Shown here piece by piece: positions 1-64,000 of a stretch of DNA of 64,000 bases (positions are counted from its first letter, which is position 1; the number at the start of each line of letters is the position of its first letter). A program made the position numbers and the translations under genes. Origin of the DNA: an uncultured Bacilli bacterium (GTDB lineage: Bacteria; Bacillota_I; Bacilli_A; RF39; UBA660). The notes beneath the pieces are model-generated. The model was not told where the DNA came from, did not search any database, and saw only the letters and a program-made list of their open reading frames with translations. Where the stretch lies: positions 4,283-68,282 of the forward strand of contig CALVRI010000003.1 in the NCBI GenBank assembly GCA_944358525.1, given 5' to 3'.

Positions 1-422
1 AAGCTTTAAAAGAATGTCTGTTTACTTATTTTTATTCATTAAATATTATGGATGTGCGTCAAAAAGATTCGGATAAGATTAAAACATTATATGAACATTT
101 TCTTTATTATCAGGGTGATAATTTTAAAATTTTACTATTTGAGAGTAAAAAAATTAAATATAAAAAGGAGTCTGTTAAATTTAAAGAGGTTTTAAATAGT
201 CTGGATGAAAATGGTATTGAAGTTTATTATAAAGATTTAACGACAAATGATATAGTTAATACTAATATTAAGGTGGTGAAGGTGATTGCTCCAACATTAA
301 TAGATTTAAATAAAAGTCACCTTTATCCGAGACTTGGAGCTAAAAGGTTTTTTGAAGTTCCTAAAAAATTAGGTTTGAAATACGATGATACATTAACGAA
401 AATGCCTCATCCGTTTCCTTAA
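1..422 (+). CDS. YcaO-domain protein, C-terminal fragment (gene starts upstream of window)
   Basis: The frame is open from nt 3 with no stop before the tracked ATG at 48. The product ends ...LTKMPHPFP, matching the proline-rich PxPxP C-terminus typical of YcaO superfamily enzymes. Confidence 0.5.
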   Translation, partial: ALKECLFTYFYSLNIMDVRQKDSDKIKTLYEHFLYYQGDNFKILLFESKKIKYKKESVKFKEVLNSLDENGIEVYYKDLTTNDIVNTNIKVVKVIAPTLIDLNKSHLYPRLGAKRFFEVPKKLGLKYDDTLTKMPHPFP

Positions 423-475
423 GTAGTAATTATATGATTGATTAGTTTCTTTTGTTCTTGAAAGGAAGAATGGTT

Positions 476-1357
476 ATGAATGAAATTGATACTCATGATT
501 TGCTAGATATTAAATTATTTAATATCATAGAAAATGAAATATTAACAGATATAGAAAAAGAAAAACAGCTATTAGAACTAGCTCATTTAAATAATATAGA
601 CATAAGCAAGATATATCAAAGATATTTTTGGTTAAAACAAATGGATATTAACCCTAATGTTATTCACTTAAGAGAAAATCATAAAATAATATATGAAATA
701 TTTGGCGAATATACTAAAATGCTTAATGATCATAAAATAGAATATTATTATACTAGTGGTATTTTATCATATTTACTTGTTGATAAGCCTTTGGAACGTT
801 ATCATCATGATTTAGATATATTTATTAATATGAATGATTTAAATAAGTTAGAAAGTGTATGTAAAAATTATAATTTTTCTTTTCATAGAAAACTTGGTGA
901 CCGTGGTGATGGGACTAAAAGGGTTATGCTTAAAATGTATTATAAGGATATGTTTAATATTCCAATAACTGTATTTATGTATGTAAAAGAAGATGATTTA
1001 TCAGTTATTCAAAAAGATTATTTTACCAATGAAAATGGAAATGAGTTTGTCGAATGTATGTATAATTCTCCTGATATTGCTAGACTTAGTTTTTCTGATA
1101 TTCCACATTATTATAATAATATTAAGTATTATGCTATTAGTTTAGAAGCATTATATTTATGCAAAAATGGAAATAGGCCTAAAGATATATATGATTGTAG
1201 TTTTTTTGCTGATTATATAGATAGAGATAAATTAAAGTCTTTAGAGGAGGCTTTTAAAATAAATAAGCCAAATATGACAGTTAGTGCTAAAGAAGATGGT
1301 TTTTATAATTTTATATTTTTGAAATCTGAAAAGTCAAAGGTTTTATGTAAAAAATGA
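476..1357 (+). CDS. nucleotidyltransferase-fold protein (aminoglycoside/lincosamide nucleotidyltransferase-like core), function unknown
   Basis: ORF 452-1357; the likely ATG is at 476, 7 nt after AGGAAG. YYTSGILSYLL...RYHHDLDIFI resembles the G-G/S ... hDhD signature of minimal nucleotidyltransferases. Confidence 0.4.
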   Translation: MNEIDTHDLLDIKLFNIIENEILTDIEKEKQLLELAHLNNIDISKIYQRYFWLKQMDINPNVIHLRENHKIIYEIFGEYTKMLNDHKIEYYYTSGILSYLLVDKPLERYHHDLDIFINMNDLNKLESVCKNYNFSFHRKLGDRGDGTKRVMLKMYYKDMFNIPITVFMYVKEDDLSVIQKDYFTNENGNEFVECMYNSPDIARLSFSDIPHYYNNIKYYAISLEALYLCKNGNRPKDIYDCSFFADYIDRDKLKSLEEAFKINKPNMTVSAKEDGFYNFIFLKSEKSKVLCKK

Positions 1358-1983
1358 TTGATTATAGTTTGTATTTATGCACTGACTGTGAAATAAATAA
1401 AAATTATGAGATTGAAGAATGTGTTAAACAAGCTATACAAGGCGGTGTAACATTTGTTCAAGTTAGAGTTAAAAATAAATCTTTTACTGATTTTTTAGAG
1501 ATTGCTCAAAGAATAAAGAAGATAACAGACTATTATCACATTCCTTTAATTATAAATGATAATATTGATATTGCATTAAAAATTAATGCAGATGGAATAC
1601 ATATTGGTCAAGATGATATGTCTTGTACTGAAGCTAGAAAAATTTTAGGTAAAGATAAAATAATTGGTGTTTCTGTAACTAGTTTAGAAGAGGCTCAAAA
1701 GGCTATAACAGATGGAGCTACTTATCTTGGAGTAGGGGCTATTTATAAATCTCATACTAAAAAAGATGCAAAAGTAGTAGGGGAAGATGAACTGAAAAAA
1801 ATTGCTGAATTTTCAAGTATTCCAGTAATAGTTATTGGTGGTATTAATGAACATACAATACCTAAATTAAATGGTATTAAAATTGATGGCTATGCGATGA
1901 TTAGACCGATTATTGGTCAAAATGATATTATGGGCTCTACTAAAAAATTAAAGAAAATTATTTCTATGAATAAATATAAGTAA
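1354..1983 (+). CDS. thiE: thiamine-phosphate synthase
   Basis: 209 aa. LYLCTD..., GVTFVQVRVKN, LIINDNIDIALKINADGIHIGQDD and GVGAIY..T.TK are typical ThiE/TMP-TENI motifs. ATGA overlap with the upstream gene. Confidence 0.85.
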   Translation: MIDYSLYLCTDCEINKNYEIEECVKQAIQGGVTFVQVRVKNKSFTDFLEIAQRIKKITDYYHIPLIINDNIDIALKINADGIHIGQDDMSCTEARKILGKDKIIGVSVTSLEEAQKAITDGATYLGVGAIYKSHTKKDAKVVGEDELKKIAEFSSIPVIVIGGINEHTIPKLNGIKIDGYAMIRPIIGQNDIMGSTKKLKKIISMNKYK

Positions 1984-2156
1984 AAATGTGATTATTAAAT
2001 ATTTGTGATTGATAAATTTAAAAGAAAGGATTTTTAATTTATACTAAAACTCATATTTTTGTAAGGATTTTACTATTTCAAATTAAAAAAATGTTTATAC
2101 ATCTTTTTTTGTAACCAAATGCCTACTATTACATATTTTAATATAGGGGTGAAGTT

Positions 2157-2231
2157 ATGAATAATTTACAGGTAGTTGTGGATGCTGGTCATCAAGGTAT
2201 CTGTTTAACATGGCAAAAAGATGTTATGTAA
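2157..2231 (+). pseudogene. 5' stub of N-acetylmuramoyl-L-alanine amidase gene, cut off by ICE insertion
   Basis: ATG at 2157 after GGGGTGA. It encodes MNNLQVVVDAGH, then runs into ICE sequence and stops after 12 unrelated codons. The remainder of the gene resumes in frame at 45989. Confidence 0.8.
2184..2192 (+). repeat. attL core (GC-n-GGTCAT shared with right junction)
   Basis: gctGGTCAT at 2184-2192 versus gccGGTCAT at 45986-45994. Host-like sequence lies to the left and ICE sequence to the right. Confidence 0.75.
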
Positions 2232-2384
2232 TTATAGTACTTTTTCATTTAATAAAATAATGCTTGTTTAAAAAGTAATATAAAATAAAAAAATATGATG
2301 TTTAATATTTAAAATTTAAAATGTATTTTGTACTGATTAAATATCAGTTTTTTTGTTTGTAAAAATATATAAAGGAAGGAGGAT

Positions 2385-3218
2385 ATGATTATGTCACAGT
2401 GTAAGATAATTGCAATCGCAAATCAAAAGGGTGGAGTTGGTAAGACTACTACTACATTGAATTTTAGTGTGGCGTTATCTAAAATTGGTAAAAAAGTTTT
2501 ATTAGTAGATGCAGATCCTCAGGGTGATTTGACCACATGTATGGGATATTATGAAACTGATGATATACCGACTATTGCTAATTTAATGATGGATTCAATT
2601 AATGATAAAGAGTTAAATGTTCAAAAGGTTATATTACATCATGAAGAAAACATTGATTTAATACCATCAAATTTGGATTTGTCGGCTGTTTCGTTATCTT
2701 TAGTAAGTGCTATGAGTAGAGAATATATAATGAGAAATTGTTTAAAAGATATAAAAAAACAATATGATTATATTTTAATAGATTGTAACCCTAGTTTAGA
2801 TATGATTACTTTAAATGCATTAGCTTGTGCAGATAAGGTTATTATACCTGTACAAACTCAATATTTGGCTGCAAAAGCGATGGGACAGTTACTTGGAACA
2901 ATTTCAAAAATTAGAAGGCATATAAATCCTGATTTAAATATAGGTGGAATCTTATTAACATTAGTTGATGATAGAACTAAATTATCAAAAGAAACAAAAC
3001 AAGTTTTACAAGAAATATATGGGAGTATAGTAAAATTATATAATACTAAAATCCCATTAGCCGTAAAAGTCGCCGAGTCTAGTAAAGTTGGTAAAAGTAT
3101 TTTTTCCTATGATAAGCGAAGTAAAGTTGCTGAGGCATATATGCAATTCGCAAAGGAGGTAGAAGATGATGAAAAAGCAAGAAGGCAAAATGCACCTACC
3201 CATATTGACAATAGATGA
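2385..3218 (+). CDS. parA: ParA/Soj-family partition ATPase
   Basis: Deviant Walker A KIIAIANQKGGVGKTTTT; DADPQGD; GGAGG RBS 6 nt upstream. Confidence 0.9.
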   Translation: MIMSQCKIIAIANQKGGVGKTTTTLNFSVALSKIGKKVLLVDADPQGDLTTCMGYYETDDIPTIANLMMDSINDKELNVQKVILHHEENIDLIPSNLDLSAVSLSLVSAMSREYIMRNCLKDIKKQYDYILIDCNPSLDMITLNALACADKVIIPVQTQYLAAKAMGQLLGTISKIRRHINPDLNIGGILLTLVDDRTKLSKETKQVLQEIYGSIVKLYNTKIPLAVKVAESSKVGKSIFSYDKRSKVAEAYMQFAKEVEDDEKARRQNAPTHIDNR

Positions 3219-4128
3219 TTTATTTTCTACTCAACAGGAAAGAGATGATTTAAAATTAGAAAAAGTTGTTAATGTTCCTTTATCAGAAATAGATGATTTT
3301 CCTAATCATCCTTTTAAAGTAGTTGATGATGATGAGTTAATTAAAATGTCAATTAGTATTAAAGAAAATGGAATGCTAGTACCTACAATAGTTAGGCTTA
3401 AAGAAGATGGTCGTTATGAAATGATTTCCGGGCATAGACGTAAAAGAGCTAGTGAATTAATAGGATTGGCTGATATTCCGTGCATTGTAAAAGATTTAAC
3501 TGATGATGAGGCTACAATTATTATGGTAGATAGTAATATGTACAGAGAAAAAGTGCTTCCGAGTGAAAGGGCTTTTGCATATAAAATGAAACTTGAAGCG
3601 ATAAAACATCAAGGTAAAAGAAATGATTTAACTTTGCGACCATTTGTCGAGAAGTTAAATAGTGCAGATTTAATTGGAAAAGAATTTGGAGATAGTGGAA
3701 GAAAAGTTCAAAGATATATTAGATTAACTGAACTTATACCAGAATTATTAAATTTTGTTGATAATGAAGCTTTAGGAAATGTACCTAAGATTGCCTTAAG
3801 CCCAGCTGTTGAAATATCTTATTTAACTAAAGAAGAACAATCAATGTTACTAGATTATATTGAATATAACGAAATTACTCCATCATTAAGTCAAGCAATT
3901 CAATTAAAAGATTTAAGTAAGAAAAAACAATTAGATTATGTCACTATTGAAAAAATGTTAGATGTTGAAAAATCAAATCAAATTCAAAAATTAAAAATTA
4001 ATATGAATAAATTGAAAAATATACTTCCACGAAATTTAATTTCTGAAAAGGAAAAAGAAGAGTTTGTAATTAAGGCAGTAGAATATTATTGTAAAAAACA
4101 AAAAGAACGATTTGAAAGTGAAAGATAG
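3166..4128 (+). CDS. parB: ParB/Spo0J-family DNA-binding protein
   Basis: ParB N-terminal box ...EMISGHRRKRA..., followed by an HTH region. AAGGAGG RBS; overlaps the parA end. Confidence 0.85.
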   Translation: MMKKQEGKMHLPILTIDDLFSTQQERDDLKLEKVVNVPLSEIDDFPNHPFKVVDDDELIKMSISIKENGMLVPTIVRLKEDGRYEMISGHRRKRASELIGLADIPCIVKDLTDDEATIIMVDSNMYREKVLPSERAFAYKMKLEAIKHQGKRNDLTLRPFVEKLNSADLIGKEFGDSGRKVQRYIRLTELIPELLNFVDNEALGNVPKIALSPAVEISYLTKEEQSMLLDYIEYNEITPSLSQAIQLKDLSKKKQLDYVTIEKMLDVEKSNQIQKLKINMNKLKNILPRNLISEKEKEEFVIKAVEYYCKKQKERFESER

Positions 4129-4250
4129 TGGGAGTAATTTTTACTAAATATAATTATATATTAGTTATTAAATAACCAACTGAAAGAATATTTATACACT
4201 TGTAAAATAAATAATTTATGATTTAATATAAATTCAAAGGAGAGATTTCT

Positions 4251-4382
4251 ATGTTTAAATATATTTTAAGTATTTTTGGTATTATTATTTTTTCGGTTGG
4301 GAAGTTATTATTATCATTTGTGTTAATTACATTAAAAATTTTGTTTATATTTGTAATAAGTATTGGAAATGGACGGTCTTGA
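4251..4382 (+). CDS. small hydrophobic protein (43 aa), not in ORF track
   Basis: ATG preceded by AAAGGAGAG. Product is MFKYILSIFGIIIFSVGKLLLSFVLITLKILFIFVISIGNGRS, with two predicted TM helices. Confidence 0.35.
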   Translation: MFKYILSIFGIIIFSVGKLLLSFVLITLKILFIFVISIGNGRS

Positions 4383-4417
4383 TGATCGTTTTTTATTTGG
4401 AAAGGAAGATGAATTAA

Positions 4418-6004
4418 ATGAAAAAAATACTAGGAATTATTTTGGTACTAATACCAATTTTTTCAGTTGGTTCTGCCAATATAGTAAAAGCAGCTGAAAA
4501 TGATTCACAATTTACTAAACAAGTTATAGATGGGGCTTATTATTACCAAAGAGATAAAGATACTGGAAAAACAATGACTGGTCATGCTAACAAATTTTAT
4601 TTAAATGGTAAATTAGCATACTGTATAGAACCATTAGTGCAAATAACAGATCATACCTATAATTCAACGACTGATTGGAGTGTTGTTGGTCTTACTGATG
4701 AACAAGAGGATTATATTGAGAAGGTAGGATATTTTGGGTATGAATATCCAGGACATCAGACAGATAGGTATTATATGGCTGCTCAGCAATTAATTTGGGA
4801 AAAAGCAAGAAATGTTGAAACTAAATATACTACTGAACGTGGTGGAGGTAGTGAAATAGATTTATCTAAAGAAAAAAACGAAATTTTAAGTTTAGTTAAT
4901 AACTATAATTCTTTACCTAGCTTTGTAAATGATAAAATTGAAGCAAATATGGGTGATGAAATTAGTCTAAATGATACTAATAATGTGCTTAGTCAATTTA
5001 GTGTTGAATATAATGGAAAAAATAAAGTATCAGTTGACAATAATACGTTAAAGATTAAATTTAGTGATAATTTTATTGGAGAAGAAACTATTAAGTTTGT
5101 TAAAAAAAATTATGATAGTCAAGTTAATTTGATTTACTATAAAGCAAGTTCTCAAACGTTGGCTTCTTTAAGAATTAGTAATCCTTTAAATTTCGAACTC
5201 AAAATTAAAGCAAATGGTGGTACTGTTGAAATTAATAAGAAGGGTGAAAAAATTGTTTATTCAGATGGTTCTTACAGATATGAAACTATTGCTTTACCCG
5301 AAGTAGAATTTGCTATTTATGCAAATGAAGATATAGTTGATAGTACAGGTAAACTAGTTTATAAAAAATACGATCTTGTTGGGGCTGTGACAAGTGATAG
5401 TTTAGGCTTTGCAAAATTAGAAGATATGTACTACGGTAAATACTTCTTAATTGAAGGAAAGTCATCACAAGGTAATATGTTGGATAATGAAAAATATTAT
5501 TTTGAAATCTCTAAAAACGATTTGGTAGAAGGTAGTATTATTAAAAAATTAGATATTCAAAACTATTTACCAAAAGGTACGCTAGAGTTTACAAAATTAG
5601 ATATTACTAACGGAAAAGTTATTCCAAATACTGAAATTATGATTTTCACTGAAGATGATAGACTTATTTATCAAGGAATGACTGATGAAAATGGTAAGAT
5701 TGTTATTACAGATTTACTTGCCGGTCAAAAATATTATATAATTGAACGTAACCCAGCAACAGGTTATCAGTTAAGTAACGAAAAGGTTTACTTTGAAATT
5801 AAAGCAAATGGCGAAGTCGTTAAAGCTGAAATGACAAATGAGCAAATTGTGATAGTTAAAGTTCCTGATACTCAAAAAGATCAATCTAGTTTTGGTAATA
5901 TAGCGTCAATTGTTGTTATTGTTGCTGCAATAGGAGTTTTGATTTATGGAGAAGTTAAAAACAGAAAAAATAAATCAAAAAAAGATAAAAAAGAAAAAAA
6001 GTAA
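4418..6004 (+). CDS. surface adhesin with thioester-type domain, Cna-B/prealbumin-like repeats and C-terminal wall-sorting-like signal
   Basis: Signal peptide. KLAYCIEP plus AAQQLIWE resemble the Cys and Gln motifs of thioester (TQXA) domains. The repeated TDENGKIVITDL..GKYY.IE pattern is SpaA/Cna-B-like. The C-terminus is VPDTQ + hydrophobic helix + KNRKNKSKK tail. Confidence 0.65.
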   Translation: MKKILGIILVLIPIFSVGSANIVKAAENDSQFTKQVIDGAYYYQRDKDTGKTMTGHANKFYLNGKLAYCIEPLVQITDHTYNSTTDWSVVGLTDEQEDYIEKVGYFGYEYPGHQTDRYYMAAQQLIWEKARNVETKYTTERGGGSEIDLSKEKNEILSLVNNYNSLPSFVNDKIEANMGDEISLNDTNNVLSQFSVEYNGKNKVSVDNNTLKIKFSDNFIGEETIKFVKKNYDSQVNLIYYKASSQTLASLRISNPLNFELKIKANGGTVEINKKGEKIVYSDGSYRYETIALPEVEFAIYANEDIVDSTGKLVYKKYDLVGAVTSDSLGFAKLEDMYYGKYFLIEGKSSQGNMLDNEKYYFEISKNDLVEGSIIKKLDIQNYLPKGTLEFTKLDITNGKVIPNTEIMIFTEDDRLIYQGMTDENGKIVITDLLAGQKYYIIERNPATGYQLSNEKVYFEIKANGEVVKAEMTNEQIVIVKVPDTQKDQSSFGNIASIVVIVAAIGVLIYGEVKNRKNKSKKDKKEKK

Positions 6005-6599
6005 AAATCCAAGAGTTCTAATTTTTTTAGGACTCTTTTTACTTATTATTGGTATTGGAATTTATTGCTATAATTTGTTTGAATATTCAAAACCGTTAGT
6101 AGAAGATAAGGAACTAATTGATGAGTTTTTTAATGAAGAAACAATAAATAATAAACAGATACAAACTTCTGTAAAACAATCTACAAGTAATAAATATATT
6201 GCGATTCTAGAAATCCCTTCAATATCTTTAAAAACAGGATTGGTTGATTTTAAATTTTCTGGAAACAATGTTGATAAACGAGTTCAAATTATAACTGGCT
6301 CACAAATGCCAAATGTTGAAAATGGAAATTTAATTTTAGCAGCTCACTCAGGAACTAGTAATATATCTTATTTTAAGAATTTATATAAAATGCAAGAAGG
6401 TAATGAGATTTATATTTATTATTCTGGAACTAAATATGTTTATGTGTTGAATAATATTTATGATGTTAATAAAACAGGTGAAGTAGAGATAAAACGAGAT
6501 CCTAATCAGAATGCTTTGACTTTAATAACTTGTACTCGAAATAGTAATACAAAACAAACGGTTTATATAGCATATTTAAAAAACAAGGAACAGTATTAA
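5946..6599 (+). CDS. sortase (transpeptidase)
   Basis: N-terminal TM anchor, LILAAHSG (His) and ALTLITCT (TLxTC catalytic Cys). Directly downstream of the adhesin and overlapping it. Confidence 0.8.
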   Translation: MEKLKTEKINQKKIKKKKSKNPRVLIFLGLFLLIIGIGIYCYNLFEYSKPLVEDKELIDEFFNEETINNKQIQTSVKQSTSNKYIAILEIPSISLKTGLVDFKFSGNNVDKRVQIITGSQMPNVENGNLILAAHSGTSNISYFKNLYKMQEGNEIYIYYSGTKYVYVLNNIYDVNKTGEVEIKRDPNQNALTLITCTRNSNTKQTVYIAYLKNKEQY

Positions 6600-6613
6600 G
6601 GAGGCAGATACCG

Positions 6614-7099
6614 ATGATTAAACAATATGATGAATTTTCTAAATTAGGTCAAAAGGATATGAGCAAGCGAATTAGTGAGATGACATATTTATATGTGAAT
6701 CCTGAAACAAATAGACCAACTGTTGTTCCAGCAAAACATTATGATCAAATATTGGGTCAAATAAAAGAAGAATTAATTTTACCTATGACTTTAAGAAATT
6801 TTCTAATTACAATGTATACTCAGTTAAAAGCATTATATGATGAAGAGCCTAAATTATTTCAAGAAGCCTTGCTTTGTTTAGAGTTGGGATTGAAACCTAA
6901 AGATTTAAAGATTAGCGAACAGATTGCATTACAGATGACTTCTAAAATGTTAGAAGAAAATAGAAAAGGGAAAAAATTTCATTTACTAGATTCTAGCATT
7001 ATAGATTTTTTTGATGAAATAAAAGATAATCCAGATGTTCATGCTCAAATTTTAAGAGAAAGTAATTCTACGAAAAGAGATGTTGATTTTGAACGATAA
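6614..7099 (+). CDS. hypothetical protein
   Basis: 161-aa ORF with a GGAGG RBS. No recognisable motif. Confidence 0.45.
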   Translation: MIKQYDEFSKLGQKDMSKRISEMTYLYVNPETNRPTVVPAKHYDQILGQIKEELILPMTLRNFLITMYTQLKALYDEEPKLFQEALLCLELGLKPKDLKISEQIALQMTSKMLEENRKGKKFHLLDSSIIDFFDEIKDNPDVHAQILRESNSTKRDVDFER

Positions 7100-7463
7100 A
7101 ATTAAGGCTCTTGTTGTAGAACCTTATAAAGAACCGTATGAGGTTTTGTTAGATAATTCTTTAAAATCTAGACAAAAAATTGTTGGTGGATTAATTGAAT
7201 ATTGTTATTTATTGGATGATGATTCTGTGGCTTTAATTTGTAACGATGAAGGTAAAATTTTTGGATTACCTTTTAACCGGGAGATTGGTTATGATGTAAT
7301 ATGTGGTAACTTTATTATTGTTGGAGATAATGGTTCGGGTGAGGATTTGTCACTTACAGATGAACAAATAAACAAATATAAAGAGCGATTTGGAAAGAAA
7401 TCTATTAGAAAAACGGAAATAGTTATTGAAAAATTATTTAACAAGAAAAATAGAGAGAGGTGA
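7080..7463 (+). CDS. DUF3846-like protein common in Firmicute conjugative elements
   Basis: IKALVVEPYKEPYEV...VGGLIEY...ALICNDEGK..GLPFNR resembles the DUF3846 consensus. Confidence 0.55.
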   Translation: MLILNDKIKALVVEPYKEPYEVLLDNSLKSRQKIVGGLIEYCYLLDDDSVALICNDEGKIFGLPFNREIGYDVICGNFIIVGDNGSGEDLSLTDEQINKYKERFGKKSIRKTEIVIEKLFNKKNRER

Positions 7464-7467
7464 TGAA

Positions 7468-7800
7468 ATGTTAAATCAAATAGTTTTAGTTGGGAGAATA
7501 GTTAATGATTTAGAATTACATGAAACAGAAAGTGGTAAAAGTTTTTGCAATTTAACAATTGGTGTACCAAGACCTTATAAGAATGACAAAGGGGAATATG
7601 ATACCGATTTTATACAATGTAAATTGTGGCAAGGAATTGCTAGAAACACTAGTGAATATTGCAAAAAAGGAGATTTGGTTGGAATTAAAGGCAGATTGCA
7701 AACGATTAAAAAAAATAATCAATTTATTCCTGAAGTTGTTGCAGAGAAGATGACTTTTTTATCTAATAGATCAAAAGATATTAATGAAGAAGTTAGATAA
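7468..7800 (+). CDS. ssb: single-stranded DNA-binding protein (short, no acidic tail)
   Basis: MLNQIVLVGRIVNDLELHETESGKSFCNLTIGVPRPYKN...DFIQCKLWQGIARN...KGDLVGIKGRLQ is the OB-fold SSB pattern. The ATG at 7468 follows GAGAGGTG. Confidence 0.8.
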   Translation: MLNQIVLVGRIVNDLELHETESGKSFCNLTIGVPRPYKNDKGEYDTDFIQCKLWQGIARNTSEYCKKGDLVGIKGRLQTIKKNNQFIPEVVAEKMTFLSNRSKDINEEVR

Positions 7801-7887
7801 TTATGTCAAGGGTGTAAAAAAAATAATTTGCACATTATTCATGACAAGGTATTTATTATATAATGTGACTAGAAAGAAGGTTACATT

Positions 7888-8199
7888 ATGCAAAAAAGTT
7901 TTTTGAAAGATTATATGATGAAAAATTGTTTTGATAGTTGTTTTAATGTGTTTGTATCTGATATATCGTGTGATTTAAAAAAGTCTAATAAACAATATAG
8001 TAATTTATTGGAAGAAGAAGAAAATATTTTAAATAAATTTCCTAAATTGAGAAAAATTATAGAGGATGGTGATATTTTATCTTTGAATAAAGATGAAGTA
8101 AAAAATCTAATTCGTTTATTGAATATATTGCAAAATCAAAATCATATTGTGATGAAAGAAATATTTATTAAAGGGCTTACGGAAAGTTTAAGGCTTTAG
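7888..8199 (+). CDS. hypothetical protein
   Basis: 103-aa ORF with an AGAAGG RBS. No motif. Confidence 0.4.
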   Translation: MQKSFLKDYMMKNCFDSCFNVFVSDISCDLKKSNKQYSNLLEEEENILNKFPKLRKIIEDGDILSLNKDEVKNLIRLLNILQNQNHIVMKEIFIKGLTESLRL

Positions 8200-8240
8200 T
8201 TATAGGAAAACTAAAACTTTTTTATATGGAGGTGTATGTT

Positions 8241-8444
8241 ATGAAAAAGTATAAAATAGAAATAGAAGAAATTTTACAAAAAGTTTTTGATATTGAAGCA
8301 GAGTCATTAGATGAGGCATTAAATATTGCCGAAGATAAATATCGTGAAGGTGAATTTGAACTATCTCCTGATACTATTAAAGAAACTAATTTTAGACCGT
8401 ACGAAGAATTAATAAAAAATAAACTGTCTGAAAAAGAAAGATAA
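8241..8444 (+). CDS. DpnD/PcfM-like small protein
   Basis: MKKYKIEIEEILQKVFDIEAESLDEALNIAEDKYREGEFEL matches my recollection of the DpnD/PcfM family. GGAGGTG RBS. Confidence 0.5.
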   Translation: MKKYKIEIEEILQKVFDIEAESLDEALNIAEDKYREGEFELSPDTIKETNFRPYEELIKNKLSEKER

Positions 8445-8452
8445 TTGTTTAT

Positions 8453-9394
8453 ATGGCTTATTATTCTTCTGAATTAACAAACAAAGTAAAACAAATTGAT
8501 TTACTAACATATTTAAAAAATTTTGAACCAGAAGAATTAGTAACTATTTGTAGAGGTAATTATTCTACTAAAACACATGACAGTTTGAAGATTTCCAATG
8601 GTATGTGGTATTGGTTTTCAAAAAATATTGGTGGTAAAAGTGCTTTAGATTATTTAATTAAAGTAAGGGGCTATTCCTTTTTAGAAGCTATGCAAATTTT
8701 ATTAGATAAGGTAAAAAGTAATAAAAATTATAAAGTATATAATAACGAAAACTCTGTTCCTAAAGTTTTTAGTTTACCAATTAAGGCTGAAAAAAATAAT
8801 AGAGCAATAGCATATTTATTAAAAAGAGGGATTGATTTGTCTATCATTGATGAGTGCATAAGACTTAATTTAATTTATCAAGATATTAATAAGAACGTTG
8901 TTTTTGTTGGTTATGATGAAAATAATAAAGTTAAGTATGCAATGTGTAGAGGAACTGGTAATATAAGATTTATGAAGGAAGTTAGTGGCAGTAGTAAAGA
9001 ATATTCATTCAGATTAGCTTTGAATGAAGAAAATACTGATGTACATTTGTTTGAAAGTGCGATTGATTTGTTATCATACGCAACATTATTAAAGATGAAG
9101 CATAAAGATTGGCATAATTATAATCTTTTGTCCTTTGGTGGAATATATATTCCGAATAATCTTGAATATAGCAGATTACCATTACCGTTGCTGAATTATT
9201 TAAAACACCATCCTAATGTTAAAAAAATAATCATGCATTTAGATAATGATGAAACAGGAAGATTAGCTTCTCAAGCTATATATAATGTTTTATCTAAAGG
9301 ATTTGAGGTCATTGATCAACCTGTTACGATTGGTAAAGATGTCAACGATTTTTTGTGTTATTTAAAAAAGAATTTAAAGAAAGATAGTAGGTAA
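8453..9394 (+). CDS. DUF3991/Toprim-domain protein (primase-like)
   Basis: The C-terminal Toprim signature has FESAIDLLSY (Glu) and HLDNDETG (DxD). The N-terminal part resembles zinc-finger-less primase-like proteins of ICEs. Confidence 0.7.
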   Translation: MAYYSSELTNKVKQIDLLTYLKNFEPEELVTICRGNYSTKTHDSLKISNGMWYWFSKNIGGKSALDYLIKVRGYSFLEAMQILLDKVKSNKNYKVYNNENSVPKVFSLPIKAEKNNRAIAYLLKRGIDLSIIDECIRLNLIYQDINKNVVFVGYDENNKVKYAMCRGTGNIRFMKEVSGSSKEYSFRLALNEENTDVHLFESAIDLLSYATLLKMKHKDWHNYNLLSFGGIYIPNNLEYSRLPLPLLNYLKHHPNVKKIIMHLDNDETGRLASQAIYNVLSKGFEVIDQPVTIGKDVNDFLCYLKKNLKKDSR

Positions 9395-9542
9395 TTTTCA
9401 GTATGTTTTAGGATTAAAGTCAGATATTTATGTCTGACTTTATGTCCTAGCAAGCACTGAATAATTACTCCCGTAATATTCTAAAAGCATAAATTCACAT
9501 TCTTTTCACATTTGTGTTATAATTGAGGTGTTGGTGAGAGAA

Positions 9543-10181
9543 ATGTTGGATAAACTTAAGAATAAGAAAATTATTTTTGTTTTAATTATTATATTTTTGA
9601 TTATTGCAGTCATTATTGTTGTTGCATTAGGATTAGATGTAAAAAATGAGTTTAAAGAAGAAACTAAATCAGAAAATCAAAGTACAAAAGAAGAAAAAAA
9701 AGAAACGAGCATTGATGCAACTAAAGAGTATTACTGCCCCGAAGGATTTACATTAAGTGGAACAGTATGTAATTCTACAATTGAAACAGTTGCTGTAAAA
9801 ACTTATGATTGTGATGAAGGCATACCTATTGTTACTACTGGTGAATGTTCTACTTATGTTGATGAATATATTGAGCCTATATGGTATTGTATGGGGACTT
9901 TACCATCTATGTCTGAGTTTCAAATTAGTAGCTATTGTAGTGAAAAGGGTTATCCTAGAAATTTACTTGGTTGTCCGACAGGCTATTATCCTAATTATCA
10001 AAACAATAAATGTTGGAGATTGGCTGAAAAGAGAGTGCCAGCTAAAGTAAATTATTTATGCCCAGATGATTATAAGGTTGATGGTGATAAATGTAAGAAA
10101 ACAACATCTGTTAATGCAAGTTATAGATTGAAATGTCCAGACGGTTATAATCGTTCTGGAACAAAGTGTATTAAAAAATAG
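9543..10181 (+). CDS. membrane-anchored, Cys-rich repeat protein
   Basis: N-terminal TM helix and a KE-rich linker, followed by five C-[PD]-x-G-[FYI]-x(3-7)-C units (CPEGFTLSGTVC, CDEGIPIVTTGEC, CPTGYYPNYQNNKC, CPDDYKVDGDKC, CPDGYNRSGTKC). The start codon is uncertain (track start 9528). Confidence 0.5.
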   Translation: MLDKLKNKKIIFVLIIIFLIIAVIIVVALGLDVKNEFKEETKSENQSTKEEKKETSIDATKEYYCPEGFTLSGTVCNSTIETVAVKTYDCDEGIPIVTTGECSTYVDEYIEPIWYCMGTLPSMSEFQISSYCSEKGYPRNLLGCPTGYYPNYQNNKCWRLAEKRVPAKVNYLCPDDYKVDGDKCKKTTSVNASYRLKCPDGYNRSGTKCIKK

Positions 10182-10205
10182 CATTTAATTAACAATGCTT
10201 TTTTT

Positions 10206-10559
10206 ATGTTTGAAATAGGAGATGATGAAGTGAGAAAAAGAAATATAAAAAAACAAGTATGGCTTAATAGAGAAGAAGCTAGTCAATTGAAAAAGAAATC
10301 AAAAAAAGTTGGCTTAAATGAAGCAACTTTAATTAGAAATTTAATTCTAGGTTTTGAGCCTAAAGAAAAGCCTGACGAAAGGTTCTATGAAGCAATTAAG
10401 GAATTAAGACATATTGGTAATAATTTAAATCAGATAGCAAAAAAAGCTAACTATTTAAATTATGTTGATAGTAGTAAGTATGGAGAAGAAGTTAATAAAT
10501 TAAATAGCTTTATTATAAGAATAAAGAAGGAATTTTTAATTGGGGAGAAATGTGATTAA
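10206..10559 (+). CDS. mobC: MobC-family relaxosome accessory protein
   Basis: RKR..KQVWLNREEASQLKKKSKKVGLNEATLIRNLI (RHH-like) and LRHIGNNLNQIAKKAN (MobC signature). The true start may be the in-frame GTG at 10230, after AGGAGA. Confidence 0.75.
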   Translation: MFEIGDDEVRKRNIKKQVWLNREEASQLKKKSKKVGLNEATLIRNLILGFEPKEKPDERFYEAIKELRHIGNNLNQIAKKANYLNYVDSSKYGEEVNKLNSFIIRIKKEFLIGEKCD

Positions 10560-10621
10560 GGGTAGACTGTGTGAAATTTACTTGATATAATGTTATTAAG
10601 TAGTAAGGAGTTGTTTTTACA

Positions 10622-11212
10622 ATGCTTTCAGAAAATGATTATAAAAAATATTTTCCTGTCTTTTTATATATGATGGGTGAGAGTAATGCAGTAGCACTTT
10701 ATTTTGCGACACCTGTTGTTTATGATTTTAAAATAACAAGAGGAGATTCAAAGATTACAAGACTGGCTAATTTAGTTGATAAAAATATTTCTCCACAAAT
10801 GATTTGCATTAAAATACTGCATAGATTGTCAATGATGTATGCTTATCAAATTTCATACATGGCAGAACATCATTTAGATTTTAATAATATTAAAATAGAT
10901 TCTACTAAAAAATATTCATTATTATTTTCAATTGGTACTGAAAATATTAATGTGGTTAATTATAAAGGATTTGGCTTTTTGTGTTCCAATACTAAAGCAT
11001 TTGCATGGGTTTTAGGAAATTCGGTTGATACGTTATTTAATTATGTTAGAACTTTAGCGACCACTGATAATAACTATGGTTATTTAAAAATAATTGTTGA
11101 TTTTTGGAATAGAAATAAATCTACAAATCCTGATCAAGCTGTTCTTGAATTTATAAAGAATAATGAGGATTTTTATAAAAATGAAATTGCAAATTCTAGC
11201 CAATTTATGTAA
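10622..11212 (+). CDS. hypothetical protein inserted between mobC and relaxase
   Basis: 196-aa ORF with an AAGGAG RBS. No motif recognised. Confidence 0.45.
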   Translation: MLSENDYKKYFPVFLYMMGESNAVALYFATPVVYDFKITRGDSKITRLANLVDKNISPQMICIKILHRLSMMYAYQISYMAEHHLDFNNIKIDSTKKYSLLFSIGTENINVVNYKGFGFLCSNTKAFAWVLGNSVDTLFNYVRTLATTDNNYGYLKIIVDFWNRNKSTNPDQAVLEFIKNNEDFYKNEIANSSQFM

Positions 11213-11249
11213 TAAGAATATAATTTAGTTTATTTAGATTATTAATATG

Positions 11250-11278
11250 TCAACAACAGATGTTGTTGATTTTTTTTG
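11250..11278 (+). terminator. rho-independent terminator
   Basis: caacaac-agat-gttgttg hairpin followed by a T8 run. It lies inside the tracked 5' extension of the relaxase ORF, which argues for the ATG at 11293. Confidence 0.55.
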
Positions 11279-11292
11279 TTAGAAGGTGGTAT

Positions 11293-12609
11293 ATGGCAAC
11301 AACAAAAATATGGGATATTAATGTTAGACTAGATCATGTTATCGATTATATTACTGATTTGGAAAAGACAAAAAATTTAGATTATGGTGACGAATTTTCT
11401 ATATTTCATAATAATGAATCTTTAGATATAAAGACCGAAAAAGAATGTTTTGTGTCTGCCATTAATTGTTCTGTTGATATAGCTTATGAAGAAATGATGA
11501 TTACTAAAAAAACTTATAATAAAACGGGTGGTATTTTAGGTTTTCATGCATATCAGTCATTTGGTGAGAACGAGGTTACTCCAGAAATTGCTCATCAAAT
11601 AGGTGTTCAATTAGCAAGTGAGATGTGGGGAAACCGGTTTGAGGTAGTTGTTAGCACTCATCAAAATACAAAGCATATTCACAATCATTTCGTTATTAAT
11701 TCTGTATCTTTTAAAGATGGAAAGAAATATTATGATAACCATATTAATTATGCTAGAATGAGAAGGCTATCAGATGATTTGTGTGCTGAATATGGACTTA
11801 GTGTAATATCTGAAAAGGAAACTAAAGGTGGATTGTTTTACAATAATTTTTATAATAATTATATTGAACATTCTGATTATTATGAAAAAATTAGAGAAGA
11901 TATTGATTTTGCAATTTTAAAATCTTATTCATACAATAATTTTTTAACTGTTTTAGAATCTATGGGCTATAAAGTAATTATTAAAAATAATATTTTAAGT
12001 TTAACTAAAGAACCTCATAAATTAAGGGTACGAATTTCTCGGACTTTTGGAAAACGTTATAATAAACGTAATATAATTAAGAGAATAGAAGGAGGTTATG
12101 TCAAAGAAAATAGCAATAACTTTTTTGCTGTTTTTTTTAAAAACAAAAATTACAAAAATAGTATTTATAAACTTTTTAAGAGCTATTGTGATTTACTTGA
12201 AAATTATTCTAAAAACAAGCATAAGCAATATTTTTATTCCTCTATTAGAAAAGATATTAAGGAGCTTGATTATTTTATTGAACAAACTACTTTTTTATCT
12301 AAAAATAACGTTTCAACGGATAAAGATTTAAATAATTTAAAATTGTCTATTGAAAGTCAATTGGATAAGTTGTTAGATAAGTTAGATAAAATTAATTATA
12401 AAAAATCTAAATTATCTAATGAATCAGATTTAAAAGAAATTGAAGGCAATAGATGTGAACTAGTAAATAAAATTAAAAAGGTACGATATAATTTAAGGTT
12501 AATTAATGAAATTGAAAAGCGTAAACCTACAATAGAAAATAAAATAAATTCTTTAGAGAAAGAATATAGAAAGGAAGTAGATAAGGATGAACTCAGGAGA
12601 GGCGGCTGA
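11293..12609 (+). CDS. MOBP-type relaxase/mobilisation nuclease
   Basis: MATTKIWDINVRLDHVIDYI..., GFHAYQSF, and the His-triad region THQNTKHIHNHFVINSVSF. Coiled-coil C-terminus. Confidence 0.9.
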   Translation: MATTKIWDINVRLDHVIDYITDLEKTKNLDYGDEFSIFHNNESLDIKTEKECFVSAINCSVDIAYEEMMITKKTYNKTGGILGFHAYQSFGENEVTPEIAHQIGVQLASEMWGNRFEVVVSTHQNTKHIHNHFVINSVSFKDGKKYYDNHINYARMRRLSDDLCAEYGLSVISEKETKGGLFYNNFYNNYIEHSDYYEKIREDIDFAILKSYSYNNFLTVLESMGYKVIIKNNILSLTKEPHKLRVRISRTFGKRYNKRNIIKRIEGGYVKENSNNFFAVFFKNKNYKNSIYKLFKSYCDLLENYSKNKHKQYFYSSIRKDIKELDYFIEQTTFLSKNNVSTDKDLNNLKLSIESQLDKLLDKLDKINYKKSKLSNESDLKEIEGNRCELVNKIKKVRYNLRLINEIEKRKPTIENKINSLEKEYRKEVDKDELRRGG

Positions 12610-13351
12610 ATCTATTGTTAGAATGAGCTTGCAAGGTACGGAAGTAGCTTTAAAAATTACTGGAGAAGCTGCAAAGAATATAGCAGCTTTAATGTATGCT
12701 ATTTATCGTGGACGTAAGCAAACTAAGGGAAAAACAAAACTTGAGAAGATGTTAAAGTCTGGTGAGCCTTTAAAAATCTTTTCTGTTAGAAAAGACGAAT
12801 TGAAATTTTTTCGCAAAGTAGCTAAACGTTATGGTGTTTTGTATGCTTTATTAATAGATAAACATAATTTAGACAGTGATGGAATGGTTGATATAGTAGT
12901 GCCAGCTTCGGCCGCTGCAAGATTTAATAGACTTATAAATAGGTATAAATTTTCAACCGTAAAAGAAGAAAGTAATATAGAACATGATGAAGGTAGTCCA
13001 TATAAAAAGAACCGAAGAAAAAAGAAAAATGAAAAATCTAAAGATGATAAAATTGTGGATGATATATTGTCAAAGCCGGTAAAAAATAAAAAATCAAAAG
13101 AAAAAGAATTTACTGATGAACAGATTATTGAAGATTTATTTTCTGAAGATAATGGTAAGAATAACTCAAAAAAAAACGTTCAGTCAAAGGATTTCTTGAA
13201 GAACAACAAAAACTTAGAAATTGGTACTGAAAAACCTTCGGTAATGGAAAATTTAAAGAATATAAAAAATGAGATGAATGTTAAAAATAATGTTGCTTTA
13301 GAAAAAGAAAATGACAGTATTAAGAAAGAGGGTAAAGATAATGTCAGATAA
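12587..13351 (+). CDS. PcfB/DUF3801-like protein
   Basis: The N-terminus AESIVRMSLQGTEVALKITGEAAKNIAALMYAI...LKIFSVRKDELKFFRKVAKRYGVLYA matches the PcfB family as I recall it. The C-terminus is Lys-rich and low-complexity. Confidence 0.6.
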   Translation: MNSGEAAESIVRMSLQGTEVALKITGEAAKNIAALMYAIYRGRKQTKGKTKLEKMLKSGEPLKIFSVRKDELKFFRKVAKRYGVLYALLIDKHNLDSDGMVDIVVPASAAARFNRLINRYKFSTVKEESNIEHDEGSPYKKNRRKKKNEKSKDDKIVDDILSKPVKNKKSKEKEFTDEQIIEDLFSEDNGKNNSKKNVQSKDFLKNNKNLEIGTEKPSVMENLKNIKNEMNVKNNVALEKENDSIKKEGKDNVR

Positions 13352-14123
13352 TGGTAATAGTGAATTATATAAATTAATAAAAGATACAATTATTAATTTG
13401 CAGAATAATACTATACCTTTTGAAAAATATCTAAATGTTCAGTCAAAATTTTATAAGTATTCTGTTGCTAATACGATTTTGATTTTAGCTCAAAATTCTA
13501 ATGTTAATGTTTTGAAGGATGAACTATCTTGGAAAAGAGAAAGTGTAAGAATATCTAAAATGGCAAAACCCATTAATATTTTAGAACCATTTTTGGATGT
13601 AAATGGTGATGTTATGGGATATAACTGTAAGAAGATGTATGATATTTCTGATACTAATGCAAAAAATAGAAAGAAAAAATATAATGAGAGAACTATTTTA
13701 AAAGCATTTTTGCATAATAATATTGCTGAAATAAAAGCAGTTGATGAATTTGAGAATTTAAACATTAATGCAAAGCATGAAATAATAGAAGATAATAAAA
13801 ATTTAATCTATTTAAAGCGAGGACTTAGTTTTAATGATATTTTTATTGCATTATCTCGTGAGCTTGCTGATATTGAACTTAATCATAGTTTTGACAAAGA
13901 AATGTATGACTTTAAGAAAGAAGTAACAGCATATTTAGTTTGTAAGAGTCATGATATAGATATAAATAACTTTAATATAGAAGTTCCCACTTCTTTTAGT
14001 AATATATCAAATGTTAAGGCTAGAAAAGAATTAAGTGAAATTAGAAATGCAGTTGCTAAAATAAACGAAGGAATTGATGATTATTTAAGGAGTATTGATA
14101 AAGCTAAAAATTATGTTAGGTAA
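13341..14123 (+). CDS. ArdC N-terminal-like ssDNA-binding domain protein
   Basis: YSVANTILILAQ...LSWKRESVRISKMAKPINILEP resembles the ArdC-N fold motif (Y.G.N..LL ... G..VkKGeK.i.I). No clear HExxH protease motif. Confidence 0.4.
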   Translation: MSDNGNSELYKLIKDTIINLQNNTIPFEKYLNVQSKFYKYSVANTILILAQNSNVNVLKDELSWKRESVRISKMAKPINILEPFLDVNGDVMGYNCKKMYDISDTNAKNRKKKYNERTILKAFLHNNIAEIKAVDEFENLNINAKHEIIEDNKNLIYLKRGLSFNDIFIALSRELADIELNHSFDKEMYDFKKEVTAYLVCKSHDIDINNFNIEVPTSFSNISNVKARKELSEIRNAVAKINEGIDDYLRSIDKAKNYVR

Positions 14124-14129
14124 TTTATA

Positions 14130-15974
14130 GTGAATGATAATACAAGATTTAATTTAGTATTGTTTTTTATTGGATTAATATTTGTAATATGGATTGCTTT
14201 ATTAATAGCTCCTGTCTGTAATCAAGGATTAATTAAGATTATTAGTGAATTTTCTAGGCTTTTGGAAAATCCTTTTGAAATTGTATGGTGTGATAATAGT
14301 ATTAAGATTATTTCCTTATTTTTAATTTTATATGCTTTTATAATTGTTTATTTTGTATATTCAAAAAAGAACTATCGCCATAGAATTGAATATGGTTCTG
14401 CAAAATGGGGCAAAATAGAAAATTTAAGAAAGAAATATATGCAGCACCCTTTTTCAAATAATAAAATATTGACTCAAAATACAAGTGTTGGATTAAATGC
14501 CAAGAAGCACATGAGAAATCTAAACACTTTAGTTATAGGTGGTAGTGGTGCTGGTAAGACAAGGTTTTATTGTAAGCCTAATATCATGCAGTGTAATTGC
14601 TCTTATGTAATTTTAGATCCAAAGGGGGAAATATTAAGAGATACAGGTAATTTATTAGAAAAATTTGGTTATGACATAAAAGTTTTAGACATAATTAATA
14701 TGGATAAAAGTGATGGCTATAATCCGTTTGTATATTTAAGAGATGATAATGATGTTCAAAAATTAGTAACAAATCTTTTTAAAGCAACAACACCAAAAAC
14801 TTCTTCGACTAATGATCCGTTTTGGGATACTGCTGCAAGTATGCTTTTATCTGCGTTAATTTTTTATTTAAAATATGAAGCACCAGAAGAGGAGCAAAAT
14901 TTTAGTATGGTACTTGAAATGCTTAGATATGGAGAAGTAAAAGAGGACGATGATATGTATATGAGTCCACTTGATGTTTTATTTGAAAAATTAGAAGAAA
15001 AAAATCCAAATCATATAGCAGTTAAATATTATAAAAATTATCGTTCTGGTTCTGGCAAAACGTTAAAATCTATTCAAATTACTTTAGTAAGTAGATTGGA
15101 AAAGTTCAATTTGGATAGCTTGGCTTCGCTAACTATGGTTGATGAACTTAATTTATCAGATCTTGGAAAGAAAAAAGTAGCTTTATTTGCTCTTATTCCC
15201 GATAATGATACTTCTTTTAATTTTTTGGTTAGTATTTTATATACACAGCTGTTTCAACAGCTTTTTTTCTTGGCTGATAATGAATATGGTGGTAGTTTAC
15301 CTATACCTGTTCATTTTGTGATGGATGAATTTGCCAATGTATCATTACCAGATGATTTTGATAAAATTTTGTCTGTTATGCGTTCGAGAGGTGTTTTTGT
15401 TAGTATTATTTTACAAAATCTGGCTCAATTAAAAGCATTGTTTGAAAAACAATGGGAAAGTATAGTTGGAAATTGCGATGAATTTTTGTATTTAGGCGGT
15501 AATGAACAATCTACTCATAAATATGCTTCAGAACTTCTCGGCAAAGAAACAATAGATACAAATACTTATGGAAAATCTAGTGGTAGAAACGGTAATTATT
15601 CTACTAATTATCAAATTAGTGGTAGAGAGTTATTAATGCCTGATGAAGTCCGAATGTTAGATAATAGGTATGCCATTCTTTTTATGAGGGGTGAAAGACC
15701 TGTTAAAGATTTAAAATATGATATATTGAAACATCCGAATGTTAAATATTCTGCCGATGGAAACGGGAAAATATATGTTCACGGAAAAACTGATTTAGCC
15801 ATAGCTTCTATAACTATGGCTTTTGATGATGTTATAGAAGATAATAACCAAATTGATATGGTAGATGAAGATAATTATATGATAATTTTTTCAGATGATA
15901 TTGATGATTTTTTAAATACAAGGAGGGTTGGTGAAAAAAATGAAAAAGAAAAAAATTCCAAAAAAAGTATATAA
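14130..15974 (+). CDS. VirD4/TraG-like type IV coupling protein
   Basis: Two N-terminal TM helices, Walker A LVIGGSGAGKT and Walker B-like VHFVMDEFAN. GTG start. Confidence 0.85.
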   Translation: MNDNTRFNLVLFFIGLIFVIWIALLIAPVCNQGLIKIISEFSRLLENPFEIVWCDNSIKIISLFLILYAFIIVYFVYSKKNYRHRIEYGSAKWGKIENLRKKYMQHPFSNNKILTQNTSVGLNAKKHMRNLNTLVIGGSGAGKTRFYCKPNIMQCNCSYVILDPKGEILRDTGNLLEKFGYDIKVLDIINMDKSDGYNPFVYLRDDNDVQKLVTNLFKATTPKTSSTNDPFWDTAASMLLSALIFYLKYEAPEEEQNFSMVLEMLRYGEVKEDDDMYMSPLDVLFEKLEEKNPNHIAVKYYKNYRSGSGKTLKSIQITLVSRLEKFNLDSLASLTMVDELNLSDLGKKKVALFALIPDNDTSFNFLVSILYTQLFQQLFFLADNEYGGSLPIPVHFVMDEFANVSLPDDFDKILSVMRSRGVFVSIILQNLAQLKALFEKQWESIVGNCDEFLYLGGNEQSTHKYASELLGKETIDTNTYGKSSGRNGNYSTNYQISGRELLMPDEVRMLDNRYAILFMRGERPVKDLKYDILKHPNVKYSADGNGKIYVHGKTDLAIASITMAFDDVIEDNNQIDMVDEDNYMIIFSDDIDDFLNTRRVGEKNEKEKNSKKSI

Positions 15975-16245
15975 TCTTTTCTTATTTTTTATTTCATTAA
16001 TGTTTTTTAGTAATAATTATGTTTATGCAGCTGATGATCCGCTTGTAGTAATAAATAATTTGACGGATTTGATTTATAATGTAGTGAAGGCAATTGGAAC
16101 TATATTTATTTGTTTTGGTATAGTTCAGTTTGGAACTAGTTTTAGATCTCATGATCCATCTCAAAAAATTGAGGGTGTGATGTCTATTGTTGGAGGACTA
16201 TTGATGTTTTTTGCAAAACCAATTATTAATTCTCTTGTAGGTTAA
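15928..16245 (+). CDS. Maff2-family small membrane protein (pilin-like T4SS component)
   Basis: Signal/TM segment, AADDPL, then two hydrophobic helices. This is typical of Maff2 proteins that follow the coupling protein in Tn1549-like elements. The start codon is ambiguous (TTG 15928, GTG 15931 or ATG 15940). Confidence 0.55.
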   Translation: MVKKMKKKKIPKKVYNLFLFFISLMFFSNNYVYAADDPLVVINNLTDLIYNVVKAIGTIFICFGIVQFGTSFRSHDPSQKIEGVMSIVGGLLMFFAKPIINSLVG

Positions 16246-16256
16246 TAATCGATTAA

Positions 16257-17093
16257 ATGTCTGATAACTGGATTGTACAAAATCTCCAAAATGGGCTTGA
16301 CACATGGAACGATAATTTAACTACTATTTGGAAATTAATTACGCAATCTCCACAAACTTTTAAAGGTGGGGGAATTTGGAAGGTTATCAATAATATTCAC
16401 ACATCTATGCAAGGAATAGGCTATGGACTTCTAGTTTTGTTTTTCTTTGTAGGAATTATTAAAACTTGTAATTCTTTTTCTGAGGTTAAACGTCCAGAAC
16501 AGTTATTTAGACATTTTATAAGATTTGCTATTTCAAAAGCTGTTGTAACTTATGGATTAAAGTTAATGATGGCAATTTTTAATATTGTTCAAGGTATTAT
16601 TGATAAAATTATGACAACATCAGGAGTTTTATTTAACAGTAAAACTTCTTTACCTAAAGCATTAATTTCTACTATTGAAGATATGGGATTCTTTGAATCT
16701 ATACCTTTGTGGGCTGTGACTTTAATTGCTGGATTAGTAATTTTAGTATTATCTTTTATTATGATTTTAACTGTGTATTCAAGGTTCTTTAAATTATATA
16801 TTTATACTGCTATTGCTCCTGTACCTTTGTCATGCTTTGCTGGTGAACCTACTCAAAGTATTGGGCAAAATTTTTTAAAGAGTTATTCTGCTGTGTGTTT
16901 GGAAGGTGCAATTATAGTTTTAGCTTGTATTATTTTCTCTTTATTTGCTTCAGCACCACCAGCAGTAGATACTTCTGCTGCAGCTGTAACGCAAGTATGG
17001 AGTTATGTTGGTGAACTTATTTTTAATATGCTTATTTTAGTTGGTACTGTAAAACTTTCTGACAGAATTGTAAAAGAAATGATGGGATTATAA
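16257..17093 (+). CDS. VirB6-like polytopic membrane protein (CD0415/CD1112-type)
   Basis: 278 aa with about 6 hydrophobic helices, in the position of the VirB6 analogue of Gram-positive T4SS. Confidence 0.6.
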   Translation: MSDNWIVQNLQNGLDTWNDNLTTIWKLITQSPQTFKGGGIWKVINNIHTSMQGIGYGLLVLFFFVGIIKTCNSFSEVKRPEQLFRHFIRFAISKAVVTYGLKLMMAIFNIVQGIIDKIMTTSGVLFNSKTSLPKALISTIEDMGFFESIPLWAVTLIAGLVILVLSFIMILTVYSRFFKLYIYTAIAPVPLSCFAGEPTQSIGQNFLKSYSAVCLEGAIIVLACIIFSLFASAPPAVDTSAAAVTQVWSYVGELIFNMLILVGTVKLSDRIVKEMMGL

Positions 17094-17110
17094 AAAGAAA
17101 GGAGTGTTTT

Positions 17111-17395
17111 ATGAAATTTTATATTGTTGATTATTTACCTTTTGAGGAAAGAAAAAAATATGAAAAATCAGGATTATATTGTTATGATTTGCGTAGTAGT
17201 GATGATGGTAGTGAAATTGCTAACATTGAAAAAAGGGTTATTGTGAATAATGTAGGTTCTATTATCACTAATAAAAAGATTAATTTTAATTGTAAAAATT
17301 ATGTTGATTTCGATACGTTTGTTTCTTCAAATAATGAAGTTTTTAATTTAAAAGATTTATTAAAAAATAAGAATATGGAGAGAAATATGAGGTGA
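17111..17395 (+). CDS. hypothetical protein
   Basis: 94-aa ORF with an AAGGAG RBS. Confidence 0.4.
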   Translation: MKFYIVDYLPFEERKKYEKSGLYCYDLRSSDDGSEIANIEKRVIVNNVGSIITNKKINFNCKNYVDFDTFVSSNNEVFNLKDLLKNKNMERNMR

Positions 17396-17646
17396 TAAAT
17401 ATGCAAAAAGATTATGAAAAATTTAAAATTAATAAAATTATTACAGATGATGGAGTTATTAGATTAAAGAAACCAGTGAAAGTAAGTTTTCAAATAAAGA
17501 AAAATGTTGATGAAGTTTTTAAAAATGCGATTAATAGAGGTATGAAAACCCGGATTCTTGGATGTATATGTATTCAGAAAGAGGAAAAGATTATTTTAAA
17601 CACCGTGATACTAGATGTTATAAAGCATATCCACAATTTGGAATGA
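17392..17646 (+). CDS. hypothetical protein
   Basis: 84-aa ORF with a 4-nt overlap on the upstream gene. Confidence 0.35.
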   Translation: MINMQKDYEKFKINKIITDDGVIRLKKPVKVSFQIKKNVDEVFKNAINRGMKTRILGCICIQKEEKIILNTVILDVIKHIHNLE

Positions 17647-17690
17647 TGGAAGCAATAAAAAAGAAAATACAGCGAGAAAGGTAATTAGCA

Positions 17691-18062
17691 TTGGAAGTTA
17701 AAATTAATAAAGAAATTAGATCTTTTAAAGAGCAAATATATTTTGGACTATCTTTAAGACAGTTCATCTGTTCTTTTTTTGCTTGTGCTACATCAGTTTT
17801 ACTATATTTTTATTTTAATAATTTAGTAGGTTCAGAAACTGGTTCATGGATATGTATGTTAGGGGCTTTTCCTTTTGCTTTTCTTGGATTTTTTAATTAC
17901 AATGGTATGCCAGCTGAAAGATTTATATTGGCTTGGGTTAGATCAAATATTCTAATTTCAAAGAGATTGGTATTTAAACCTTATAATTTTTATAATGAAT
18001 TATTGATACGAAAGGAGATTGATGATGAGATTATTCAAAAGAATAAAAGATGTAAATCGTGA
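17691..18062 (+). CDS. PrgI-family protein (VirB3-like)
   Basis: INKEIRSFKEQIYFGLSLRQFICS followed by two TM helices, immediately upstream of and overlapping the VirB4-like ATPase. TTG start. Confidence 0.65.
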   Translation: MEVKINKEIRSFKEQIYFGLSLRQFICSFFACATSVLLYFYFNNLVGSETGSWICMLGAFPFAFLGFFNYNGMPAERFILAWVRSNILISKRLVFKPYNFYNELLIRKEIDDEIIQKNKRCKS

Positions 18063-20364
18063 GAAGTATATTGTTCCGAAAGGTGTTCAAGATGTAATAC
18101 CTATTCAAAAAATGTTTGAAGATGGTATATTTTTAGTAGAAACTAATAAGTATTCCAAATCTTATAAATTTACGGATATAAATTATGCTGTTGCTTCTAA
18201 AGAAGATAAGGAGGCTATGTTTCTAAAATATAGTGAAGTTTTAAATGGTTTTGATACATCTGCTACTACTAAGATTACTGTTAACAACCATTACATTAAT
18301 AAAAAAGATTTTGAAAAAAATATGTTATTGGATTATGTAAACGACGAACTAGATAATTATAGAAAAGAATATAATAATATGCTTTTAAATAAAGTTTCTC
18401 AGTTTAATAATATTATTCAGGAAAAGTATATAACTATTACTATAAATAAAAGTAGTTTAGAAGAAGCTAGAAATTATTTTAATAGAACTGAAATTGAATT
18501 ATCTAGTCGTTTATCTGAACTTGGATCTAAATGTATTCCTTTAAATGCAATTGAAAGGTTAAAAGTGTTTTATGATTTTTTTAGAATTGGAGAGGAAAAT
18601 AATTTTAATTTTGATATGCTCTCTAATATGAAAAAAGGACATAGTTTTAAGGATTATATATGTCCAGATACTTTTGAGTTTTCAGATGACTATTTTATTT
18701 TTGGAGAGAAATATGGAAGAGTATTATTCTTGAAAGAATATGCTTCTTACATAAAGGATACTATGGTATCAGAACTTACCGACATAAATAAAAATATGAT
18801 GATGAGTATTGATGTATTACCAATCCCTTTGGATGAAGCAATTCGTGAAATTGAGAGAAAACAATTAGGAGTTGAAAGTAACATTACCAATTGGCAAAGA
18901 AGGCAAAATGACAAAAATAATTTTAGTGCAATCATTCCTTATGATTTGGAGCTTCAGAGAAAAGAGAGTAAGGAGTTCTTGGAAGATTTAACTACTAGAG
19001 ATCAGAGAATGTTTTTAACTACTTTAACTATCGTTCATACAGCAGATAGTAAAAAAGAATTAGATAATGATACCGAAAGTATTTTAGCTACTGCTAGAAA
19101 ACATTTATGTCAAATTGCTACTTTAAAATGGCAACAAATGGATGGATTAAATACGGTTGTTCCTTATGGGGTGAAAAGAATTGATATTCTTAGAACTTTG
19201 ACTACTGAATCATTGGCTGTTCTAATACCTTTTAGAGTTCAAGAAATTAATCACACGCATGGGGTATACTACGGACAAAATGTTATAAGCAAAAATATGA
19301 TACTTGCTGATAGAAGTAGTTTGTTAAATGGCAACTCTTTTATTTTGGGTGTTCCTGGTAGTGGTAAGTCTTTTGCTGCAAAAAATGAAATAGTGAATAC
19401 TATGCTTAAGAATCCTAATGCAGATATAATAATTATTGATCCTGAAAGAGAATATGGAAATTTAATTAAAGCATTACATGGTGAGGTTATTAATATATCT
19501 TCTACTAGTAATAACCATATTAATGCTTTAGACCTTAATAAAGATTATGGTGATGGAGCTAACCCTGTTATTTTAAAGTCAGAATTTATTTTATCACTTT
19601 GTGAACAATTAATTGGCAAAAACAACTTAAATCCTCAAGCTAAATCAATTATTGATCGTTGTACATCTAATGTATATAGATTTTATCAGCAAGGAAATTA
19701 TCAAGGTACACCTCCAACACTTCAAGATTTTCATGAAGAATTATTGAAACAAAATGAACCTGAAGCTAAGAATATTGCTCTTGCTATTGAGTTATTTACT
19801 AATGGTAGTTTGAATACCTTTGCTAAACAAACAAATGTAGATACAAATAATAGATTAATTTGTTATGATATATTAGACCTAGGTAAACAACTTCAATCTC
19901 TTGGAATGTTGGTAATCTTAGATAGTATTTTAAATAGAATTACTAAAAATAGAGCTGAAGGAAAAACAACATTTATCTTCATCGATGAGATTTATTTATT
20001 GTTTCAACATGAGTATTCGGCAAATTTCTTATTTACCTTATGGAAAAGGGTACGTAAATATGGAGCTTGTGCGACTGGAATAACGCAAAATGTGGATGAT
20101 TTGTTACAGAGTCATGTAGCAAGAACTATGCTTTCTAACTCTGAATTTATAGTAATGCTTAATCAAGCAAGTACGGATCGTGTTGAACTTGCCAAATTAC
20201 TTAATATATCCGACTTACAAATGAGCTATATTACTAATGTAGCAGCTGGACACGGGCTTATTAAGATTGGTAGCATTTTAGTGCCTTTTGAAAATGATTT
20301 TCCTAAAGATACTAAATTATATAAATTAATGACCACTAAACCGAGTGAAACCTTAGATGTCTAA
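18019..20364 (+). CDS. VirB4-like conjugal transfer ATPase
   Basis: 781 aa. Walker A GVPGSGKSF and Walker B TFIFIDEIY. Confidence 0.9.
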   Translation: MMMRLFKRIKDVNREKYIVPKGVQDVIPIQKMFEDGIFLVETNKYSKSYKFTDINYAVASKEDKEAMFLKYSEVLNGFDTSATTKITVNNHYINKKDFEKNMLLDYVNDELDNYRKEYNNMLLNKVSQFNNIIQEKYITITINKSSLEEARNYFNRTEIELSSRLSELGSKCIPLNAIERLKVFYDFFRIGEENNFNFDMLSNMKKGHSFKDYICPDTFEFSDDYFIFGEKYGRVLFLKEYASYIKDTMVSELTDINKNMMMSIDVLPIPLDEAIREIERKQLGVESNITNWQRRQNDKNNFSAIIPYDLELQRKESKEFLEDLTTRDQRMFLTTLTIVHTADSKKELDNDTESILATARKHLCQIATLKWQQMDGLNTVVPYGVKRIDILRTLTTESLAVLIPFRVQEINHTHGVYYGQNVISKNMILADRSSLLNGNSFILGVPGSGKSFAAKNEIVNTMLKNPNADIIIIDPEREYGNLIKALHGEVINISSTSNNHINALDLNKDYGDGANPVILKSEFILSLCEQLIGKNNLNPQAKSIIDRCTSNVYRFYQQGNYQGTPPTLQDFHEELLKQNEPEAKNIALAIELFTNGSLNTFAKQTNVDTNNRLICYDILDLGKQLQSLGMLVILDSILNRITKNRAEGKTTFIFIDEIYLLFQHEYSANFLFTLWKRVRKYGACATGITQNVDDLLQSHVARTMLSNSEFIVMLNQASTDRVELAKLLNISDLQMSYITNVAAGHGLIKIGSILVPFENDFPKDTKLYKLMTTKPSETLDV

Positions 20365-21781
20365 TATAAAGGAAAAACCAAAGAAAAATATTAAATTATT
20401 CGACAAAGGTGTTATTGCTACTGAAAAAACAAAAGAGGTTTTGCAATATATAAAAAAGAAAAGTGAGCCTTCTGATGAAAATGCCAATGAGCAATCTATT
20501 GATTATTTAAAAGATGTTCATCATGTAATTTCTAAACATCAATCAAAAAAAATAGTTAAAAAGCACAAGAAAAGACTTAACGAATCAAATAATAAAATTA
20601 AAGAAGTTAGAAGAACATTTATTCCAAATAAGATTAAAAGTAAATTTCAGCCAAATGAAACTGTAAATAACCAATATAATAAAGCAAAGAATTTGGCAAG
20701 GAAAAAATTGGTGTTTAAAGGGAAGAAAACATTTAAAAAGAAACCAAAGAAAATATCTAAATTTTTTAATATGTTAAAAGTAAATTTACTAAAAATAAAA
20801 AGTATGATATTGGTATTAGGCGTATTTGGTGTCATCGCTTTAGTATTAATTTTAGTAGTGTCTTTAATTGCTTTACTAGTTAATTCTGTGTTTGGAATTT
20901 TCTTTTCTAGTGAAAGCATGGGAAATGAGAAAACTATCAGCCAAGTTGTAAATGAAATTAAAGTAGATTTAAATAATAAAATTGTTAATATTCAAAATAC
21001 TACGCCACATGATGATTATGAAATTATTTCAAACATGGCTGAATGGGAAGATGTACTTGCGCTTTATACTGTTAAAGTGGCTAATGGTAAAGTGGCAACT
21101 GAAGTTGTAACGATGGATGATAAAAAGGCTAATACTTTAAAATCTTTGTTTTGGCAGATGAATGTTATTACTTCTTCTGTTGGAGATAAAAAAGCTGAGG
21201 ATGGAAGAAATGTTAAAATGCTTACTATTAAAATAGATAGTAAAACTCCTGAAGAAGTAATGAACCAGAATATGTTTAATTTTGAACAAAAAAAGCAATA
21301 CCATGAACTTACTAATGAAAAGTATAAGTCATTATGGAAGGATGTAATCTTTGGTAAATCTTCTGGAAATAGTGATATGGTTGAAATTGCAAAAAAAGAA
21401 ATAGGAAATTTTGGTGGACAAAAATATTGGACTTGGTATGGCTTTAAATATAGGGTTGAATGGTGTGCAATATTTGTTAGTTGGGTAGCTGATCAGGCTG
21501 GAGTGATCAATAATATTGTTCCCAGGTTTTCTTCATGTGCTAATCAAGGTATTCCATGGTTTAAATCTATGTCTAAATGGAGAGATAGGGGATATGTTCC
21601 AAAGGAAGGTGACATTATCTTTTTTGATTGGGAGCAAGATGGTCATGCAGATCATGTTGGTATTGTAGAAAAAGTAGAAAATGATAAAGTTTATACTATT
21701 GAAGGTAATTCTGGTAATCAGGTAAAATCTAGAAATTATAAAATGAACAGTAAAGATATATATGGATATGGGTTGGTATAA
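20357..21781 (+). CDS. T4SS-associated peptidoglycan hydrolase with C-terminal CHAP domain
   Basis: Lys-rich N-terminus and one TM helix. CHAP motifs VEWCAIFVSW (Cys) and GHADHVGIVE (His). Confidence 0.8.
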   Translation: MSNIKEKPKKNIKLFDKGVIATEKTKEVLQYIKKKSEPSDENANEQSIDYLKDVHHVISKHQSKKIVKKHKKRLNESNNKIKEVRRTFIPNKIKSKFQPNETVNNQYNKAKNLARKKLVFKGKKTFKKKPKKISKFFNMLKVNLLKIKSMILVLGVFGVIALVLILVVSLIALLVNSVFGIFFSSESMGNEKTISQVVNEIKVDLNNKIVNIQNTTPHDDYEIISNMAEWEDVLALYTVKVANGKVATEVVTMDDKKANTLKSLFWQMNVITSSVGDKKAEDGRNVKMLTIKIDSKTPEEVMNQNMFNFEQKKQYHELTNEKYKSLWKDVIFGKSSGNSDMVEIAKKEIGNFGGQKYWTWYGFKYRVEWCAIFVSWVADQAGVINNIVPRFSSCANQGIPWFKSMSKWRDRGYVPKEGDIIFFDWEQDGHADHVGIVEKVENDKVYTIEGNSGNQVKSRNYKMNSKDIYGYGLV

Positions 21782-21805
21782 AAAGACTAAGCACTATATC
21801 AGTGC

Positions 21806-22045
21806 TTAGTCATCAAATTTATTATTAGTAAACAAAGGTGAATTAAAGAAATCTTTTATCTCTATATTTAACGTTTTACAAATTTTATATATTAAATATG
21901 AACTAGGATTTGTTACTCTATTATTGATTAATGAATTAAATGTAGTAGATGGAATGGCTGAAAGTTCTGCTAATTTATTGGGTGTTATGTTATTAATGCT
22001 ACATAATTCAATTATTCTTTTACTTATAGCTTCTCTAAATAACAT
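21806..22045 (-). CDS. XRE-family HTH transcriptional regulator
   Basis: 79 aa. ITPNKLAELSAIPSTTFNSLIN is an HTH_3-type motif. A TGcTACAAT extended -10 lies upstream on the minus strand. Confidence 0.75.
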   Translation of the reverse strand: MLFREAISKRIIELCSINNITPNKLAELSAIPSTTFNSLINNRVTNPSSYLIYKICKTLNIEIKDFFNSPLFTNNKFDD

Positions 22046-22087
22046 TTTATCACCTCATATATAAAAATTGTAGCAAAATGATAAAAA

Positions 22088-22115
22088 AAATATTTTCCGA
22101 TTTCGGAAAATATTT
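22088..22115 (-). terminator. perfect 13-bp inverted repeat; terminator of the upstream XRE gene and/or operator
   Basis: aaatattttccga-tt-tcggaaaatattt. On the minus strand it is followed by a T-run (the A8 at 22083-22090). Confidence 0.55.
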
Positions 22116-22164
22116 GTTGACCGTTATAATTTATCATGTTAAAATGTATATGTTTAAGAATAAT

Positions 22165-22407
22165 TTAAAAGCCACGTTTTAATTGATCTATTGTATAAAG
22201 TTTGCCATTTATTTTAAAACACATTTCCGTGTTGCATAAATCACAAATTTTATAAAAAGTTTCTATATTAGGTTTTTTTACTTCACGTTCATAAGCAGAT
22301 ATAGCAGTTCTATCAATGCCAATCTTTTTTGCGAGTGCTTCTTGGGTTATTCCAAATCTATTTCTAATGTTTTTAATAATTGCTCCATAAGGTATTTTAT
22401 TATTCAT
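22165..22407 (-). CDS. XRE-family HTH transcriptional regulator (candidate ICE repressor)
   Basis: 80 aa. RFGITQEALAKKIGIDRTAISAYEREVKKPN is a classic HTH_3 motif. Divergent from the 22517 operon. Confidence 0.8.
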   Translation of the reverse strand: MNNKIPYGAIIKNIRNRFGITQEALAKKIGIDRTAISAYEREVKKPNIETFYKICDLCNTEMCFKINGKLYTIDQLKRGF

Positions 22408-22430
22408 GTATAATCACCTACGAAAATTAT

Positions 22431-22474
22431 TTCAAAATATTATTTTTTTGTCATATAATGAGACTCGAGGTCTC
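22431..22474 (+). promoter_or_regulatory. sigma-A-type promoter with overlapping inverted repeat (candidate operator)
   Basis: TTCAAA (22431-22436), 17 nt, TATAAT (22454-22459). This is immediately followed by gagac-tcgag-gtctc (22460-22474). Confidence 0.45.
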
Positions 22475-22516
22475 TAAAAGTTTGTAGTATGTTGTAAATT
22501 TTAGTGAAAGGAAGAG

Positions 22517-23623
22517 ATGTTAATGACCACAAGAAATGATATTTTGCAACTATTGCGAACAAAAAACAGTAATTGTATAGAGAATAAAAGAGTAATCGTA
22601 GAATTGGTAAAAAATGGTGATATTGATAAATTGATATCTAAAATTATGGATGGTAAATTAGTAAAACTTATTAATTTTAAATTGTTTGAAAAGAAACATT
22701 TAAATTGTATTGAACAATTTGTAGTTAATTTAGATGCCTTTATTAGTTATTATAGTGAGCAATTATTGGTTGGAGAGAGTTACCAATATGTATTGGCTTC
22801 TATATTTTTAAAAAGTAAATATTCTCATGTATTATTATCAAAAAGATTTATTTATGATGGCGGTGATAATCAGCAATATTATTATTCAAATTTTAAAAAA
22901 ATGATGACTGAACAATTTTTAAGGAATCTAATGATTATGAGAATTTATATATATAAGTATTTAAAAAATACAAATATATATTTGGAACGATTAAATTATA
23001 GTGATAAAAGTTATAATTTAGTATTTGAATTATTAGTATCCTTGTTTTTGACTAATAGATCAAATCTACTTGTTATTATTTCTAATATGTTAATGAATAT
23101 ACGTAAAAATTATATTTTTAATAATAAACAAAATGATGAATACTTAAGAAATTTAGGAATTATATGGCAGAGCGTTTTTGAAAATTTTCAAGATAAGTTT
23201 TATTATGTTTATCATTTAAATTCTATGAAATATTTAAAGTATGTGAAGGAAAATAATATAGTAAATAATAACTTTTATAATATTTTGCTGAGAGTTAAAA
23301 GTGTTTCTAGTGATAGAATACAGACAATGGTTGTGGATACAATGAAAAACATAATTTCTGAAACTAATCCATTATATATAAAATCATTAACTAAACGTAT
23401 TATTATCAATTATTATGATATTAAAGTCTGTGAAGAAAAAGGTAATGTAATTTTATCTACATTGTGCTTTGATGATGGCACAAGTTTAGAGCGTAGAAGT
23501 TTAATGTATTCTATTTGTAATAATGGGTATGTTGCAGGTTATATATTATTTATACTTCCTAACAATTTTAATAAAGAAGATAGGCGATATATTAATATTA
23601 TTTTAGGAGAAGTTGGTAATTAA
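22517..23623 (+). CDS. hypothetical 368-aa soluble protein (first gene of coupled 4-gene module)
   Basis: AGGAAG RBS. Predicted to be mostly helical, with no motif I can name. The stop overlaps the next start (TAATG). Confidence 0.5.
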   Translation: MLMTTRNDILQLLRTKNSNCIENKRVIVELVKNGDIDKLISKIMDGKLVKLINFKLFEKKHLNCIEQFVVNLDAFISYYSEQLLVGESYQYVLASIFLKSKYSHVLLSKRFIYDGGDNQQYYYSNFKKMMTEQFLRNLMIMRIYIYKYLKNTNIYLERLNYSDKSYNLVFELLVSLFLTNRSNLLVIISNMLMNIRKNYIFNNKQNDEYLRNLGIIWQSVFENFQDKFYYVYHLNSMKYLKYVKENNIVNNNFYNILLRVKSVSSDRIQTMVVDTMKNIISETNPLYIKSLTKRIIINYYDIKVCEEKGNVILSTLCFDDGTSLERRSLMYSICNNGYVAGYILFILPNNFNKEDRRYINIILGEVGN

Positions 23624-23865
23624 TGATAAATTTTATAAAAAATGAAAATATAAAAATACTTAAACGAGGAGAATTTAAAAACAAATCATTTTGTTTAATT
23701 GCAGTTAGTAGTGATACGCAAGAACAATATATAATTTTATTAAATAGTAATCGAAATAGTGGTGATGGATACTTGTATGATAGTTTGGAAGAAGCCCAAA
23801 AAGATTTTACTTTGTTATTACACGGTGAATCTTTAGAAAAGAAAGTTGGGATGGATATAATATAA
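23623..23865 (+). CDS. hypothetical 80-aa protein
   Basis: TAATG overlaps at both ends. No motif. Confidence 0.45.
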   Translation: MINFIKNENIKILKRGEFKNKSFCLIAVSSDTQEQYIILLNSNRNSGDGYLYDSLEEAQKDFTLLLHGESLEKKVGMDII

Positions 23866-24167
23866 TGTTATTAAATAGCGAAACAATGTATAGTAATAAT
23901 TTATTAAATTCTTTATCGGCTGTTTTTGTAATTATATTTTTATTGGTTATTGTATTACTAATTGCACTTATTATATATTTAATATTATATTTAAAATATA
24001 ATGGTATACAGCATGTGTTTTATAGAGGTTATAAAATATATTATGACTATGATTTAGAAAAAAATTATAAAATTATTAGTTTACAAAATTTTATAATTTT
24101 AAATTTAAAAATAAAGTTATTATTTTTAAAAGTATGTTCGGTTTTTAGAAGGTGGAAAAGAAAATGA
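23865..24167 (+). CDS. hypothetical small membrane protein
   Basis: 100 aa with one strong TM helix (AVFVIIFLLVIVLLIALIIYLILYL) and a basic C-terminus. Confidence 0.4.
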   Translation: MLLNSETMYSNNLLNSLSAVFVIIFLLVIVLLIALIIYLILYLKYNGIQHVFYRGYKIYYDYDLEKNYKIISLQNFIILNLKIKLLFLKVCSVFRRWKRK

Positions 24168-24427
24168 TTACAAATATAATTAGTGTAATATTAGTTTTAA
24201 TATGTATTTGTTTGGGTACAATATTGGTTGTTTTTTTGTTAAGAAAAATTTTTGGTAGTTTGGAAGAAAAATCCGAAGAAAATTCAAAAGAACATATAAG
24301 AATAGCTTTACAGATATTTGAACAAGAACTTAACAGAACAAAGATTGAAATAAATAAAAACGCTTTAACAATTAAATTTTTAAATAAAGAAATCAATCGC
24401 TTAAAAAAATGTAGAATAGTAATATAA
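24164..24427 (+). CDS. hypothetical small membrane protein with coiled-coil tail
   Basis: The ATG at 24164 lies 8 nt after AGAAGGTGG and overlaps the upstream stop (ATGA). There is an N-terminal TM helix, then a charged helical region. Confidence 0.45.
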   Translation: MITNIISVILVLICICLGTILVVFLLRKIFGSLEEKSEENSKEHIRIALQIFEQELNRTKIEINKNALTIKFLNKEINRLKKCRIVI

Positions 24428-24479
24428 TTTTGTTTTATTAATTATTTGAAAAAAAATCAATTAATAAATTTTATTTTTG

Positions 24480-24508
24480 TTGCTTCTTAGTTAAGTTTAT
24501 GGTAAAAT
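24480..24508 (+). promoter_or_regulatory. candidate promoter of the cargo operon
   Basis: TTGCTT (24480-24485), 17 nt, and the extended -10 TGgTAAAAT (24500-24508), 35 nt upstream of ugd. Confidence 0.45.
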
Positions 24509-24542
24509 ATGGAACAATTAAATGGTTTAGGGGTGTATTTAT

Positions 24543-25859
24543 ATGAAGATAACGGTTTCTGGAGTAGGCTATGTTGGTTTGGTAACCGGCATAGCCTTGT
24601 CTCATATTGGGCATAAAGTAACCTGTATTGATGTTGATAAAGAAAAAATTGCAAAGTTGAAACGTGGAATTTCTCCTATTTACGAACAGAATTTAGAAAA
24701 ATTGATGAATGAAAATAAGGATAGATTAGAGTATACACTTGATTATAAAAGTGCTTATAAAAATCCAGATGTAATTATTATATGTGTTGGTACTCCTGAA
24801 AAGGAAGATGGATCTGCCAATTTGGATTATATTTATTCAGTATGTGAACAAATTGCTGAATCATTAGAAAAAGATTGTGTTGTTGTTTTAAAATCAACGG
24901 TGCCGATTGGAACTAATGATGAAATCGAAAAAAAGCTAAATAATGCAGTAAAAGATGGTATTAAGGTATATGTTGTCAGTAATCCTGAATTTTTATCACA
25001 AGGAACAGCTGTACATGATACTTTATATGCTTCAAGAATTGTTGTAGGCACGGAAAATGAATATGCGGCTAATGTGATGAGAAAATTATATGAGCCATTA
25101 ACTAAAGAACCTTATAACGTTCCTTATTTACATACTTTAAGAAAAAGTGCTGAAATGATTAAATATGCCTCTAATGATTTCTTGGCTTTAAAAATATCTT
25201 ATATTAATGAGATAGCTAATTTATGCAAGAAATTAGGAGCTAATATTGAGGAAGTTTCAAAAGGTATGGGATTGGATCCAAGAATTGGTAAAAGTTTCTT
25301 AAAGGCGGGAATAGGCTATGGAGGGTCATGTTTTCCAAAAGATACAAAAGCATTACATTGGTTAAGTGTCATAAATGGCATTGAATTGAAAACGATTAAA
25401 GCCTGTATTGCAGTAAACGAATCGCAAAAATTAATTTTATTTAATCAATTGAAAAATGACTTGGGTGATTTACATGGTAAAACAATAGCTATATTGGGAT
25501 TAACATTTAAACCGAATACAGATGATTTACGTGACGCTCCTTCTATTATTAATATAAAAGAATTATTACGTTCTGGAGCTAATGTTAAAGCATATAATCC
25601 TGTCGGAATTAATAATTTTAAAAATAATCTTAAAAAGTTTGGTATAAATAGTGATAGTAATCTTTTATTTTATGAATCTATAGACGATACTATCAGAGAC
25701 GCTGACGCTGTAATGATAATGACAGAATGGCCAAGTATAGTAAATTATGATATAGCAAAATATAAAAAACTTATGACAGAGCCGAGAATATATGATGGAA
25801 GAAATTGTTATAAGTTAGAAGATATGGAAGATATGTTATATTTTTCGATAGGTAGGTAA
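24543..25859 (+). CDS. ugd: UDP-glucose 6-dehydrogenase
   Basis: N-terminal VSGVGYVGLVTG Rossmann motif, catalytic GYGGSCFPKD, and GLTFKPNTDDLRDAP. Confidence 0.9.
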   Translation: MKITVSGVGYVGLVTGIALSHIGHKVTCIDVDKEKIAKLKRGISPIYEQNLEKLMNENKDRLEYTLDYKSAYKNPDVIIICVGTPEKEDGSANLDYIYSVCEQIAESLEKDCVVVLKSTVPIGTNDEIEKKLNNAVKDGIKVYVVSNPEFLSQGTAVHDTLYASRIVVGTENEYAANVMRKLYEPLTKEPYNVPYLHTLRKSAEMIKYASNDFLALKISYINEIANLCKKLGANIEEVSKGMGLDPRIGKSFLKAGIGYGGSCFPKDTKALHWLSVINGIELKTIKACIAVNESQKLILFNQLKNDLGDLHGKTIAILGLTFKPNTDDLRDAPSIINIKELLRSGANVKAYNPVGINNFKNNLKKFGINSDSNLLFYESIDDTIRDADAVMIMTEWPSIVNYDIAKYKKLMTEPRIYDGRNCYKLEDMEDMLYFSIGR

Positions 25860-25861
25860 TT

Positions 25862-27007
25862 ATGAAAAAGTTTAAATATAATTTAAAGAAAATATTGAAA
25901 TTTTTGCCAATATCAATAAGGTCATTTGTTTTAGAACATTGGTCTATATTTTATCTTGATGATTATAAAAGGGTAAAATCAAAAATAGATTGTTATGTAC
26001 CTTTATATACCAAATTCGATTCTTTAAAAAGTACAAAAGATTTATTGAAAAAAATCGCTTTTTCTGGTAGAAAAGGAATTATTACTTGTGAACATTTTTG
26101 TAATGAACAAATAAGACAAATTACAGATAATAACTTAAAAAATAGTAATTTAATTGTTGTTTGCGTTGTAAAAAATGAACTAGGCAGAATTGTAAGATGG
26201 TTAGACTATTATAGAAAAATGGGTGTAAAAGCATTTGCTATTTTTGATGATAATTCTGATGATGGTACAAGAGAGTATTTACTTAAACAACCTGATGTAG
26301 AAGTGTTTGTAGGAACTCATGACTATACAACTATTGATAAAATTGTTTGGGTAAATATGATTATTGCAATATATGGTTATAATAAGTGGTATTTAATTGT
26401 TGATTCTGATGAACTTTTTACTTATAAAAATATGGAAAATATTAAAATAGATAAATATGTAAAAACATTAAAAAGTAAGCATGTGTTTATAGAATCAACT
26501 ATAATGTTAGATATGTATTCTGATAGCAATATTTTTAGTATTTCTAGTAATGATAATTACGAAAAGAAATGTTGTTATTTTGATAATTCTGGATATTATA
26601 TAAAGCAAACTTCTGAAGCAAATTATATTGTAGGTGGAGTTAGAAAAAGAATTTTTAATAATACAAATTTTCAATGCTTACCAGTATTATCAAAAAAGGC
26701 TTTAATGTTTATGACTAAAAATACATTTGTTTATACTGCTCATACAATTTATCCTTTTAAATATAATTATTTTTGTAATGTTACCTCAGTATTAAGACAT
26801 TATAAATTTTTAAAGGAAGATTATAAAAATTATGCTGAAAGAGTAGCTAAAAATAATTTTTATAATGCTAGTTCAGAATATAAAGCATATTTGGATTTAT
26901 ATAATAAAAACACTTTAATTAATTTAAAAACTTCAAAATCACTTAAATGGAAAGACTCAAATAGTATAAATAAAATAGAAGTTAGTGATAAAACAATTAC
27001 AAAGTAG
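25862..27007 (+). CDS. glycosyltransferase family 2-like protein (Glyco_tranf_2_4 type)
   Basis: VVCVVKNELGRIVRWLDYYRKMGVKAFAIFDDNSDDGT and VDSDELF (DxD). Confidence 0.6.
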   Translation: MKKFKYNLKKILKFLPISIRSFVLEHWSIFYLDDYKRVKSKIDCYVPLYTKFDSLKSTKDLLKKIAFSGRKGIITCEHFCNEQIRQITDNNLKNSNLIVVCVVKNELGRIVRWLDYYRKMGVKAFAIFDDNSDDGTREYLLKQPDVEVFVGTHDYTTIDKIVWVNMIIAIYGYNKWYLIVDSDELFTYKNMENIKIDKYVKTLKSKHVFIESTIMLDMYSDSNIFSISSNDNYEKKCCYFDNSGYYIKQTSEANYIVGGVRKRIFNNTNFQCLPVLSKKALMFMTKNTFVYTAHTIYPFKYNYFCNVTSVLRHYKFLKEDYKNYAERVAKNNFYNASSEYKAYLDLYNKNTLINLKTSKSLKWKDSNSINKIEVSDKTITK

Positions 27008-27041
27008 GTTATTGCTTTAATTTGTAAAGGGGGGATATATT

Positions 27042-27824
27042 TTGAAACAGAATTATATTATTGGAAATAATATTTTATCAATAATATGTGATAATGTTGA
27101 AATATATCAAAGACTCAACAAGTGGCTTATTACTTTTAAAACAATTGATATTGAACAAAAAAGTAATTTGCTTGTTATTAATAAATCTGTAATACGATTA
27201 ATTTTAAATAATAAGGAAATTTTAAATATAAAATTAGAATCAACTGACTTGTATCCAATTGTCATGAATGCAATATCAAATTTAATTAATAATGACAATA
27301 ATATTGTATTGCATTCATCAGTTATTAGTAAAAATGGATATGGAATATTGATCTTGGGGACATTTGGATCAGGTAAGACTAATTTATCTTTGGCAGCTGA
27401 AAAACGTGGTTATAAAATAAATTCTGCAGATTTTAGCTGGTTAACAGTTCAAAGTCAAAAACTATATTTAGAAAAAGGTTCTTGTTATTTAAAATACGGG
27501 TCAAAAGAAAGATTTTTATCAGATAAAGATTGTAATTCAAAGATTAACATTAAAATGGTTATATATTTAATCGGTGCTTGTGATGGTGATAAATTTAAAG
27601 CAGATAAGGTTGAGAATTACAAACATATTATTAAACGTATTTTTCCATTTGCTAATTGGCATAGTAGTATGCCATTAATAGGAGAGAATATAGAATTACC
27701 AATAAACAATATGTATATTAAAACTTTTTTAATGAATTTTTCAAAATTAGATATAGATTTTTTGCTTGTTAGAGGTGACTCAAACAAGCTAATTTCTATG
27801 ATTGATGATAAAATAATTATATAG
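27042..27824 (+). CDS. HPr-kinase C-terminal-domain-like P-loop protein (paralogue 1)
   Basis: LHSSVISKNGYGILILGTFGSGKTNLSLAAEKRGYKINSADFSWL parallels the HprK core lHg..v...G.GvLi.G.SG.GKSe.AL.L..rGh.LvaDD. TTG start after AAGGGGGG. Confidence 0.55.
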   Translation: MKQNYIIGNNILSIICDNVEIYQRLNKWLITFKTIDIEQKSNLLVINKSVIRLILNNKEILNIKLESTDLYPIVMNAISNLINNDNNIVLHSSVISKNGYGILILGTFGSGKTNLSLAAEKRGYKINSADFSWLTVQSQKLYLEKGSCYLKYGSKERFLSDKDCNSKINIKMVIYLIGACDGDKFKADKVENYKHIIKRIFPFANWHSSMPLIGENIELPINNMYIKTFLMNFSKLDIDFLLVRGDSNKLISMIDDKIII

Positions 27825-27830
27825 AGGTAG

Positions 27831-28559
27831 TTGATTTGTTTGAATATTAATACTAAGATCTTAAAAGATGGAACACCAATTTGTGAGATTATTCCAAAGC
27901 ATATGAAGGAAGTTCTTATATTATGTCATGGCTTAGGTGGAAACAAAAACTTTTTTCATCCATTGGAAGAAAAGTTAGCAGACATTAATATTGGTATTGT
28001 TTCCTTTGATTTTCCATATCATGGTGAAAGGAAAAATAAGTATACTACTTATACTGTAAAAAATTGTTTAAAAACAATTGATAATGTATATAAACATGTT
28101 ATTAAGCAATATGATGGAGTTAAAGTTAGTTTTATGGGCAAAAGTTTAGGATCATTATATTTATATGTATATTTACAACAAAAGTCCCCATTAGCCTATA
28201 AAGTTATTTTTCAAAGTTTACTATTAAATAATAAAGAAAAAATGGCTCATGATTTTTTTAATAATCCTAAAAATACAGATAAATATTTTTGTGTAGGTTA
28301 CGGAAGAAAATTACCCAAAAAGTTATTAGATGATTTGGATGAATTAGAAAGAAATCTATCAGATATAACTTGTACTGATAAGAAAAATATTTTGTTTATT
28401 CATGGAACAGCAGATACTATTGCCTCTTTAGAGAATGTAAGACAATTGTGTGATAAATTTCATTTTAATTTATATGAAATTGTAGGTGCCGATCATAATT
28501 TTAAAGTAAATAATTCAAAGAAAAAATTAAATGATAAAATTGTTGAATTCTTTAAATAA
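27831..28559 (+). CDS. alpha/beta hydrolase
   Basis: LCHGLGGNK, the nucleophile elbow GKSLGS, then HGTADT and GADH. Confidence 0.65.
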   Translation: MICLNINTKILKDGTPICEIIPKHMKEVLILCHGLGGNKNFFHPLEEKLADINIGIVSFDFPYHGERKNKYTTYTVKNCLKTIDNVYKHVIKQYDGVKVSFMGKSLGSLYLYVYLQQKSPLAYKVIFQSLLLNNKEKMAHDFFNNPKNTDKYFCVGYGRKLPKKLLDDLDELERNLSDITCTDKKNILFIHGTADTIASLENVRQLCDKFHFNLYEIVGADHNFKVNNSKKKLNDKIVEFFK

Positions 28560-28597
28560 TATAAGAATTATAGAAATGAAAGGTGCGTGATTATGTA

Positions 28598-29593
28598 ATG
28601 AAAAAAATAGTAATTTTTGGGACAGGCAAAGCTGCTAAATTGCATTATTTATCATACAAAAAATTTTTAAATCCTAATTTATTATTCTTTGTCGATCCTT
28701 TTCATAAGACCAATTATAGTGATATAAAAGTCTATAGTACTTTAAAAGAATTTTTGAATAATACTAATTATTCGCCTGATGATGTAATAGTTGATATTTG
28801 TACTCCCTGTTCTGTATTTCATTCAATAATTGAAGAATGTAAATTAAGTGGTTTGATAAATATTATTGTAGAAAAGCCATTTGTTACTAGTCGAAACGAG
28901 CTTGAAAACAAGTTTTCTGGCTTAAATATATGTATGGTACAAAATTATTTATATTCTGATATAACAAAAGAAATAAAAGAAATAATGACTGAAAATAATT
29001 TGTCGATAAAAACATTAACTATAGATTTTTCAAAAAATCGTATAATAGATAGTTTTAATAATAGAGGAATGGTTAAAAATTATACAACTAGTGTTTTTGA
29101 GGTTGAATTTCCACATGAACTTTATATTGCTGATTATTTTTTAAATTTAAATAAAGATTTTAGAATTATTTCATTAAATGTTAAAGATATGATTAAAGAC
29201 GGTAAAATATTAAAGAATCATGGTTATGGACAAATTGTTTGGAAAAAAGATGAAAAAAATGTTGTTTTAAAAAGTAATTTAATGTATTTTACAACAATTA
29301 AAAGAATAAATATTGAATTTGATGATGGAAAGTCTTTAGAAGCAAATTATTTAATATATGACAAAGATTTAAATGTGTTACATAAAGGAAATATATGTTT
29401 TGAGAATAAAAATCGTATAATATATCACAAAGAATTTTCAAGAGATGATAATATGCTTGAATGTTTAAAAGATTATTATTATTGTTTTTCTTTAAATAAA
29501 TATAATGATAAATATAAATCAAGAATTGTATCATTTTCTAATTTAATGAAAACAATTGAAGCAAAGGAAAAAGATTATGAAACGTGTAAATAA
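28598..29593 (+). CDS. Gfo/Idh/MocA-family NAD(P)-dependent oxidoreductase
   Basis: KIVIFGTGKAAKLH Rossmann motif and IIVEKP (EKP motif). The track start is a GTG at 28583. Confidence 0.6.
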   Translation: MKKIVIFGTGKAAKLHYLSYKKFLNPNLLFFVDPFHKTNYSDIKVYSTLKEFLNNTNYSPDDVIVDICTPCSVFHSIIEECKLSGLINIIVEKPFVTSRNELENKFSGLNICMVQNYLYSDITKEIKEIMTENNLSIKTLTIDFSKNRIIDSFNNRGMVKNYTTSVFEVEFPHELYIADYFLNLNKDFRIISLNVKDMIKDGKILKNHGYGQIVWKKDEKNVVLKSNLMYFTTIKRINIEFDDGKSLEANYLIYDKDLNVLHKGNICFENKNRIIYHKEFSRDDNMLECLKDYYYCFSLNKYNDKYKSRIVSFSNLMKTIEAKEKDYETCK

Positions 29594-30137
29594 GTATAAA
29601 AAGAAATTTGTAAATTTTCGATTAAAAATGACTAAAAGTGGTAAAAAAAGAGCAAAAATTTTAAAAGAAGAACAGGTTTTTTATCAGTTTGGTGAAAATA
29701 ATGAATGGCATCCATCAAAGGTTCCATCAAATTCTGAATTAATTTCTATTCACAATAATGTGGTTGTAGCAGCACATGTATATTTTTGTACACACGATTT
29801 AATCTCAACTGTATTTAATAATCAAGTAAATAGTAAGAAATACAAAATATTTTTAGGAACAATTGAAGTGTTTGATAATGTTTTTATCGGAGCAAATTCA
29901 ACAATTATGTATAATACTAAAATTGGACCAAATGCCATAGTTGCTGCTGGCTCTGTAGTTACAAAAGATGTTCCGGAAGGAAGTATTGTGGGAGGAAATC
30001 CTGCTAAAATTATAGGACAAGTTAATGATTTGAAACAAAAACGATTGATTTATCAAGATACTATGAAAGTATTTAATTCAAGCATGAATGATAGTCAACT
30101 AATTGATTATTTATGGAGGAATGGAAATGAAAAATAA
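29577..30137 (+). CDS. left-handed beta-helix (hexapeptide) O-acetyltransferase
   Basis: VFIGANSTIMYNTKIGPNAIVAAGSVVTKDVPEGSIVGGNPAKIIG. The start is uncertain (29556, 29577 or 29628). Confidence 0.7.
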   Translation: MKRVNKYKKKFVNFRLKMTKSGKKRAKILKEEQVFYQFGENNEWHPSKVPSNSELISIHNNVVVAAHVYFCTHDLISTVFNNQVNSKKYKIFLGTIEVFDNVFIGANSTIMYNTKIGPNAIVAAGSVVTKDVPEGSIVGGNPAKIIGQVNDLKQKRLIYQDTMKVFNSSMNDSQLIDYLWRNGNEK

Positions 30138-31752
30138 ATTTATCAATGTGTTAAAAAAACAGTTAGATGATAATGTTTCTCATCAATTTGATATAGCTTT
30201 TGTTGAATTAAGTAAAACCGATGTACATAAATCAATTACTTATGGTGAGTTTTATAAAAAAGTGTGTAAATTGGGAGAACAATTAATTCAAAATGGTTAT
30301 CAAAATATGAAAGTAATTCTATATATGTCTAATAATATAGATTCTATAATTAATTTGTTTTCTTGTTTTTATGCAAATATAATGCCTATTATAAAATCAT
30401 ACAATACAGGCAATATTGAGATTGATAAATATGTTGATGAAATAAATGTTTTATTAAATAATTTTAATAAGATAAATTATGTTTTTTTAGATAATATTTT
30501 ATATGAAAAAGTGAAAAATAAATTAAATATAGATAATGTTATTAATTTGAATAATATATGTCCAAATGATTTAATTTTTGAATGTAATGTTAAAAATGAT
30601 AATTTTGATTTTGTACTTTCAACATCTGGTTCAACAGCTATTCCAAAATGTGTAAAAATTAATATAGATAAAATGTTTTCAAACATTTTATTTGATAATA
30701 ATTTATGGAAAGTAAATAAAAATTCGAAATTTTTAAATTGGTTACCTATATCTCATATATATGGGCTAACTTCAATTGTTTTTATACCTTTGTATTTTGG
30801 AGCTACGTCATATCTAATGAAACCTCACGATTATTATGATAATTGTTATCTTTGGATTGAGTCTATTTCCAAATATAGAATAACTCATACTTCAATTATT
30901 AATTTTGCTTTAAATCAATTGTCGCTTATAGATAATATAGATGATAATATAGATTTATCTAGTTTACAAAATCTTTCAATTGGTGGTGAAAGTGTCAAGT
31001 TAAATTCAGTTAGGACTTTTTATAATAAATATAAAAAATATAATTTAAAATTTAATGTATTTTCGCCAAGCTATGGTATGTCAGAGAATAGTGGATTAGT
31101 ATCTGAATATAAAAGTGATTTTGGTCAGCCTTTATCCATTAAAGTTGATAGGAAACTTTTGATTGAAGGAAAGATGAAAGAAGATAAAGATGGAATTGAA
31201 ATCGTAAATTTAGGTCAAATTGATAAAAGCAATGTGTTAATATCTTCAAAAAATGGTGATTATTATAATAATGACGATGAAATAGGCGAAGTTGTTTTAA
31301 ATGATAAATCATTATGCTCTGGATATTTAAATAATAATCAAGAATTTCCTAAATACTTTCATACTGGTGATTTAGGTTTTATTCATAATGACTGTTTATA
31401 TTTATGTGGAAGAATTAAAGATGTTATTGTAATTAGAGGTAAAAATTTTGCTTCTTCATTAATTTGCGATACTATTTCAAATACCTTGTCAAAAAGCAAT
31501 GTTGGTATAAATACATTTATTACTTTACCAGATAATGATGATTCTATATATTTCGTACAAGAAGTATTAAAGCCATTAAACACACAAGCATTAAAGCTAG
31601 AAATTCAAGAAGTAATAAAATCTTATACTAAATATGATATTCCATTAGAAAATATTATTCTTATAAAAAGTAGTGATTTACCAAAATTATCAAGTGGTAA
31701 GTTAGATAAAATTACATTAACAAACTTAATAATGGGTGGTGTGTTAAAATGA
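30127..31752 (+). CDS. adenylate-forming enzyme (fatty acyl-AMP ligase-like)
   Basis: LSTSGSTAIPKCV (A3 core), YGMSEN, HTGDLGF, GRIKDVIVIRGKN and SSGKLDK. The ATG at 30127 lies 6 nt after GGAGGA. Confidence 0.8.
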   Translation: MKNKFINVLKKQLDDNVSHQFDIAFVELSKTDVHKSITYGEFYKKVCKLGEQLIQNGYQNMKVILYMSNNIDSIINLFSCFYANIMPIIKSYNTGNIEIDKYVDEINVLLNNFNKINYVFLDNILYEKVKNKLNIDNVINLNNICPNDLIFECNVKNDNFDFVLSTSGSTAIPKCVKINIDKMFSNILFDNNLWKVNKNSKFLNWLPISHIYGLTSIVFIPLYFGATSYLMKPHDYYDNCYLWIESISKYRITHTSIINFALNQLSLIDNIDDNIDLSSLQNLSIGGESVKLNSVRTFYNKYKKYNLKFNVFSPSYGMSENSGLVSEYKSDFGQPLSIKVDRKLLIEGKMKEDKDGIEIVNLGQIDKSNVLISSKNGDYYNNDDEIGEVVLNDKSLCSGYLNNNQEFPKYFHTGDLGFIHNDCLYLCGRIKDVIVIRGKNFASSLICDTISNTLSKSNVGINTFITLPDNDDSIYFVQEVLKPLNTQALKLEIQEVIKSYTKYDIPLENIILIKSSDLPKLSSGKLDKITLTNLIMGGVLK

Positions 31753-32600
31753 GACGATTGTCAATTAGGACTGAAGATAATATTAATTTGAAAGGCTTTC
31801 TTTTTACTTCTAAAATAAAAACAAAAAAGTGTGTTTTATTTATACCCGGATTAGAAGGTAACTATATTGAGTGTGATTTTATTGATTTATTGGCTGAGGT
31901 ATTTACAAATAATAATTATGATTTTCTTTGTTCACATATTAGAAGTTCAATGCAAATGTTTAATAGCCAACCTAGACTCGGTGAAAAATATCCTATTTTA
32001 ACTGGTGCAGCTTTTGAAAAATTTACTGATTGTACATTGGATATTAATGCGTGGATGGATGAACTTGTCTCCCTTGGGTATTCAGAAATTTATGTGGTTA
32101 GTCATAGCTATGGAAGTAATAAAATGATTTATTATTTAAATAGGGTGCATAAATATGATAATTATTTGAAAAAAATTGTTTTAATTTCGCCAATAGATTG
32201 TGTTGGTAGAAATAGAAAAAGGCATAATTATACTGAATTAATAAATACTGCACAAAAGAATATACGAGAAGGAAACGGAAAACAATTAATGTTTTGTGGT
32301 TTCTTTTATCAAACCTATGAAAATTTTATAGATTTTATGACTAATCCTTCAGTCGATAATTTCCCTATTTTTTCTCTTGGAAGTAAGAACTTTAATGAGT
32401 TTAATAATATTAAAATTCCTAAAATACTGGTATATGGTGAACAAGAACATAAGTATGTTGAAATAATTAATGATTTAATTGATAGAAAAATAATTAATTC
32501 ATCATTATATGTTGTAAAAGGAGCTAATCATAATTATATAGGTAGTGAGAAAGAACTGTCTAAAGATGTTTTTAAGTTAATGGGGAGTGAGTTACAATGA
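31749..32600 (+). CDS. alpha/beta hydrolase-fold protein
   Basis: VVSHSYGSN nucleophile-elbow-like motif and a C-terminal GANHNY. ATGA overlap with the ligase gene. Confidence 0.5.
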   Translation: MRRLSIRTEDNINLKGFLFTSKIKTKKCVLFIPGLEGNYIECDFIDLLAEVFTNNNYDFLCSHIRSSMQMFNSQPRLGEKYPILTGAAFEKFTDCTLDINAWMDELVSLGYSEIYVVSHSYGSNKMIYYLNRVHKYDNYLKKIVLISPIDCVGRNRKRHNYTELINTAQKNIREGNGKQLMFCGFFYQTYENFIDFMTNPSVDNFPIFSLGSKNFNEFNNIKIPKILVYGEQEHKYVEIINDLIDRKIINSSLYVVKGANHNYIGSEKELSKDVFKLMGSELQ

Positions 32601-33628
32601 TAAAAATAACTATACTACATGCTGGAATAAATCATCCAAGCCCTTTTATTCACAGTTTATGTATAGAATTAGATAAATATGATGACATAAAATATGAAAT
32701 TAATCCCGCATTGCCTACTGAAAAATCTACATATAATTGTCATGTGTTATATTTTCATCGTTTGAAAAGATATTATGATTCGAATGATATGAATAGTGGT
32801 GTTGAATTTATTAATAATGTAAAAAAATTGAAAATATTAGGGTATAAAATTGCGTGGACAATTCATAATTTTTTACCAATAGATAGAAAAATAACTGAAG
32901 TTGATGAATTTGTTCTAAGGCAATTCTTATCTTTAGCCGACTGTTTATTCACACTAACAAACAATATGAAGCAGTCATTAAAAAATAATTTTAACGTTGA
33001 TTCTATTATGCATTCAATTGGTGTAAACACTTTAGATGGTTGGTTTGATAAAGAGACTATAGATTTGAGCTTTTTACCTGATAATGCATTTTTAATTACA
33101 TTTGTAGGTAATGTTGCACCATACAAGCAAATTCAAAAGATAATCGATTATTTTAATCAGATCTATAATGATAATACATATTTATTAATTGCTGGACAAC
33201 AAGCAAAAAATATTGATATTCATTTAAATATTAATAATGCTAATATTATTAGATATGATAAATTTGTTGGAGCTAGTAGTTGGGATAGAATATGTAAAAA
33301 GACAAATGTTTTTATTAATTTATATGATTTAAACTATGAGAATTTTAAATATGGATTTTTTCCTTCAAACTCTGTAACACTATTTCAAAAAGGAATAAAA
33401 GTTATTACTCCGAATTCTGAAATAGTTAATGAACTTTTACCTGAAGAGGCAAGAATATCATTTGATTTTAATAACGATGAATCTTTATTAAAAAGTATGG
33501 AAACAGTTATTAAACAGAATAAGAAACTTGTATTTGATGTCAATAATGATATTAGTAATAAATATAGTTGGGCAAAAACGACTCAAATTGTTGTAGAGTC
33601 TTTGAGAAACTTGTTTGAGAAAGAGTAG
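32597..33628 (+). CDS. glycosyltransferase-like protein (GT-B/GT4-like, weak)
   Basis: The size and the two-domain pattern, with a C-terminal FVGN...LLIAGQ segment, are suggestive only. Confidence 0.35.
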   Translation: MIKITILHAGINHPSPFIHSLCIELDKYDDIKYEINPALPTEKSTYNCHVLYFHRLKRYYDSNDMNSGVEFINNVKKLKILGYKIAWTIHNFLPIDRKITEVDEFVLRQFLSLADCLFTLTNNMKQSLKNNFNVDSIMHSIGVNTLDGWFDKETIDLSFLPDNAFLITFVGNVAPYKQIQKIIDYFNQIYNDNTYLLIAGQQAKNIDIHLNINNANIIRYDKFVGASSWDRICKKTNVFINLYDLNYENFKYGFFPSNSVTLFQKGIKVITPNSEIVNELLPEEARISFDFNNDESLLKSMETVIKQNKKLVFDVNNDISNKYSWAKTTQIVVESLRNLFEKE

Positions 33629-33637
33629 TAATTTGAT

Positions 33638-34396
33638 ATGGTAATATTTAGTGCAATCAATGATGAGATTGGTAATACTTTAACAGAACAGTTAAAATGT
33701 TTAAGAAAAAATAAAGTAAAATTCATTGAATTTAGAAAAATTGATAATAAGTTTCTTTTTGAATTAAGCAAAATAGAGTTAAATACAGTATTACAATTAT
33801 TGAAGCAAAATAAAATTTTGGTATCTATGATTGATACACCAATAGGTAAGCCAAAATATCAATTTTCCGAAGAAGATATATATTTGATTTTTGATAAATA
33901 TATAAAAATTGCAAAAATGTTTAATACTAATAAGTTACGTATTTTTAGTGATATAACAGATAATATTTTGATACATTTATGTAAAGTTGCTCAAAAAAAT
34001 AGTATAGATTTATTTATGGAAAATGAGAAAGGTACTCAATTTACATCTTTTGATTATTTTGTTAATTTACAAAATAAAATAAAAATGAAGAATTTATTTG
34101 TTTTGTATGATGTTGAAAATTATTTTTCATGTAATGGTAAAGAACAATATTTAAAAGATTTTAACAAATATTCTAATATCATTAAATATGTACATTTAAG
34201 AGATTATGACAATAATTATACTATTATTACAAATGGACAATTAGATATTGTTGGTGTTTTAAATCAAATGTTAAATAAACCGTTTGATATTTGTGTTTCG
34301 ATTGAATCCCATTTACCAATGATATCTTTTAAAGATAAAAAAGATTTATTTTCTAAAAATATGAAAGAAATACGTAAAAAAATACATAGGGAGTGA
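33638..34396 (+). CDS. xylose-isomerase-like TIM-barrel protein (sugar phosphate isomerase/epimerase family)
   Basis: LRIFS, FMENE and YVHLRD follow the spacing typical of the AP_endonuc_2 fold. Confidence 0.45.
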   Translation: MVIFSAINDEIGNTLTEQLKCLRKNKVKFIEFRKIDNKFLFELSKIELNTVLQLLKQNKILVSMIDTPIGKPKYQFSEEDIYLIFDKYIKIAKMFNTNKLRIFSDITDNILIHLCKVAQKNSIDLFMENEKGTQFTSFDYFVNLQNKIKMKNLFVLYDVENYFSCNGKEQYLKDFNKYSNIIKYVHLRDYDNNYTIITNGQLDIVGVLNQMLNKPFDICVSIESHLPMISFKDKKDLFSKNMKEIRKKIHRE

Positions 34397-34400
34397 TAGC

Positions 34401-35387
34401 ATGGAAAATAGTAAGATTTTTCATTATACAAATTTATTGAGAGTTGAATTGAGCAATGAGATTGATACATCTGAAATTGAGAATTATTTCCCTCAAACAA
34501 TTTCTGAAAAGCAATCTGATTATAATTCTGACTATACTATTAATTATAATTTATCTCAATATAATTATTTAAAAAATATTTTACCATCTTTTGATTTACA
34601 AGGCAAAAAATTTCCATATAGATCTGCTCCAGCGATTAGTAAAAATATTGACGGATGGACATTAAGCTATTTTTTCCCAAATAGATATTCTGAAGATTAT
34701 TTTGTAGCCATAAATCAAGGCAAGATATGTATTTTTGCTAATAAGTATGATTCCAATATAGTAATTCGTATTTTAAATGAATTAATTGTAAGAAAATTAT
34801 TAGAAAAAAATTATTTTCCAATTCATGCTTCTGCAATCGTAAATTTAGATGATGGTAAAACAGATTTGTTTTTTGGAGGTAAAGGTTCTGGTAAATCAAC
34901 TATGTTTTTTGAAAAAACTGTAAATGGAAATTACTTGCCTTTAGCAAATGATGTTTGTTTTGTTGGTGTTGAAAATGGGCAAGCTATGGTTTATTCTATG
35001 ACGTATGATATTACTTTTCATAAATCATTGCTTGTAAATAATAATAATGATTTTAATATAAAAGATGATAAAATTAGATGTAATCCTCTTCAATTTTGTC
35101 AATTTATTGATAAATCTTGGATATATGTTGCACCATTAAAATCTTTAAATTATACAGCTTTAAATTTATCTGACGATTTTGAAATTCAACAAATATCAGC
35201 TGAAAATATGCATGAATTATTATTAAAATATGGAAAAGATAGGGACTTTACGTTTGATGATGTATTAAATATTAATAATTTATATCCAAATTATGACTAC
35301 GACAATTTAATTAAGCATGTATCTTTGTTAAACAGTATTAAAGGCAATGTTATAGATAGAAATAAAACAAAAAGACAAATTTATTAG
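34401..35387 (+). CDS. HPr-kinase C-terminal-domain-like P-loop protein (paralogue 2)
   Basis: FPIHASAIVNLDDGKTDLFFGGKGSGKSTMFFE...LANDVCFV has the same architecture as the 27042 product. Confidence 0.5.
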   Translation: MENSKIFHYTNLLRVELSNEIDTSEIENYFPQTISEKQSDYNSDYTINYNLSQYNYLKNILPSFDLQGKKFPYRSAPAISKNIDGWTLSYFFPNRYSEDYFVAINQGKICIFANKYDSNIVIRILNELIVRKLLEKNYFPIHASAIVNLDDGKTDLFFGGKGSGKSTMFFEKTVNGNYLPLANDVCFVGVENGQAMVYSMTYDITFHKSLLVNNNNDFNIKDDKIRCNPLQFCQFIDKSWIYVAPLKSLNYTALNLSDDFEIQQISAENMHELLLKYGKDRDFTFDDVLNINNLYPNYDYDNLIKHVSLLNSIKGNVIDRNKTKRQIY

Positions 35388-35397
35388 GAGGTATAAT

Positions 35398-36852
35398 ATG
35401 ATGTATTATTTATATGATGATATACAAACTATTATTCAAGAATTAGAAAAGCATAATTTAACTGTTGTTTTTAAGGAAGATGAGATTACAGTTTATGGAA
35501 TGGATGATTTTTTAGTAATAGAAATTAAAAAGATTGATAACTCTATAAGAACATTTTCAATTCCTTTAAAAAGTGTTTGTTATGAATTATTAATTAATAA
35601 GTCGATTAAAGATAATTTATATAAATTAGTATCTAAAATAGTTAGCGAGAAATGTTTGGAATATAGCAGCAATGAAATTTTAACGATATTAAATGATATG
35701 AAAATAACAAAGGATTACTCTGAAAAAAATAAAGGTATATTAAAAAATGTTGCTATAATTTGGAGAGATCATTTCTTGGAAGAAAATATTGGTTTATTAT
35801 CTGGTTTTGTTACGCTCGGAGTTAAACCTAATGATATACTTGCTTTAGATAAAGGAGATAGTACTGCACATCGATTTGAAATTACTGCAACATTTAAAAA
35901 AATGGGATTTAATGTGGATGTTTTAGATAATTCTTCACTTGATGATGATAAATTAATGGCAGTTGGAACAAATATGGTGAGTGATTTTATTAATAAAAGA
36001 AAAGACAAGAAAATAATAATTTTAGATGATGGTGCAATTATTACTAAAATTCTAAATAAAGTTCATTTTGATAATATTATTTCTGTTATTGAATTAACGG
36101 AAATGGGGTTGAGGCGAATTAATAAGTTGAATAAAATTGATTATCCTGTTTTAAATGTTGCCAAAACTAAATTAAAAAGAAATTTAGTATATCCCGAAAT
36201 ATCAAATTCTTTATTTATTAGAATTACAGAGTTACTTGGTGGAGAAAAATTGGTCGGAAGATCTGCAATATTATGTGGGTATGGAGACATGGGTGAAATA
36301 CTTGCCGAAAGATTAAGAAGTTTTGGAGTTCGTGTTTCGGTCGTAGATACAGATACTATGAGGTTAATTGTTGCTGGTGAAAGAGGATTTAATACTTATA
36401 GGAATATTGTTGACGCAGTTAAAAATGAACATCCATTTATAATTATTGGTGCTTCTGGTTATTATAGTATTACAAAAGATATTTTTCCTTATCTTTCTGA
36501 AAAAACATATATTACAGCTGGAGCAACTGCGGATTTGAAAGTATTTGATAATTACAAGAATAGTTCTGTTTATGTTCCAAAATTAGGTACAATATATTCA
36601 ATTGACAATAAAAATATTATTGTACTTGGTAATGGTCGTTCTGTTAATTTATATTATTCTGAAGCAATTCCAAATAAATCCAATGATATATTTAAGGCTG
36701 GTACATTAGTTACTGCATGTAATTCAGTAATTCATGCTAACGAATTAATATCAGGTGTCTCATTAAATGTTGTGGACGATTGGATAAGAAATTCAGGAAT
36801 ATTAGAAGAATATTACGATTTATATATTAATCGTGTAAAAGAAAATAAATAG
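35398..36852 (+). CDS. divergent S-adenosylhomocysteine-hydrolase-fold NAD-binding protein
   Basis: Collinear with AdoHcyase blocks: DKGDSTAH (vs CN..STQD), IILDDGA (vs DDGGD), ELTEMGLRR (vs EETTTGV.RL), LNVAKTKLK (vs NVNDSVTK), GRSAILCGYGDMGEILAERLRSFGVRVSVVDTD (vs GK.a.V.GYGDVGKG.A..lr..GA.V.VtEiDP). Several catalytic-block residues are substituted. Confidence 0.5.
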   Translation: MMYYLYDDIQTIIQELEKHNLTVVFKEDEITVYGMDDFLVIEIKKIDNSIRTFSIPLKSVCYELLINKSIKDNLYKLVSKIVSEKCLEYSSNEILTILNDMKITKDYSEKNKGILKNVAIIWRDHFLEENIGLLSGFVTLGVKPNDILALDKGDSTAHRFEITATFKKMGFNVDVLDNSSLDDDKLMAVGTNMVSDFINKRKDKKIIILDDGAIITKILNKVHFDNIISVIELTEMGLRRINKLNKIDYPVLNVAKTKLKRNLVYPEISNSLFIRITELLGGEKLVGRSAILCGYGDMGEILAERLRSFGVRVSVVDTDTMRLIVAGERGFNTYRNIVDAVKNEHPFIIIGASGYYSITKDIFPYLSEKTYITAGATADLKVFDNYKNSSVYVPKLGTIYSIDNKNIIVLGNGRSVNLYYSEAIPNKSNDIFKAGTLVTACNSVIHANELISGVSLNVVDDWIRNSGILEEYYDLYINRVKENK

Positions 36853-36862
36853 GTGAAATATT

Positions 36863-37630
36863 ATGATGGTGAAAACGAAATATAGTATTATTAGTAGGGG
36901 AACAGAACAATATTCTAAACATGGATATATGGGAATAAGCGAGCCTGTTTTGAGTAAACAATATATATTAGATGTTGATCATGGTGTTTTAGAAAGTGAG
37001 TTAAATGATCACGTTTTGGAATTTAAAGCTAATACTTATTCATTATGTAATATTGCTGTTTCAAGATTTGAGCTAATTTCAAGACTTGTATTTGAACGAT
37101 TTAAGGTAAAGGATAATATTTTAATATTAGGATTTGGTAATATAGGATTTACTTGCTTATTATCTTTGTTAAAATCTGGTTATAAAAACATTAGTGTTTT
37201 TGTAAGAAATATCAAAGTAGATATAAAACCTTTAGAAGATAAATTTAACATTAAAGTGAATTTTGTGAAAAAGATTGACGATTCTTATGTAACTTATATT
37301 GACACGACTGGTTCATCCAATATTATTCAAGAAATGATTGAACAAAGTTCTTCACTCAAAGATATAATTATATTGAGTACTCCAAGAGAGTCGAAGTATC
37401 TTATTGATCCATTAATTATTAATAGAAAAAATTTAACGATAGTAGGTGGCCATGAACTAAATGGTATTGATAAAATATGGAGGAATAATCTTTTTAATAA
37501 GATTTTGGAAGAAAATTTAAATATAGAAGATATTTTAATCTCATATATTTCAGTAAGTGAATATAGTGAAAGTAATGTAAATCAATTAAGAAGCCATAAG
37601 AAAAAATTAATTGATATTATTAAATATTAA
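36863..37630 (+). CDS. short MDR/alcohol-dehydrogenase-like Rossmann protein
   Basis: ILILGFGNIGFTCLLSLLKSGYKNISVFVRN nucleotide-binding motif. It lacks the usual zinc-ligand N-terminal domain. Confidence 0.4.
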   Translation: MMVKTKYSIISRGTEQYSKHGYMGISEPVLSKQYILDVDHGVLESELNDHVLEFKANTYSLCNIAVSRFELISRLVFERFKVKDNILILGFGNIGFTCLLSLLKSGYKNISVFVRNIKVDIKPLEDKFNIKVNFVKKIDDSYVTYIDTTGSSNIIQEMIEQSSSLKDIIILSTPRESKYLIDPLIINRKNLTIVGGHELNGIDKIWRNNLFNKILEENLNIEDILISYISVSEYSESNVNQLRSHKKKLIDIIKY

Positions 37631-37645
37631 AAGGGAGATAATAAA

Positions 37646-38371
37646 ATGGTAAAAAATTTTTTAGTAAGTGATTATGATGGTACATATAAAATGAAGCCGA
37701 CAGTTTTAGATGATTTAAAAAAGAATAATTTTGCTGTGCAAAGGTTTATTGATAAAGGAAATATTTTTATGATGGCAACTGGGAGAGTTTTTGAATCAAT
37801 TCATAAAGAATTTATTGAATTTGATTTAAAGGCAAACTATATTAGTTGTGCTGAAGCAAATGTTTTATTTAATAATAATTTTGAGTTACTATATTATAAT
37901 ACCATTTCAAAACAAGATATATTAAAAATAAAGGATTATTATAAACTGCTTGATGAAATGATAGGAAAGGATCCTTATGGTAATGTTAGTAGTGAAAATA
38001 TTGTTGAATATAATATTAGGTATAAAGATGAAAAATCTAAACGTATATTTGTTGAAAATTTAAGGCATAATAAGTTGTTTGCATTTTACCATGATCCATT
38101 AGATCCGTTAAACGCACATTTATTTGACAAAAGAAATGATAAAGTTAAAGCAATTCAATTTGTAGCTACATTAGAAAATATTCCGAAAAATAAAATATAT
38201 ACTATTGGCGACGGATATAATGATTTGAGTATGATAGAAGAGTTTAATGGCTTTGCTGTAAAAAATGCTAAATATGCAGCTAAATTTGAATCATTAGGGG
38301 TTTATAATACTGTGAGTGATTTAGTGGATGATATAGAAAAAGAAAATGTGCCAAAAAGGCAACGAAAATGA
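37646..38371 (+). CDS. HAD-superfamily (Cof-type) phosphatase
   Basis: Motif I LVSDYDGT and motif III/IV GDGYNDLSM. Confidence 0.7.
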   Translation: MVKNFLVSDYDGTYKMKPTVLDDLKKNNFAVQRFIDKGNIFMMATGRVFESIHKEFIEFDLKANYISCAEANVLFNNNFELLYYNTISKQDILKIKDYYKLLDEMIGKDPYGNVSSENIVEYNIRYKDEKSKRIFVENLRHNKLFAFYHDPLDPLNAHLFDKRNDKVKAIQFVATLENIPKNKIYTIGDGYNDLSMIEEFNGFAVKNAKYAAKFESLGVYNTVSDLVDDIEKENVPKRQRK

Positions 38372-38422
38372 GGATAGGTATTAAATTTATGTTATAATAA
38401 AAATAATGGGGGGTATGACTTT

Positions 38423-39115
38423 ATGGAAGATATGCATATACACGTTAGAAACGCAGTTGATGATTATTCAAAATTAAAAATGTATATTGAACGGTGCATT
38501 GAGCTGGGATTAGATAGGGTGTTATTTGTGGAACATGGCCCAAGATTATCTGAACATCACTCTGCCAGGTTGGATACACCAGAAAAAATAACTCAATTTA
38601 AATCAAATATTGAACGAGCTAGAAAAGAATATCCAAATTTAAAAATATTTTATGGGATAGAATTAGATTTTTCTTATGATAAAGCATTTAATGATAGTAA
38701 TAATAAATTAACTAATATTGGATTTGATTATATAATATCTGCAATACATCATTATAGATTTACTAATGGTAGAGATTATTTAAAAGCAATTATACAAATG
38801 ATTGATACTTGTAAATTTGATATTATTGGGCATATGCTTTTAAAATATGATTGGAAAGATTGTTTAGATTTAATTGATATTGTATTGAATAAAGCCAAAG
38901 AAAAAGGAATTATTATTGAAATTAATACTAGTGATAGATCTAGATGGAAAGATGATGTGTTGGAGTATATGCTAGAGAAAATGAATGAGTATGGAATTAC
39001 TTATACAATAGCTTCTGACGCTCATTCTGTCGAAGAGGTAGGTCACATGATAAAAGAGACAACTGAAAAAGTAGAGCATTTTAATTTTAAAAAATCTTGT
39101 TTAATCAAAAAATAA
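38423..39115 (+). CDS. PHP-domain (histidinol-phosphatase-like) phosphoesterase
   Basis: N-terminal DMHIHV and C-terminal IASDAHS. Confidence 0.6.
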   Translation: MEDMHIHVRNAVDDYSKLKMYIERCIELGLDRVLFVEHGPRLSEHHSARLDTPEKITQFKSNIERARKEYPNLKIFYGIELDFSYDKAFNDSNNKLTNIGFDYIISAIHHYRFTNGRDYLKAIIQMIDTCKFDIIGHMLLKYDWKDCLDLIDIVLNKAKEKGIIIEINTSDRSRWKDDVLEYMLEKMNEYGITYTIASDAHSVEEVGHMIKETTEKVEHFNFKKSCLIKK

Positions 39116-39145
39116 TTGTTTTATTTATGTAAGGAGGAAAAAGAT

Positions 39146-40180
39146 ATGGTTGAAAAGACAGAATTCACTGAAGATACAATAAAATCAGAAGTTGAGAAAC
39201 ATTACGGAATGAAAGTTAATGATATTAAGGTAGTAAATGGTGGTAGTGCTAATATATACAAATTAACAGCCGATAATGGTGAAAAATATATTTTGAAAGA
39301 ATTTCAATCAAAATTTAGCGGCAAAACTATTCTTAAAGAAATTAATATTATTAATTTCTTAAGAAATAAAGGATTATCAGTACCAGAATATGTAACATGT
39401 TTAGATGGAAAACAATATTTTGAATACAATGATAAAACAGTAATTATTCAAAAGTTTATTGAAGGACATACCCAAGGTAATTATAGCGGAAGTGTAGAGC
39501 AAATGTTAGAATCTGCAAAATATTTAGGTATTATTGTTAATGCATTAGAGGATTATCCTTATGAGGATATGTTTGGTTGTAATATTGAGAAATATACATC
39601 AGATGAAATCATTGATAAGAGTATTGCAAAACACGAAAATTTAATACCGTTAGCTGAAAAAGACGAAGTACATGGTTCTGAGATAGTAAAAGACTTAAAA
39701 GACAAAATAGAAATGTTAAAAGAAGTCAAACGAGATGGTACTTTTAAAAAAGCTACTAATGTAACAATAAAGAAAACACATGGTGATTATAATGTATTAC
39801 AGTTTATTTATGATGACAAGGGTAAAATAAAAGCTATTATTGACTTTGTTAATGCTGGTGAAATGCCAATAGTATGGGAGATTGCTAGATCATATAATTA
39901 TATAGACAAAGATTGTAAAAACGGTGAATTTAACATTGATCATTTAGTTATGTATGTAAAAGAATATTTAAAATACTCAAAACTTAACAAAGATGATTTA
40001 AAATATTTACCTTATGTATATTTAGTGCAAGTATTATCAAGTACATACGGTTATAAAGAATATTTAAAAAATGGTAATCTTGATTTGCTTCGTTTTGGAA
40101 AAGAAAGAACGAATATATGCCGTTATTTAATGAAAAATGCTAAAACAATATCAGAAAGATTATTGGAAATCGACTTGTGA
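39146..40180 (+). CDS. APH/choline-kinase-family phosphotransferase
   Basis: Brenner motif THGDYNVLQF and IIDFVNAG. The ATG at 39146 follows AAGGAGG. Confidence 0.7.
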   Translation: MVEKTEFTEDTIKSEVEKHYGMKVNDIKVVNGGSANIYKLTADNGEKYILKEFQSKFSGKTILKEINIINFLRNKGLSVPEYVTCLDGKQYFEYNDKTVIIQKFIEGHTQGNYSGSVEQMLESAKYLGIIVNALEDYPYEDMFGCNIEKYTSDEIIDKSIAKHENLIPLAEKDEVHGSEIVKDLKDKIEMLKEVKRDGTFKKATNVTIKKTHGDYNVLQFIYDDKGKIKAIIDFVNAGEMPIVWEIARSYNYIDKDCKNGEFNIDHLVMYVKEYLKYSKLNKDDLKYLPYVYLVQVLSSTYGYKEYLKNGNLDLLRFGKERTNICRYLMKNAKTISERLLEIDL

Positions 40181-40183
40181 TTT

Positions 40184-41182
40184 ATGAATGCTAATAATGA
40201 AATCTTAATTTCTATTATAGTCACGGTTTATAATAATGAACAATATATAAAAAAATGTTTAGAAACAATTATTCCTCAACTCAATTCAAAAATTGAGTTG
40301 ATTATTGTTGATGATGGTTCTTCTGATTCCACTATAAATATTTGTAATGAAATAATAAAAGGTACAAGGAATATTACAATTGTTTTAAATGAACATAATG
40401 GATTATCTAATTCTCGTAATACTGGTATAAAAAAGTCTAGGGGTAAATATATTGTATTTGTCGATGGTGATGATTGGATTGATAAATCATATTTGAAATA
40501 TTTAGAAGAAATAATTAACAACAATCATTATGACGTTATTTTAATTAATACTACAAAATATTTTGAAGGTGAAGGTAAATATCTTGTTGAAAATTTTAAT
40601 TTTTCTGATTTAGATAAACATCCGTCCAAAGCTACAGAAAAAAAATTTATTTATAATAATATTTGTGGTAGAGCATGGAGATTAATAACACGACGACAAT
40701 TTTTACTTGATAACAAATTATTTTTTACTTATGGAATTTTGCATGAAGATGAAGAGTGGGTTACTAAAGTTTTAAATTTATATAATTCTATATTTTATAG
40801 CCCTAAAATAAGATATTTTTATCGAAAACATAATAATTCTATCATGTCCTCTAAATCTTTTAAAAATTATAATGATTTATTGTCTGTTGCTATAAAATTA
40901 TTTGATTTTAGTCATAACAAAATTAATTATAAAAATTATACTCAATATGTAGTTTTTAGATGTATTAGAAATAGTTATGGTAATTATAATAAGTTTAATA
41001 ATGCTGAAAAATCATTGTTAGATTCATGGTATATTAATCATAAAATAATTTTTTTATATGGAATTAAATATAAATTTTTATTAATGATATTATATTTAAT
41101 TTTTGGTTATAAAAACGGTATCCCATTATATAAGAATTATTTTAAAACATTAAATAAAAGACATGATAAATGGATGGTTTAA
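40184..41182 (+). CDS. glycosyltransferase family 2
   Basis: ISIIVTVYNNEQYIKKCLETI, VDDGSSDST and FVDGDDW. Confidence 0.8.
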   Translation: MNANNEILISIIVTVYNNEQYIKKCLETIIPQLNSKIELIIVDDGSSDSTINICNEIIKGTRNITIVLNEHNGLSNSRNTGIKKSRGKYIVFVDGDDWIDKSYLKYLEEIINNNHYDVILINTTKYFEGEGKYLVENFNFSDLDKHPSKATEKKFIYNNICGRAWRLITRRQFLLDNKLFFTYGILHEDEEWVTKVLNLYNSIFYSPKIRYFYRKHNNSIMSSKSFKNYNDLLSVAIKLFDFSHNKINYKNYTQYVVFRCIRNSYGNYNKFNNAEKSLLDSWYINHKIIFLYGIKYKFLLMILYLIFGYKNGIPLYKNYFKTLNKRHDKWMV

Positions 41183-41236
41183 AAAATAGAAAAAGAAAAT
41201 TATAAAGAATATATATATTTATGTGAGAGGTAAATT

Positions 41237-42739
41237 ATGAGATATTTAGGAAATTGTGTGATATTATTTATTATATCATTAGTAATGATTTTCCCTGTAA
41301 ATGTTGCCGCACGTCCTGGTTGTTGCTCTTGGCATGGTGGTGAAAGTGGATGTAGTGGCAATAAAACAGTTTGTGCTGATGGGACTATTTCTTCATGTCC
41401 ATGTGATGGAACAAGTTCTAGTTCTTCGTATGAATCTTCTTCGAACAATAGTTATTCTAGTAGTGAGGATAATAATGGTAGTTCAACATTAATAATTTGT
41501 ATAATACTTATAGGTGGATTTATTCTTTTTGCATATATTAATGATTGGTGGGAAAAATCGAAGAAAGAAAAAGCAAAAAGAGAAGAAGAACGGAAACATT
41601 TAGAACGGCAAAAAATCGAAGAGCAGAAAATAGAAAAGGCACAAGATTTAAAAAGAAGTATTATTAATGGTGAAAATATTAAAATATTATTACAAAACGT
41701 TGATCTACAAATTTTGAACAGACTGACAAGTGATGATGTAGTAGAAATTATAAATATAAATATTTTAAATAAAACAGATATTAAACTTTTTATTAATAAA
41801 TTGATTGAAGCGGATGGTTATTATACTTCTATTTTTGAAGAAATATGTGAGCATTTATGTAGTACAAATTTATTGTCACAACAAGAAGAGTTGTATAATC
41901 GTCAACGCTTTGTATTAGAATATATTTTTAAAAGTATTAGTGATGACTATCAAAAAATTTTTATGAAACTATTAAAGAATAAAGAAACTGCTTTTTTGAA
42001 GAAAATATTGCAGGAAAAATTAAAATGTAAATTTGAGTTTAGTTATGAAGAAACACTAAAGTTATATAACATTTTGTGTAATATCAATGATTTAGAGTTA
42101 GTAAAGTTAATTTCAACAAGTAATAATGTTGTATATAAATATATTTATGCTTTTGAAAAAGACTTAGAAACTAGAAATTACAAAAACATAAAAATATATT
42201 GTATTTTGTTTCAACAAGATATATATTTTGATCAATATGTTATAACACATATTTTTGATTTGTTGACCAAATTTCGAGATATTAACCTAGTGAAAGCTTA
42301 TTTGAATGAATGTAATGATATCAATAGCTTTTTACAAAAATATGGAGTTCAATTAATTTATTTATCAATCAGAAGATTATGGATTGATATAGTTGAATAC
42401 ATTTTGGCAAATTATCAAGGCATAAATGTAAATGTAATAATTGATGGAGGAACCCCTTTAATTTATGCCTGTTATAAAAAAAGTTATAGAATTGTAAAAG
42501 CCTTGTTAGACTATGGGGCTGATGTAAATTTTAAAGATTCAAAAAATAATTGTGCATTAGTATGTGCCTGTGAATCTAAAAATTTAAAAATTTGCAAGAT
42601 ATTAGTCGAACATGGTGCTACTTTATATAATAATGAACAAAATGAGGCATTAGAAAAAGCACTAAAGAAACGTGATATTTATAGATTACCATCTGTTTAT
42701 ATTTATGATATTTATAGGAAAAGCAAAAGAAAAAATTAA
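41237..42739 (+). CDS. membrane protein with extracellular Cys-rich module, Ser-rich linker, TM helix and cytoplasmic ankyrin repeats
   Basis: Signal peptide, RPGCCSWHGGESGCSGNKTVCADGTISSCPCDG, a poly-Ser region, a TM helix, a KE-rich coiled coil, and C-terminal GGTPLIYACYKKSYRIVKALLDYGADVNFKD...NCALVCACESKNLKICKILVEHGA (two or more ANK repeats). Confidence 0.6.
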   Translation: MRYLGNCVILFIISLVMIFPVNVAARPGCCSWHGGESGCSGNKTVCADGTISSCPCDGTSSSSSYESSSNNSYSSSEDNNGSSTLIICIILIGGFILFAYINDWWEKSKKEKAKREEERKHLERQKIEEQKIEKAQDLKRSIINGENIKILLQNVDLQILNRLTSDDVVEIININILNKTDIKLFINKLIEADGYYTSIFEEICEHLCSTNLLSQQEELYNRQRFVLEYIFKSISDDYQKIFMKLLKNKETAFLKKILQEKLKCKFEFSYEETLKLYNILCNINDLELVKLISTSNNVVYKYIYAFEKDLETRNYKNIKIYCILFQQDIYFDQYVITHIFDLLTKFRDINLVKAYLNECNDINSFLQKYGVQLIYLSIRRLWIDIVEYILANYQGINVNVIIDGGTPLIYACYKKSYRIVKALLDYGADVNFKDSKNNCALVCACESKNLKICKILVEHGATLYNNEQNEALEKALKKRDIYRLPSVYIYDIYRKSKRKN

Positions 42740-42790
42740 TGAAAAATTTACCTTTTGCTATTGATTTATATAGTAAAAGCAATTATAATA

Positions 42791-42832
42791 ACAAACCAAA
42801 GCAATGTTAAACTTTTGGTTTGTTTTGTTTTG
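42791..42832 (+). terminator. rho-independent terminator 1
   Basis: acaaaccaaa (42791-42800) pairs with tttggtttgt (42814-42823), followed by a T-rich tract. Confidence 0.6.
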
Positions 42833-42862
42833 TTATAAACAAATTGTTTATTGAGTGATTTA

Positions 42863-42935
42863 AGCAGTACATTCAATCCTACTTTTATAAGTAGCTGCAT
42901 TGCTAATGTGAGGGATTGGTATGTGCTGCTTTTTA
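42863..42935 (+). terminator. long imperfect hairpin followed by T5 (terminator/attenuator 2)
   Basis: agcagtacattcaatcc (42863-42879) pairs with ggattggtatgtgctgct (42913-42930), with an inner ctactt/aagtag hairpin, then ttttt. Confidence 0.45.
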
Positions 42936-42971
42936 AATTTTTATATTATTATATGGAGTTACTTTATATTT

Positions 42972-43016
42972 GACATAACAAGTTGCCTTTGTGCGGCTTG
43001 TTATGTCTTTTTTTTT
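42972..43016 (+). terminator. rho-independent terminator 3
   Basis: gacataacaag (42972-42982) pairs with cttgttatgtc (42997-43007), followed by T9. Confidence 0.65.
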
Positions 43017-43030
43017 ATTTTAATTAGAGC

Positions 43031-43070
43031 TCCTCCTTTCTGTTCATTTAAAAACTAATGAACAGGAGGA
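43031..43070 (+). promoter_or_regulatory. hairpin sequestering the RBS of the sigma-like gene
   Basis: tcctcc..tgttcatt pairs with aatgaaca ggagga. The 3' arm contains the AGGAGGA Shine-Dalgarno 4 nt before the ATG at 43074. Confidence 0.45.
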
Positions 43071-43073
43071 ATT

Positions 43074-43559
43074 ATGAAAGAGCGACCAAAAAGAAGAAGG
43101 AAGAAAGATAATCCTTATATTTTAAATTATAATGATAATAGTAAAATTTATACTGTTTCTTTCAAGGATGTGAAAGGCAATATACAAATAGTAGAAATTA
43201 ATAAAGAAATTTATGATTGTCTAGATAAATTTGAATTAAATGATTTATCCGAAATGAATGAGTTTGATAGGCATATTGAACATTCCTATACATACGAAAA
43301 TAAAATCAATGATCGAGCATTTATTAAAACAGAAAGTGTAGAAGATATTGTGGAAAATAAAATTATCAGTGATAAATTAAAGAAAGCTATTGATGAATTA
43401 TCTGTAATTCAAAGGAAAAGAATTAAAATGTATTATTTTGAAGGATTATCACAGAAAGAAATAGCTGAAGTTGAAGGAGTGTCTTTAAGAGCAGTTCAGT
43501 ATACTTTAAACGAGGCTATTTCTGAATTAAGAAAAATTTTAAAAAATTATAAAAATTAA
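43074..43559 (+). CDS. sigma-70 region-4-type HTH regulator (Tn916 Orf7-like position)
   Basis: LSVIQRKRIKMYYFEGLSQKEIAEVEGVSLRAVQYTLNEAISELRKIL is a sigma region 4/ECF-like HTH. Confidence 0.65.
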   Translation: MKERPKRRRKKDNPYILNYNDNSKIYTVSFKDVKGNIQIVEINKEIYDCLDKFELNDLSEMNEFDRHIEHSYTYENKINDRAFIKTESVEDIVENKIISDKLKKAIDELSVIQRKRIKMYYFEGLSQKEIAEVEGVSLRAVQYTLNEAISELRKILKNYKN

Positions 43560-43584
43560 CTTCGTAAAAAGTGTTTTGAATGAG

Positions 43585-43627
43585 GAAACAAGTGAATGGG
43601 GATACCATTCACTTGTTTCGTTTTTTG
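43585..43627 (+). terminator. rho-independent terminator
   Basis: 15-bp perfect stem gaaacaagtgaatgg/ccattcacttgtttc with loop ggata, then gttttttg. Confidence 0.8.
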
Positions 43628-43641
43628 AAATGAGTCGCTCT

Positions 43642-43670
43642 TTGACAATTTTATTTAAAATAATTAAATA
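43642..43670 (+). promoter_or_regulatory. candidate sigma-A promoter for the recombination module
   Basis: TTGACA (43642-43647), 17 nt, TAAATA (43665-43670). Confidence 0.4.
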
Positions 43671-43898
43671 CGTTGCCATTATTTAGAGCACATTAATGAG
43701 TCCGCTTGCGAATATACTTGATTATAAATATTAGATAGCTTCTAATATTGCGATGATAAATAATGGTTATAATGATACTTCTACCTAGCTCAGACTCAAT
43801 CAAAGGGGTAGCTCTGTCAGGGACAGGGAGGTGAGAATCCTATGGAACTGTTTAGCTAACAGTCGTTTAATTATTATATAGATAGAAAGGACTAATAT

Positions 43899-44099
43899 AT
43901 GAAAGAATATTTGGTATCAATAAAAAGAATTCAAAAAATCAATTTAATTGTTAGTGAAAAAACTTCAAAAAAAGCATTGAATAAAGTGATTCGTTTTATA
44001 GATGATTGTAGAAAGAACAATTTAGATTTTGAACGTTTATTTGATGATGAAGTTAAATTTGAGTATCACGTTAAAAAAGTTTCAAAAATCGGAAATTAA
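43899..44099 (+). CDS. hypothetical 66-aa protein
   Basis: GAAAGGA RBS. No motif. Lies upstream of the recombinase. Confidence 0.4.
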   Translation: MKEYLVSIKRIQKINLIVSEKTSKKALNKVIRFIDDCRKNNLDFERLFDDEVKFEYHVKKVSKIGN

Positions 44100-44137
44100 A
44101 AAAATTTAGTTCATATAGTTTAGAAGGGGGGAATATT

Positions 44138-44266
44138 TTGAATCAACATATAAATGTAATTGTTAAAGATAATATTTCAGAAGATGTGAATGACGAAAAA
44201 TTAATTGTGGAATTATTCAATAAAAAATTGCTTAAAGTAATAATGAAAATTGAAAAAAATAATTAA
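44138..44266 (+). CDS. possible 42-aa ORF (TTG start), not in track
   Basis: AAGGGGGG lies 6-7 nt upstream of the TTG. The product is acidic and helical. It is a speculative recombination directionality factor candidate. Confidence 0.25.
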   Translation: MNQHINVIVKDNISEDVNDEKLIVELFNKKLLKVIMKIEKNN

Positions 44267-44350
44267 TGTTTGTCAAGGATGAAATGATAACAATTACATG
44301 ATTTTATTTTGTTGCACTTTTTTGTATTATGCAATTGTTGGAGGTAATTT

Positions 44351-45964
44351 ATGAAAGAAAGAGTAGGAATTTATTGTCGTTTATCTGATGAAGATAGAAA
44401 TAAACGTATTAAAACCGATGATAGTGATTCGATTGCTAATCAAAAAAGTATGTTATTAAAATACGCATTGAAACAAAATTGGGAAGTTATAAATGTTTAT
44501 AGTGATGATGATTATTCTGGTGCAGATATTAATAGACCAGCATTTAATAGAATGATTAATGATTGCAAAAATGGTGTTATAAACATTGTTCTTTGCAAAA
44601 CACAGTCTAGATTCTCTAGAGATATGGAAATTGTGGAGAAATACATTCACAATAAATTTATCGAATGGGGTGTTCGTTTTGTTAGTATTGTTGATAATGC
44701 GGATACAAATGTTCACGGTAATAAAAAGTCTAGACAAATTAATGGACTTGTAAATGAATGGTATTTAGAAGATTTATCTGATAATATTAGATCATCGCTT
44801 ATGAATAAACGTGATGATGGATTATTTATGGGTAGTTTTGCTCCATATGGATATGTTAAAGATCCTCAAAATAAAAATAAACTTATTATTGATCCAGTTG
44901 CGGCTGGTGTAGTGGCAAAAATTTTTGAATTGTTTAAATCTGGTATGGGTTATCATAAAATCGCAATGTACTTAAATAATGATAATATTCCAACACCTAG
45001 CATTTACAAAAAGAATAATGGAAGTAAGTACAAATGTCGACATACTAGAGTTGGAACTTTACAAACAAGATGGAGCAATGATACGGTTTCAAAATTATTA
45101 AGAAATCCTGTTTATGCAGGACATTTGGTTCAAGGTAAGAAAACTTATGTTAGTTATAAGAATCATAAAACTTTAATTAAGCCTAAATCTGAATGGAGTG
45201 TTTGCTACAATACACATGAGCCTATTATTGATAAAGAAACATGGGATTTTGTTCAAAACAAGTTTAAATCTAGAGTGGGGACTTGTAAACAAACCAGGTG
45301 TGTTTATATGCTTAGTCAAAAAGTTTATTGTAAAGAATGTAAAAGAATTTTTGTTCGTCAATTGTGCCATACTAAGGATGGTAAAACTCCATATATGAAA
45401 TGTAAGAGTAGAAGAACAGCAGCATTTGTTTGTGACAATAAGTATGCTATTAGATGTGATGTTTTGGAAAAAATTATTATTGATAAACTCAATCAGCAAC
45501 TTGATAAATATTATAGTCTTTCAGAACTTGAAAAGCAGTATTTGCTACAAAAAGATTCATTGGATAATGAAAATGGTAGCAAATTAAAAAATTTATCAGC
45601 AGAGGTTGATAAAGTTAAGGCAGAAATAAATGAAAAAAGGTGTTATTATTCAACTTTATATGAAGATAAATTAAAAGGAATAATATCAGAAAATGATTTT
45701 ATTATGTTTAGAGATAAATTTAATCAAGAATGCGAGGAAAAAGAAAAAAGATTAGCTGCTTTAGAAGAGCAAATCCTTGAAATATCTAATAAAAAAATAG
45801 ATGTTGATAACAGTATTAAAGTTTTTGAAAAATATAAGCATATTACTGAGTTAACTAAAGAAATTGTTGATGAATTTATTGATTGTATTTGGATTGGAAA
45901 AGTTGATGAAAAAACTGGAGTAAGAGATGTTGAAATTGAAATGAACATTATTAAACTAGTCTAA
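44351..45964 (+). CDS. large serine recombinase
   Basis: N-terminal resolvase domain VGIYCRLSDEDR (catalytic Ser region) and CKTQSRFSRD. A recombinase domain and Cys-rich zinc-ribbon region (CKECKR...CKSRR..C) follow, then a C-terminal coiled coil. It ends 24 nt from the ICE junction. Confidence 0.9.
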   Translation: MKERVGIYCRLSDEDRNKRIKTDDSDSIANQKSMLLKYALKQNWEVINVYSDDDYSGADINRPAFNRMINDCKNGVINIVLCKTQSRFSRDMEIVEKYIHNKFIEWGVRFVSIVDNADTNVHGNKKSRQINGLVNEWYLEDLSDNIRSSLMNKRDDGLFMGSFAPYGYVKDPQNKNKLIIDPVAAGVVAKIFELFKSGMGYHKIAMYLNNDNIPTPSIYKKNNGSKYKCRHTRVGTLQTRWSNDTVSKLLRNPVYAGHLVQGKKTYVSYKNHKTLIKPKSEWSVCYNTHEPIIDKETWDFVQNKFKSRVGTCKQTRCVYMLSQKVYCKECKRIFVRQLCHTKDGKTPYMKCKSRRTAAFVCDNKYAIRCDVLEKIIIDKLNQQLDKYYSLSELEKQYLLQKDSLDNENGSKLKNLSAEVDKVKAEINEKRCYYSTLYEDKLKGIISENDFIMFRDKFNQECEEKEKRLAALEEQILEISNKKIDVDNSIKVFEKYKHITELTKEIVDEFIDCIWIGKVDEKTGVRDVEIEMNIIKLV

Positions 45965-45985
45965 CTGCTCCGTGTTATAAAGAAA

Positions 45986-45994
45986 GCCGGTCAT
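45986..45994 (+). repeat. attR core (GC-n-GGTCAT shared with left junction)
   Basis: gccGGTCAT. From GGT (45989) onward the amidase reading frame resumes. Confidence 0.75.
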
Positions 45995-47155
45995 GGAGGA
46001 ACTGATCCTGGGGCTGTTAGTAGTTCTGGAGTACAAGAAAAAGATTTAACTTTAATGATAGCTCAGTATATGTATGAAGAATTTCAAAAAAGAGGAGTTC
46101 CAGTTACTTTAATTAGAAGTACTGATGAGACTATTTCACCAACAGATAGAGTAAATAGAGTGCTTGCGGCATATGGGGATAATCCTAATGTAGTTGTGAT
46201 TTCGAATCATATTAATGCAGCTGGATCTGGAATACAGGGGGCTGAAGGGGCTGAGGTTATATATGCTTTAAGAGATAATAGTGATTTAGCTTCTAATATT
46301 TTAACAGCTTTAGGTAATGCTGGACAAAAGATGAGAAAATTTTATCAAAGAAGACTTCCAAGTGATACATCTAAAGACTATTATTTTATGCATAGAAATA
46401 CTGGAAGTAATACTCATCCAGTTATAGTTGAATATGGTTTTATTGATAATCCAGAGGATTTAGCTAAAATACAAAATAACTATAAAGAATATGTTGATGC
46501 GGTTGTCGATGCAGTAATTGCGACTTATGAGGGAGAGACAATTCCATCTTTACCTGAAAGTGGTAATTATTATGTAGTACAAAGTGGAGATAGTTTATGG
46601 AAGATAGCCAATAAATATGGAATTACAGTTGATGAGCTTAAGAGTTTAAATGGTTTAACTAGTAATAATTTAAGTGTTGGACAGATTTTAGAAGTACCTG
46701 GTGGTTCTAGTAGTGGAACTTATACAGTAAAATCTGGAGATAGTTTATGGAAGATAGCTAATCAATATGGGTTAACAGTAGCTGAACTTAAAAATTTAAA
46801 TGGATTAACAAGTGATAATTTGAGTATAGGTCAGGTTTTAAAAATAAGTAATTCATCTAGTTCAAATAATTCTAATACTTATACAGTAAAAGCTGGAGAT
46901 AGTTTGTGGAATATTGCTAATAAATATGGAATTACAGTAAGTGAACTAAAAAATTTAAATGGTTTAACGAGTGATAATTTGAGTATAGGACAGATTTTAA
47001 AGGTTCCAAATGGCTTTAATACATATACAGTTAAAAGTGGAGACAGTTTATGGAGTATTGCAAATAGATATGGAATAACAGTTAATGAACTAAAAAATTT
47101 AAATGGTTTAACTAGTAATACTTTAATGATTGGTCAAGTTTTAAACTTACCATAA
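45989..47155 (+). pseudogene. 3' portion of N-acetylmuramoyl-L-alanine amidase (Amidase_3 domain + four LysM repeats), separated from its start by the ICE
   Basis: In frame with the tracked ORF 46055-47155. It reads GHGGTDPGAVSSSGVQEKDLTL..., then NHINA, EYGF, and four Y.V..GDSLW.IAN.YG.TV.ELK.LNGLTS..L..GQ.L units. Confidence 0.85.
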
Positions 47156-47172
47156 AAAAATAGGTATAAAAC

Positions 47173-48228
47173 CTATTTGATGTTTTTAACAAGGTCGAAT
47201 CTATATCCTTGTTTTTTCATGTTTTTAATAAAAGTATCTAGAGCTAGATAATTACCTTTATTTTTTGGATGCATTAAGTATATGGCTCCATTATGAACTC
47301 TTTTGGTAAGTTCATTTAAGGCCTTTTCTTTTGAAACGTCTTCTTTATAATCCAAATAATCAGCACTATAGAAATATGATTTGTAACCTAAATCTTTCAT
47401 AATTTGTAAGTCTCTATAACTCCATTCTCCTCTTGGATCTCGATAAACTTTTTCCATATTTTGTCCTGTAATTTTATAATATGTTTCTTCTACTTCTTTG
47501 ATTTCTTGAATGTATTTGTTAAAGTTTTCTTTTGTAGCAAGTTCAGGCATATTTAAATGATGGGAAGTATGGTTAGCTATAGTATGACCGGTTTCAGCCA
47601 TCTTTTTAATTAAATCTGCATTTTCTTCGATGAATTTTCGGCATAAGAAGAATGTAGCTTTAACATTATTTTGATTTAAAACATCGACAATTTCTTTGAC
47701 ATATGTCTCTAGTCCACCTTCATCAAAAGTAAGATATAAGACTTTTTCATCTGGTCCCATGAAGAAAGCATTATATTTTTTTAATTCATTGATATCAGCA
47801 CCTCCTGACGGTCTTTTACCATCTAATTTATTGTTACTCCACCAACCTCTAGTTTGGTTGTCAATTTTATCATATTCATCTTTATAAAATGGTGTTTTGT
47901 TTTCTATTACTTTAATAAATCTATGAGCTTTGGCTATTTCTCCTTTTGAATTAACTACAGTGTATATTAGTTCGTAAGTGCCGGTTTTGTCTGTGGAAAT
48001 CTGATTATTTATTTTAACTTTATCTGTAATATCACCATCTTTAGGATCTGTTGCTTTATAGCCGGGTTCTTTATAAGTTTGTCCTTGATATAAGGTTATA
48101 ATATTTTTTCCAGACAAAGTAATAGTTGGTATGTTTATTTTATGTATATTTATAAATTTTAAATAAATAATTAGTGCTATTAAAATGAATAATATAAAGG
48201 TTATTATAAATTTTATTTTTTTTGTCAT
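47173..48228 (-). CDS. polysaccharide deacetylase (NodB domain) with N-terminal TM anchor and Ig-like domain
   Basis: LTFDEGG, HTIANHTSHH and RDPRGEW NodB motifs. The preceding GQTYKEPGYKATDPKDGDIT...GTYELIYTV is an Ig-like (DUF5011-type) module. Confidence 0.75.
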   Translation of the reverse strand: MTKKIKFIITFILFILIALIIYLKFINIHKINIPTITLSGKNIITLYQGQTYKEPGYKATDPKDGDITDKVKINNQISTDKTGTYELIYTVVNSKGEIAKAHRFIKVIENKTPFYKDEYDKIDNQTRGWWSNNKLDGKRPSGGADINELKKYNAFFMGPDEKVLYLTFDEGGLETYVKEIVDVLNQNNVKATFFLCRKFIEENADLIKKMAETGHTIANHTSHHLNMPELATKENFNKYIQEIKEVEETYYKITGQNMEKVYRDPRGEWSYRDLQIMKDLGYKSYFYSADYLDYKEDVSKEKALNELTKRVHNGAIYLMHPKNKGNYLALDTFIKNMKKQGYRFDLVKNIK

Positions 48229-48332
48229 TTTTTCACCTCACAACATTATACTAAATATGTTTTTGAAATATGAAGTTAATAATTGTACTTTTTGAAAAAG
48301 TAATATATAATTAATGTAGGAGGAATAGGGGT

Positions 48333-49709
48333 ATGAAAATAACAAATAAAATTAATCCAGCAATTTTTAGAGAATATGATGTTAGAGGTATCGCTTATGA
48401 TGATATTGATGAAGATGTAGCTTATACTATTGGTAGAGCATTTGGATGTTATGTACGTGAACTTGGTGAGAGTAAGGTTATTTTAGGTCATGATAATAGA
48501 GATAGTTACCATGTAATTTATCCAGCTTTGGTGCAAGGAATTATAGATAGTGGGGTGAATGTACTTAGTTTAGGATTGGTAACAACACCGATGCATAATT
48601 TTGCAAAGATATATTATGATATAAATGCGGGTATTATGGTAACGGCCAGTCATAATTCTAAAGAATATAATGGATTTAAAATGTCAGTTAAAAAAGAGGA
48701 TTCTTTGTATGGCGATGATTTGCAAGCTTTTAAACATTATTTAGATTGTTATGATTTTAAAAGTGGTAAAGGTACTGTTATAACTGAAGATGTATTTCCG
48801 GCTTATTTGAATAATTTGAGAAAATCTTTGAATTTTGGTAAAAGAAAAGTTAAAGTAGTAGTGGATTGTGGCAATGGCACAGGTAGTCTATTTATTGAAA
48901 ATATTTTAAAAGAGTTTGATTTAGAATTTAAACTTTTATACTCTGAAAGTGATTGTAATTTTCCAAATCATATTCCAGATCCAGCAGTTAAAAATAATTT
49001 ACATGATCTAGGTGAAATGGTGAAAGATTTAGGTTATGATTTAGGTGTGGCTATTGATGGTGATACAGATAGGTGTGGTATGGTTTTAGAAGATGGATCT
49101 TTTGTCTCAGCTGATATGATTATGATTTTATTTTATAGGGCTTTAGCTAGTCAAATGAAAATTAGAAAAGGTGTATTTGATGTTAAGTGTTCTATGAGTT
49201 TAATTGATGAAATTGAGAAGCTTGGTTTAAAACCTTGTATGAATAGAACAGGCAGTGTTTATTGTAGAAGTTATGTTAAGGATAATGATTTGGACTTTGG
49301 TGGAGAATATTCTGGACATTTATTTTTTAGAGATAGATATTTAGGTTTTGATGATGGTATTTATGGAATACTTAGAATTATTGAATTACTTTCACATAGT
49401 GATAAAAAGATTAGTGAATTTTTTGAAGGAATTAATCATTATTATTCTACTGAGGAAATAAAAATTAGGGTTACTGATGATAATAAGTTTGATATTGTGA
49501 GAGGTGTTATTGAATATACTAAGAATAAAAAATATGCATTTTCTTTAGTTGATGGTATTAGGGTTACTTTTGATGATGGCTGGGCTTTAGTTAGAGCAAG
49601 TAATACAGGTCCAGATTTAACAGTTAGATTTGAAGCTAAGACTGAAAAAAGATTGAAAGAAATTCAAAATGAATTTATAAGTTTAATTGATGAAATAAAG
49701 GGGATGTAG
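48333..49709 (+). CDS. phosphomannomutase/phosphoglucomutase family enzyme
   Basis: Active-site loop GIMVTASHNSKEYNGFK, metal loop AIDGDTDR, and GGEYSGH. Confidence 0.85.
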   Translation: MKITNKINPAIFREYDVRGIAYDDIDEDVAYTIGRAFGCYVRELGESKVILGHDNRDSYHVIYPALVQGIIDSGVNVLSLGLVTTPMHNFAKIYYDINAGIMVTASHNSKEYNGFKMSVKKEDSLYGDDLQAFKHYLDCYDFKSGKGTVITEDVFPAYLNNLRKSLNFGKRKVKVVVDCGNGTGSLFIENILKEFDLEFKLLYSESDCNFPNHIPDPAVKNNLHDLGEMVKDLGYDLGVAIDGDTDRCGMVLEDGSFVSADMIMILFYRALASQMKIRKGVFDVKCSMSLIDEIEKLGLKPCMNRTGSVYCRSYVKDNDLDFGGEYSGHLFFRDRYLGFDDGIYGILRIIELLSHSDKKISEFFEGINHYYSTEEIKIRVTDDNKFDIVRGVIEYTKNKKYAFSLVDGIRVTFDDGWALVRASNTGPDLTVRFEAKTEKRLKEIQNEFISLIDEIKGM

Positions 49710-49713
49710 TTTT

Positions 49714-49911
49714 ATGAAAAGAGATATTATATCTACTCCTTGGTCTGATTTACCTATTAGTAAAGGAGAAGGAAAAAATCTTGGAAAGAATATTAGAAGA
49801 AGTCCTTTAAAATATAGTTTATGTGATGTTAGAATTAGAATGGGACTATTTTGCACTGAAGAAGAGGTAATGGAAAGACGAGAGAAAATAAGGAAAAAGA
49901 AATTACCATAA
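49714..49911 (+). CDS. hypothetical 65-aa basic protein
   Basis: AAGGGGA RBS, immediately downstream of the mutase gene. Confidence 0.35.
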   Translation: MKRDIISTPWSDLPISKGEGKNLGKNIRRSPLKYSLCDVRIRMGLFCTEEEVMERREKIRKKKLP

Positions 49912-49952
49912 AATATTGAAAATTATATATAAATATTATATAATTTTTATAT

Positions 49953-50026
49953 GCCGCAATAGTATAAAGGTATTACGAGGCCATGGTAAGGCTTTAATCG
50001 GCGTTCGATTCTCCGTTGCGGCACCA
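49953..50026 (+). tRNA. tRNA, probably tRNA-Thr (anticodon GGT), CCA encoded
   Basis: Hand-folded cloverleaf: acceptor GCCGCAA/TTGCGGC, anticodon arm AGGCC-ATGGTAA-GGCTT, T-loop TTCGATT. There is one C:T mismatch in the T stem and a weak D stem. Confidence 0.7.
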
Positions 50027-50066
50027 TAGAATAATTAGCTTAAATTTATTGAGCTTTCTGTATATA

Positions 50067-50116
50067 AAAATCAAGGGTTATTCAAAATTTAAATTTTGTT
50101 TACCCTTGATTTTGAT
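50067..50116. terminator. hairpin terminator between tRNA and convergent membrane-protein gene
   Basis: aaaatcaagggt (50067-50078) pairs with acccttgatttt (50102-50113). T/A runs on both sides suggest bidirectional function. Confidence 0.5.
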
Positions 50117-50246
50117 TATTCAATATTTTAAAATGTTTTATTATAATGTTATTTTTTTGTGTTAAAAATAGTATTTTACTTTTTTGACTTTTAGAAAAGA
50201 GAAATGGTAGGTTTCTAAAAAGTGAAATGATTGAATATTAATATAT

Positions 50247-50879
50247 TTAAAAATATAAATATTTAAAGCCTATTTTTTTATAGATTGTGGATGCTCTTGG
50301 AAGTGAAAATAGATCGGCAAATATTAAATTATAAATTTCATCTGCTAAGAATATAAAGCATAAGGTATAACTGATTATTAAAAAAAGTTTTTTATTTAGA
50401 TGGGTTGCTAGATAAAAACAAAGTGGAACGATTATATACATTAAAAGTAAGCTTGATATACCAAATATTAAAACACTTCTTAAACATACATATCCATTAA
50501 TGTTTCCAAAATTTAATATTTCTTTATTATAATCCCAACATTTGACAGTATTTATGTTTTCCATATACCAACCACCAATGTATTCTAGTATACCGCTTGC
50601 AACAACACTTATTAAGAAAATATATAATGGGTGTTTTCTTTTTTTATAGGTTAGAAAAAAGATTGTTACTGCTCCTATAGCATATATGTTTATCCATGGT
50701 AGAAAATTGCCACCTCGCCAATAAAACTCTTTCATACCACTATTAAAGAAATAAAAAATAAATTCATATAACCAGCCAAATATTCCTGATATTACAATTA
50801 TTAAACAGATTATTCCAAGTAGTGTTGCTTTATCAAAGTTGTAGTCATTATTTAAATAATTTTTAAATTTTTCTTTCAT
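50247..50879 (-). CDS. polytopic membrane protein (CmpB/putative ABC-transporter type IV-like)
   Basis: 210 aa with about 6 TM helices. GWLYEFIFYF...WRGGNFLPW resembles PF06541-type proteins as I recall them. Confidence 0.45.
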   Translation of the reverse strand: MKEKFKNYLNNDYNFDKATLLGIICLIIVISGIFGWLYEFIFYFFNSGMKEFYWRGGNFLPWINIYAIGAVTIFFLTYKKRKHPLYIFLISVVASGILEYIGGWYMENINTVKCWDYNKEILNFGNINGYVCLRSVLIFGISSLLLMYIIVPLCFYLATHLNKKLFLIISYTLCFIFLADEIYNLIFADLFSLPRASTIYKKIGFKYLYF

Positions 50880-51028
50880 AAAAAACTCACATCCATTTAT
50901 ATTGTATCAGAAAAGTTATGGGTAGTACTATTTTTGATAAATATTTATGTACTTCTTTACATTAAAGTATCATCATGATATAGTAATTAATGAAGATAAG
51001 TGTAAATAATTGAAGAAAAGGTGGGTTT

Positions 51029-51967
51029 ATGATTAAGGTTTTTAAAAGTGAATTAGATAAAGTGAGTTTATGTGAACAGATTGAAAAAAATAGTTGGATT
51101 GATTTAATAAACCCGACAGAGGAAGAAGTAAAAAAAATTTCTACTATTTGCGAAATAAAATCTTCTATTATTATGCAGGTTTTAGTAGAAAAAGAGTTTC
51201 CAAGAGTTAGAAAATTTGATGGAGGAACTTTAGTTGTAATAGATGTTCCTTATATGAAAGATAGGAGCATTAAAAATAAATATGTTACATATCCTTTAGG
51301 AATTATTATATGCGATAGTCATTTTATAGTAACTGTCTCTTTAGTAGAACATGAGTGTTTAAAGAAATTTAAACAAGGAGATGTAGATAATTTTGATATT
51401 TCTAAGAGAATACGTTTTTTATTACAAATCATTTTTAATTCCGCAGAAGCATATCTATATACTTTAGATTCGTTAGAATATGATATTAAGAAGGTTGAAA
51501 AACATACTTATCATTCGACTAATAATAAGCAACTTTTGAATTTTTTAAATATTCAAAAATCACTTGTTTATTTTATTACATCTTTGAGGGCTAATAGTAC
51601 TGTGCTTGAGAGATTACAAAAAGAAGATATTATTCCTTTAAGTAAAGAAGAAAAAATTCTTTTGGAAGATACAATCATAGAAAATAAACAATGTATTGAA
51701 AATTGTGCGATATCTAGAGAAATTTTGTCTTCAACAATTGATGCTTATGGAACTATTATTTCTAATAATTTGAATGTTATTGTGAAGTTTTTAACAGCAA
51801 TTACTATTGTATTTTCTGTTCCAACTATGATTGCTTCTTTTTTGGGTATGAATGTACCGCTTGGTATTATTGGTGAAAGTGATTATTCATTTCTATTTAT
51901 TTGTATTATTTCATTTATTGTTTCACTTATTTTGGCTTGGTGGCTTAAGAAAAGAGATATGCTTTAA
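51029..51967 (+). CDS. corA: CorA-family magnesium/cobalt transporter
   Basis: The C-terminus has two TM helices joined by the signature FLGMNVP (GMN motif). Confidence 0.85.
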   Translation: MIKVFKSELDKVSLCEQIEKNSWIDLINPTEEEVKKISTICEIKSSIIMQVLVEKEFPRVRKFDGGTLVVIDVPYMKDRSIKNKYVTYPLGIIICDSHFIVTVSLVEHECLKKFKQGDVDNFDISKRIRFLLQIIFNSAEAYLYTLDSLEYDIKKVEKHTYHSTNNKQLLNFLNIQKSLVYFITSLRANSTVLERLQKEDIIPLSKEEKILLEDTIIENKQCIENCAISREILSSTIDAYGTIISNNLNVIVKFLTAITIVFSVPTMIASFLGMNVPLGIIGESDYSFLFICIISFIVSLILAWWLKKRDML

Positions 51968-52052
51968 TGAATGTGTTAAGTATATGTCTTTTTTTGTTTG
52001 TTTTTATGTTTTTTTAATTTATATGTGTTATGATAAGTATGAAAGGTAGGTA

Positions 52053-52802
52053 ATGAAAATGTTACAAGGTAAAGTAGCCATTGTTACAGGTGGTACTAGA
52101 GGTATTGGATTTGCTATTGTTAAGAAGTTTTTAGATAATGGTGCCAAAGTAGTTTTATTCGGGACTAAAGAAGAGTCTGTTCAAAATGCTTTGATTAAAT
52201 TAAAAGGAGAAAATCCTGGGTATGAAGTTATGGGAATGCATCCTGATATAACTAATATGAAAGAAGTGGAAAAAGCTTTTGCGGAAGTTAAAAATAGATA
52301 TGGAAAAATTGATATTGTAGTAAATAATGCTGGAATTTCTGCTAGAGATAGTTTATATAATTATACAGAAGAAGCTTTTGATAAGATTATTGATTTAAAT
52401 GTTAAAGCTGTGTTTAATTGCTCTAAAGTAGGAGCTTTATATATGAAACAGCAAGGTGGCGGAGTTATTTTAAATACTAGTTCAATGGTTAGTATTTATG
52501 GACAAGCTGCAGGATGTGGATATCCAGCAAGTAAGTTTGCGGTTAATGGTTTGACTAAGTCTTTGGCTAGAGAACTTGGCAAAGATCATATTAGGGTAAA
52601 TGCGGTAGCCCCTGGTGTTATTCACACTGATATGGTAGATGCTTTGCCAGAAGAGATGATTAAACCGATTATTGCTTCTATTCCGATTGGTAGAATGGGT
52701 GAACCTGAAGATGTTGCAAATGCGTTTCTCTTTTTAGCAAGTGATATGGCTAGTTTTGTTACGGGAGCTATTTTATCAGTTGATGGGGCTGGAATGTGTT
52801 AA
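52053..52802 (+). CDS. short-chain dehydrogenase/reductase (FabG-like)
   Basis: TGGTRGIG, NNAG, and the catalytic Y-x3-K in GYPASK. Confidence 0.8.
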   Translation: MKMLQGKVAIVTGGTRGIGFAIVKKFLDNGAKVVLFGTKEESVQNALIKLKGENPGYEVMGMHPDITNMKEVEKAFAEVKNRYGKIDIVVNNAGISARDSLYNYTEEAFDKIIDLNVKAVFNCSKVGALYMKQQGGGVILNTSSMVSIYGQAAGCGYPASKFAVNGLTKSLARELGKDHIRVNAVAPGVIHTDMVDALPEEMIKPIIASIPIGRMGEPEDVANAFLFLASDMASFVTGAILSVDGAGMC

Positions 52803-52819
52803 AAATTAGATGTTTTATA

Positions 52820-52873
52820 TTGACATCTTTTTTTATATATTGTAATATGTTTATATGAACAGATATTCATATA
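52820..52873 (+). promoter_or_regulatory. promoter plus 8-6-8 inverted repeat (candidate ArsR/SmtB operator)
   Basis: TTGACA (52820-52825), 17 nt, TAATAT (52843-52848), then tatatgaa-cagata-ttcatata (52852-52873) just before the RBS. Confidence 0.55.
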
Positions 52874-52888
52874 ATAGGAGTGATTAAA

Positions 52889-53191
52889 ATGTATAGTAAA
52901 GAGTTTTTAGGAGGACTTGCAGAATTTTTTAAGATTTTTGCGGATGAAACAAGACTTCGTATTTTAGATTTGTTAGTGTCTGGTGAGAAGTGTGTGAATG
53001 AAATATCGGAAAAGTTAGATGTTAGTCAATCGGCTGTTTCTCATCAATTAAAAACACTTAGAGGTTCTAATTTAGTTAAAGCGAATAAAGTTGGGCAAAC
53101 GGTAAATTATAGTATTATCGATGAACATATTTCTATTATTTTGAAATATGGAATAGAACACTTAAAGGAGAAGATTAATGATGAAAATTAA
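52889..53191 (+). CDS. ArsR/SmtB-family metalloregulator
   Basis: LAEFFKIFADETRLRILDLL..GEKCVNEISEKLDVSQSAVSHQLKTLR is the canonical winged-HTH of the family. Confidence 0.85.
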   Translation: MYSKEFLGGLAEFFKIFADETRLRILDLLVSGEKCVNEISEKLDVSQSAVSHQLKTLRGSNLVKANKVGQTVNYSIIDEHISIILKYGIEHLKEKINDEN

Positions 53192-55007
53192 ATTAAATAG
53201 TGATTTAATTAAAATTATAATAAGTGCGATTTTGTTTGTTATATCTTTGTTTTTTAAAGATAATATTTATTTAATACTTTTGGTATGTAGTTATTTGGTG
53301 GTTTCATATGAAATTTTTATAGATGCGGTTAAAAAAATATTTCAAGGTGAGATTTTTGATGAAAATACATTGATGATTATTGCAACTATAAGTGCTTTTA
53401 TAATTGGAGAATATCCAGAGGCAGTTATGGTAATGCTTTTATTTGAGTTTGGTGAATATTTATCTGATTTAGCTGTTGATAATTCTAAAGAGTCAATTAC
53501 TAAACTGATGGATTTACGCAGTGATTATGTGAATTTGAAAAATGGTGATGAGATAGAGAAGGTAGATATTAAGAAAGCTAGAGTTGGTGATTTGTTTTTA
53601 GTTAAACCTGGTGAGAAAGTACCTTTAGATGGGGTGATAGTGAGTGGTAATACATCTTTAGATACATCTAGTTTAACAGGTGAGAGTATACCTAAAGAAG
53701 TTAATGTTGGCGATAGTGTATTAAGTGGATTTGTGAATGGTAGTGGACTTATTACAGTAAAAGCTACAAGTGAATTTAGTAATTCTACAGCCAGTAAAAT
53801 TATAAATATGCTTGAAAATTCTAATGAAAAGAAAACTAAAGCAGAAAAGTTTATTACTAGGTTTTCTAAAATATATACTCCGATTGTAGTTTTGCTTGCT
53901 GTTTTACTTGTTTTAATTCCTATGTTATTAGGCGGGAATTTTAACGAATGGTTTTACAAGGCTTTAGTATTTTTAGTTACAGCATGCCCTTGTGCTTTGG
54001 TTATATCTGTGCCACTTGGATTTTTTTGCGGAGTTGGTAGAGCTAGTAGAGAAGGTATTTTAATTAAAAGTAGTAATGGTTTAGATAGTTTGAATAAATT
54101 GGAGACAATTATTTTTGATAAGACAGGAACAATTACTGAGGGTAAGTTTGAAGTAAGGGATATAGTTAGTAATGGTGTTTCTAAAGAAGAATTATTGAAA
54201 TATGCGGCTTATTTAGAGTATTATTCAAATCATCCAATTGCTTTATCAATAGTCAAAGCTTATAACGATAAAATTGATGAAAGTGAAATTAAAGATTATA
54301 AAGAGTTAAGTGGTCAAGGTGTTAAAGGGATAGTATTTTCAAAAAAATTAATGATAGGTAGTGAAAATTTATTTAGTAAGGAAGGTATTATTGTTCCTAA
54401 TGTTAAGACTTTTGGCACAGTTGTTTATGTAATTTGTGATGATAAATATATAGGTTATTTAGTTATTGGAGATAAGATTAAGGAGTCTGCTAATAATTTA
54501 GTAAATAATCTTAAGAAGATAGGAATTAATAGAACTGTAATGCTTTCTGGCGATAATAAGAATATTGTTCGTGAAGTGGCAAATAAAGTTAATATAGATG
54601 AGTATTATGCTGAATTACTTCCTATAGATAAGGTTGAAAAGTTAAAAGAAATTAAAAAAACAACATTTACGGCTTTTGTTGGTGATGGGATAAATGATGC
54701 TCCTGTTATCAAAGAGGCTGATTTGGGTATTTCAATGGGTTCTATTGGAAGTGATGCAGCAATTGAAGCTTCTGATGTAGTACTTATGCATGATAATTTA
54801 TCTAAAATTGTAGTAGCTATAAAAATTGCTAAGGTTACTCAAAGTATTGTTAAATTTAATATTGTATTTGCTTTAGGATTTAAGTTATTGATGCTTGTTT
54901 TAGCAACCTTTGGTTTTGCGAGTATTTGGATGGCTGTTTTTGCAGATGTTGGAGTAACTTTACTTGCGGTTTTAAATTCTTTAAGAATAATGAAAATTCA
55001 AATTTAA
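53178..55007 (+). CDS. heavy-metal-translocating P1B-type ATPase (Cd/Zn/Co type), no N-terminal metal-binding domain
   Basis: TGES, the TM CPC motif (TACPCALVIS), DKTGTIT, and VGDGINDAP. Confidence 0.85.
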   Translation: MMKIKLNSDLIKIIISAILFVISLFFKDNIYLILLVCSYLVVSYEIFIDAVKKIFQGEIFDENTLMIIATISAFIIGEYPEAVMVMLLFEFGEYLSDLAVDNSKESITKLMDLRSDYVNLKNGDEIEKVDIKKARVGDLFLVKPGEKVPLDGVIVSGNTSLDTSSLTGESIPKEVNVGDSVLSGFVNGSGLITVKATSEFSNSTASKIINMLENSNEKKTKAEKFITRFSKIYTPIVVLLAVLLVLIPMLLGGNFNEWFYKALVFLVTACPCALVISVPLGFFCGVGRASREGILIKSSNGLDSLNKLETIIFDKTGTITEGKFEVRDIVSNGVSKEELLKYAAYLEYYSNHPIALSIVKAYNDKIDESEIKDYKELSGQGVKGIVFSKKLMIGSENLFSKEGIIVPNVKTFGTVVYVICDDKYIGYLVIGDKIKESANNLVNNLKKIGINRTVMLSGDNKNIVREVANKVNIDEYYAELLPIDKVEKLKEIKKTTFTAFVGDGINDAPVIKEADLGISMGSIGSDAAIEASDVVLMHDNLSKIVVAIKIAKVTQSIVKFNIVFALGFKLLMLVLATFGFASIWMAVFADVGVTLLAVLNSLRIMKIQI

Positions 55008-55070
55008 AAAGTTTGAATTTTTTTCTATTTAAAAAAGGAATTTTAATTTTTCATCGTATGTTTTATATAG

Positions 55071-55964
55071 GTGATGAAAATGAATTACTATAATGAAATA
55101 AAAGAAACTTTAGTTAAAAACGAAATATATAAAAAGGTCAAAGATTATTCTAAAAATAAAAGTGATTTAAAAGCTTATTTTGAAGTTGGTAGATTAATAG
55201 TTGAAGCTCAGGGCGGAGAAAAGAGAGCTAAATACGGAAATAAGCTAATTAAAGAGTATTCAGAAAGATTAACTAGAGAATTAGGTAAGGGTTATACAGA
55301 AAGAAATTTGCGTAATATGAGAAATTTTTACAATAAATTTAAAAAGTGGCACACAGTGTGTGCCGAATTGAGTTGGAGTCATTATAGGTGTTTATTGTCT
55401 ATTGATGATGATAATGAGTTTAATTATTATGTTATGATTGTTAAAAAATTTAATTTATCAGTTAGGGAATTACTTGAAAGAATAAAATCAAAAGAATATG
55501 AAAGAATTGGATTTAAAGAAGAATTAGAAGAGCCTAAAATAAACACTTTAATTAAAAATCCAATAATGATAAAAGTGGGTGATAAAAACAAAAAATTAAG
55601 TGAATATGCTCTGCACCACTCCATTTTAGAAAATATGGATGATTTTTTAAAAGAGCTTGGCATTGGTTTTGCTTATATTGGTAGTGAAGTAAAAATTAAA
55701 ATAGGTAATAATTATCATTATATTGATTTTTTACTTTTTAATTATAAATTTAATTGTTTTGTTGTAGTGGAATTAAAGGTTACAGAATTTAAAGCTGAAT
55801 ATATTGGACAAATAATAAAATATATGAATTATGTTGATAAAAATATTAAAGAGTTAGTTAACGATAAAACAGTAGGTGTGGTCATATGTAAGAAAGACAA
55901 TAAGTATGTTTTAGAGTACTGCACAGATGATAGAATTTTTACGACAACTTATAAAGTGAAATGA
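55071..55964 (+). CDS. YhcG/DUF1016-type PD-(D/E)xK nuclease family protein, copy 1
   Basis: The C-terminal core is YHYIDFLLFNYKFNCFVVVELK (D...ExK). The overall layout is like YhcG. Confidence 0.65.
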   Translation: MMKMNYYNEIKETLVKNEIYKKVKDYSKNKSDLKAYFEVGRLIVEAQGGEKRAKYGNKLIKEYSERLTRELGKGYTERNLRNMRNFYNKFKKWHTVCAELSWSHYRCLLSIDDDNEFNYYVMIVKKFNLSVRELLERIKSKEYERIGFKEELEEPKINTLIKNPIMIKVGDKNKKLSEYALHHSILENMDDFLKELGIGFAYIGSEVKIKIGNNYHYIDFLLFNYKFNCFVVVELKVTEFKAEYIGQIIKYMNYVDKNIKELVNDKTVGVVICKKDNKYVLEYCTDDRIFTTTYKVK

Positions 55965-56863
55965 AGGAAGTGATCAAAACGAATTATTATGATGAAATAA
56001 AAGAAACTTTAGTTAAAAACGAAATATATAAAAAGGTCAAAGATTATTCTAAAAATAAAAGTGATTTAAAAGCTTATTTTGAAGTTGGTAGATTAATAGT
56101 TGAAGCTCAGGGCGGAGAAAAGAGAGCTAAATACGGAAATAAGCTAATTAAAGAGTATTCAGAAAGATTAACTAGAGAATTAGGAAAAGGATACAAAGTA
56201 TCTAATTTAAAAAATATGCGCCAGTTTTATTTGATTTTTAAGAAATGCCAAGCACTGCCTGGCGAATTAACTTGGAGTCATTATATAGAACTGATTCGCC
56301 TTAATAGTATGAAAGAGATTGATTATTATATTTATATAACTCAAGTTCAAAACCTATCATATCGCGAGTTACATGAAAGAATAAAATCAAAAGAATATGA
56401 AAGAATTGGATTTAAAGAAGAGTTAGAAAAACCTAAAATAAATACTTTAATTGAAAATCCAATAATGATAAAAGTTAAAAATAAAAATGAAAGATTAAGT
56501 GAATATGCTTTACATAGTTCAATTTTAGAAAACATGGATGATTTTTTAGTGGAATTAGGTATAGGTTTTACATATGTAGGTAGTGAAGTAAAAATTAAAA
56601 TAGGGGATAATTATCACTACATTGATTTTTTACTTTTTAATTATAAATTTAATTGCTTTGTTGTAGTGGAGTTAAAGGTTACAGAATTTAAAGCTGAATA
56701 TATTGGGCAGATTACAAAATATATAAATTATGTAGATAAAAATATTAAAGAGTTATTTAACGATAAAACTGTAGGTGTGGTTATATGTAAGAAAGAAAAT
56801 AGATTTATTATGGAATACTGCAGTGATAACAGAATTTTTACTACTACGTATAAAATGAAATAA
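55961..56863 (+). CDS. YhcG/DUF1016-type PD-(D/E)xK nuclease family protein, copy 2
   Basis: Paralogue of copy 1 with the same D...ExK core. 4-nt overlap with copy 1. Confidence 0.65.
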   Translation: MKEVIKTNYYDEIKETLVKNEIYKKVKDYSKNKSDLKAYFEVGRLIVEAQGGEKRAKYGNKLIKEYSERLTRELGKGYKVSNLKNMRQFYLIFKKCQALPGELTWSHYIELIRLNSMKEIDYYIYITQVQNLSYRELHERIKSKEYERIGFKEELEKPKINTLIENPIMIKVKNKNERLSEYALHSSILENMDDFLVELGIGFTYVGSEVKIKIGDNYHYIDFLLFNYKFNCFVVVELKVTEFKAEYIGQITKYINYVDKNIKELFNDKTVGVVICKKENRFIMEYCSDNRIFTTTYKMK

Positions 56864-56912
56864 AAAAAAGGAAATCCAGTTTTTTTGTCGTATGTTTTAT
56901 ATAGAGGTGAAT

Positions 56913-57608
56913 ATGATGGAAATATTAAATGTAAAAAAATTATGTAAAACATATGGAAAGGATAAAAATGAATTTTTAGCTTTGAATGATGTTTCAATCA
57001 GAGTAAAAAAAGGAGAATTTATTGCTATTGTTGGAAAAAGCGGAAGTGGGAAAAGTACTTTACTTCATTTGCTTGGGGGATTAGATAAACCGAGTAGTGG
57101 AAGTGTTATTATCAATAATCAAGATATTTATAATATGTCTGATAAAGATCTTACGGTATTTAGAAGAAAATATATTGGTATTGTTTATCAATTTTATAAT
57201 TTGATTCCCGCTTTAAATGTTAAGGAGAATATATTACTTCCAGCTTTATTTGATGGTAGAAATATTAGTGATAAAAGGTTAAATGATTTGGTGAAAAGTT
57301 TGGGTTTGGTTAATAAATTAGAATTTTATCCGAATGATTTATCAGGGGGTGAGCAACAACGTACAGCTATTGGTAGAGCTTTAATTAATCACCCAAAATT
57401 ATTACTTGCGGATGAACCAACTGGTAATTTAGATAGTAGAAATAGTAAATATGTTATGAAGTTATTAGAATTTTATAATAAAAAATATAGGCAGACTATT
57501 ATTATGGTTACTCATGATATGGGTTTAGCTAAAAGAGCTAGTAGAATAATTACTATGCATGATGGCAAAATTATAAAGGATGAAATAAATGATAAAATTA
57601 AGTCTTAA
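56913..57608 (+). CDS. ABC transporter ATP-binding protein (MacB/FtsE-like)
   Basis: Walker A GKSGSGKST, signature LSGGEQQR, and Walker B LLLADEPT. The ATG at 56913 follows AGAGGTGA. Confidence 0.9.
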   Translation: MMEILNVKKLCKTYGKDKNEFLALNDVSIRVKKGEFIAIVGKSGSGKSTLLHLLGGLDKPSSGSVIINNQDIYNMSDKDLTVFRRKYIGIVYQFYNLIPALNVKENILLPALFDGRNISDKRLNDLVKSLGLVNKLEFYPNDLSGGEQQRTAIGRALINHPKLLLADEPTGNLDSRNSKYVMKLLEFYNKKYRQTIIMVTHDMGLAKRASRIITMHDGKIIKDEINDKIKS

Positions 57609-59532
57609 TTATTTAAGAAAAAATCCAAAGCAAACTTTGACTATATTTTTGGGAATTATTTTAGCTAGTATGACACTTTTTAGTGTAGGAATATTGTTTT
57701 CTTCTTTTAGAGAATATTTAATTTCAAAAGTTACAAAGGAAAGTGATTATCATGTGAAGATTCAAGGTGATTTAAATGGATATCATGATAAAAAAATTAA
57801 ATCTTTGAAGTATTTAGATTCCTTTTATTTTATAAAGTTTGAAAACATTTATGAAACTTTTGATTTGACTGAAAATATATGTGATAAAAAAGAATGTTTA
57901 AATATTGTTTATAATAACGAGTTACTTTCTTTATATGGAATTGGTGATAATGATTATATAGATTTATTTAAAGAACTTATTTTTGCAATAGTTTTTGTTT
58001 TAGCTATTTCGGTATTTTTTATTATATATAATTCTTTTCAAATATCATTTAGTAAAAGAAGAAGAGATACTATTTTGCTTAAGGCGATTGGTATTAGTGA
58101 TAATCAGTTATATAAGATATCTTTATTTGAAAGTGTAGTTTACCTTTTTTTAGGAATCTTTTTAGGTTTTGGTTTAAGTATATTACTTAATTATGGAATT
58201 ATAAATGTAATTAATAATTTACTTTCTGAAGTTTTAGGTAGTAATATCGTGCTATCTTTATATGCTCCTTTTATTTTTATTCCTTTAGCTTTTGTAATTT
58301 TAATTGTGCTTTTGTCTTCTTTATTACCGCTTTTGAAAATAAAAAAATATAAGATAATGGAACTTTTTAGGAATAATAATGAAAATATAAACTGTATAAG
58401 TAAAATAAAAAACCCTCTTTTAAATTTTGCTTATATTAATTATGAGAGAAATAAGAAGAAATATCGGGGGTTAATTTTATGTGTATTTATAATAATTATT
58501 TTGTTTAATATGTTTTTAAGACTTACAGATTATACAATAAAAATATTGGATGAATATGTTAGTATACCAGAATATGATGTGAGGATATTTAGTAATATGA
58601 GTGACTATTCTAAATTAGATGATTTGGTTTCATATTTATCTGCAAGTGATAAAAATATATTTAGAAGTTGTGAGAAGGTGGTTACAATTTCTAAGGATAA
58701 TTATAATAGGGGATATAAGGATAATATGGGTGTTTTAGTGACTGATTTGGGTGGTAATTCAGTTATTAATTTGGTGAATGATACTTTATCTCAAGGTGAA
58801 AAAATGACTAAAGTAAATTATAGGATATTTAATAAATTAAATGAAATTACTTTATCTAATGGGGTTATGATAAATGATATTAATTTAACTGAAGATGTTC
58901 CATTTGGTTTTGAAAATGAATTAATTCAGGGAAGAATTATTTTAAATTTAAATAAGGATAAGTTTGATGAAGTATGTCCCGTTTATAGTGGTAATGCTTT
59001 GATTAAGACAAATGTAAATAAGATTGATGATAAAGTTTTAAAATATTTTAGAAAAAATAATTTTGGTGATGTCAGTTATACAAATGTTAAAAAGGTTTAT
59101 GAAATAATGAATAATTTTGTTTTAATTATTAAATTGTTTACTATTTTTTGTGTTGGCATTGTGAGTTTAATTTCTGTTTTTACTATATGTAATATTGTGT
59201 CGGCTAATATTAAATTTAGAAGAAGAGAGTTTGCTACATTAAAGGTATTAGGTTTTACTAATTTTAAGATTGGATTATGTTTGCTTTTTGAGTGTTTGAT
59301 TATATGTGGCAAAGGAGCTTTATATTCATTTCCGTTTATTTTGCTTATAAGTAATTTTTTATATAAAAATTTAGGAATGTTTTTTGAAATTAATGTAAAA
59401 GTTTTTAATTATGAATTATTTATTTTGAGTTTTGTTATTTGTTTTTTAATAATCTTTATTTGTATGTTTTTTAGTCATTTAAATTTGTATAAGAATACTT
59501 TAATTAGTAATATAAAGTGCGATAATATTTAA
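57589..59532 (+). CDS. FtsX-family ABC transporter permease (BceB-like size)
   Basis: 647 aa with two FtsX-type 4-helix bundles separated by a large extracytoplasmic domain. Overlaps the ATPase gene. Confidence 0.75.
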   Translation: MIKLSLNYLRKNPKQTLTIFLGIILASMTLFSVGILFSSFREYLISKVTKESDYHVKIQGDLNGYHDKKIKSLKYLDSFYFIKFENIYETFDLTENICDKKECLNIVYNNELLSLYGIGDNDYIDLFKELIFAIVFVLAISVFFIIYNSFQISFSKRRRDTILLKAIGISDNQLYKISLFESVVYLFLGIFLGFGLSILLNYGIINVINNLLSEVLGSNIVLSLYAPFIFIPLAFVILIVLLSSLLPLLKIKKYKIMELFRNNNENINCISKIKNPLLNFAYINYERNKKKYRGLILCVFIIIILFNMFLRLTDYTIKILDEYVSIPEYDVRIFSNMSDYSKLDDLVSYLSASDKNIFRSCEKVVTISKDNYNRGYKDNMGVLVTDLGGNSVINLVNDTLSQGEKMTKVNYRIFNKLNEITLSNGVMINDINLTEDVPFGFENELIQGRIILNLNKDKFDEVCPVYSGNALIKTNVNKIDDKVLKYFRKNNFGDVSYTNVKKVYEIMNNFVLIIKLFTIFCVGIVSLISVFTICNIVSANIKFRRREFATLKVLGFTNFKIGLCLLFECLIICGKGALYSFPFILLISNFLYKNLGMFFEINVKVFNYELFILSFVICFLIIFICMFFSHLNLYKNTLISNIKCDNI

Positions 59533-59594
59533 TTTGTTAAATTGCTTGCGATAACATATAATTATGTATATAATTAGATTAAGGATGTGATTAT

Positions 59595-60686
59595 ATGCGA
59601 GTTATAATTAGTGCGGGTGGAACAGGTGGACATATTTATCCTGCTTTAGCTATAATTAATAAAATTAAGGAAAAAGAACCTGATAGTGAATTTTTATATA
59701 TAGGAACTCATAATAGAATGGAAAAAGATATTGTTCCATCTAAAGGTATTCCTTTTAAATCAATTGAAATGTATGGATTTAGTAAAAAGATATTTAAGAA
59801 TTTTAAAACTATTAAATGTTTATTTAAAGCTTTTAGTGAGTGTAAGAAGATAATAAAAGAATTTAATCCTGATATTGTAATTGGAGTTGGAGGATATGTG
59901 ACAGTTCCAGTTATTATAAGTGCTCATAAGTTAGGTTATAAAACATTTTTACATGAACAAAACTCTTTACCTGGTAAGTCTAATAGGTTTTTAAGTAAAT
60001 ATTCTGATTTGGTTGGGGTTTCTTTTGAATCATCTTTGGATAAATTTCCAGAAGGTAAAGCTGTAGTTACTGGTAACCCTTGTAGTGAAGATGCTTTGAG
60101 TGCTCCTGTTTTACTTAAATCTACTTTAGGTCTTTCAGCTACTAAAAAGTTAGTTTTAATTGTTATGGGTTCTTTAGGTGCCGGCAGGGTTAGTAGGTAT
60201 TTAGAAGGTGAGCTTAATAAATTTGAAGGAAAAGATTATGAGGTTTTATTTGTAACTGGTAAGGGTTCTTATGATGAAGTTATGAAACATAGTTATCCTA
60301 AAAATGTTAAAGTAATTTCATTTTACGAGGGTTTAACTTCAGTTATGAAAAAAACTGATGTGATGGTATCTAGAGCAGGAGCTTCTACTTTGAGTGAAAT
60401 TATTGCTTTAGAAGTTCCAACGATTTTAATTCCATCACCTTATGTAGCAAATAATCATCAATATTTAAATGCTTTAGATTTGATTAATAATAATGCGGCT
60501 TTGATGATAGAAGAAAAATCTTTAGAGGAGGGCCTTTTATCAGATACTGTTGATAAACTTATTAATGATGATAAAAAAATCTTAGAGATTAAAAATAATT
60601 TAAAAAATATGCAGGTGAAGGATAGTGCTTCGGTTATATATGAAAATATAAAGAAAGTAGTTTTAGAAAATGGAAAAAATAAATAA
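59595..60686 (+). CDS. murG: UDP-N-acetylglucosamine--N-acetylmuramyl-(pentapeptide) pyrophosphoryl-undecaprenol GlcNAc transferase
   Basis: ISAGGTGGHIYPALA, HEQN, and SRAGASTLSEI. Confidence 0.9.
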   Translation: MRVIISAGGTGGHIYPALAIINKIKEKEPDSEFLYIGTHNRMEKDIVPSKGIPFKSIEMYGFSKKIFKNFKTIKCLFKAFSECKKIIKEFNPDIVIGVGGYVTVPVIISAHKLGYKTFLHEQNSLPGKSNRFLSKYSDLVGVSFESSLDKFPEGKAVVTGNPCSEDALSAPVLLKSTLGLSATKKLVLIVMGSLGAGRVSRYLEGELNKFEGKDYEVLFVTGKGSYDEVMKHSYPKNVKVISFYEGLTSVMKKTDVMVSRAGASTLSEIIALEVPTILIPSPYVANNHQYLNALDLINNNAALMIEEKSLEEGLLSDTVDKLINDDKKILEIKNNLKNMQVKDSASVIYENIKKVVLENGKNK

Positions 60687-61524
60687 TGCGGATATTAGGA
60701 AATATACAACTTATAAATTAGAAGGAAAGGTAAAAGCTATTTATTTTCCTTCTGATGTTTTAGAATTAAAAGAATTAATTAGTGATTTTAAAGATAAAAA
60801 GATCAAATACAAAGTTATAGGTAATGGTTCTAATTTGATTATAAGTCCTAATTATGATGGTGTTTTGATTAAATTAGAAAAATTTGATAAACTTAATATT
60901 AATGGTAATATAGTTAAAGTGGGTTCTGGTTATATGCTTCCCAAACTTGCTTTAGAATGTGCCTATAATGGTTTGAGTGGGTTAGAGTTCGCATCTACTA
61001 TTCCAGCAACGGTTGGTGGAGCTGTTTATCAAAATGCGGGAGCTTATGGCTTTTCGATTGATAATATAATTAAGGAAGTTTCTGTTTTAGATGATAATAA
61101 TGAGATAATTACTTTATATAAAGAAGATTTAGATTTTGGTTATCGTGACAGTATTTTTAAACATAAAAAATTTATTTGTTTAGAAGTAACTTTAGAACTG
61201 AAAGAAGGAAATTCTGAGGATATTTTGAAAAAGTTGAAAGAAAACTTGGAAAGTAGAAAAGAAAAACAACCGTTAGAATATCCATCAGCTGGCTCTGTAT
61301 TTCGCAATCCTTTAGGTTATAGTGCGGGAAAATTAATTGAGGATACAGGACTTAAAGGATATAGAGTTGGTGATGCGATGGTTTCTTATAAACATGCGAA
61401 TTTTATTGTTAATGTAGGACATGCAACTAGTGAAGATGTATTAAAACTAATTAAATTAATTCAAGATAAAGTAAAAGAAAAAACAGGGATTTTATTAGAA
61501 ACTGAACAAGAATTTATAGAATAA
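60670..61524 (+). CDS. murB: UDP-N-acetylenolpyruvoylglucosamine reductase
   Basis: FAD-binding GNGSNLI, PSAGSVFRNP, and SYKHANFIVN. Confidence 0.9.
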   Translation: MEKINNADIRKYTTYKLEGKVKAIYFPSDVLELKELISDFKDKKIKYKVIGNGSNLIISPNYDGVLIKLEKFDKLNINGNIVKVGSGYMLPKLALECAYNGLSGLEFASTIPATVGGAVYQNAGAYGFSIDNIIKEVSVLDDNNEIITLYKEDLDFGYRDSIFKHKKFICLEVTLELKEGNSEDILKKLKENLESRKEKQPLEYPSAGSVFRNPLGYSAGKLIEDTGLKGYRVGDAMVSYKHANFIVNVGHATSEDVLKLIKLIQDKVKEKTGILLETEQEFIE

Positions 61525-61537
61525 AAAGGTGATATTG

Positions 61538-62212
61538 ATGGCACGTAAGGTTAGGAAAAAGAGAAAAATAAAAGTTAAAAATGTTTTATTAGTATTATTA
61601 TTTTTTATAATTATTCTTTTAGGACTGGCTTTTTTAACTGATGTGAAGATAAATAATATTGTGATTAAAGGAAATACTTTTTATAGCGACTGGGAAATTA
61701 TTGAAAAAGCTGGGCTTGATGATTATCCTAGCAGTTTAAAGACACTTTCTAGAAGTATTGAAAAAAGATTGGAAGAGGATGATTATATTAAAAATGTGGA
61801 TGTTGAGAGGCCTAGTTTAACTAAAGTAGTAATTGAGATTGAAGAAAATTTACCTTTATTTTATTATTTGCCGGCACAGAAGACAATTCTAGCTGATGAG
61901 AAAGAGGTTAGTGATAATTTTCCAGTACCAACGGTTATTAATTATGTGCCTGATAAAATTTATACTAAGTTTTTAAAAGCTATTTCTTCTGTTAATTATG
62001 ACATTGTTAAGAGAATATCTGAAATAAGATATGATCCGAATGAAGTTGATGAGGGAAGATTTTTCTTAACAATGAATGATGGTAATCAAGTTTACTTAAC
62101 TCTGAATAAATTTACTAAAATAGATAATTATTTAGATATAATTAAAGAGTTTGATAATAAAAAAGGAATTTTATATTTAGATTCTGGAGAATATTTTGAG
62201 GTTAAAAGCTAA
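61538..62212 (+). CDS. ftsQ: cell division protein FtsQ/DivIB
   Basis: Basic N-terminus, a single TM helix and a POTRA-like IVIKGNTFYSDWEI. Positioned between murB and ftsA. Confidence 0.75.
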   Translation: MARKVRKKRKIKVKNVLLVLLFFIIILLGLAFLTDVKINNIVIKGNTFYSDWEIIEKAGLDDYPSSLKTLSRSIEKRLEEDDYIKNVDVERPSLTKVVIEIEENLPLFYYLPAQKTILADEKEVSDNFPVPTVINYVPDKIYTKFLKAISSVNYDIVKRISEIRYDPNEVDEGRFFLTMNDGNQVYLTLNKFTKIDNYLDIIKEFDNKKGILYLDSGEYFEVKS

Positions 62213-62317
62213 AAAATATTCTTTTTTGGCTTAAAAAATTTAAATTGGGTTTACATTTTCTTTTCAATAAGGTAAAATTATAGTATAATTAATGATAGAC
62301 CGTAGGAGGATGATGTT

Positions 62318-63544
62318 ATGGAGCATGTTTATGCGAGTATTGATATTGGTTCTGATTCCATCAAACTTGTAGTATGTGAGCTTTATCAAAATCATTTAAA
62401 TTTACTTGCAGCAACTTCAACACCTTCTAGGGGAATAAAAAAGGGTTTAATAGTAGAGCCAGAGTTGGCTAAAACTTCGATATTACTTGCATTTAAACAA
62501 GTTGAAGAAATGCTTGGAATAAAAATTAAAAAAGTTATTGCAAATATTCCAAATCATATGGCTGAATATAAAATTATTAAAGGTGAATGTGATATTCCAG
62601 GTGATTTAATTACTTCCCATGATATGATAAATTCTTACAAGGCAGGTATTAAAGCTAATATGATGCCTAATGAGGAGTTTGTGACGGTTGTACCTATAGA
62701 TTTTAAAATAAATGGTAAAACGGTAATGAAAGATCCCAAAGGTTTTCCTGGTAAGAAATTAATGGGGAGAGCTATGATGGTTACAACTCCAAAGAAAAAT
62801 GTTTATTCAGTGGCTAGTATAATTGAAAGCTTAGGAGTAGAAATTGTCGATATTTCAGTTGGAAGTATTGGTGATATTAATTGTTTTAGGAATGAAAATT
62901 TGGATAAAAATATTAGTGCTGTTATAAATGTTGGTTCAGATATTACAGAAGTATCTTTGTATAATAAAAGTATACCTGTTAGTACTAAGATTATTGGTGC
63001 TGGCGGCAATGATATTGATAAGGATTTAGCTTATATGTATAAGATAGATGTTAAGGAAGCGAGGAAAATAAAGGAAAACTTTGCTTTGGCTAGTAAGAGA
63101 AATGCTGATGTGTCAGATGTTTATGAAATAGTTAATAATGATAATGTAAAGATTAAAATTAATCAAAAAGCTGTTTCTGAAGTGGTGGAATCTCGCATTA
63201 ATGAAATACTTTCTTTAGCAAAAGATGAATTAAATGACTTAACAAATAAACCAATTCAGTATATAATAGTAACTGGTGGCAGTACAAATATGCTAGATTT
63301 TGAATATTGTATGCATGATGTTTTACCAAATGCAAGTAAAGGAGCAGTAAAATTAATAGGTGTTAGAAATAATAAATATAGTACCGCTATTGGAAATATT
63401 ATTTATTTTCTAAATACATTAAAATTAAAAGGAATGAATTATTCAATGTTTAGTGAAGATGATATGGAAGAACTTTCTTCACCTAAAGAATCTAACGATG
63501 ATACAATGTTGGGAAAAGTATTTGGGTACTTTTTCGGCGAATAG
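62318..63544 (+). CDS. ftsA: cell division protein FtsA
   Basis: Actin-fold phosphate loops ASIDIGSDSIK and VINVGSDITEV, and VTGGSTNM. C-terminal amphipathic helix. Confidence 0.9.
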   Translation: MEHVYASIDIGSDSIKLVVCELYQNHLNLLAATSTPSRGIKKGLIVEPELAKTSILLAFKQVEEMLGIKIKKVIANIPNHMAEYKIIKGECDIPGDLITSHDMINSYKAGIKANMMPNEEFVTVVPIDFKINGKTVMKDPKGFPGKKLMGRAMMVTTPKKNVYSVASIIESLGVEIVDISVGSIGDINCFRNENLDKNISAVINVGSDITEVSLYNKSIPVSTKIIGAGGNDIDKDLAYMYKIDVKEARKIKENFALASKRNADVSDVYEIVNNDNVKIKINQKAVSEVVESRINEILSLAKDELNDLTNKPIQYIIVTGGSTNMLDFEYCMHDVLPNASKGAVKLIGVRNNKYSTAIGNIIYFLNTLKLKGMNYSMFSEDDMEELSSPKESNDDTMLGKVFGYFFGE

Positions 63545-63556
63545 GAGGAAATTAAT

Positions 63557-64000
63557 ATGATGGGAATTGAAATGGATCAGTTAGCAAAAATAAAAGTAAT
63601 AGGTGTTGGGGGCGGTGGCTGCAATGCAGTTAATCGAATGATAGAATCAGTTGAAGGAGTAGAGTTTATAGTTGCAAATACTGACTCACAAGTTCTTAAT
63701 AACTCTTTAGCTGAAAATAAAATTCAAATAGGAGCAGAACTTACGCATGGACTTGGTGCGGGAGCTAATCCACAAATTGGTAAAGAAGCTGCACTAGAAT
63801 CTAAAACAGAATTAGAGGAAGCTTTAAAGGGTGCAGATATGGTATTCATTACTTGTGGTATGGGCGGTGGAACTGGTACTGGTGCTGCGCCGGTAATAGC
63901 TGATATTGCCCAAAACTCTGGAGCTTTAACAATTGGTATTGTTACTAAACCATTCTCTTTTGAAGGTAAAAAAAGAATGTCTCAAGCTTTAGAGGGTATA
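63557..64000 (+). CDS. ftsZ: cell division GTPase FtsZ (3' end beyond window)
   Basis: [17 protein letters not shown] and the tubulin signature [21 protein letters not shown]. The frame is open to the window end. Confidence 0.95.

Follow-up and report, generated by a model that had tools for sequence, protein, structure and literature searches.

Two parts of one cell-wall amidase gene lie on the same strand of a 64,000-nt stretch of DNA (the window) from an uncultured, spore-forming bacterium of the chicken gut, interrupted by 43,802 bp. The locus raises the questions of what the intervening DNA is, how it entered the gene, and what its presence means for the amidase and for the host. A first-pass annotation had proposed an integrative conjugative element (ICE) inserted within the GHGG codons of an Amidase_3/LysM gene. 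Our analysis agrees: we consider it highly probable that the insert is a 43.8-kb ICE with Gram-positive type IV secretion, which entered the Amidase_3 His codon through the action of its own TnpX/TndX-like (DUF4368) large serine recombinase (LSR).

The split amidase gene

The 5′ piece of the gene (2157..2191, forward strand) encodes MNNLQVVVDAG and supplies the bases CA of the His12 codon. The stub at 2157-2192 encodes MNNLQVVVDAGH, and as integrated its frame enters the element DNA and gives a 24-aa peptide ending at the stop codon at 2229-2231. The 3′ piece (45992..47155, forward strand) comprises 387 codons from His12 to the stop and encodes the remaining part of the Amidase_3 domain and four LysM repeats; the frame from 45989 reads GHGGTDPGAV and so on, and is open as far as 47155. 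Both junctions fall in the GH codons, and the hexanucleotide GGTCAT is present at each of them (2187-2192 and 45989-45994), as the first-pass annotation had stated. Deleting 2193-45994 rejoins the gene as had been predicted, giving a single ORF of 398 aa in which Pfam detects Amidase_3 at residues 6-186 (108 bits) and four LysM domains. The match with PF01520 covers profile positions 1-172 of 174, indicating a complete Amidase_3 domain, and the GHGG motif of the rebuilt protein aligns with IDPGHGG of the C. difficile Cwp6 and 4RN7 amidases. His49 of CwlD, equivalent to the His residue in GHGG, is a zinc ligand (PMC8496864).

The state of the gene while the element is integrated should be considered here. 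The 366-aa ORF at 46055-47155 starts at Met33, the only in-frame start downstream of the insertion, and is devoid of two zinc ligands, His12 and Glu27. Between the LSR stop codon and the His codon of the window copy there is no in-frame ATG, GTG or TTG. The amidase is therefore inactive as long as the element is integrated, as had been claimed, and the gene would function only once the element has left. The target is not cwlD, since the rebuilt protein scores 82 bits against a TIGR02883 cut-off of 221.6, and the cwlD gene of this genome is found intact elsewhere (C17:85-636, 188.5 bits). The neighbouring host gene on the reverse strand (47173..48228) encodes a polysaccharide deacetylase, whose best NCBIfam match is spore_pdaA with 195.9 bits, below the 298-bit cut-off.

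The junctions are not assembly artefacts, since independent metagenome contigs span attL (run X2, 1582-2592) and attR (X8, 45868-45999; X26, 45581-45995) of the window, and both junctions are present in G012, a complete HiFi genome of another species.

The conjugative element and its recombinase

The element occupies 2192..45993 on the forward strand and has a GC content of 25.8%, compared with 27.8% for the genome. Unless stated otherwise, its genes lie on the same strand. Next to attL, a partition module (2385..4128) encodes ParA (2385-3218) and a ParB-like protein (3166-4128), and is followed by genes for a TED/SpaA-fold surface adhesin (4418-6004) and a sortase (5946-6599; together 4418..6599). 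DNA-processing genes at 7080..9394 encode DUF3846 (7080-7463), SSB (7426-7800), DUF6664 (7888-8199) and a DUF3991-Toprim primase-like protein (8453-9394). The relaxosome genes (10206..13351) encode a NikA/MobC accessory protein (10206-10559), a MobA/VirD2-type relaxase of PF03432 (11260-12609) and DUF3801 (12587-13351). The type IV secretion module (14130..21781) consists of a VirD4/TraG coupling protein (14130-15974) that matches T4SS-DNA_transf/TraG-D_C, TrbC-like (15928-16245) and VirB6-like (16257-17093) proteins, PrgI (17691-18062), a VirB4-type P-loop ATPase (18019-20364) and a CHAP peptidoglycan hydrolase (20357-21781).

An XRE-type HTH regulator gene on the reverse strand (22165..22407) is divergent from four unknown ORFs (22517-24427). 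The cargo is a sugar/acyl-tailoring (glycan) operon of about 17 kb (24543..41182), whose products include UDP-glucose dehydrogenase and GT2 and GT1 glycosyltransferases together with an AMP-binding enzyme, a hexapeptide acyltransferase, alpha/beta hydrolases, a HAD enzyme, a PHP enzyme and an APH-like kinase. Then follow a membrane protein with C-terminal ankyrin repeats (41237..42739), a sigma-70 region-4 protein (43074..43559), which is a putative regulator of the element, and a pemK RNA motif (RF02913, 43769..43845), whose 52.4 bits exceed the gathering score of 34.8. Two small ORFs (43899..44266) of 66 aa (43899-44099) and 42 aa (44138-44266) lie directly upstream of the LSR gene, and both keep this position across the LSR clade, making them candidates for a directionality or regulatory factor. 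Several ORFs have no recognisable family, and oriT was not located in the element.

The relaxase, the coupling protein, the VirB4 ATPase and the mating-pore genes (PrgI, VirB6-like and CHAP) are thus accompanied by MobC/NikA, ParAB and a recombinase at the right end, in agreement with the assignment as an ICE. The LSR gene (44351..45964) ends 24 nt before the right GGTCAT at attR, exactly as annotated at first, and the att junctions are defined and have empty counterparts in relatives and metagenome contigs. None of the conjugation and recombination ORFs of the window copy is broken or shortened, and the element appears to be an intact ICE.

The LSR, a protein of 537 aa, consists of Resolvase (7-157), Recombinase (183-308), Zn ribbon (320-381) and DUF4368 (477-530) domains. 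PF00239, PF07508 and PF13408 are each above the cut-off, and the C-terminal DUF4368 matches PF14287 with 34.3 bits against a cut-off of 25. The N-terminus contains GIYCRLSDED, including the Arg-x-Ser in which the catalytic serine typically lies, and the best PDB match is the catalytic domain of TnpX. TnpX (Tn4451/Tn4453) and TndX (Tn5397) have the same domain set including DUF4368. Their crossover is 2 bp long, and they catalyse insertion as well as excision, for neither of which a separate directionality factor is known to be needed; their crossover dinucleotide is GA and their target choice is relaxed. These last two traits are not shared by the window LSR, whose core would be CA; all 11 members of its clade and two further metagenome copies are found at one defined motif that is reused across paralogous genes.

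The ends of the element had been given to within 6 bp, which is borne out and can be sharpened to 2 bp, the CA at 2190-2191 and 45992-45993. In attL (2168..2213, forward strand), the B arm (2168-2189) and the P′ arm (2192-2213, TCAAGGTATCTGTTTAACATGG) flank the CA; in attR (45970..46015, forward strand), it is flanked by the P arm (45970-45991, CCGTGTTATAAAGAAAGCCGGT) and the B′ arm (45994-46015). The crossover was placed by five attL/attR pairs and the attP dyad. In G044, attL (GCAGGA-CA-CCAATG) and attR (ACTCGC-CA-TGGTGG) have CA alone in common, and the bases directly 5′ of CA at the two junctions are GGA and GGT in G012 and GGG and GGA in G042. When the attP arms are compared about CA, 13-18 of 22 positions match (null 6.7 ± 2.2; P for at least 14, 0.0018). 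These observations suggest that the crossover takes place at CA, with which the zinc-ligand His codon in GHGG begins, and that this dinucleotide is centred in dyad-symmetric att sites as is typical of LSRs.

We propose that the LSR would recognise an attP of about 46 bp with dyad symmetry and an attB in the V-D-A-G-H-G-G-T-D-P-G codons of the Amidase_3 gene, and would exchange strands at the CA of the His codon. Since CA is non-palindromic, the orientation would be fixed, with the LSR gene abutting the 3′ part of the amidase gene in the same direction. Integration would leave a 12-codon stub and a 3′ piece devoid of a start, and conservative excision by the LSR would give back a scarless gene and a circle for transfer by the relaxase and the type IV secretion system. 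One of the two conserved small ORFs may act alongside the LSR.

Targets, empty sites and spread among species

In this LSR clade (support 99/98), the distance from the end of the LSR gene to the CAY-GGN-GGN of an Amidase_3 gene is about 25 nt in all 11 members, and two further metagenome copies lie at the same motif. The interrupted genes are LysM-amidase genes or the only cwlD of the host; sister LSRs split the sole cwlD in four genomes. The same His codon is also used by other LSR lineages. The target is a motif constrained at the protein level, so that the site is near-invariant across many hosts and paralogous amidase genes. This constraint explains why related LSRs are found in either a CwlC-like LysM-amidase gene or cwlD. 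A clade of LSRs always landing on this codon is apparently undescribed in the literature searched. One candidate copy, L045, in which the LSR is truncated and non-amidase DNA adjoins the P arm, was set aside as a rearranged remnant.

Uninterrupted alleles of the amidase gene occur in most species of the genus. By tblastn, the gene is covered from residue 1 in 19 of 24 same-genus genomes, and in the 8 of these checked at the sequence level DAGHGG is uninterrupted. The two pieces, which would have been independent genes in relatives had the first-pass reading been wrong, are thus one gene there. Contigs joining the window's own flanks as predicted were found in two metagenomes, X8 and X25. The empty site in X8 (TTTACAGGTAGTTGTGGATGCT+GGTCATGG) has a depth of 44.9 versus 4.7 for attR, the element being about 10-fold rarer than its flanks; in X25 (ATGAATAATTTACAGGTAGTTGTGGATGCT+GGTCATGG) the element has a depth of 0. 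These empty sites may represent strain polymorphism rather than excision. No attP junction, nor any loose end with a P arm, was found among the contigs of four runs matched to attL, a search that rare excision products would escape. When metagenome contigs were scanned for the P arm, again no attP appeared, but only two more attR junctions, both in orthologous amidase genes. The scarless restoration claimed at first accordingly holds in silico and in the empty-site contigs, while the attP circle it implies was not observed.

G012 carries a 10-kb, IS-decayed derivative of the window element with IS110/IS30 transposases, at the same site in a second species. The element genes of the two copies are 97-100% identical at the nucleotide level, whereas the flanking genes are 81-92% identical, with dS of 0.2-1.1. 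This difference indicates recent horizontal transfer. Between the two copies, the ankyrin membrane protein has an identity of only 76%, while the adjoining genes reach about 100%. The window/G012 comparison, made to look for an ancient insertion and for selection acting on the interrupted amidase gene, showed the recent transfer instead; in the other genome pairs, synonymous sites were saturated. Small non-conjugative derivatives in G012, G042 and G044 have kept the LSR and the att sites intact.

Two other readings of the locus were weighed against a mobile ICE that silences its target. The element could be a fixed island that is no longer mobile, with the amidase gene as a tolerated "safe harbour" and the empty-site strains never having received the element. 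The lack of an attP junction in both searches, the abundance of the flanks in X8 and X25 where the element is rare or absent, the decayed copies (the IS elements in G012, frameshifted parA in G041 and G042), and a second element occupying the same amidase gene in three genomes all agree with such an island. However, we regard it as unlikely in view of the open, full-length conjugation and recombination ORFs, the strong purifying selection on the LSR (dN/dS 0.06-0.11), and the near-identical element DNA in a species whose flanks differ by 8-19%, which points to very recent mobility. Expression of the amidase as a hybrid with a replaced N-terminal strand, through coupling to or readthrough from the LSR gene, seems more improbable still. 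The LSR stop TAA (45962-45964) is in frame with the amidase 3′ part and is the single stop between them, the P arm, which is identical with the B arm at 11 of 22 bases, encodes LLRVIKKAGH in imitation of LQVVVDAGH, and in the relative L051 a TTG is the codon after the LSR stop. Such mimicry is, however, expected anyway of arms bound by one recombinase; moreover, the window copy has neither a start codon nor a Shine-Dalgarno sequence in this interval, and in other clade members a stop lies 4 codons before His or the frame is different.

Sporulation and relation to known elements

The mobile ICE that we favour may have a further role in its host. Spo0A_C scores higher than its cut-off in G000 as well as in 13 of 15 genus members searched, and the sigma-K-type gene of the genus is uninterrupted (295.9 bits, just below the cut-off of 298.65); a non-sporulating host was ruled out by the presence of the two. 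Upstream of the amidase gene, the segment 2111..2140 (forward strand) contains GTAAC (AC at 2114-2115), a 16-nt spacer and CATATTTTA (2132-2140), followed by the Shine-Dalgarno-like AGGGGTGA (2145-2152, forward strand). When the upstream regions of 10 species were aligned, only the block GTAAC-N16-CATATnTTA was conserved. The sigma-K consensus from B. subtilis promoters is AC-N16/17-CATAnnnTA, and the footprint is thus a putative promoter of the sigma-K/sigma-E type. In B. subtilis, cwlC is turned on at a late stage in the mother cell (PMC517825), and loss of cwlD causes severe germination defects (PMC8496864).

It is possible, though we hold the idea only tentatively, that the ICE is at the same time an intervening element of a sporulation gene, comparable to SPbeta in spsM and skin in sigK, a reading that would supplement and not replace that of an ICE. 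The LSR would excise the element in the terminally differentiated mother cell, rebuilding the amidase gene, and the forespore chromosome would keep it. The sporulation genes of the genus and the sigma-K-like footprint agree with this idea, as do the architecture of the target, which like B. subtilis CwlC has no signal peptide and combines an N-terminal Amidase_3 domain with wall-binding repeats, and the PdaA-like adjoining gene. The splitting of the sole cwlD by sister LSRs, given the harm that cwlD loss does to germination, and the small derivatives that retain an intact LSR and att sites point in the same direction. Against it, the conserved motifs upstream of the LSR gene and the small ORFs are sigma-A-like (TTGTCAA; T(T/G)CACA and TGTAATAT), and no sigma-E/K-type promoter was recognised there in this AT-rich DNA. 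Furthermore, the G012 copy is a recent horizontal arrival and not anciently retained, and the LysM-amidase may simply be dispensable. Sporulation-timed excision is a plausible conjecture.

Among known systems, CTn2, CTn5/Tn6103 and CTn7 of C. difficile resemble the window element in being low-GC Gram-positive ICEs with a single terminal LSR, flanked by repeats of 2-15 bp of which one copy is left in the empty target; their circle excision and regenerated targets were shown by PCR (Brouwer et al. 2011, PMC3158075). They differ in cargo and host, and in the description given in the parts of that paper used here, no amidase active-site codon is among the targets named. Intervening elements are represented by skin/sigK, SPbeta/spsM, vfbin/spoVFB, vrin/spoVR and gin/gerE (PMC4191935, PMC5595907, PMC5025042). 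Like the window ICE, these bear an LSR, split a gene of a spore-former, and exist as reduced derivatives keeping only the recombinase end. Their target genes are expressed in the mother cell, as the window amidase gene may be, and precise excision rebuilds the ORF, as it would in the window. Contrarily, they are prophages, prophage remnants or a mini-element, none of them conjugative, and their excision in sporulation is demonstrated where that of the window ICE is conjectured. The papers checked name no amidase gene as a target of such elements. The convergence of diverged LSRs on one intra-coding site is known from the conserved-site families of Durrant et al. 2022 (such as those at the Mg-chelatase/comM-type gene and the prolyl isomerase site), which differ from the window-type LSRs in that the latter also use the same motif in different paralogues. 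Neither "amidase" nor Amidase_3 appears in the main text and supplementary files of that study that were searched, and no paper linking cwlD with a serine recombinase was found in the literature searched.

The locus adds an attB/attP pair that is new, mapped with precision and derived from a group most of which is uncultured. The codon holding its 2-bp core is unable to drift, His always being CAY, which accounts for the occurrence of the site in a wide range of hosts and for its repeated use in paralogues. DUF4368 occurs in 63% of the multi-targeting LSR clade and in 0.73% of site-specific LSRs (Durrant et al. 2022), and a motif-specific DUF4368 recombinase refines the picture of this domain as a marker of "multi-targeting" enzymes. 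The complete ICE and its near-identical 10-kb derivative in two species are direct evidence for a path from ICEs to recombinase-only elements. In many gut MAGs, amidase genes of this kind will be annotated wrongly, either as truncated or as missing.

More speculatively, and with more doubt than confidence, the conjugative element may be a developmental gene switch. In these gut spore-formers with small genomes, two mother-cell amidase genes, the sigma-K-type CwlC-like LysM-amidase gene and cwlD, would then serve as dedicated landing pads for several LSR lineages recombining within the zinc-ligand His codon; elements of every size between the full ICE and 10-kb remnants would be excised in the mother cell and inherited by the spore. 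If so, the skin/SPbeta class would gain its first conjugative member and a new pair of target genes, and mini-elements would be seen to arise from ICEs by deletion, the G012 copy being a snapshot of that step. Should excision prove to be timed to sporulation, the skin/SPbeta paradigm would come to include conjugative elements and cell-wall amidases, among them the cwlD needed for germination.

A split amidase gene and its empty allele

The first-pass annotation had read the DNA at 2157-47155 as one LysM-amidase gene interrupted by an ICE, and the sequence bears out this reading. The 5′ stub at 2157-2192 (ATG AAT AAT TTA CAG GTA GTT GTG GAT GCT GGT CAT) encodes MNNLQVVVDAGH, and past 2192 its frame enters foreign DNA and stops at 2229-2231. 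The 3′ frame begins at 45989 with GGT CAT GGA GGA ACT GAT CCT, encodes GHGGTDPGAV... and is open to 47155. GGTCAT is present at both junctions. The joined flanks encode 398 aa, in which Amidase_3 is complete (residues 6-186) and the LysM repeat occurs four times, whereas the 366-aa ORF given by ORF-finders (46055-47155) lacks His12 and Glu27, because it starts at Met33.

The region between the large serine recombinase (LSR) gene and the His codon should be noted. The LSR stop codon is at 45962-45964, and no in-frame ATG, GTG or TTG lies between it and the His codon in the window copy. The amidase gene is therefore broken with the element in place, in line with the inactivation proposed earlier. 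Across 45962-45994, the LSR stop shares its frame with the 3′ piece of the amidase, and the eight codons separating the two (LLRVIKKA) mimic the native N-terminal strand of the amidase; the related locus L051 has TTG as the first of the eight. This mimicry is probably a by-product of the similarity of the arms. Run X30, a chicken-gut metatranscriptome, has a 180-nt contig that matches 46539-46718 in the LysM region with 0 mismatches, a hint of in vivo transcription of the amidase gene or of its 3′ piece.

The window belongs to contig C3 of a 1.3-Mb, 81-contig MAG. The runs containing its DNA are mostly chicken-gut metagenomes, and database entries for its relatives name them uncultured gut 'Bacilli'. 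Independent contigs from other runs cross the left junction, attL (X2), and the right junction, attR (X8 and X26). The gene is covered from residue 1 in 19 of 24 same-genus genomes (tblastn), as expected of an uninterrupted allele in relatives, and GAT GCT GGN CAY GGN GG is unbroken in the eight same-genus genomes inspected at sequence level. The window's own flanks are joined in contigs of two runs, as TTTACAGGTAGTTGTGGATGCT followed by GGTCATGGAGG in X8 (depth 44.9 versus 4.7 for the attR contig) and as ATGAATAATTTACAGGTAGTTGTGGATGCT followed by GGTCATGG in X25, where the element is absent. Runs X25-X27, of the type 'RNA-Seq', bear a metagenomic label and may be DNA. These contigs show that a precise empty allele of the split gene occurs in nature. 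They supply the exact product predicted for scarless restoration, and they are compatible with either excision or a site never occupied. Two other Amidase_3 genes in the window's genome carry a GHGG-type motif and are unoccupied; one of them, a cwlD-like gene on contig C17, has the site GGATGCCGGT-CA-TGGTGGTGCG, and the other is on contig C14.

Element anatomy and the predicted crossover dinucleotide

The DNA between the junctions is 43,802 bp with 25.8% GC, compared with 27.8% for the genome. Its assignment as an ICE holds, with relaxase, coupling protein, VirB4-type ATPase, mating-pore genes and LSR all in the insert. Partition and surface functions are represented by ParA, ParB and a thioester/SpaA-fold adhesin with its sortase; DNA processing by DUF3846, SSB and a DUF3991-Toprim protein; the relaxosome by a NikA/MobC accessory protein, a PF03432 relaxase and DUF3801; and the mating pore by a VirD4-type coupling protein, TrbC-like, VirB6-like and PrgI proteins, the VirB4-type ATPase and a CHAP hydrolase. 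An XRE regulator, a cargo of a ~17-kb sugar/acyl-tailoring operon plus an ankyrin-repeat membrane protein, and a right-end module (a sigma-70 region-4 protein, two small ORFs and the LSR) complete the element. All of these gene frames are open. The 537-aa LSR (44351-45964) has Resolvase, Recombinase, zinc-ribbon and DUF4368 domains, and its best match among solved structures is the TnpX catalytic domain.

The cargo genes at 24543-41182 encode sugar-nucleotide, glycosyltransferase, acyl-AMP ligase, acyltransferase, hydrolase and kinase-like proteins, with no obvious exporter in the operon, which probably serves cell-surface glycan modification. A pemK RNA motif (RF02913, 52.4 bits) occupies 43769-43845, downstream of the sigma-like gene and ahead of the small ORFs; at the matching position, a related 10-kb element in genome G044 has a MazF/PemK-like toxin gene. 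The small ORFs (66 and 42 aa, 43899-44266) have no Pfam match and lie upstream of the LSR throughout its clade (homologous positions in L018-L026 and L034). In the second, the terminal C-Q-x-stop is conserved, as is the DNA encoding it (TTGTCAA), a possible promoter −35 box.

The element ends, formerly placed within 6 bp, can be sharpened to the dinucleotide CA. Left ends were recovered for four further copies. The attL and attR sequences are GCTGGA-CA-TCAACG and GCCGGT-CA-TGGAGG in G012, GCAGGA-CA-TCCAGA and GGCTGGA-CA-TGGAAT in G041, GCTGGG-CA-TCAAGG and CTCGGA-CA-TGGTGT in G042, and GCAGGA-CA-CCAATG and ACTCGC-CA-TGGTGG in G044. CA alone is common to both junctions in G044, and the base directly 5′ of CA differs between them in G012 and G042. 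The reconstructed attP sites, those on the predicted element circles, are dyad-symmetric with CA at their exact center, and their arms match at 13-18 of 22 positions; random window positions give 6.7 ± 2.2 matches (P(≥14) = 0.0018). The sole common core and the centered dyad together place the predicted strand exchange at the CA of the His codon, 2190-2191 and 45992-45993. The predicted attP thus consists of 45970-45991, CA and 2192-2213, and the predicted attB (the empty target) of 2168-2189, CA and 45994-46015. CA is the invariant part of this codon, and alignment to solved Amidase_3 structures identifies the target His as a zinc ligand, as is the corresponding His49 of CwlD (PMC8496864). 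In every copy the LSR gene adjoins the amidase 3′ piece and is co-directional with it, a single orientation explained by CA not being palindromic.

Target range, transfer and decay

A scan of the genome collection with the LSR as a query gave 36 loci. All relatives at least 61% identical to the LSR end ~25 nt before CAY-GGN-GGN of an Amidase_3 gene, and the 11 LSRs with this arrangement form one clade (support 99/98, maximum-likelihood tree). Within it, LysM-amidase genes of the window's kind alternate as targets with short genes scoring as CwlD, of which the 3′ pieces alone give 184-215 bits on TIGR02883. Since both kinds are targets within one clade, the LSR follows the motif, not the gene. 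In G041, G042, G046 and G047, the split gene is the sole cwlD-like gene found. More distant LSR lineages occupy the same His codon in G002 and G011, two further species of the window's genus, and in two rumen Clostridia (L037 and L046); across the genus, at least 4 of 25 genomes have an occupied site. Strong purifying selection acts on every LSR compared (dN/dS ~0.06-0.11).

The elements at the His codon in G002 (L058, contig C24) and G011 (L059, contig C28) differ from the window's, with P arms (element side) ending in TTCCGATACCCCGA-CA and TTCGGTACTAGGA-CA, respectively. The G002 LSR is ~44% identical to the window's and lies ~560 nt upstream of the junction, with small genes in between. Locus L045 is a rearranged remnant that has a truncated C-terminal piece of an LSR (167 aa) and an inverted ankyrin gene; its P arm and CA are joined to non-amidase DNA (TCCGGCATCTATAAC) that is loosely P′-arm-like.

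In G012, a complete genome of another species, a 10,142-bp copy occupies the same site (C1:574874-585016; L013-L017 and L026). It retains the left ~70 bp and right 7.6 kb of the window's ICE; in place of the part corresponding to 2260-38344 stand a fragment of an IS110-family transposase and an IS30-like transposase. The LSR, the sigma-like gene and part of the cargo are kept; the genes for conjugation and the bulk of the cargo are gone. Between the two species, nucleotide identity is 97-100% for the element genes (GT2 100%, APH 99.9%, LSR 97.2%), whereas it is 81-92% (dS 0.2-1.1) for the chromosomal genes on either side. This difference shows that the ICE reached both species recently and independently, at the same dinucleotide, and then lost its transfer genes in one. 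The ankyrin membrane protein (41237-42739) is 76% identical to its G012 counterpart (dS 0.61) between adjoining genes at 99.6-100%, which indicates an allele that was swapped or is evolving fast within a stretch that is identical elsewhere. Further copies are ~10 kb and non-conjugative; that in G044 carries ParAB, two ABC transporters, the MazF-like toxin, a small ORF and the LSR.

At loci L021, L023, L024, L064 and L065, the LysM-amidase gene is broken again ~70 codons downstream, directly after ISNH(I/L)NAGG, and thus lies in three pieces. The second insert of G048 (L064, G048:C12:1-19500) is ~14.9 kb and carries type I restriction-modification genes. Its own 541-aa serine recombinase is very distant (L064 16505-18130) and ends 40 nt before the right junction. 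The common core is AGGTGG, and TAATCACAT, the S-N-H codons, is found in both attP arms and in the left arm of attB, the empty target. These codons include the third zinc-ligand His of Amidase_3.

Sporulation and relation to known elements

Excision in the mother cell would rebuild the amidase gene, a role like that of skin or SPbeta that would add to the ICE reading rather than replace it. The host was initially expected not to sporulate, which is ruled out by Spo0A_C and a sigma-K-type gene. Spo0A_C scores above the cut-off in the window's genome and in 13 of the 15 genus members searched; the sigma-K-type gene is uninterrupted (295.9 bits against a cut-off of 298.65). The only block conserved upstream of the amidase gene in ten species is GTAAC-N16-CATATnTTA followed by a ribosome-binding site, and it fits the sigma-K/sigma-E pattern AC-N16/17-CATAnnnTA. 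The target protein has no signal peptide and its amidase strand begins directly at the N terminus, the layout of Bacillus subtilis CwlC. The gene for CwlC is expressed last in the mother cell, and its product releases the spore (PMC517825). The convergent neighbor of the amidase gene is PdaA-like, and sister elements split sole cwlD genes. Together, the sporulation genes, conserved upstream block, CwlC-like layout, neighbor and split cwlD genes make such a role plausible. However, a search around the LSR and its pair of conserved small ORFs found no sigma-E/K-type promoter, and we regard the role as a tentative and rather unlikely addition.

Nearest in kind to the element are the Clostridioides difficile ICEs CTn2, CTn5 and CTn7, which have a single LSR at one end (PMC3158075), and the TnpX/TndX recombinases. 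DUF4368 is found in 63% of the 'multi-targeting' clade and only 0.73% of site-specific LSRs (Durrant et al. 2022), and amidase targets go unmentioned both in the main paper and in the supplements examined. In contrast to those multi-targeting enzymes, the window's DUF4368 LSR is specific for one motif recurring in several genes. Known sporulation intervening elements derive from prophages or are mini-elements, and the accounts consulted (PMC4191935, PMC5595907 and PMC5025042) name no amidase gene as a target of theirs. No paper in the literature searched pairs 'cwlD' with 'serine recombinase'.

The original observation is thus confirmed and its interpretation supported by the anatomy, junctions and empty-site contigs, with the ends refined to the CA of the His codon. 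These results support an ICE integrated by an LSR whose target, new and shared by the whole family, lies in a catalytic codon, and we infer that it excises and transfers at present. To this family, the window adds a full conjugative member and the step from ICE to remnant.

Follow-up and report, generated by a model that had tools for sequence, protein, structure and literature searches.

The question raised by this locus is what a run of 17 co-directional genes, located at 24543-41182 of the window (the whole stretch of 64,000 nucleotides analysed here), does as the cargo of an ICE in an uncultured gut bacterium. In our view, the chances are about even that all 17 genes belong to a single operon borne by the ICE and devoted to a wholly cytoplasmic small-molecule pathway, consisting of a core and two add-on modules. 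The features concerned are:

2187..45994, +, ICE of about 43.8 kb, with GGTCAT core copies at 2187-2192 and 45989-45994
24480..24508, +, candidate sigma-A-type promoter read from the sequence (TTGCTT, 17 nt, extended -10 TGgTAAAAT)
24543..25859, +, g01, Ugd/TuaD-like UDP-glucose 6-dehydrogenase (438 aa), core
25862..27007, +, g02, GT-A glycosyltransferase (Glyco_tranf_2_4; 381 aa; Pfam E 1e-19; DSD motif)
27042..27824, +, g03, PEPCK/HprK-fold P-loop protein 1 (260 aa), core
27831..28559, +, g04, alpha/beta hydrolase 1 (called start 27840), specific to the 17-gene version
28583..29593, +, g05, Gfo/Idh/MocA-like NAD oxidoreductase (called start 28598), core
29556..30137, +, g06, hexapeptide-repeat acyl/acetyltransferase (called start 29577; Hexapep E 1e-9), specific to the 17-gene version
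30103..31752, +, g07, fatty-acyl-AMP-ligase-type (FAAL) adenylating enzyme (called start 30127; AMP-binding E 5e-32)
31749..32600, +, g08, alpha/beta-fold protein, DUF1749-like (DUF1749 E 4e-7), overlapping the g07 stop
32597..33628, +, g09, GT-B (GT4-type) glycosyltransferase (Glycos_transf_1 E 1e-6), glycosylation module
33638..34396, +, g10, xylose-isomerase-like TIM barrel (AP_endonuc_2 E 6e-10), core
34401..35387, +, g11, PEPCK/HprK-fold P-loop protein 2, mini-PEPCK-like (328 aa), core
35398..36852, +, g12, SAH-hydrolase-fold NAD enzyme carrying an additional N-terminal beta domain, signature cassette gene
36863..37630, +, g13, short Rossmann NAD(P) protein (255 aa), core
37646..38371, +, g14, HAD-IIB (Cof/S6PP-type) sugar-phosphate phosphatase, accessory module
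38423..39115, +, g15, PHP-family (HisJ-like) metal phosphoesterase (PHP E 5e-14), core
39116..40180, +, g16, APH-fold small-molecule kinase (called start 39146; APH E 2e-10), core
40184..41182, +, g17, GT2 glycosyltransferase (Glycos_transf_2 E 1e-33), accessory module
41237..42739, +, possible 18th gene, confined to this ICE (Ank_2 E 3e-16)

Carriage of the operon by an ICE, proposed by the first-pass annotation, is proven by exact junctions and empty sites, and the element is mobile. Junction alignment places the insertion after codon 12 of an amidase gene, and empty-site contigs exist in which ThiE is directly followed by the intact amidase gene. According to Pfam matches, the element encodes ParA/ParB, a TED/SpaA adhesin, a sortase, a Toprim protein, a MobA/VirD2-like relaxase (Pfam Relaxase), T4CP, PrgI, VirB4 and CHAP. 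In addition to its cargo, it has genes for a sigma factor and a large serine recombinase.

The ORFs and domain matches agree with the initial description of 17 co-directional, tightly packed genes encoding these enzyme types. With the gene-caller starts found on identical metagenome contigs, neighbouring genes overlap by up to 17 nt or lie up to 51 nt apart, with 4-nt overlaps at 31749-31752 (g07/g08) and 32597-32600 (g08/g09). All 17 genes are under purifying selection (dN/dS 0.03-0.30 against the L011 variant) and catalytic motifs are intact on inspection. Packing, dN/dS and motifs thus argue for an intact and functional operon. The proposed promoter at 24480-24508 is plausible by sequence, but a scan at 25% G+C was uninformative (201 matches versus 187 expected) and the candidate is statistically indistinguishable from the AT-rich background. 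An AGGGG ribosome-binding site precedes the g01 ATG at 24543. We infer a single promoter and co-transcription of the 17 genes. No convincing terminator was found inside the operon; strong terminator-like hairpins occur only past the 18th ORF (about 42780-42830 and 42974-43010), which follows g17 after a terminator-free gap of 54 nt. Its product is a type-I membrane protein with a signal peptide, a Cys/Ser-rich ectodomain, one TM helix and cytoplasmic ankyrin repeats (hydrophobic segments at 1-30 and 79-105). This gene does not adjoin the cassette in the other loci examined. The conserved unit closes with g17, and it ends there in L011 as well.

The gene set had been considered an orphan, and this view does not hold. 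Near-identical copies of the operon occur in many metagenomes, and L011 is a variant with 70-95% amino-acid identity located in a different context. Furthermore, some ten of the 17 genes belong to a conserved cassette found on the chromosomes of at least 27 uncultured low-GC Firmicutes from gut and rumen, with synteny recurring across loci L008-L034; we define its core as g01, g03, g05, g10, g11, g12, g13, g15 and g16. A reduced form is found on Streptomyces plasmids, with HprK/PEPCK-like proteins, a TIM barrel, an APH and a fusion of the AHCY-like and GFO proteins. Other fusions join the g10-type TIM barrel to the AHCY-like protein (P0100 and P0112/L009), PHP to the g13-type Rossmann protein (most chromosomal loci) and HprK to APH (L013). 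Because of the synteny, these four fusions and the cross-phylum version, the cassette can be viewed as a functional unit. In chromosomal versions, genes for a NUDIX hydrolase and an SDR epimerase/dehydratase are also present. In one variant that is without the TIM and AHCY-like genes, a radical-SAM gene is found. The cassette is mostly devoid of glycosyltransferases; therefore, kinase, phosphatase and redox chemistry would be the centre of the pathway and glycosylation an add-on.

Among the core proteins, g01 is a complete Ugd, with all three UDPG_MGDP_dh domains (Pfam E 6e-63, 2e-36 and 2e-28), a TIGR03026 score of 446 bits and the catalytic motif GGSCFPKD. The two P-loop proteins had been described as HprK-like. 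They do have the HprK/PEPCK fold, but in structure they come nearer to PEPCK, a small-molecule kinase, than to HPr kinase: the AF2 model of g11 (pLDDT 87.9) fits ATP-dependent PEPCK across both domains, and all top Foldseek matches are such enzymes (E 2e-9, about 360 aligned columns). The g11 protein also matches PEPCK_ATP (E 7e-5) and has a HAS motif and the P-loop GGKGSGKS. Its paralogue g03 (hhalign 94.8%), present in 24 loci, weakly matches Hpr_kinase_C and TIGR04352 and has the P-loop GTFGSGKT and an HSS motif. The g05 protein, present in 23 loci, matches GFO_IDH_MocA below the Pfam cut-off (E 4e-4) and has GTGKAA and EKP motifs. Profile comparison of g10 with the PDB retrieved Art22, MJ1311, AsbF, IolI, IolE and 3-keto-glucoside epimerase, indicating that its nearest relatives are keto-sugar/inosose isomerases and dehydratases.

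The g12 protein matches AdoHcyase_NAD (Pfam E 1e-11) and AHCY (profile against PDB, E 4e-24), and its AF2 model (pLDDT 84.7) aligns with AHCY at TM 0.58-0.69 and 19-20% identity. It retains the DDG and E-x-T-x-x-G motifs and the catalytic Lys, and has lost the equivalents of Asp190 and His301. Its family comprises 56 representative clusters (E<=1e-30) among 1.84 billion proteins. The g13 protein has no Pfam match over threshold; profile comparison matches it with the NAD domain of AHCY and with Rossmann folds of the MDR/SDR type, and it has a GFGNIG motif. The nearest relative of g15 is histidinol-phosphatase (HisJ-family E 1e-20 to 2e-21, below cut-offs; N-terminal HxH motif). The most conserved gene is g16 (dN/dS 0.034); in the PDB, the sequences closest to its product are those of amicoumacin kinase and YtaA/CotI, and the Streptomyces neighbour aligns with it across 311 columns.

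Compared with the cassette, the extras of the ICE version are three glycosyltransferases, the HAD phosphatase, the FAAL, two alpha/beta hydrolases and the acetyltransferase. Among the loci fetched, g02 is found beyond the window in L011 only. The g04 protein matches Abhydrolase_11 and Hydrolase_4 (E 1e-12) and has a GKSLG nucleophile elbow; no GxSxG motif was found in g08. Sub-threshold NCBIfam matches of g06 are WbbJ, Vat and maltose O-acetyltransferase. The g07 protein matches FAAL subfamilies (E 1e-44 to 1e-47), with FAAL loading domains 7r7f and 3kxw as top PDB matches. It accompanies g08 both in the 17-gene version and in L018, where it is likewise linked to the cassette. Orthologues of g09 (38-45% identity) and of g17 are found in L009, L018 and L053. 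The g14-type HAD (Hydrolase_3 E 1e-21; TIGR01484 above cut-off) occurs only in loci with GT4 and GT2 (L009, L011, L053, L055 and L056). Hence, the modules are separable.

Could these genes instead build a surface polysaccharide or a secreted compound? The domain search found no priming transferase, flippase, polymerase, ABC transporter, nucleotidyltransferase or carrier protein among the 17 proteins. None of the 17 is a polytopic membrane protein, hydrophobic windows being limited to the g17 C-terminus and to the GxGxxG strand of the g13 Rossmann fold, and no gene for such a membrane protein is conserved in the roughly 10 kb next to the cassette across the 27 loci that were scanned. These scans bear out the earlier claims that export and priming machinery is lacking, that the pathway is cytoplasmic and that the layout is not that of a capsule, teichoic-acid or O-antigen locus. 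However, g17 and Ugd resemble the teichuronic-acid enzymes TuaG and TuaD, with sub-threshold scores, and the hydrophobic C-terminus of g17 would be in keeping with an acceptor that is lipid-linked and associated with the membrane. Because neither an exporter nor a self-resistance gene is present, a secreted bioactive product is unsupported. Against the small-molecule reading stands the absence of a substrate-defining enzyme (sugar-phosphate cyclase, phosphoribosyltransferase, aminotransferase or nucleotidyltransferase) and of a carrier protein partner for the FAAL; moreover, g11 relatives faintly match ScmC, a protein of a peptide-modification cassette. No characterised homologous pathway was found. 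Small-molecule chemistry is nevertheless suggested by the relatedness of g11 to ATP-PEPCK, g16 to amicoumacin kinase, g15 to histidinol-phosphatase and g10 to keto-sugar isomerases, by the fold and motifs of g12, and by the chromosomal NUDIX/SDR genes and the radical-SAM variant. It has a precedent in AgmF, an SAH-hydrolase homologue that is an NAD-dependent sugar dehydratase acting on a nucleoside (PMC8599513).

The best reading is still the first functional option of the first-pass annotation, a soluble pathway to a glycoside, cyclitol or nucleoside-like molecule that is phosphorylated and acylated. We would describe the product as a sugar or nucleoside type that is phosphorylated, tailored by redox steps, glycosylated and acylated; we infer every substrate, the order of the steps and the product. 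The core cassette would remodel a sugar, uronate or nucleoside-type precursor by repeated steps. In these, g16, g11 and g03 may phosphorylate hydroxyl or enol groups with ATP, g12 and g05 may convert secondary alcohols to keto intermediates by NAD-dependent oxidation, g10, as the physical partner of g12, may isomerise, epimerise or dehydrate the keto-sugar, and g15 with g13 (fused elsewhere) may couple phosphate removal with reduction. In the module formed by g09, g17 and g14, a phosphorylated intermediate would be glycosylated, probably with UDP-GlcA or UDP-Glc from g01, and then dephosphorylated, a logic similar to that of sucrose-phosphate synthase and its phosphatase. Finally, in the module peculiar to the 17-gene version, g02, g06, g04 and g07 with g08 may attach one more sugar, an acetyl group and, by way of acyl-AMP activation, an acyl group. 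The end metabolite would be a sugar- or nucleoside-like molecule with phospho, glyco and acyl decorations, made and, at first, retained in the cytoplasm. The ICE would move the capacity for the whole pathway between strains.

Seventeen consecutive ORFs (g01 to g17) on the + strand make up the operon, in DNA whose G+C content is about 25% along the whole window. The operon and the features around it are located as follows:

48-1983, host chromosome 5' of the ICE: genes for a Peptidase_C39_2 protein, a small ORF, YcaO and a 293-aa protein, then thiE directly (1872-6630 in L045, a contig with an empty site)
2157-2192 and 45989-47155, the two pieces of a split gene for an N-acetylmuramoyl-L-alanine amidase/LysM protein
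2187-45994, the ICE
4418-6599, + strand, thioester-domain/SpaA-fold surface adhesin of the ICE, followed by its own sortase
24543-41182, + strand, the 17-gene operon
41237-42739, + strand, gene for a type-I membrane protein
43769-43845, + strand, Rfam pemK RNA motif (RF02913)
44351-45964, large serine recombinase of the ICE

Using gene-caller starts on metagenome contigs that encode identical proteins (positions in locus L001 differ by 25397 from those of the window), the spacing between neighbouring genes ranges from a 17-nt overlap to a 51-nt gap, with start/stop overlaps of 4 nt at 31749-31752 and 32597-32600. The operon outlined in the first-pass annotation is real and correctly delimited, its 17 genes being co-directional and tightly spaced. 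A candidate promoter is present (TTGCTT-17-TGgTAAAAT), and the 17 genes are likely co-transcribed from a single promoter. Consensus scans at 25% G+C returned 201 promoter-like sites for 187 expected and 3 terminator-like sites for 2.4 expected, such scans being powerless because the DNA is AT-rich. Rfam detected no riboswitch or leader RNA at the operon and, elsewhere, only the pemK RNA motif and a tRNA. The gene at 41237-42739 begins 54 nt past g17 with no terminator between them, two terminator-like hairpins being found only after it. It may be an 18th gene of the operon on this ICE; no linkage to the operon family was found in other loci. Its product has a signal peptide, a Cys-/Ser-rich ectodomain (CCSWHGG...SSSSS), a single TM helix, a Lys/Glu-rich coiled segment and cytoplasmic ankyrin repeats, which match the PADLOC candidate PDC-M72A.

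Essentially every domain call made from sequence alone was confirmed by Pfam and NCBIfam, one of the 17 proteins having no Pfam assignment. The operon encodes Ugd (g01, with all three domains; TIGR03026, 446 bits), three glycosyltransferases (Glyco_tranf_2_4, GT4 and GT2), a FAAL-type adenylating enzyme, a hexapeptide acyltransferase, two alpha/beta-fold proteins, an AP_endonuc_2 TIM barrel, an AdoHcyase_NAD-domain protein (AHCY-like), a weak Gfo/Idh/MocA protein (GFO), a HAD-IIB hydrolase, a PHP phosphoesterase, an APH-fold kinase and two weak HprK/PEPCK P-loop proteins. Their catalytic motifs are intact (GGSCFPKD, DxD, P-loops, EKP, GxGxxG, HxH, the HAD DxD and the kinase HGD/DF). None of the 17 proteins is a polytopic membrane protein, hydrophobic windows being limited to the C-terminus of the GT2 (g17) and a Rossmann strand of g13. 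Moreover, as previously claimed, they include no priming transferase, flippase, polymerase, ABC transporter, nucleotidyltransferase or carrier protein.

Genes located 5' of the operon encode ParA, ParB, the thioester/SpaA adhesin, the sortase, a DUF3991-Toprim protein, a MobA/VirD2-like relaxase, a DUF3801 protein, a coupling protein, PrgI, VirB4 and a CHAP hydrolase. They include a conjugation module, with matches to Relaxase (E 6e-39), T4SS-DNA_transf (E 4e-57), TraG P-loop/AAA_10, CHAP and PrgI. The adhesin is presumably a mating adhesin. On the 3' side, a small sigma factor gene is followed by that of the integrase, a large serine recombinase with Resolvase, Recombinase, Zn_ribbon and DUF4368 domains. 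Contigs that encode an identical ThiE protein fall into two classes. Five of them (L045, L046, L049, L050 and L051) have an empty site, where thiE is followed by an intact Amidase_3/LysM gene; in L047, L048 and L052, the site is occupied as in the window and thiE is followed by the genes of ParA, ParB and the adhesin. When an empty site is aligned to the two junctions of the window, the element is found to lie between two GGTCAT copies (2187-2192 and 45989-45994). The ICE, about 43.8 kb long, interrupts the amidase gene (ATG at 2157) after codon 12. Since empty sites are found and both junctions align, the initial claim that the operon is ICE cargo is proven at the level of an insertion polymorphism. 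One empty-site contig reaches 1.33 Mb, hence the host genome is small and very AT-rich; the nearest entries of the genome collection are gut MAGs of animal and human origin, with labels of uncultured Bacilli or Clostridia. The amidase alleles of empty sites range from 398 to 453 aa, their length varying with the number of LysM repeats, and the YcaO region preceding thiE may be a YcaO-based peptide or thiamine-related module.

Firmicute ICEs of the Tn5397/Tn1549 style integrate by means of a large serine recombinase. By gene content, the window ICE can be likened to them (relaxase, T4CP, VirB4, PrgI, CHAP, small sigma factor and DUF4368 serine recombinase), as it can by its site-specific integration inside a gene, empty sites being seen for the window ICE. 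However, its cargo is an 18 kb metabolic operon and not resistance genes. A search with the exact sigma factor always returned the same cargo next to it, in the same element at the same site, and no relative with the same sigma factor but a different cargo; therefore, this search does not support the argument of a variable cargo slot. The pemK RNA motif (52.4 bits for a gathering threshold of 34.8) lies between the sigma factor gene and the serine recombinase gene, upstream of a 66-aa ORF. In the related locus L003, the sigma gene is followed by a PemK toxin gene, an HTH_17 gene and a gene truncated by the contig end, and no serine recombinase was seen on this contig.

The operon had been described as an orphan. 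This description has to be abandoned, as its core cassette (Ugd, the HprK/PEPCK-like g03 and g11, the GFO g05, the TIM barrel g10, the AHCY-like g12, the Rossmann protein g13, the PHP g15 and the APH kinase g16) recurs in many loci, and one of them, L011 from an uncultured Bacilli MAG, harbors all 17 genes in the same order with 70-95% amino-acid identity. The DNA located 3' of the L011 copy differs from that of the window, with a convergent gene and an IS-type transposase; L011 (16650-16743) is thus one of the copies that have a transposase or serine recombinase gene as a neighbour. Decay in related elements, which would tell against the first reading, was checked for: each of the 17 genes has a dN/dS of 0.03-0.30 relative to L011 (dS 0.5-1.0) and, judging from these values, no operon gene is decaying. 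Furthermore, the exact g12 protein was found in 58 blocks of the assembly collection, with the same gene set every time, and a search with this protein gave about 180 relatives, none with an informative functional name.

A conserved neighbourhood is common to 24 genome loci and several metagenome loci. Its usual order is APH kinase, PHP (298 aa), HprK/PEPCK-like, TIM barrel, AHCY-like, PHP fused to g13, HprK/PEPCK-like, APH kinase and GFO-like. It is often extended by an SDR epimerase/dehydratase, a Ugd-family dehydrogenase and a histidine phosphatase, often with a NUDIX hydrolase gene upstream. The G+C content of these loci is 22-33%, nearly all being at 24-26%. Most of them lack any glycosyltransferase, and a scan extending 10 kb from the cassette in 27 loci revealed no conserved polytopic membrane protein. 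Several genes are fused: the TIM barrel with the AHCY-like protein (P0100 and P0112, relatives of g12, the latter in L009), PHP with g13 (most loci) and the HprK-like protein with the APH kinase (L013). Some loci carry accessory blocks, for instance GT4, GT2 and HAD in L009, or GT4, GT2 and FAAL with a DUF1749-like protein in L018. Loci L053, L055 and L056 share another arrangement, with Ugd, radical SAM, PHP, GT4, GT2, GFO, HprK-like, g13, HAD, HprK-like and APH; the TIM and AHCY-like genes are absent and a radical-SAM gene (about 310 aa) is present instead, no SPASM match being reported for the L053 protein. This variant (4058-14287 in L053) also has an AMP-binding enzyme and a hybrid histidine kinase/response regulator upstream. 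Among the loci fetched, g02 (a glycosyltransferase), g04 (an alpha/beta-fold protein) and g06 (the hexapeptide acetyltransferase) are found only in the 17-gene version, i.e. the window and L011. Transposase or serine recombinase genes adjoin several chromosomal cassettes (L008, 362-1029 and 4341-4799; L019, 765; L024, 20355; L026, 17696). The cassette may be mobile in other contexts too.

A translated search of plasmids revealed AHCY-like proteins with 30-35% identity on large Streptomyces plasmids. In Streptomyces sp. NBC_01456 (locus L035, plasmid NZ_CP109456, record 37312-46106), this protein is a 907-aa fusion with a Gfo/Idh/MocA protein; both halves are found by Pfam, the GFO half being weak by profile comparison. 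BLASTP of the Streptomyces neighbours against the window proteins matched the AHCY-like protein only and was insufficient for the APH and HprK-like relationships, which needed profile comparison. The APH phosphotransferase of L035 matches the cassette kinase profile over 311 columns with 96.7% probability, and three proteins match the g11 profile or Hpr_kinase_C. An adjoining gene is annotated 'AP endonuclease' (TIM); profile comparison left the TIM barrel of this locus unconfirmed and confirmed no g13 homologue, and a 297-aa neighbour had no match to Pfam or to the g03 profile. An RmlD-like protein and an XRE regulator are also encoded next to this cassette. A full scan of 1.84 billion representative proteins gave 56 clusters (50% identity) at E<=1e-30, several of which are fusions of about 900 aa of the Streptomyces type. 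With 56 clusters only, these fusions included, the cassette is thus rare, and two phyla have it. What the ICE carries as the operon is an elaborated form of this conserved and uncharacterised cassette. Nothing relevant was found in the literature on this gene combination and, as first supposed, profile, structure and literature searches found no characterised pathway that matches the whole cluster.

The AlphaFold model of g12 (pLDDT 84.7) has the two-domain fold of SAH hydrolases (Foldseek E 7e-24 over about 400 columns; AdoHcyase_NAD E 1e-11) with an extra N-terminal beta domain, and superposes on these enzymes over about 400 residues with TM 0.58-0.69 and 19-20% identity. In the g12 family, the ribose/diol motifs DDG and E-x-T-x-x-G are retained, as are the catalytic lysine and GxGRxVNL. 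Of the catalytic set of SAH hydrolases (equivalents of Lys186, Asp190, His301 and His353), alignment and invariant columns of the family indicate that the Asp190 position is occupied by Thr and that GHFD, which contains His301, is replaced by GATAD. Since both equivalents are lost, g12 is not an SAH hydrolase; its TIGR00936 score (59 bits) is also below the equivalog cut-off of 498. NAD-dependent oxidation of a secondary alcohol is a plausible activity for g12, and a precedent exists for such a change of role. The SAH-hydrolase homologue AgmF is an NAD-dependent dehydratase acting on a nucleoside sugar, but retains the Asp and His residues missing in g12, which were shown to be essential in AgmF (PMC8599513).

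The two proteins g03 and g11, which are paralogues, had been called HprK-like. They have the P-loop and the H-x-S motif in common with HPr kinases, but nothing else, and the Hpr_kinase_C score (18 bits) is below the threshold of 33.3. The structure that best fits both domains of the g11 model (pLDDT 87.9) is ATP-dependent PEP carboxykinase (E 2e-9), all of the top 50 structural matches being PEPCK. Judging from this model, they are better called mini-PEPCK-like, and a small-molecule substrate is therefore favoured. The nearest relatives of the other enzymes are amicoumacin kinase and YtaA for g16, FAAL loading domains for g07, HisJ-type histidinol phosphatases for g15, and the NAD domain of SAH hydrolase and MDR/SDR Rossmann folds for g13. 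Those of g10 are Art22, MJ1311, AsbF, IolI, IolE and 3-keto-glucoside epimerase; a literature search found no paper describing Art22, the best structural relative.

The operon falls outside polysaccharide/teichoic-acid loci, aminoglycoside/cyclitol clusters, RiPP cassettes, SAH hydrolases, HPr kinases and known defence systems. For aminoglycosides and cyclitols, neither the operon nor the related loci contain a DHQ-synthase-like, inositol-phosphate-synthase or DegT/aminotransferase match. Several known pathways share part of its logic. In cordycepin biosynthesis, the kinase Cns3, the phosphohydrolase Cns2 and the reductase Cns1 follow the logic of the cassette, as do Pur10 (Gfo/Idh/MocA), Pur7 (NUDIX) and Pur3 (phosphatase) in puromycin biosynthesis. 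Like the cassette, nucleoside-antibiotic pathways are soluble and short, with kinases, a NUDIX/metal phosphohydrolase, a phosphatase and a reductase, and the fusion of PHP with a Rossmann protein mirrors their phosphohydrolase plus reductase logic. In these pathways, an SAH-hydrolase-fold or GFO-type NAD enzyme oxidises a sugar hydroxyl, as such an enzyme would in the cassette. The same applies to angustmycin tailoring (AgmA-F), a documented case of sugar/nucleoside remodelling (PMC8599513). However, the cassette has no detectable orthology with these pathways and lacks a phosphoribosyltransferase (no PRTase domain was detected), an aminotransferase and an exporter; moreover, the NUDIX gene is missing from the ICE copy and the hosts are uncultured gut Firmicutes.

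Sucrose-phosphate, mannosylfructose-phosphate and glucosyl-3-phosphoglycerate synthases pair with a HAD-IIB phosphatase. The operon likewise associates soluble GT4 and GT2 enzymes with a Cof/S6PP-type HAD-IIB and has no export genes; among the loci examined, HAD is found only alongside glycosyltransferases. However, this similarity is at the family level (E 1e-5 to 1e-8, under cut-offs), and these enzymes are here part of a far larger kinase/redox cassette. The thuringiensin (thu) cluster of Bacillus thuringiensis is a mobile-element-borne pathway to a phosphorylated nucleoside-sugar-sugar-acid conjugate. By its description, it also combines sugar-oxidising enzymes, a glycosyltransferase, an adenylating enzyme and a final kinase on a mobile element of a Firmicute, but it has a carrier-protein-containing NRPS-like enzyme and no AHCY-fold, TIM, PEPCK-fold and PHP cassette.

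Other functions have to be weighed. An existing envelope glycopolymer or glycolipid could be decorated at the cytoplasmic face of the membrane with UDP-GlcA from Ugd: the three glycosyltransferases, the acetyltransferase and the acyl module would act on a lipid-linked wall polysaccharide, a teichuronic-like polymer or a glycolipid, the host machinery would ensure priming and export, and the ICE would alter the surface of the recipient, for instance to escape phages or the immune system. Mobile elements commonly carry cargo that modifies the surface, and the operon shares with teichuronic acid (tua) and wall-polysaccharide loci a nucleotide-sugar supply and glycosyltransferases (Ugd, GT2_4, GT4 and GT2). 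Ugd (TuaD-like) scores 470 bits on the TuaD model, g17 matches the TuaG, PglI and EpsE models and has a C-terminal hydrophobic segment, the O-acetyltransferase (g06) resembles WbbJ and WcaF, and g15 has a weak CpsB/CapC match. However, all these supporting model matches are under curated cut-offs. Furthermore, tua loci encode a priming transferase (TuaA), a flippase (TuaB) and a polymerase (TuaE), whereas none of the 17 proteins matches a priming phosphoglycosyl- or GlcNAc-1-P transferase by Pfam/NCBIfam, and neither flippase and polymerase nor ABC exporter is found, no polytopic membrane protein being encoded by the operon or conserved near the cassette in the 27 loci. Because, unlike tua loci, most copies of the cassette have no glycosyltransferase, this explanation is weakened; it also leaves the PEPCK-fold pair, the APH kinase, the AHCY-fold enzyme, the TIM barrel and the Rossmann-PHP fusion without a role, and we consider it unlikely. 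Synthesis of a spore-surface glycan in the mother cell was set aside on weak evidence (the host contig has only 1.33 Mb, with 25% G+C, and the window shows no sporulation genes); it would account for the missing exporters, and the APH kinase resembles CotI/YtaA.

It is quite improbable that the operon modifies a protein or ribosomal peptide, with HprK/ScmC-like and APH/CotS-like kinases phosphorylating it, glycosyltransferases and acyl enzymes decorating it and PHP and HAD reversing the phosphorylation. HprK homologues do phosphorylate lasso-peptide precursors, and there are weak Hpr_kinase_C and HprK_rel_A matches, a faint ScmC (PF27840) match in relatives of g11 and a match of the APH profile to the spore-coat kinase YtaA/CotI. 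However, neither the window nor the related loci have a precursor peptide, PqqD-like chaperone, SPASM enzyme, protease or exporter, and the window operon has no radical-SAM maturase; g11 is closest to a small-molecule kinase (PEPCK), a core of redox enzymes, TIM barrel and Ugd indicates sugar chemistry, and a large spore-coat programme fits poorly with the host contig. A catabolic or detoxifying island directed at an incoming glycoside, nucleoside or antibiotic appears more doubtful still. In such an island, GFO and TIM would carry out an oxidative, eliminative deglycosylation, for which Gfo/Idh/MocA and xylose-isomerase-like TIM-barrel proteins are a known pair, and the kinase, acetyltransferase and glycosyltransferase would be resistance steps. 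The TIM profile matches 3-keto-glucoside epimerase, the APH kinase is nearest to amicoumacin kinase, the hexapeptide protein has sub-threshold Vat and CatB matches and LysR regulators adjoin chromosomal cassettes, but all resistance-model scores are far under cut-offs and no locus has a linked transporter. Moreover, Ugd, three glycosyltransferases and FAAL are anabolic enzymes, and the fixed gene order and fusions argue for a single pathway and not for a collection of resistance genes. Finally, an anti-phage or inter-bacterial conflict system producing a modified nucleotide effector would be consistent with ICE cargo, with nucleotide-handling folds (AHCY-like, and NUDIX in chromosomal versions) and with the ankyrin protein encoded downstream. 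It is very improbable, since no sensor/effector architecture is found, and a known PADLOC defence system was rejected: none of nine enzymes tested (g02, g03, g05, g10, g11, g12, g13, g15 and g16) matches, and the only match is to the repeat region of the ankyrin protein, whose gene is unlinked to the cassette elsewhere.

A soluble small-molecule pathway, the first functional guess, is kept as the best class: we give an even chance to cytoplasmic small-molecule biosynthesis, any particular substrate being far less probable. The cassette combines three to four ATP-dependent phosphotransferases, two to three metal phosphoesterases, four NAD(P) oxidoreductases and a keto-sugar TIM barrel, with no membrane component. 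By analogy with nucleoside antibiotics, its logic would be sugar or nucleoside remodelling. In the fusions, oxidation would be coupled to isomerisation or dehydration (g12 and g10), dephosphorylation to reduction (g15 and g13), and one phosphorylation to another (HprK-like and APH). A hydroxyl would be activated as a phosphate, a neighbouring alcohol oxidised, the intermediate eliminated or isomerised and the product reduced. Ugd suggests that a uronic acid may be the donor or the substrate, and action of a PEPCK-fold enzyme on a beta-keto-uronate, with decarboxylation and formation of an enol-phosphate, is a chemically attractive but pure speculation. GT4, GT2 and HAD-IIB resemble the synthesis of a glycoside on a phosphorylated acceptor. 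Acyl and acetyl groups would be attached by FAAL, with its partner of the alpha/beta fold, and by the hexapeptide transferase.

Taken as a whole, and only tentatively, the AHCY-fold, TIM, GFO, Rossmann-PHP, APH and PEPCK-fold cassette could be an unrecognised pathway of Firmicutes and Actinomycetota for a new class of phosphorylated, redox-remodelled sugar or nucleoside metabolites, whose glycosylated and lipidated derivative would be spread by the ICE among small-genome gut bacteria. Two of its enzyme types would have no characterised counterpart. One may be a miniature kinase with a PEPCK fold, whose substrate would be a keto-acid or enol derived from a sugar; it could, for instance, catalyse the decarboxylative phosphorylation of a 4-keto-uronate derived from the Ugd product. 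The other may be an SAH-hydrolase-fold oxidoreductase coupled to a TIM-barrel lyase/isomerase.

We rate the operon as a putative soluble sugar/nucleoside tailoring gene cluster carried as mobile-element cargo. Uncharacterised gene clusters are many and this one does not solve a long-standing question. Nevertheless, the cassette is present in two phyla and no member of it has been studied. It offers targets for enzymology: the PEPCK-fold mini-kinase, the SAH-hydrolase-fold enzyme without hydrolase residues, and natural fusions that hint at the steps being coupled. In addition, ICE-positive and empty-site strains are a natural pair for metabolomics. If the proposed reading is true, a conjugative element would move a complete 17-enzyme pathway between uncultured small-genome gut bacteria.
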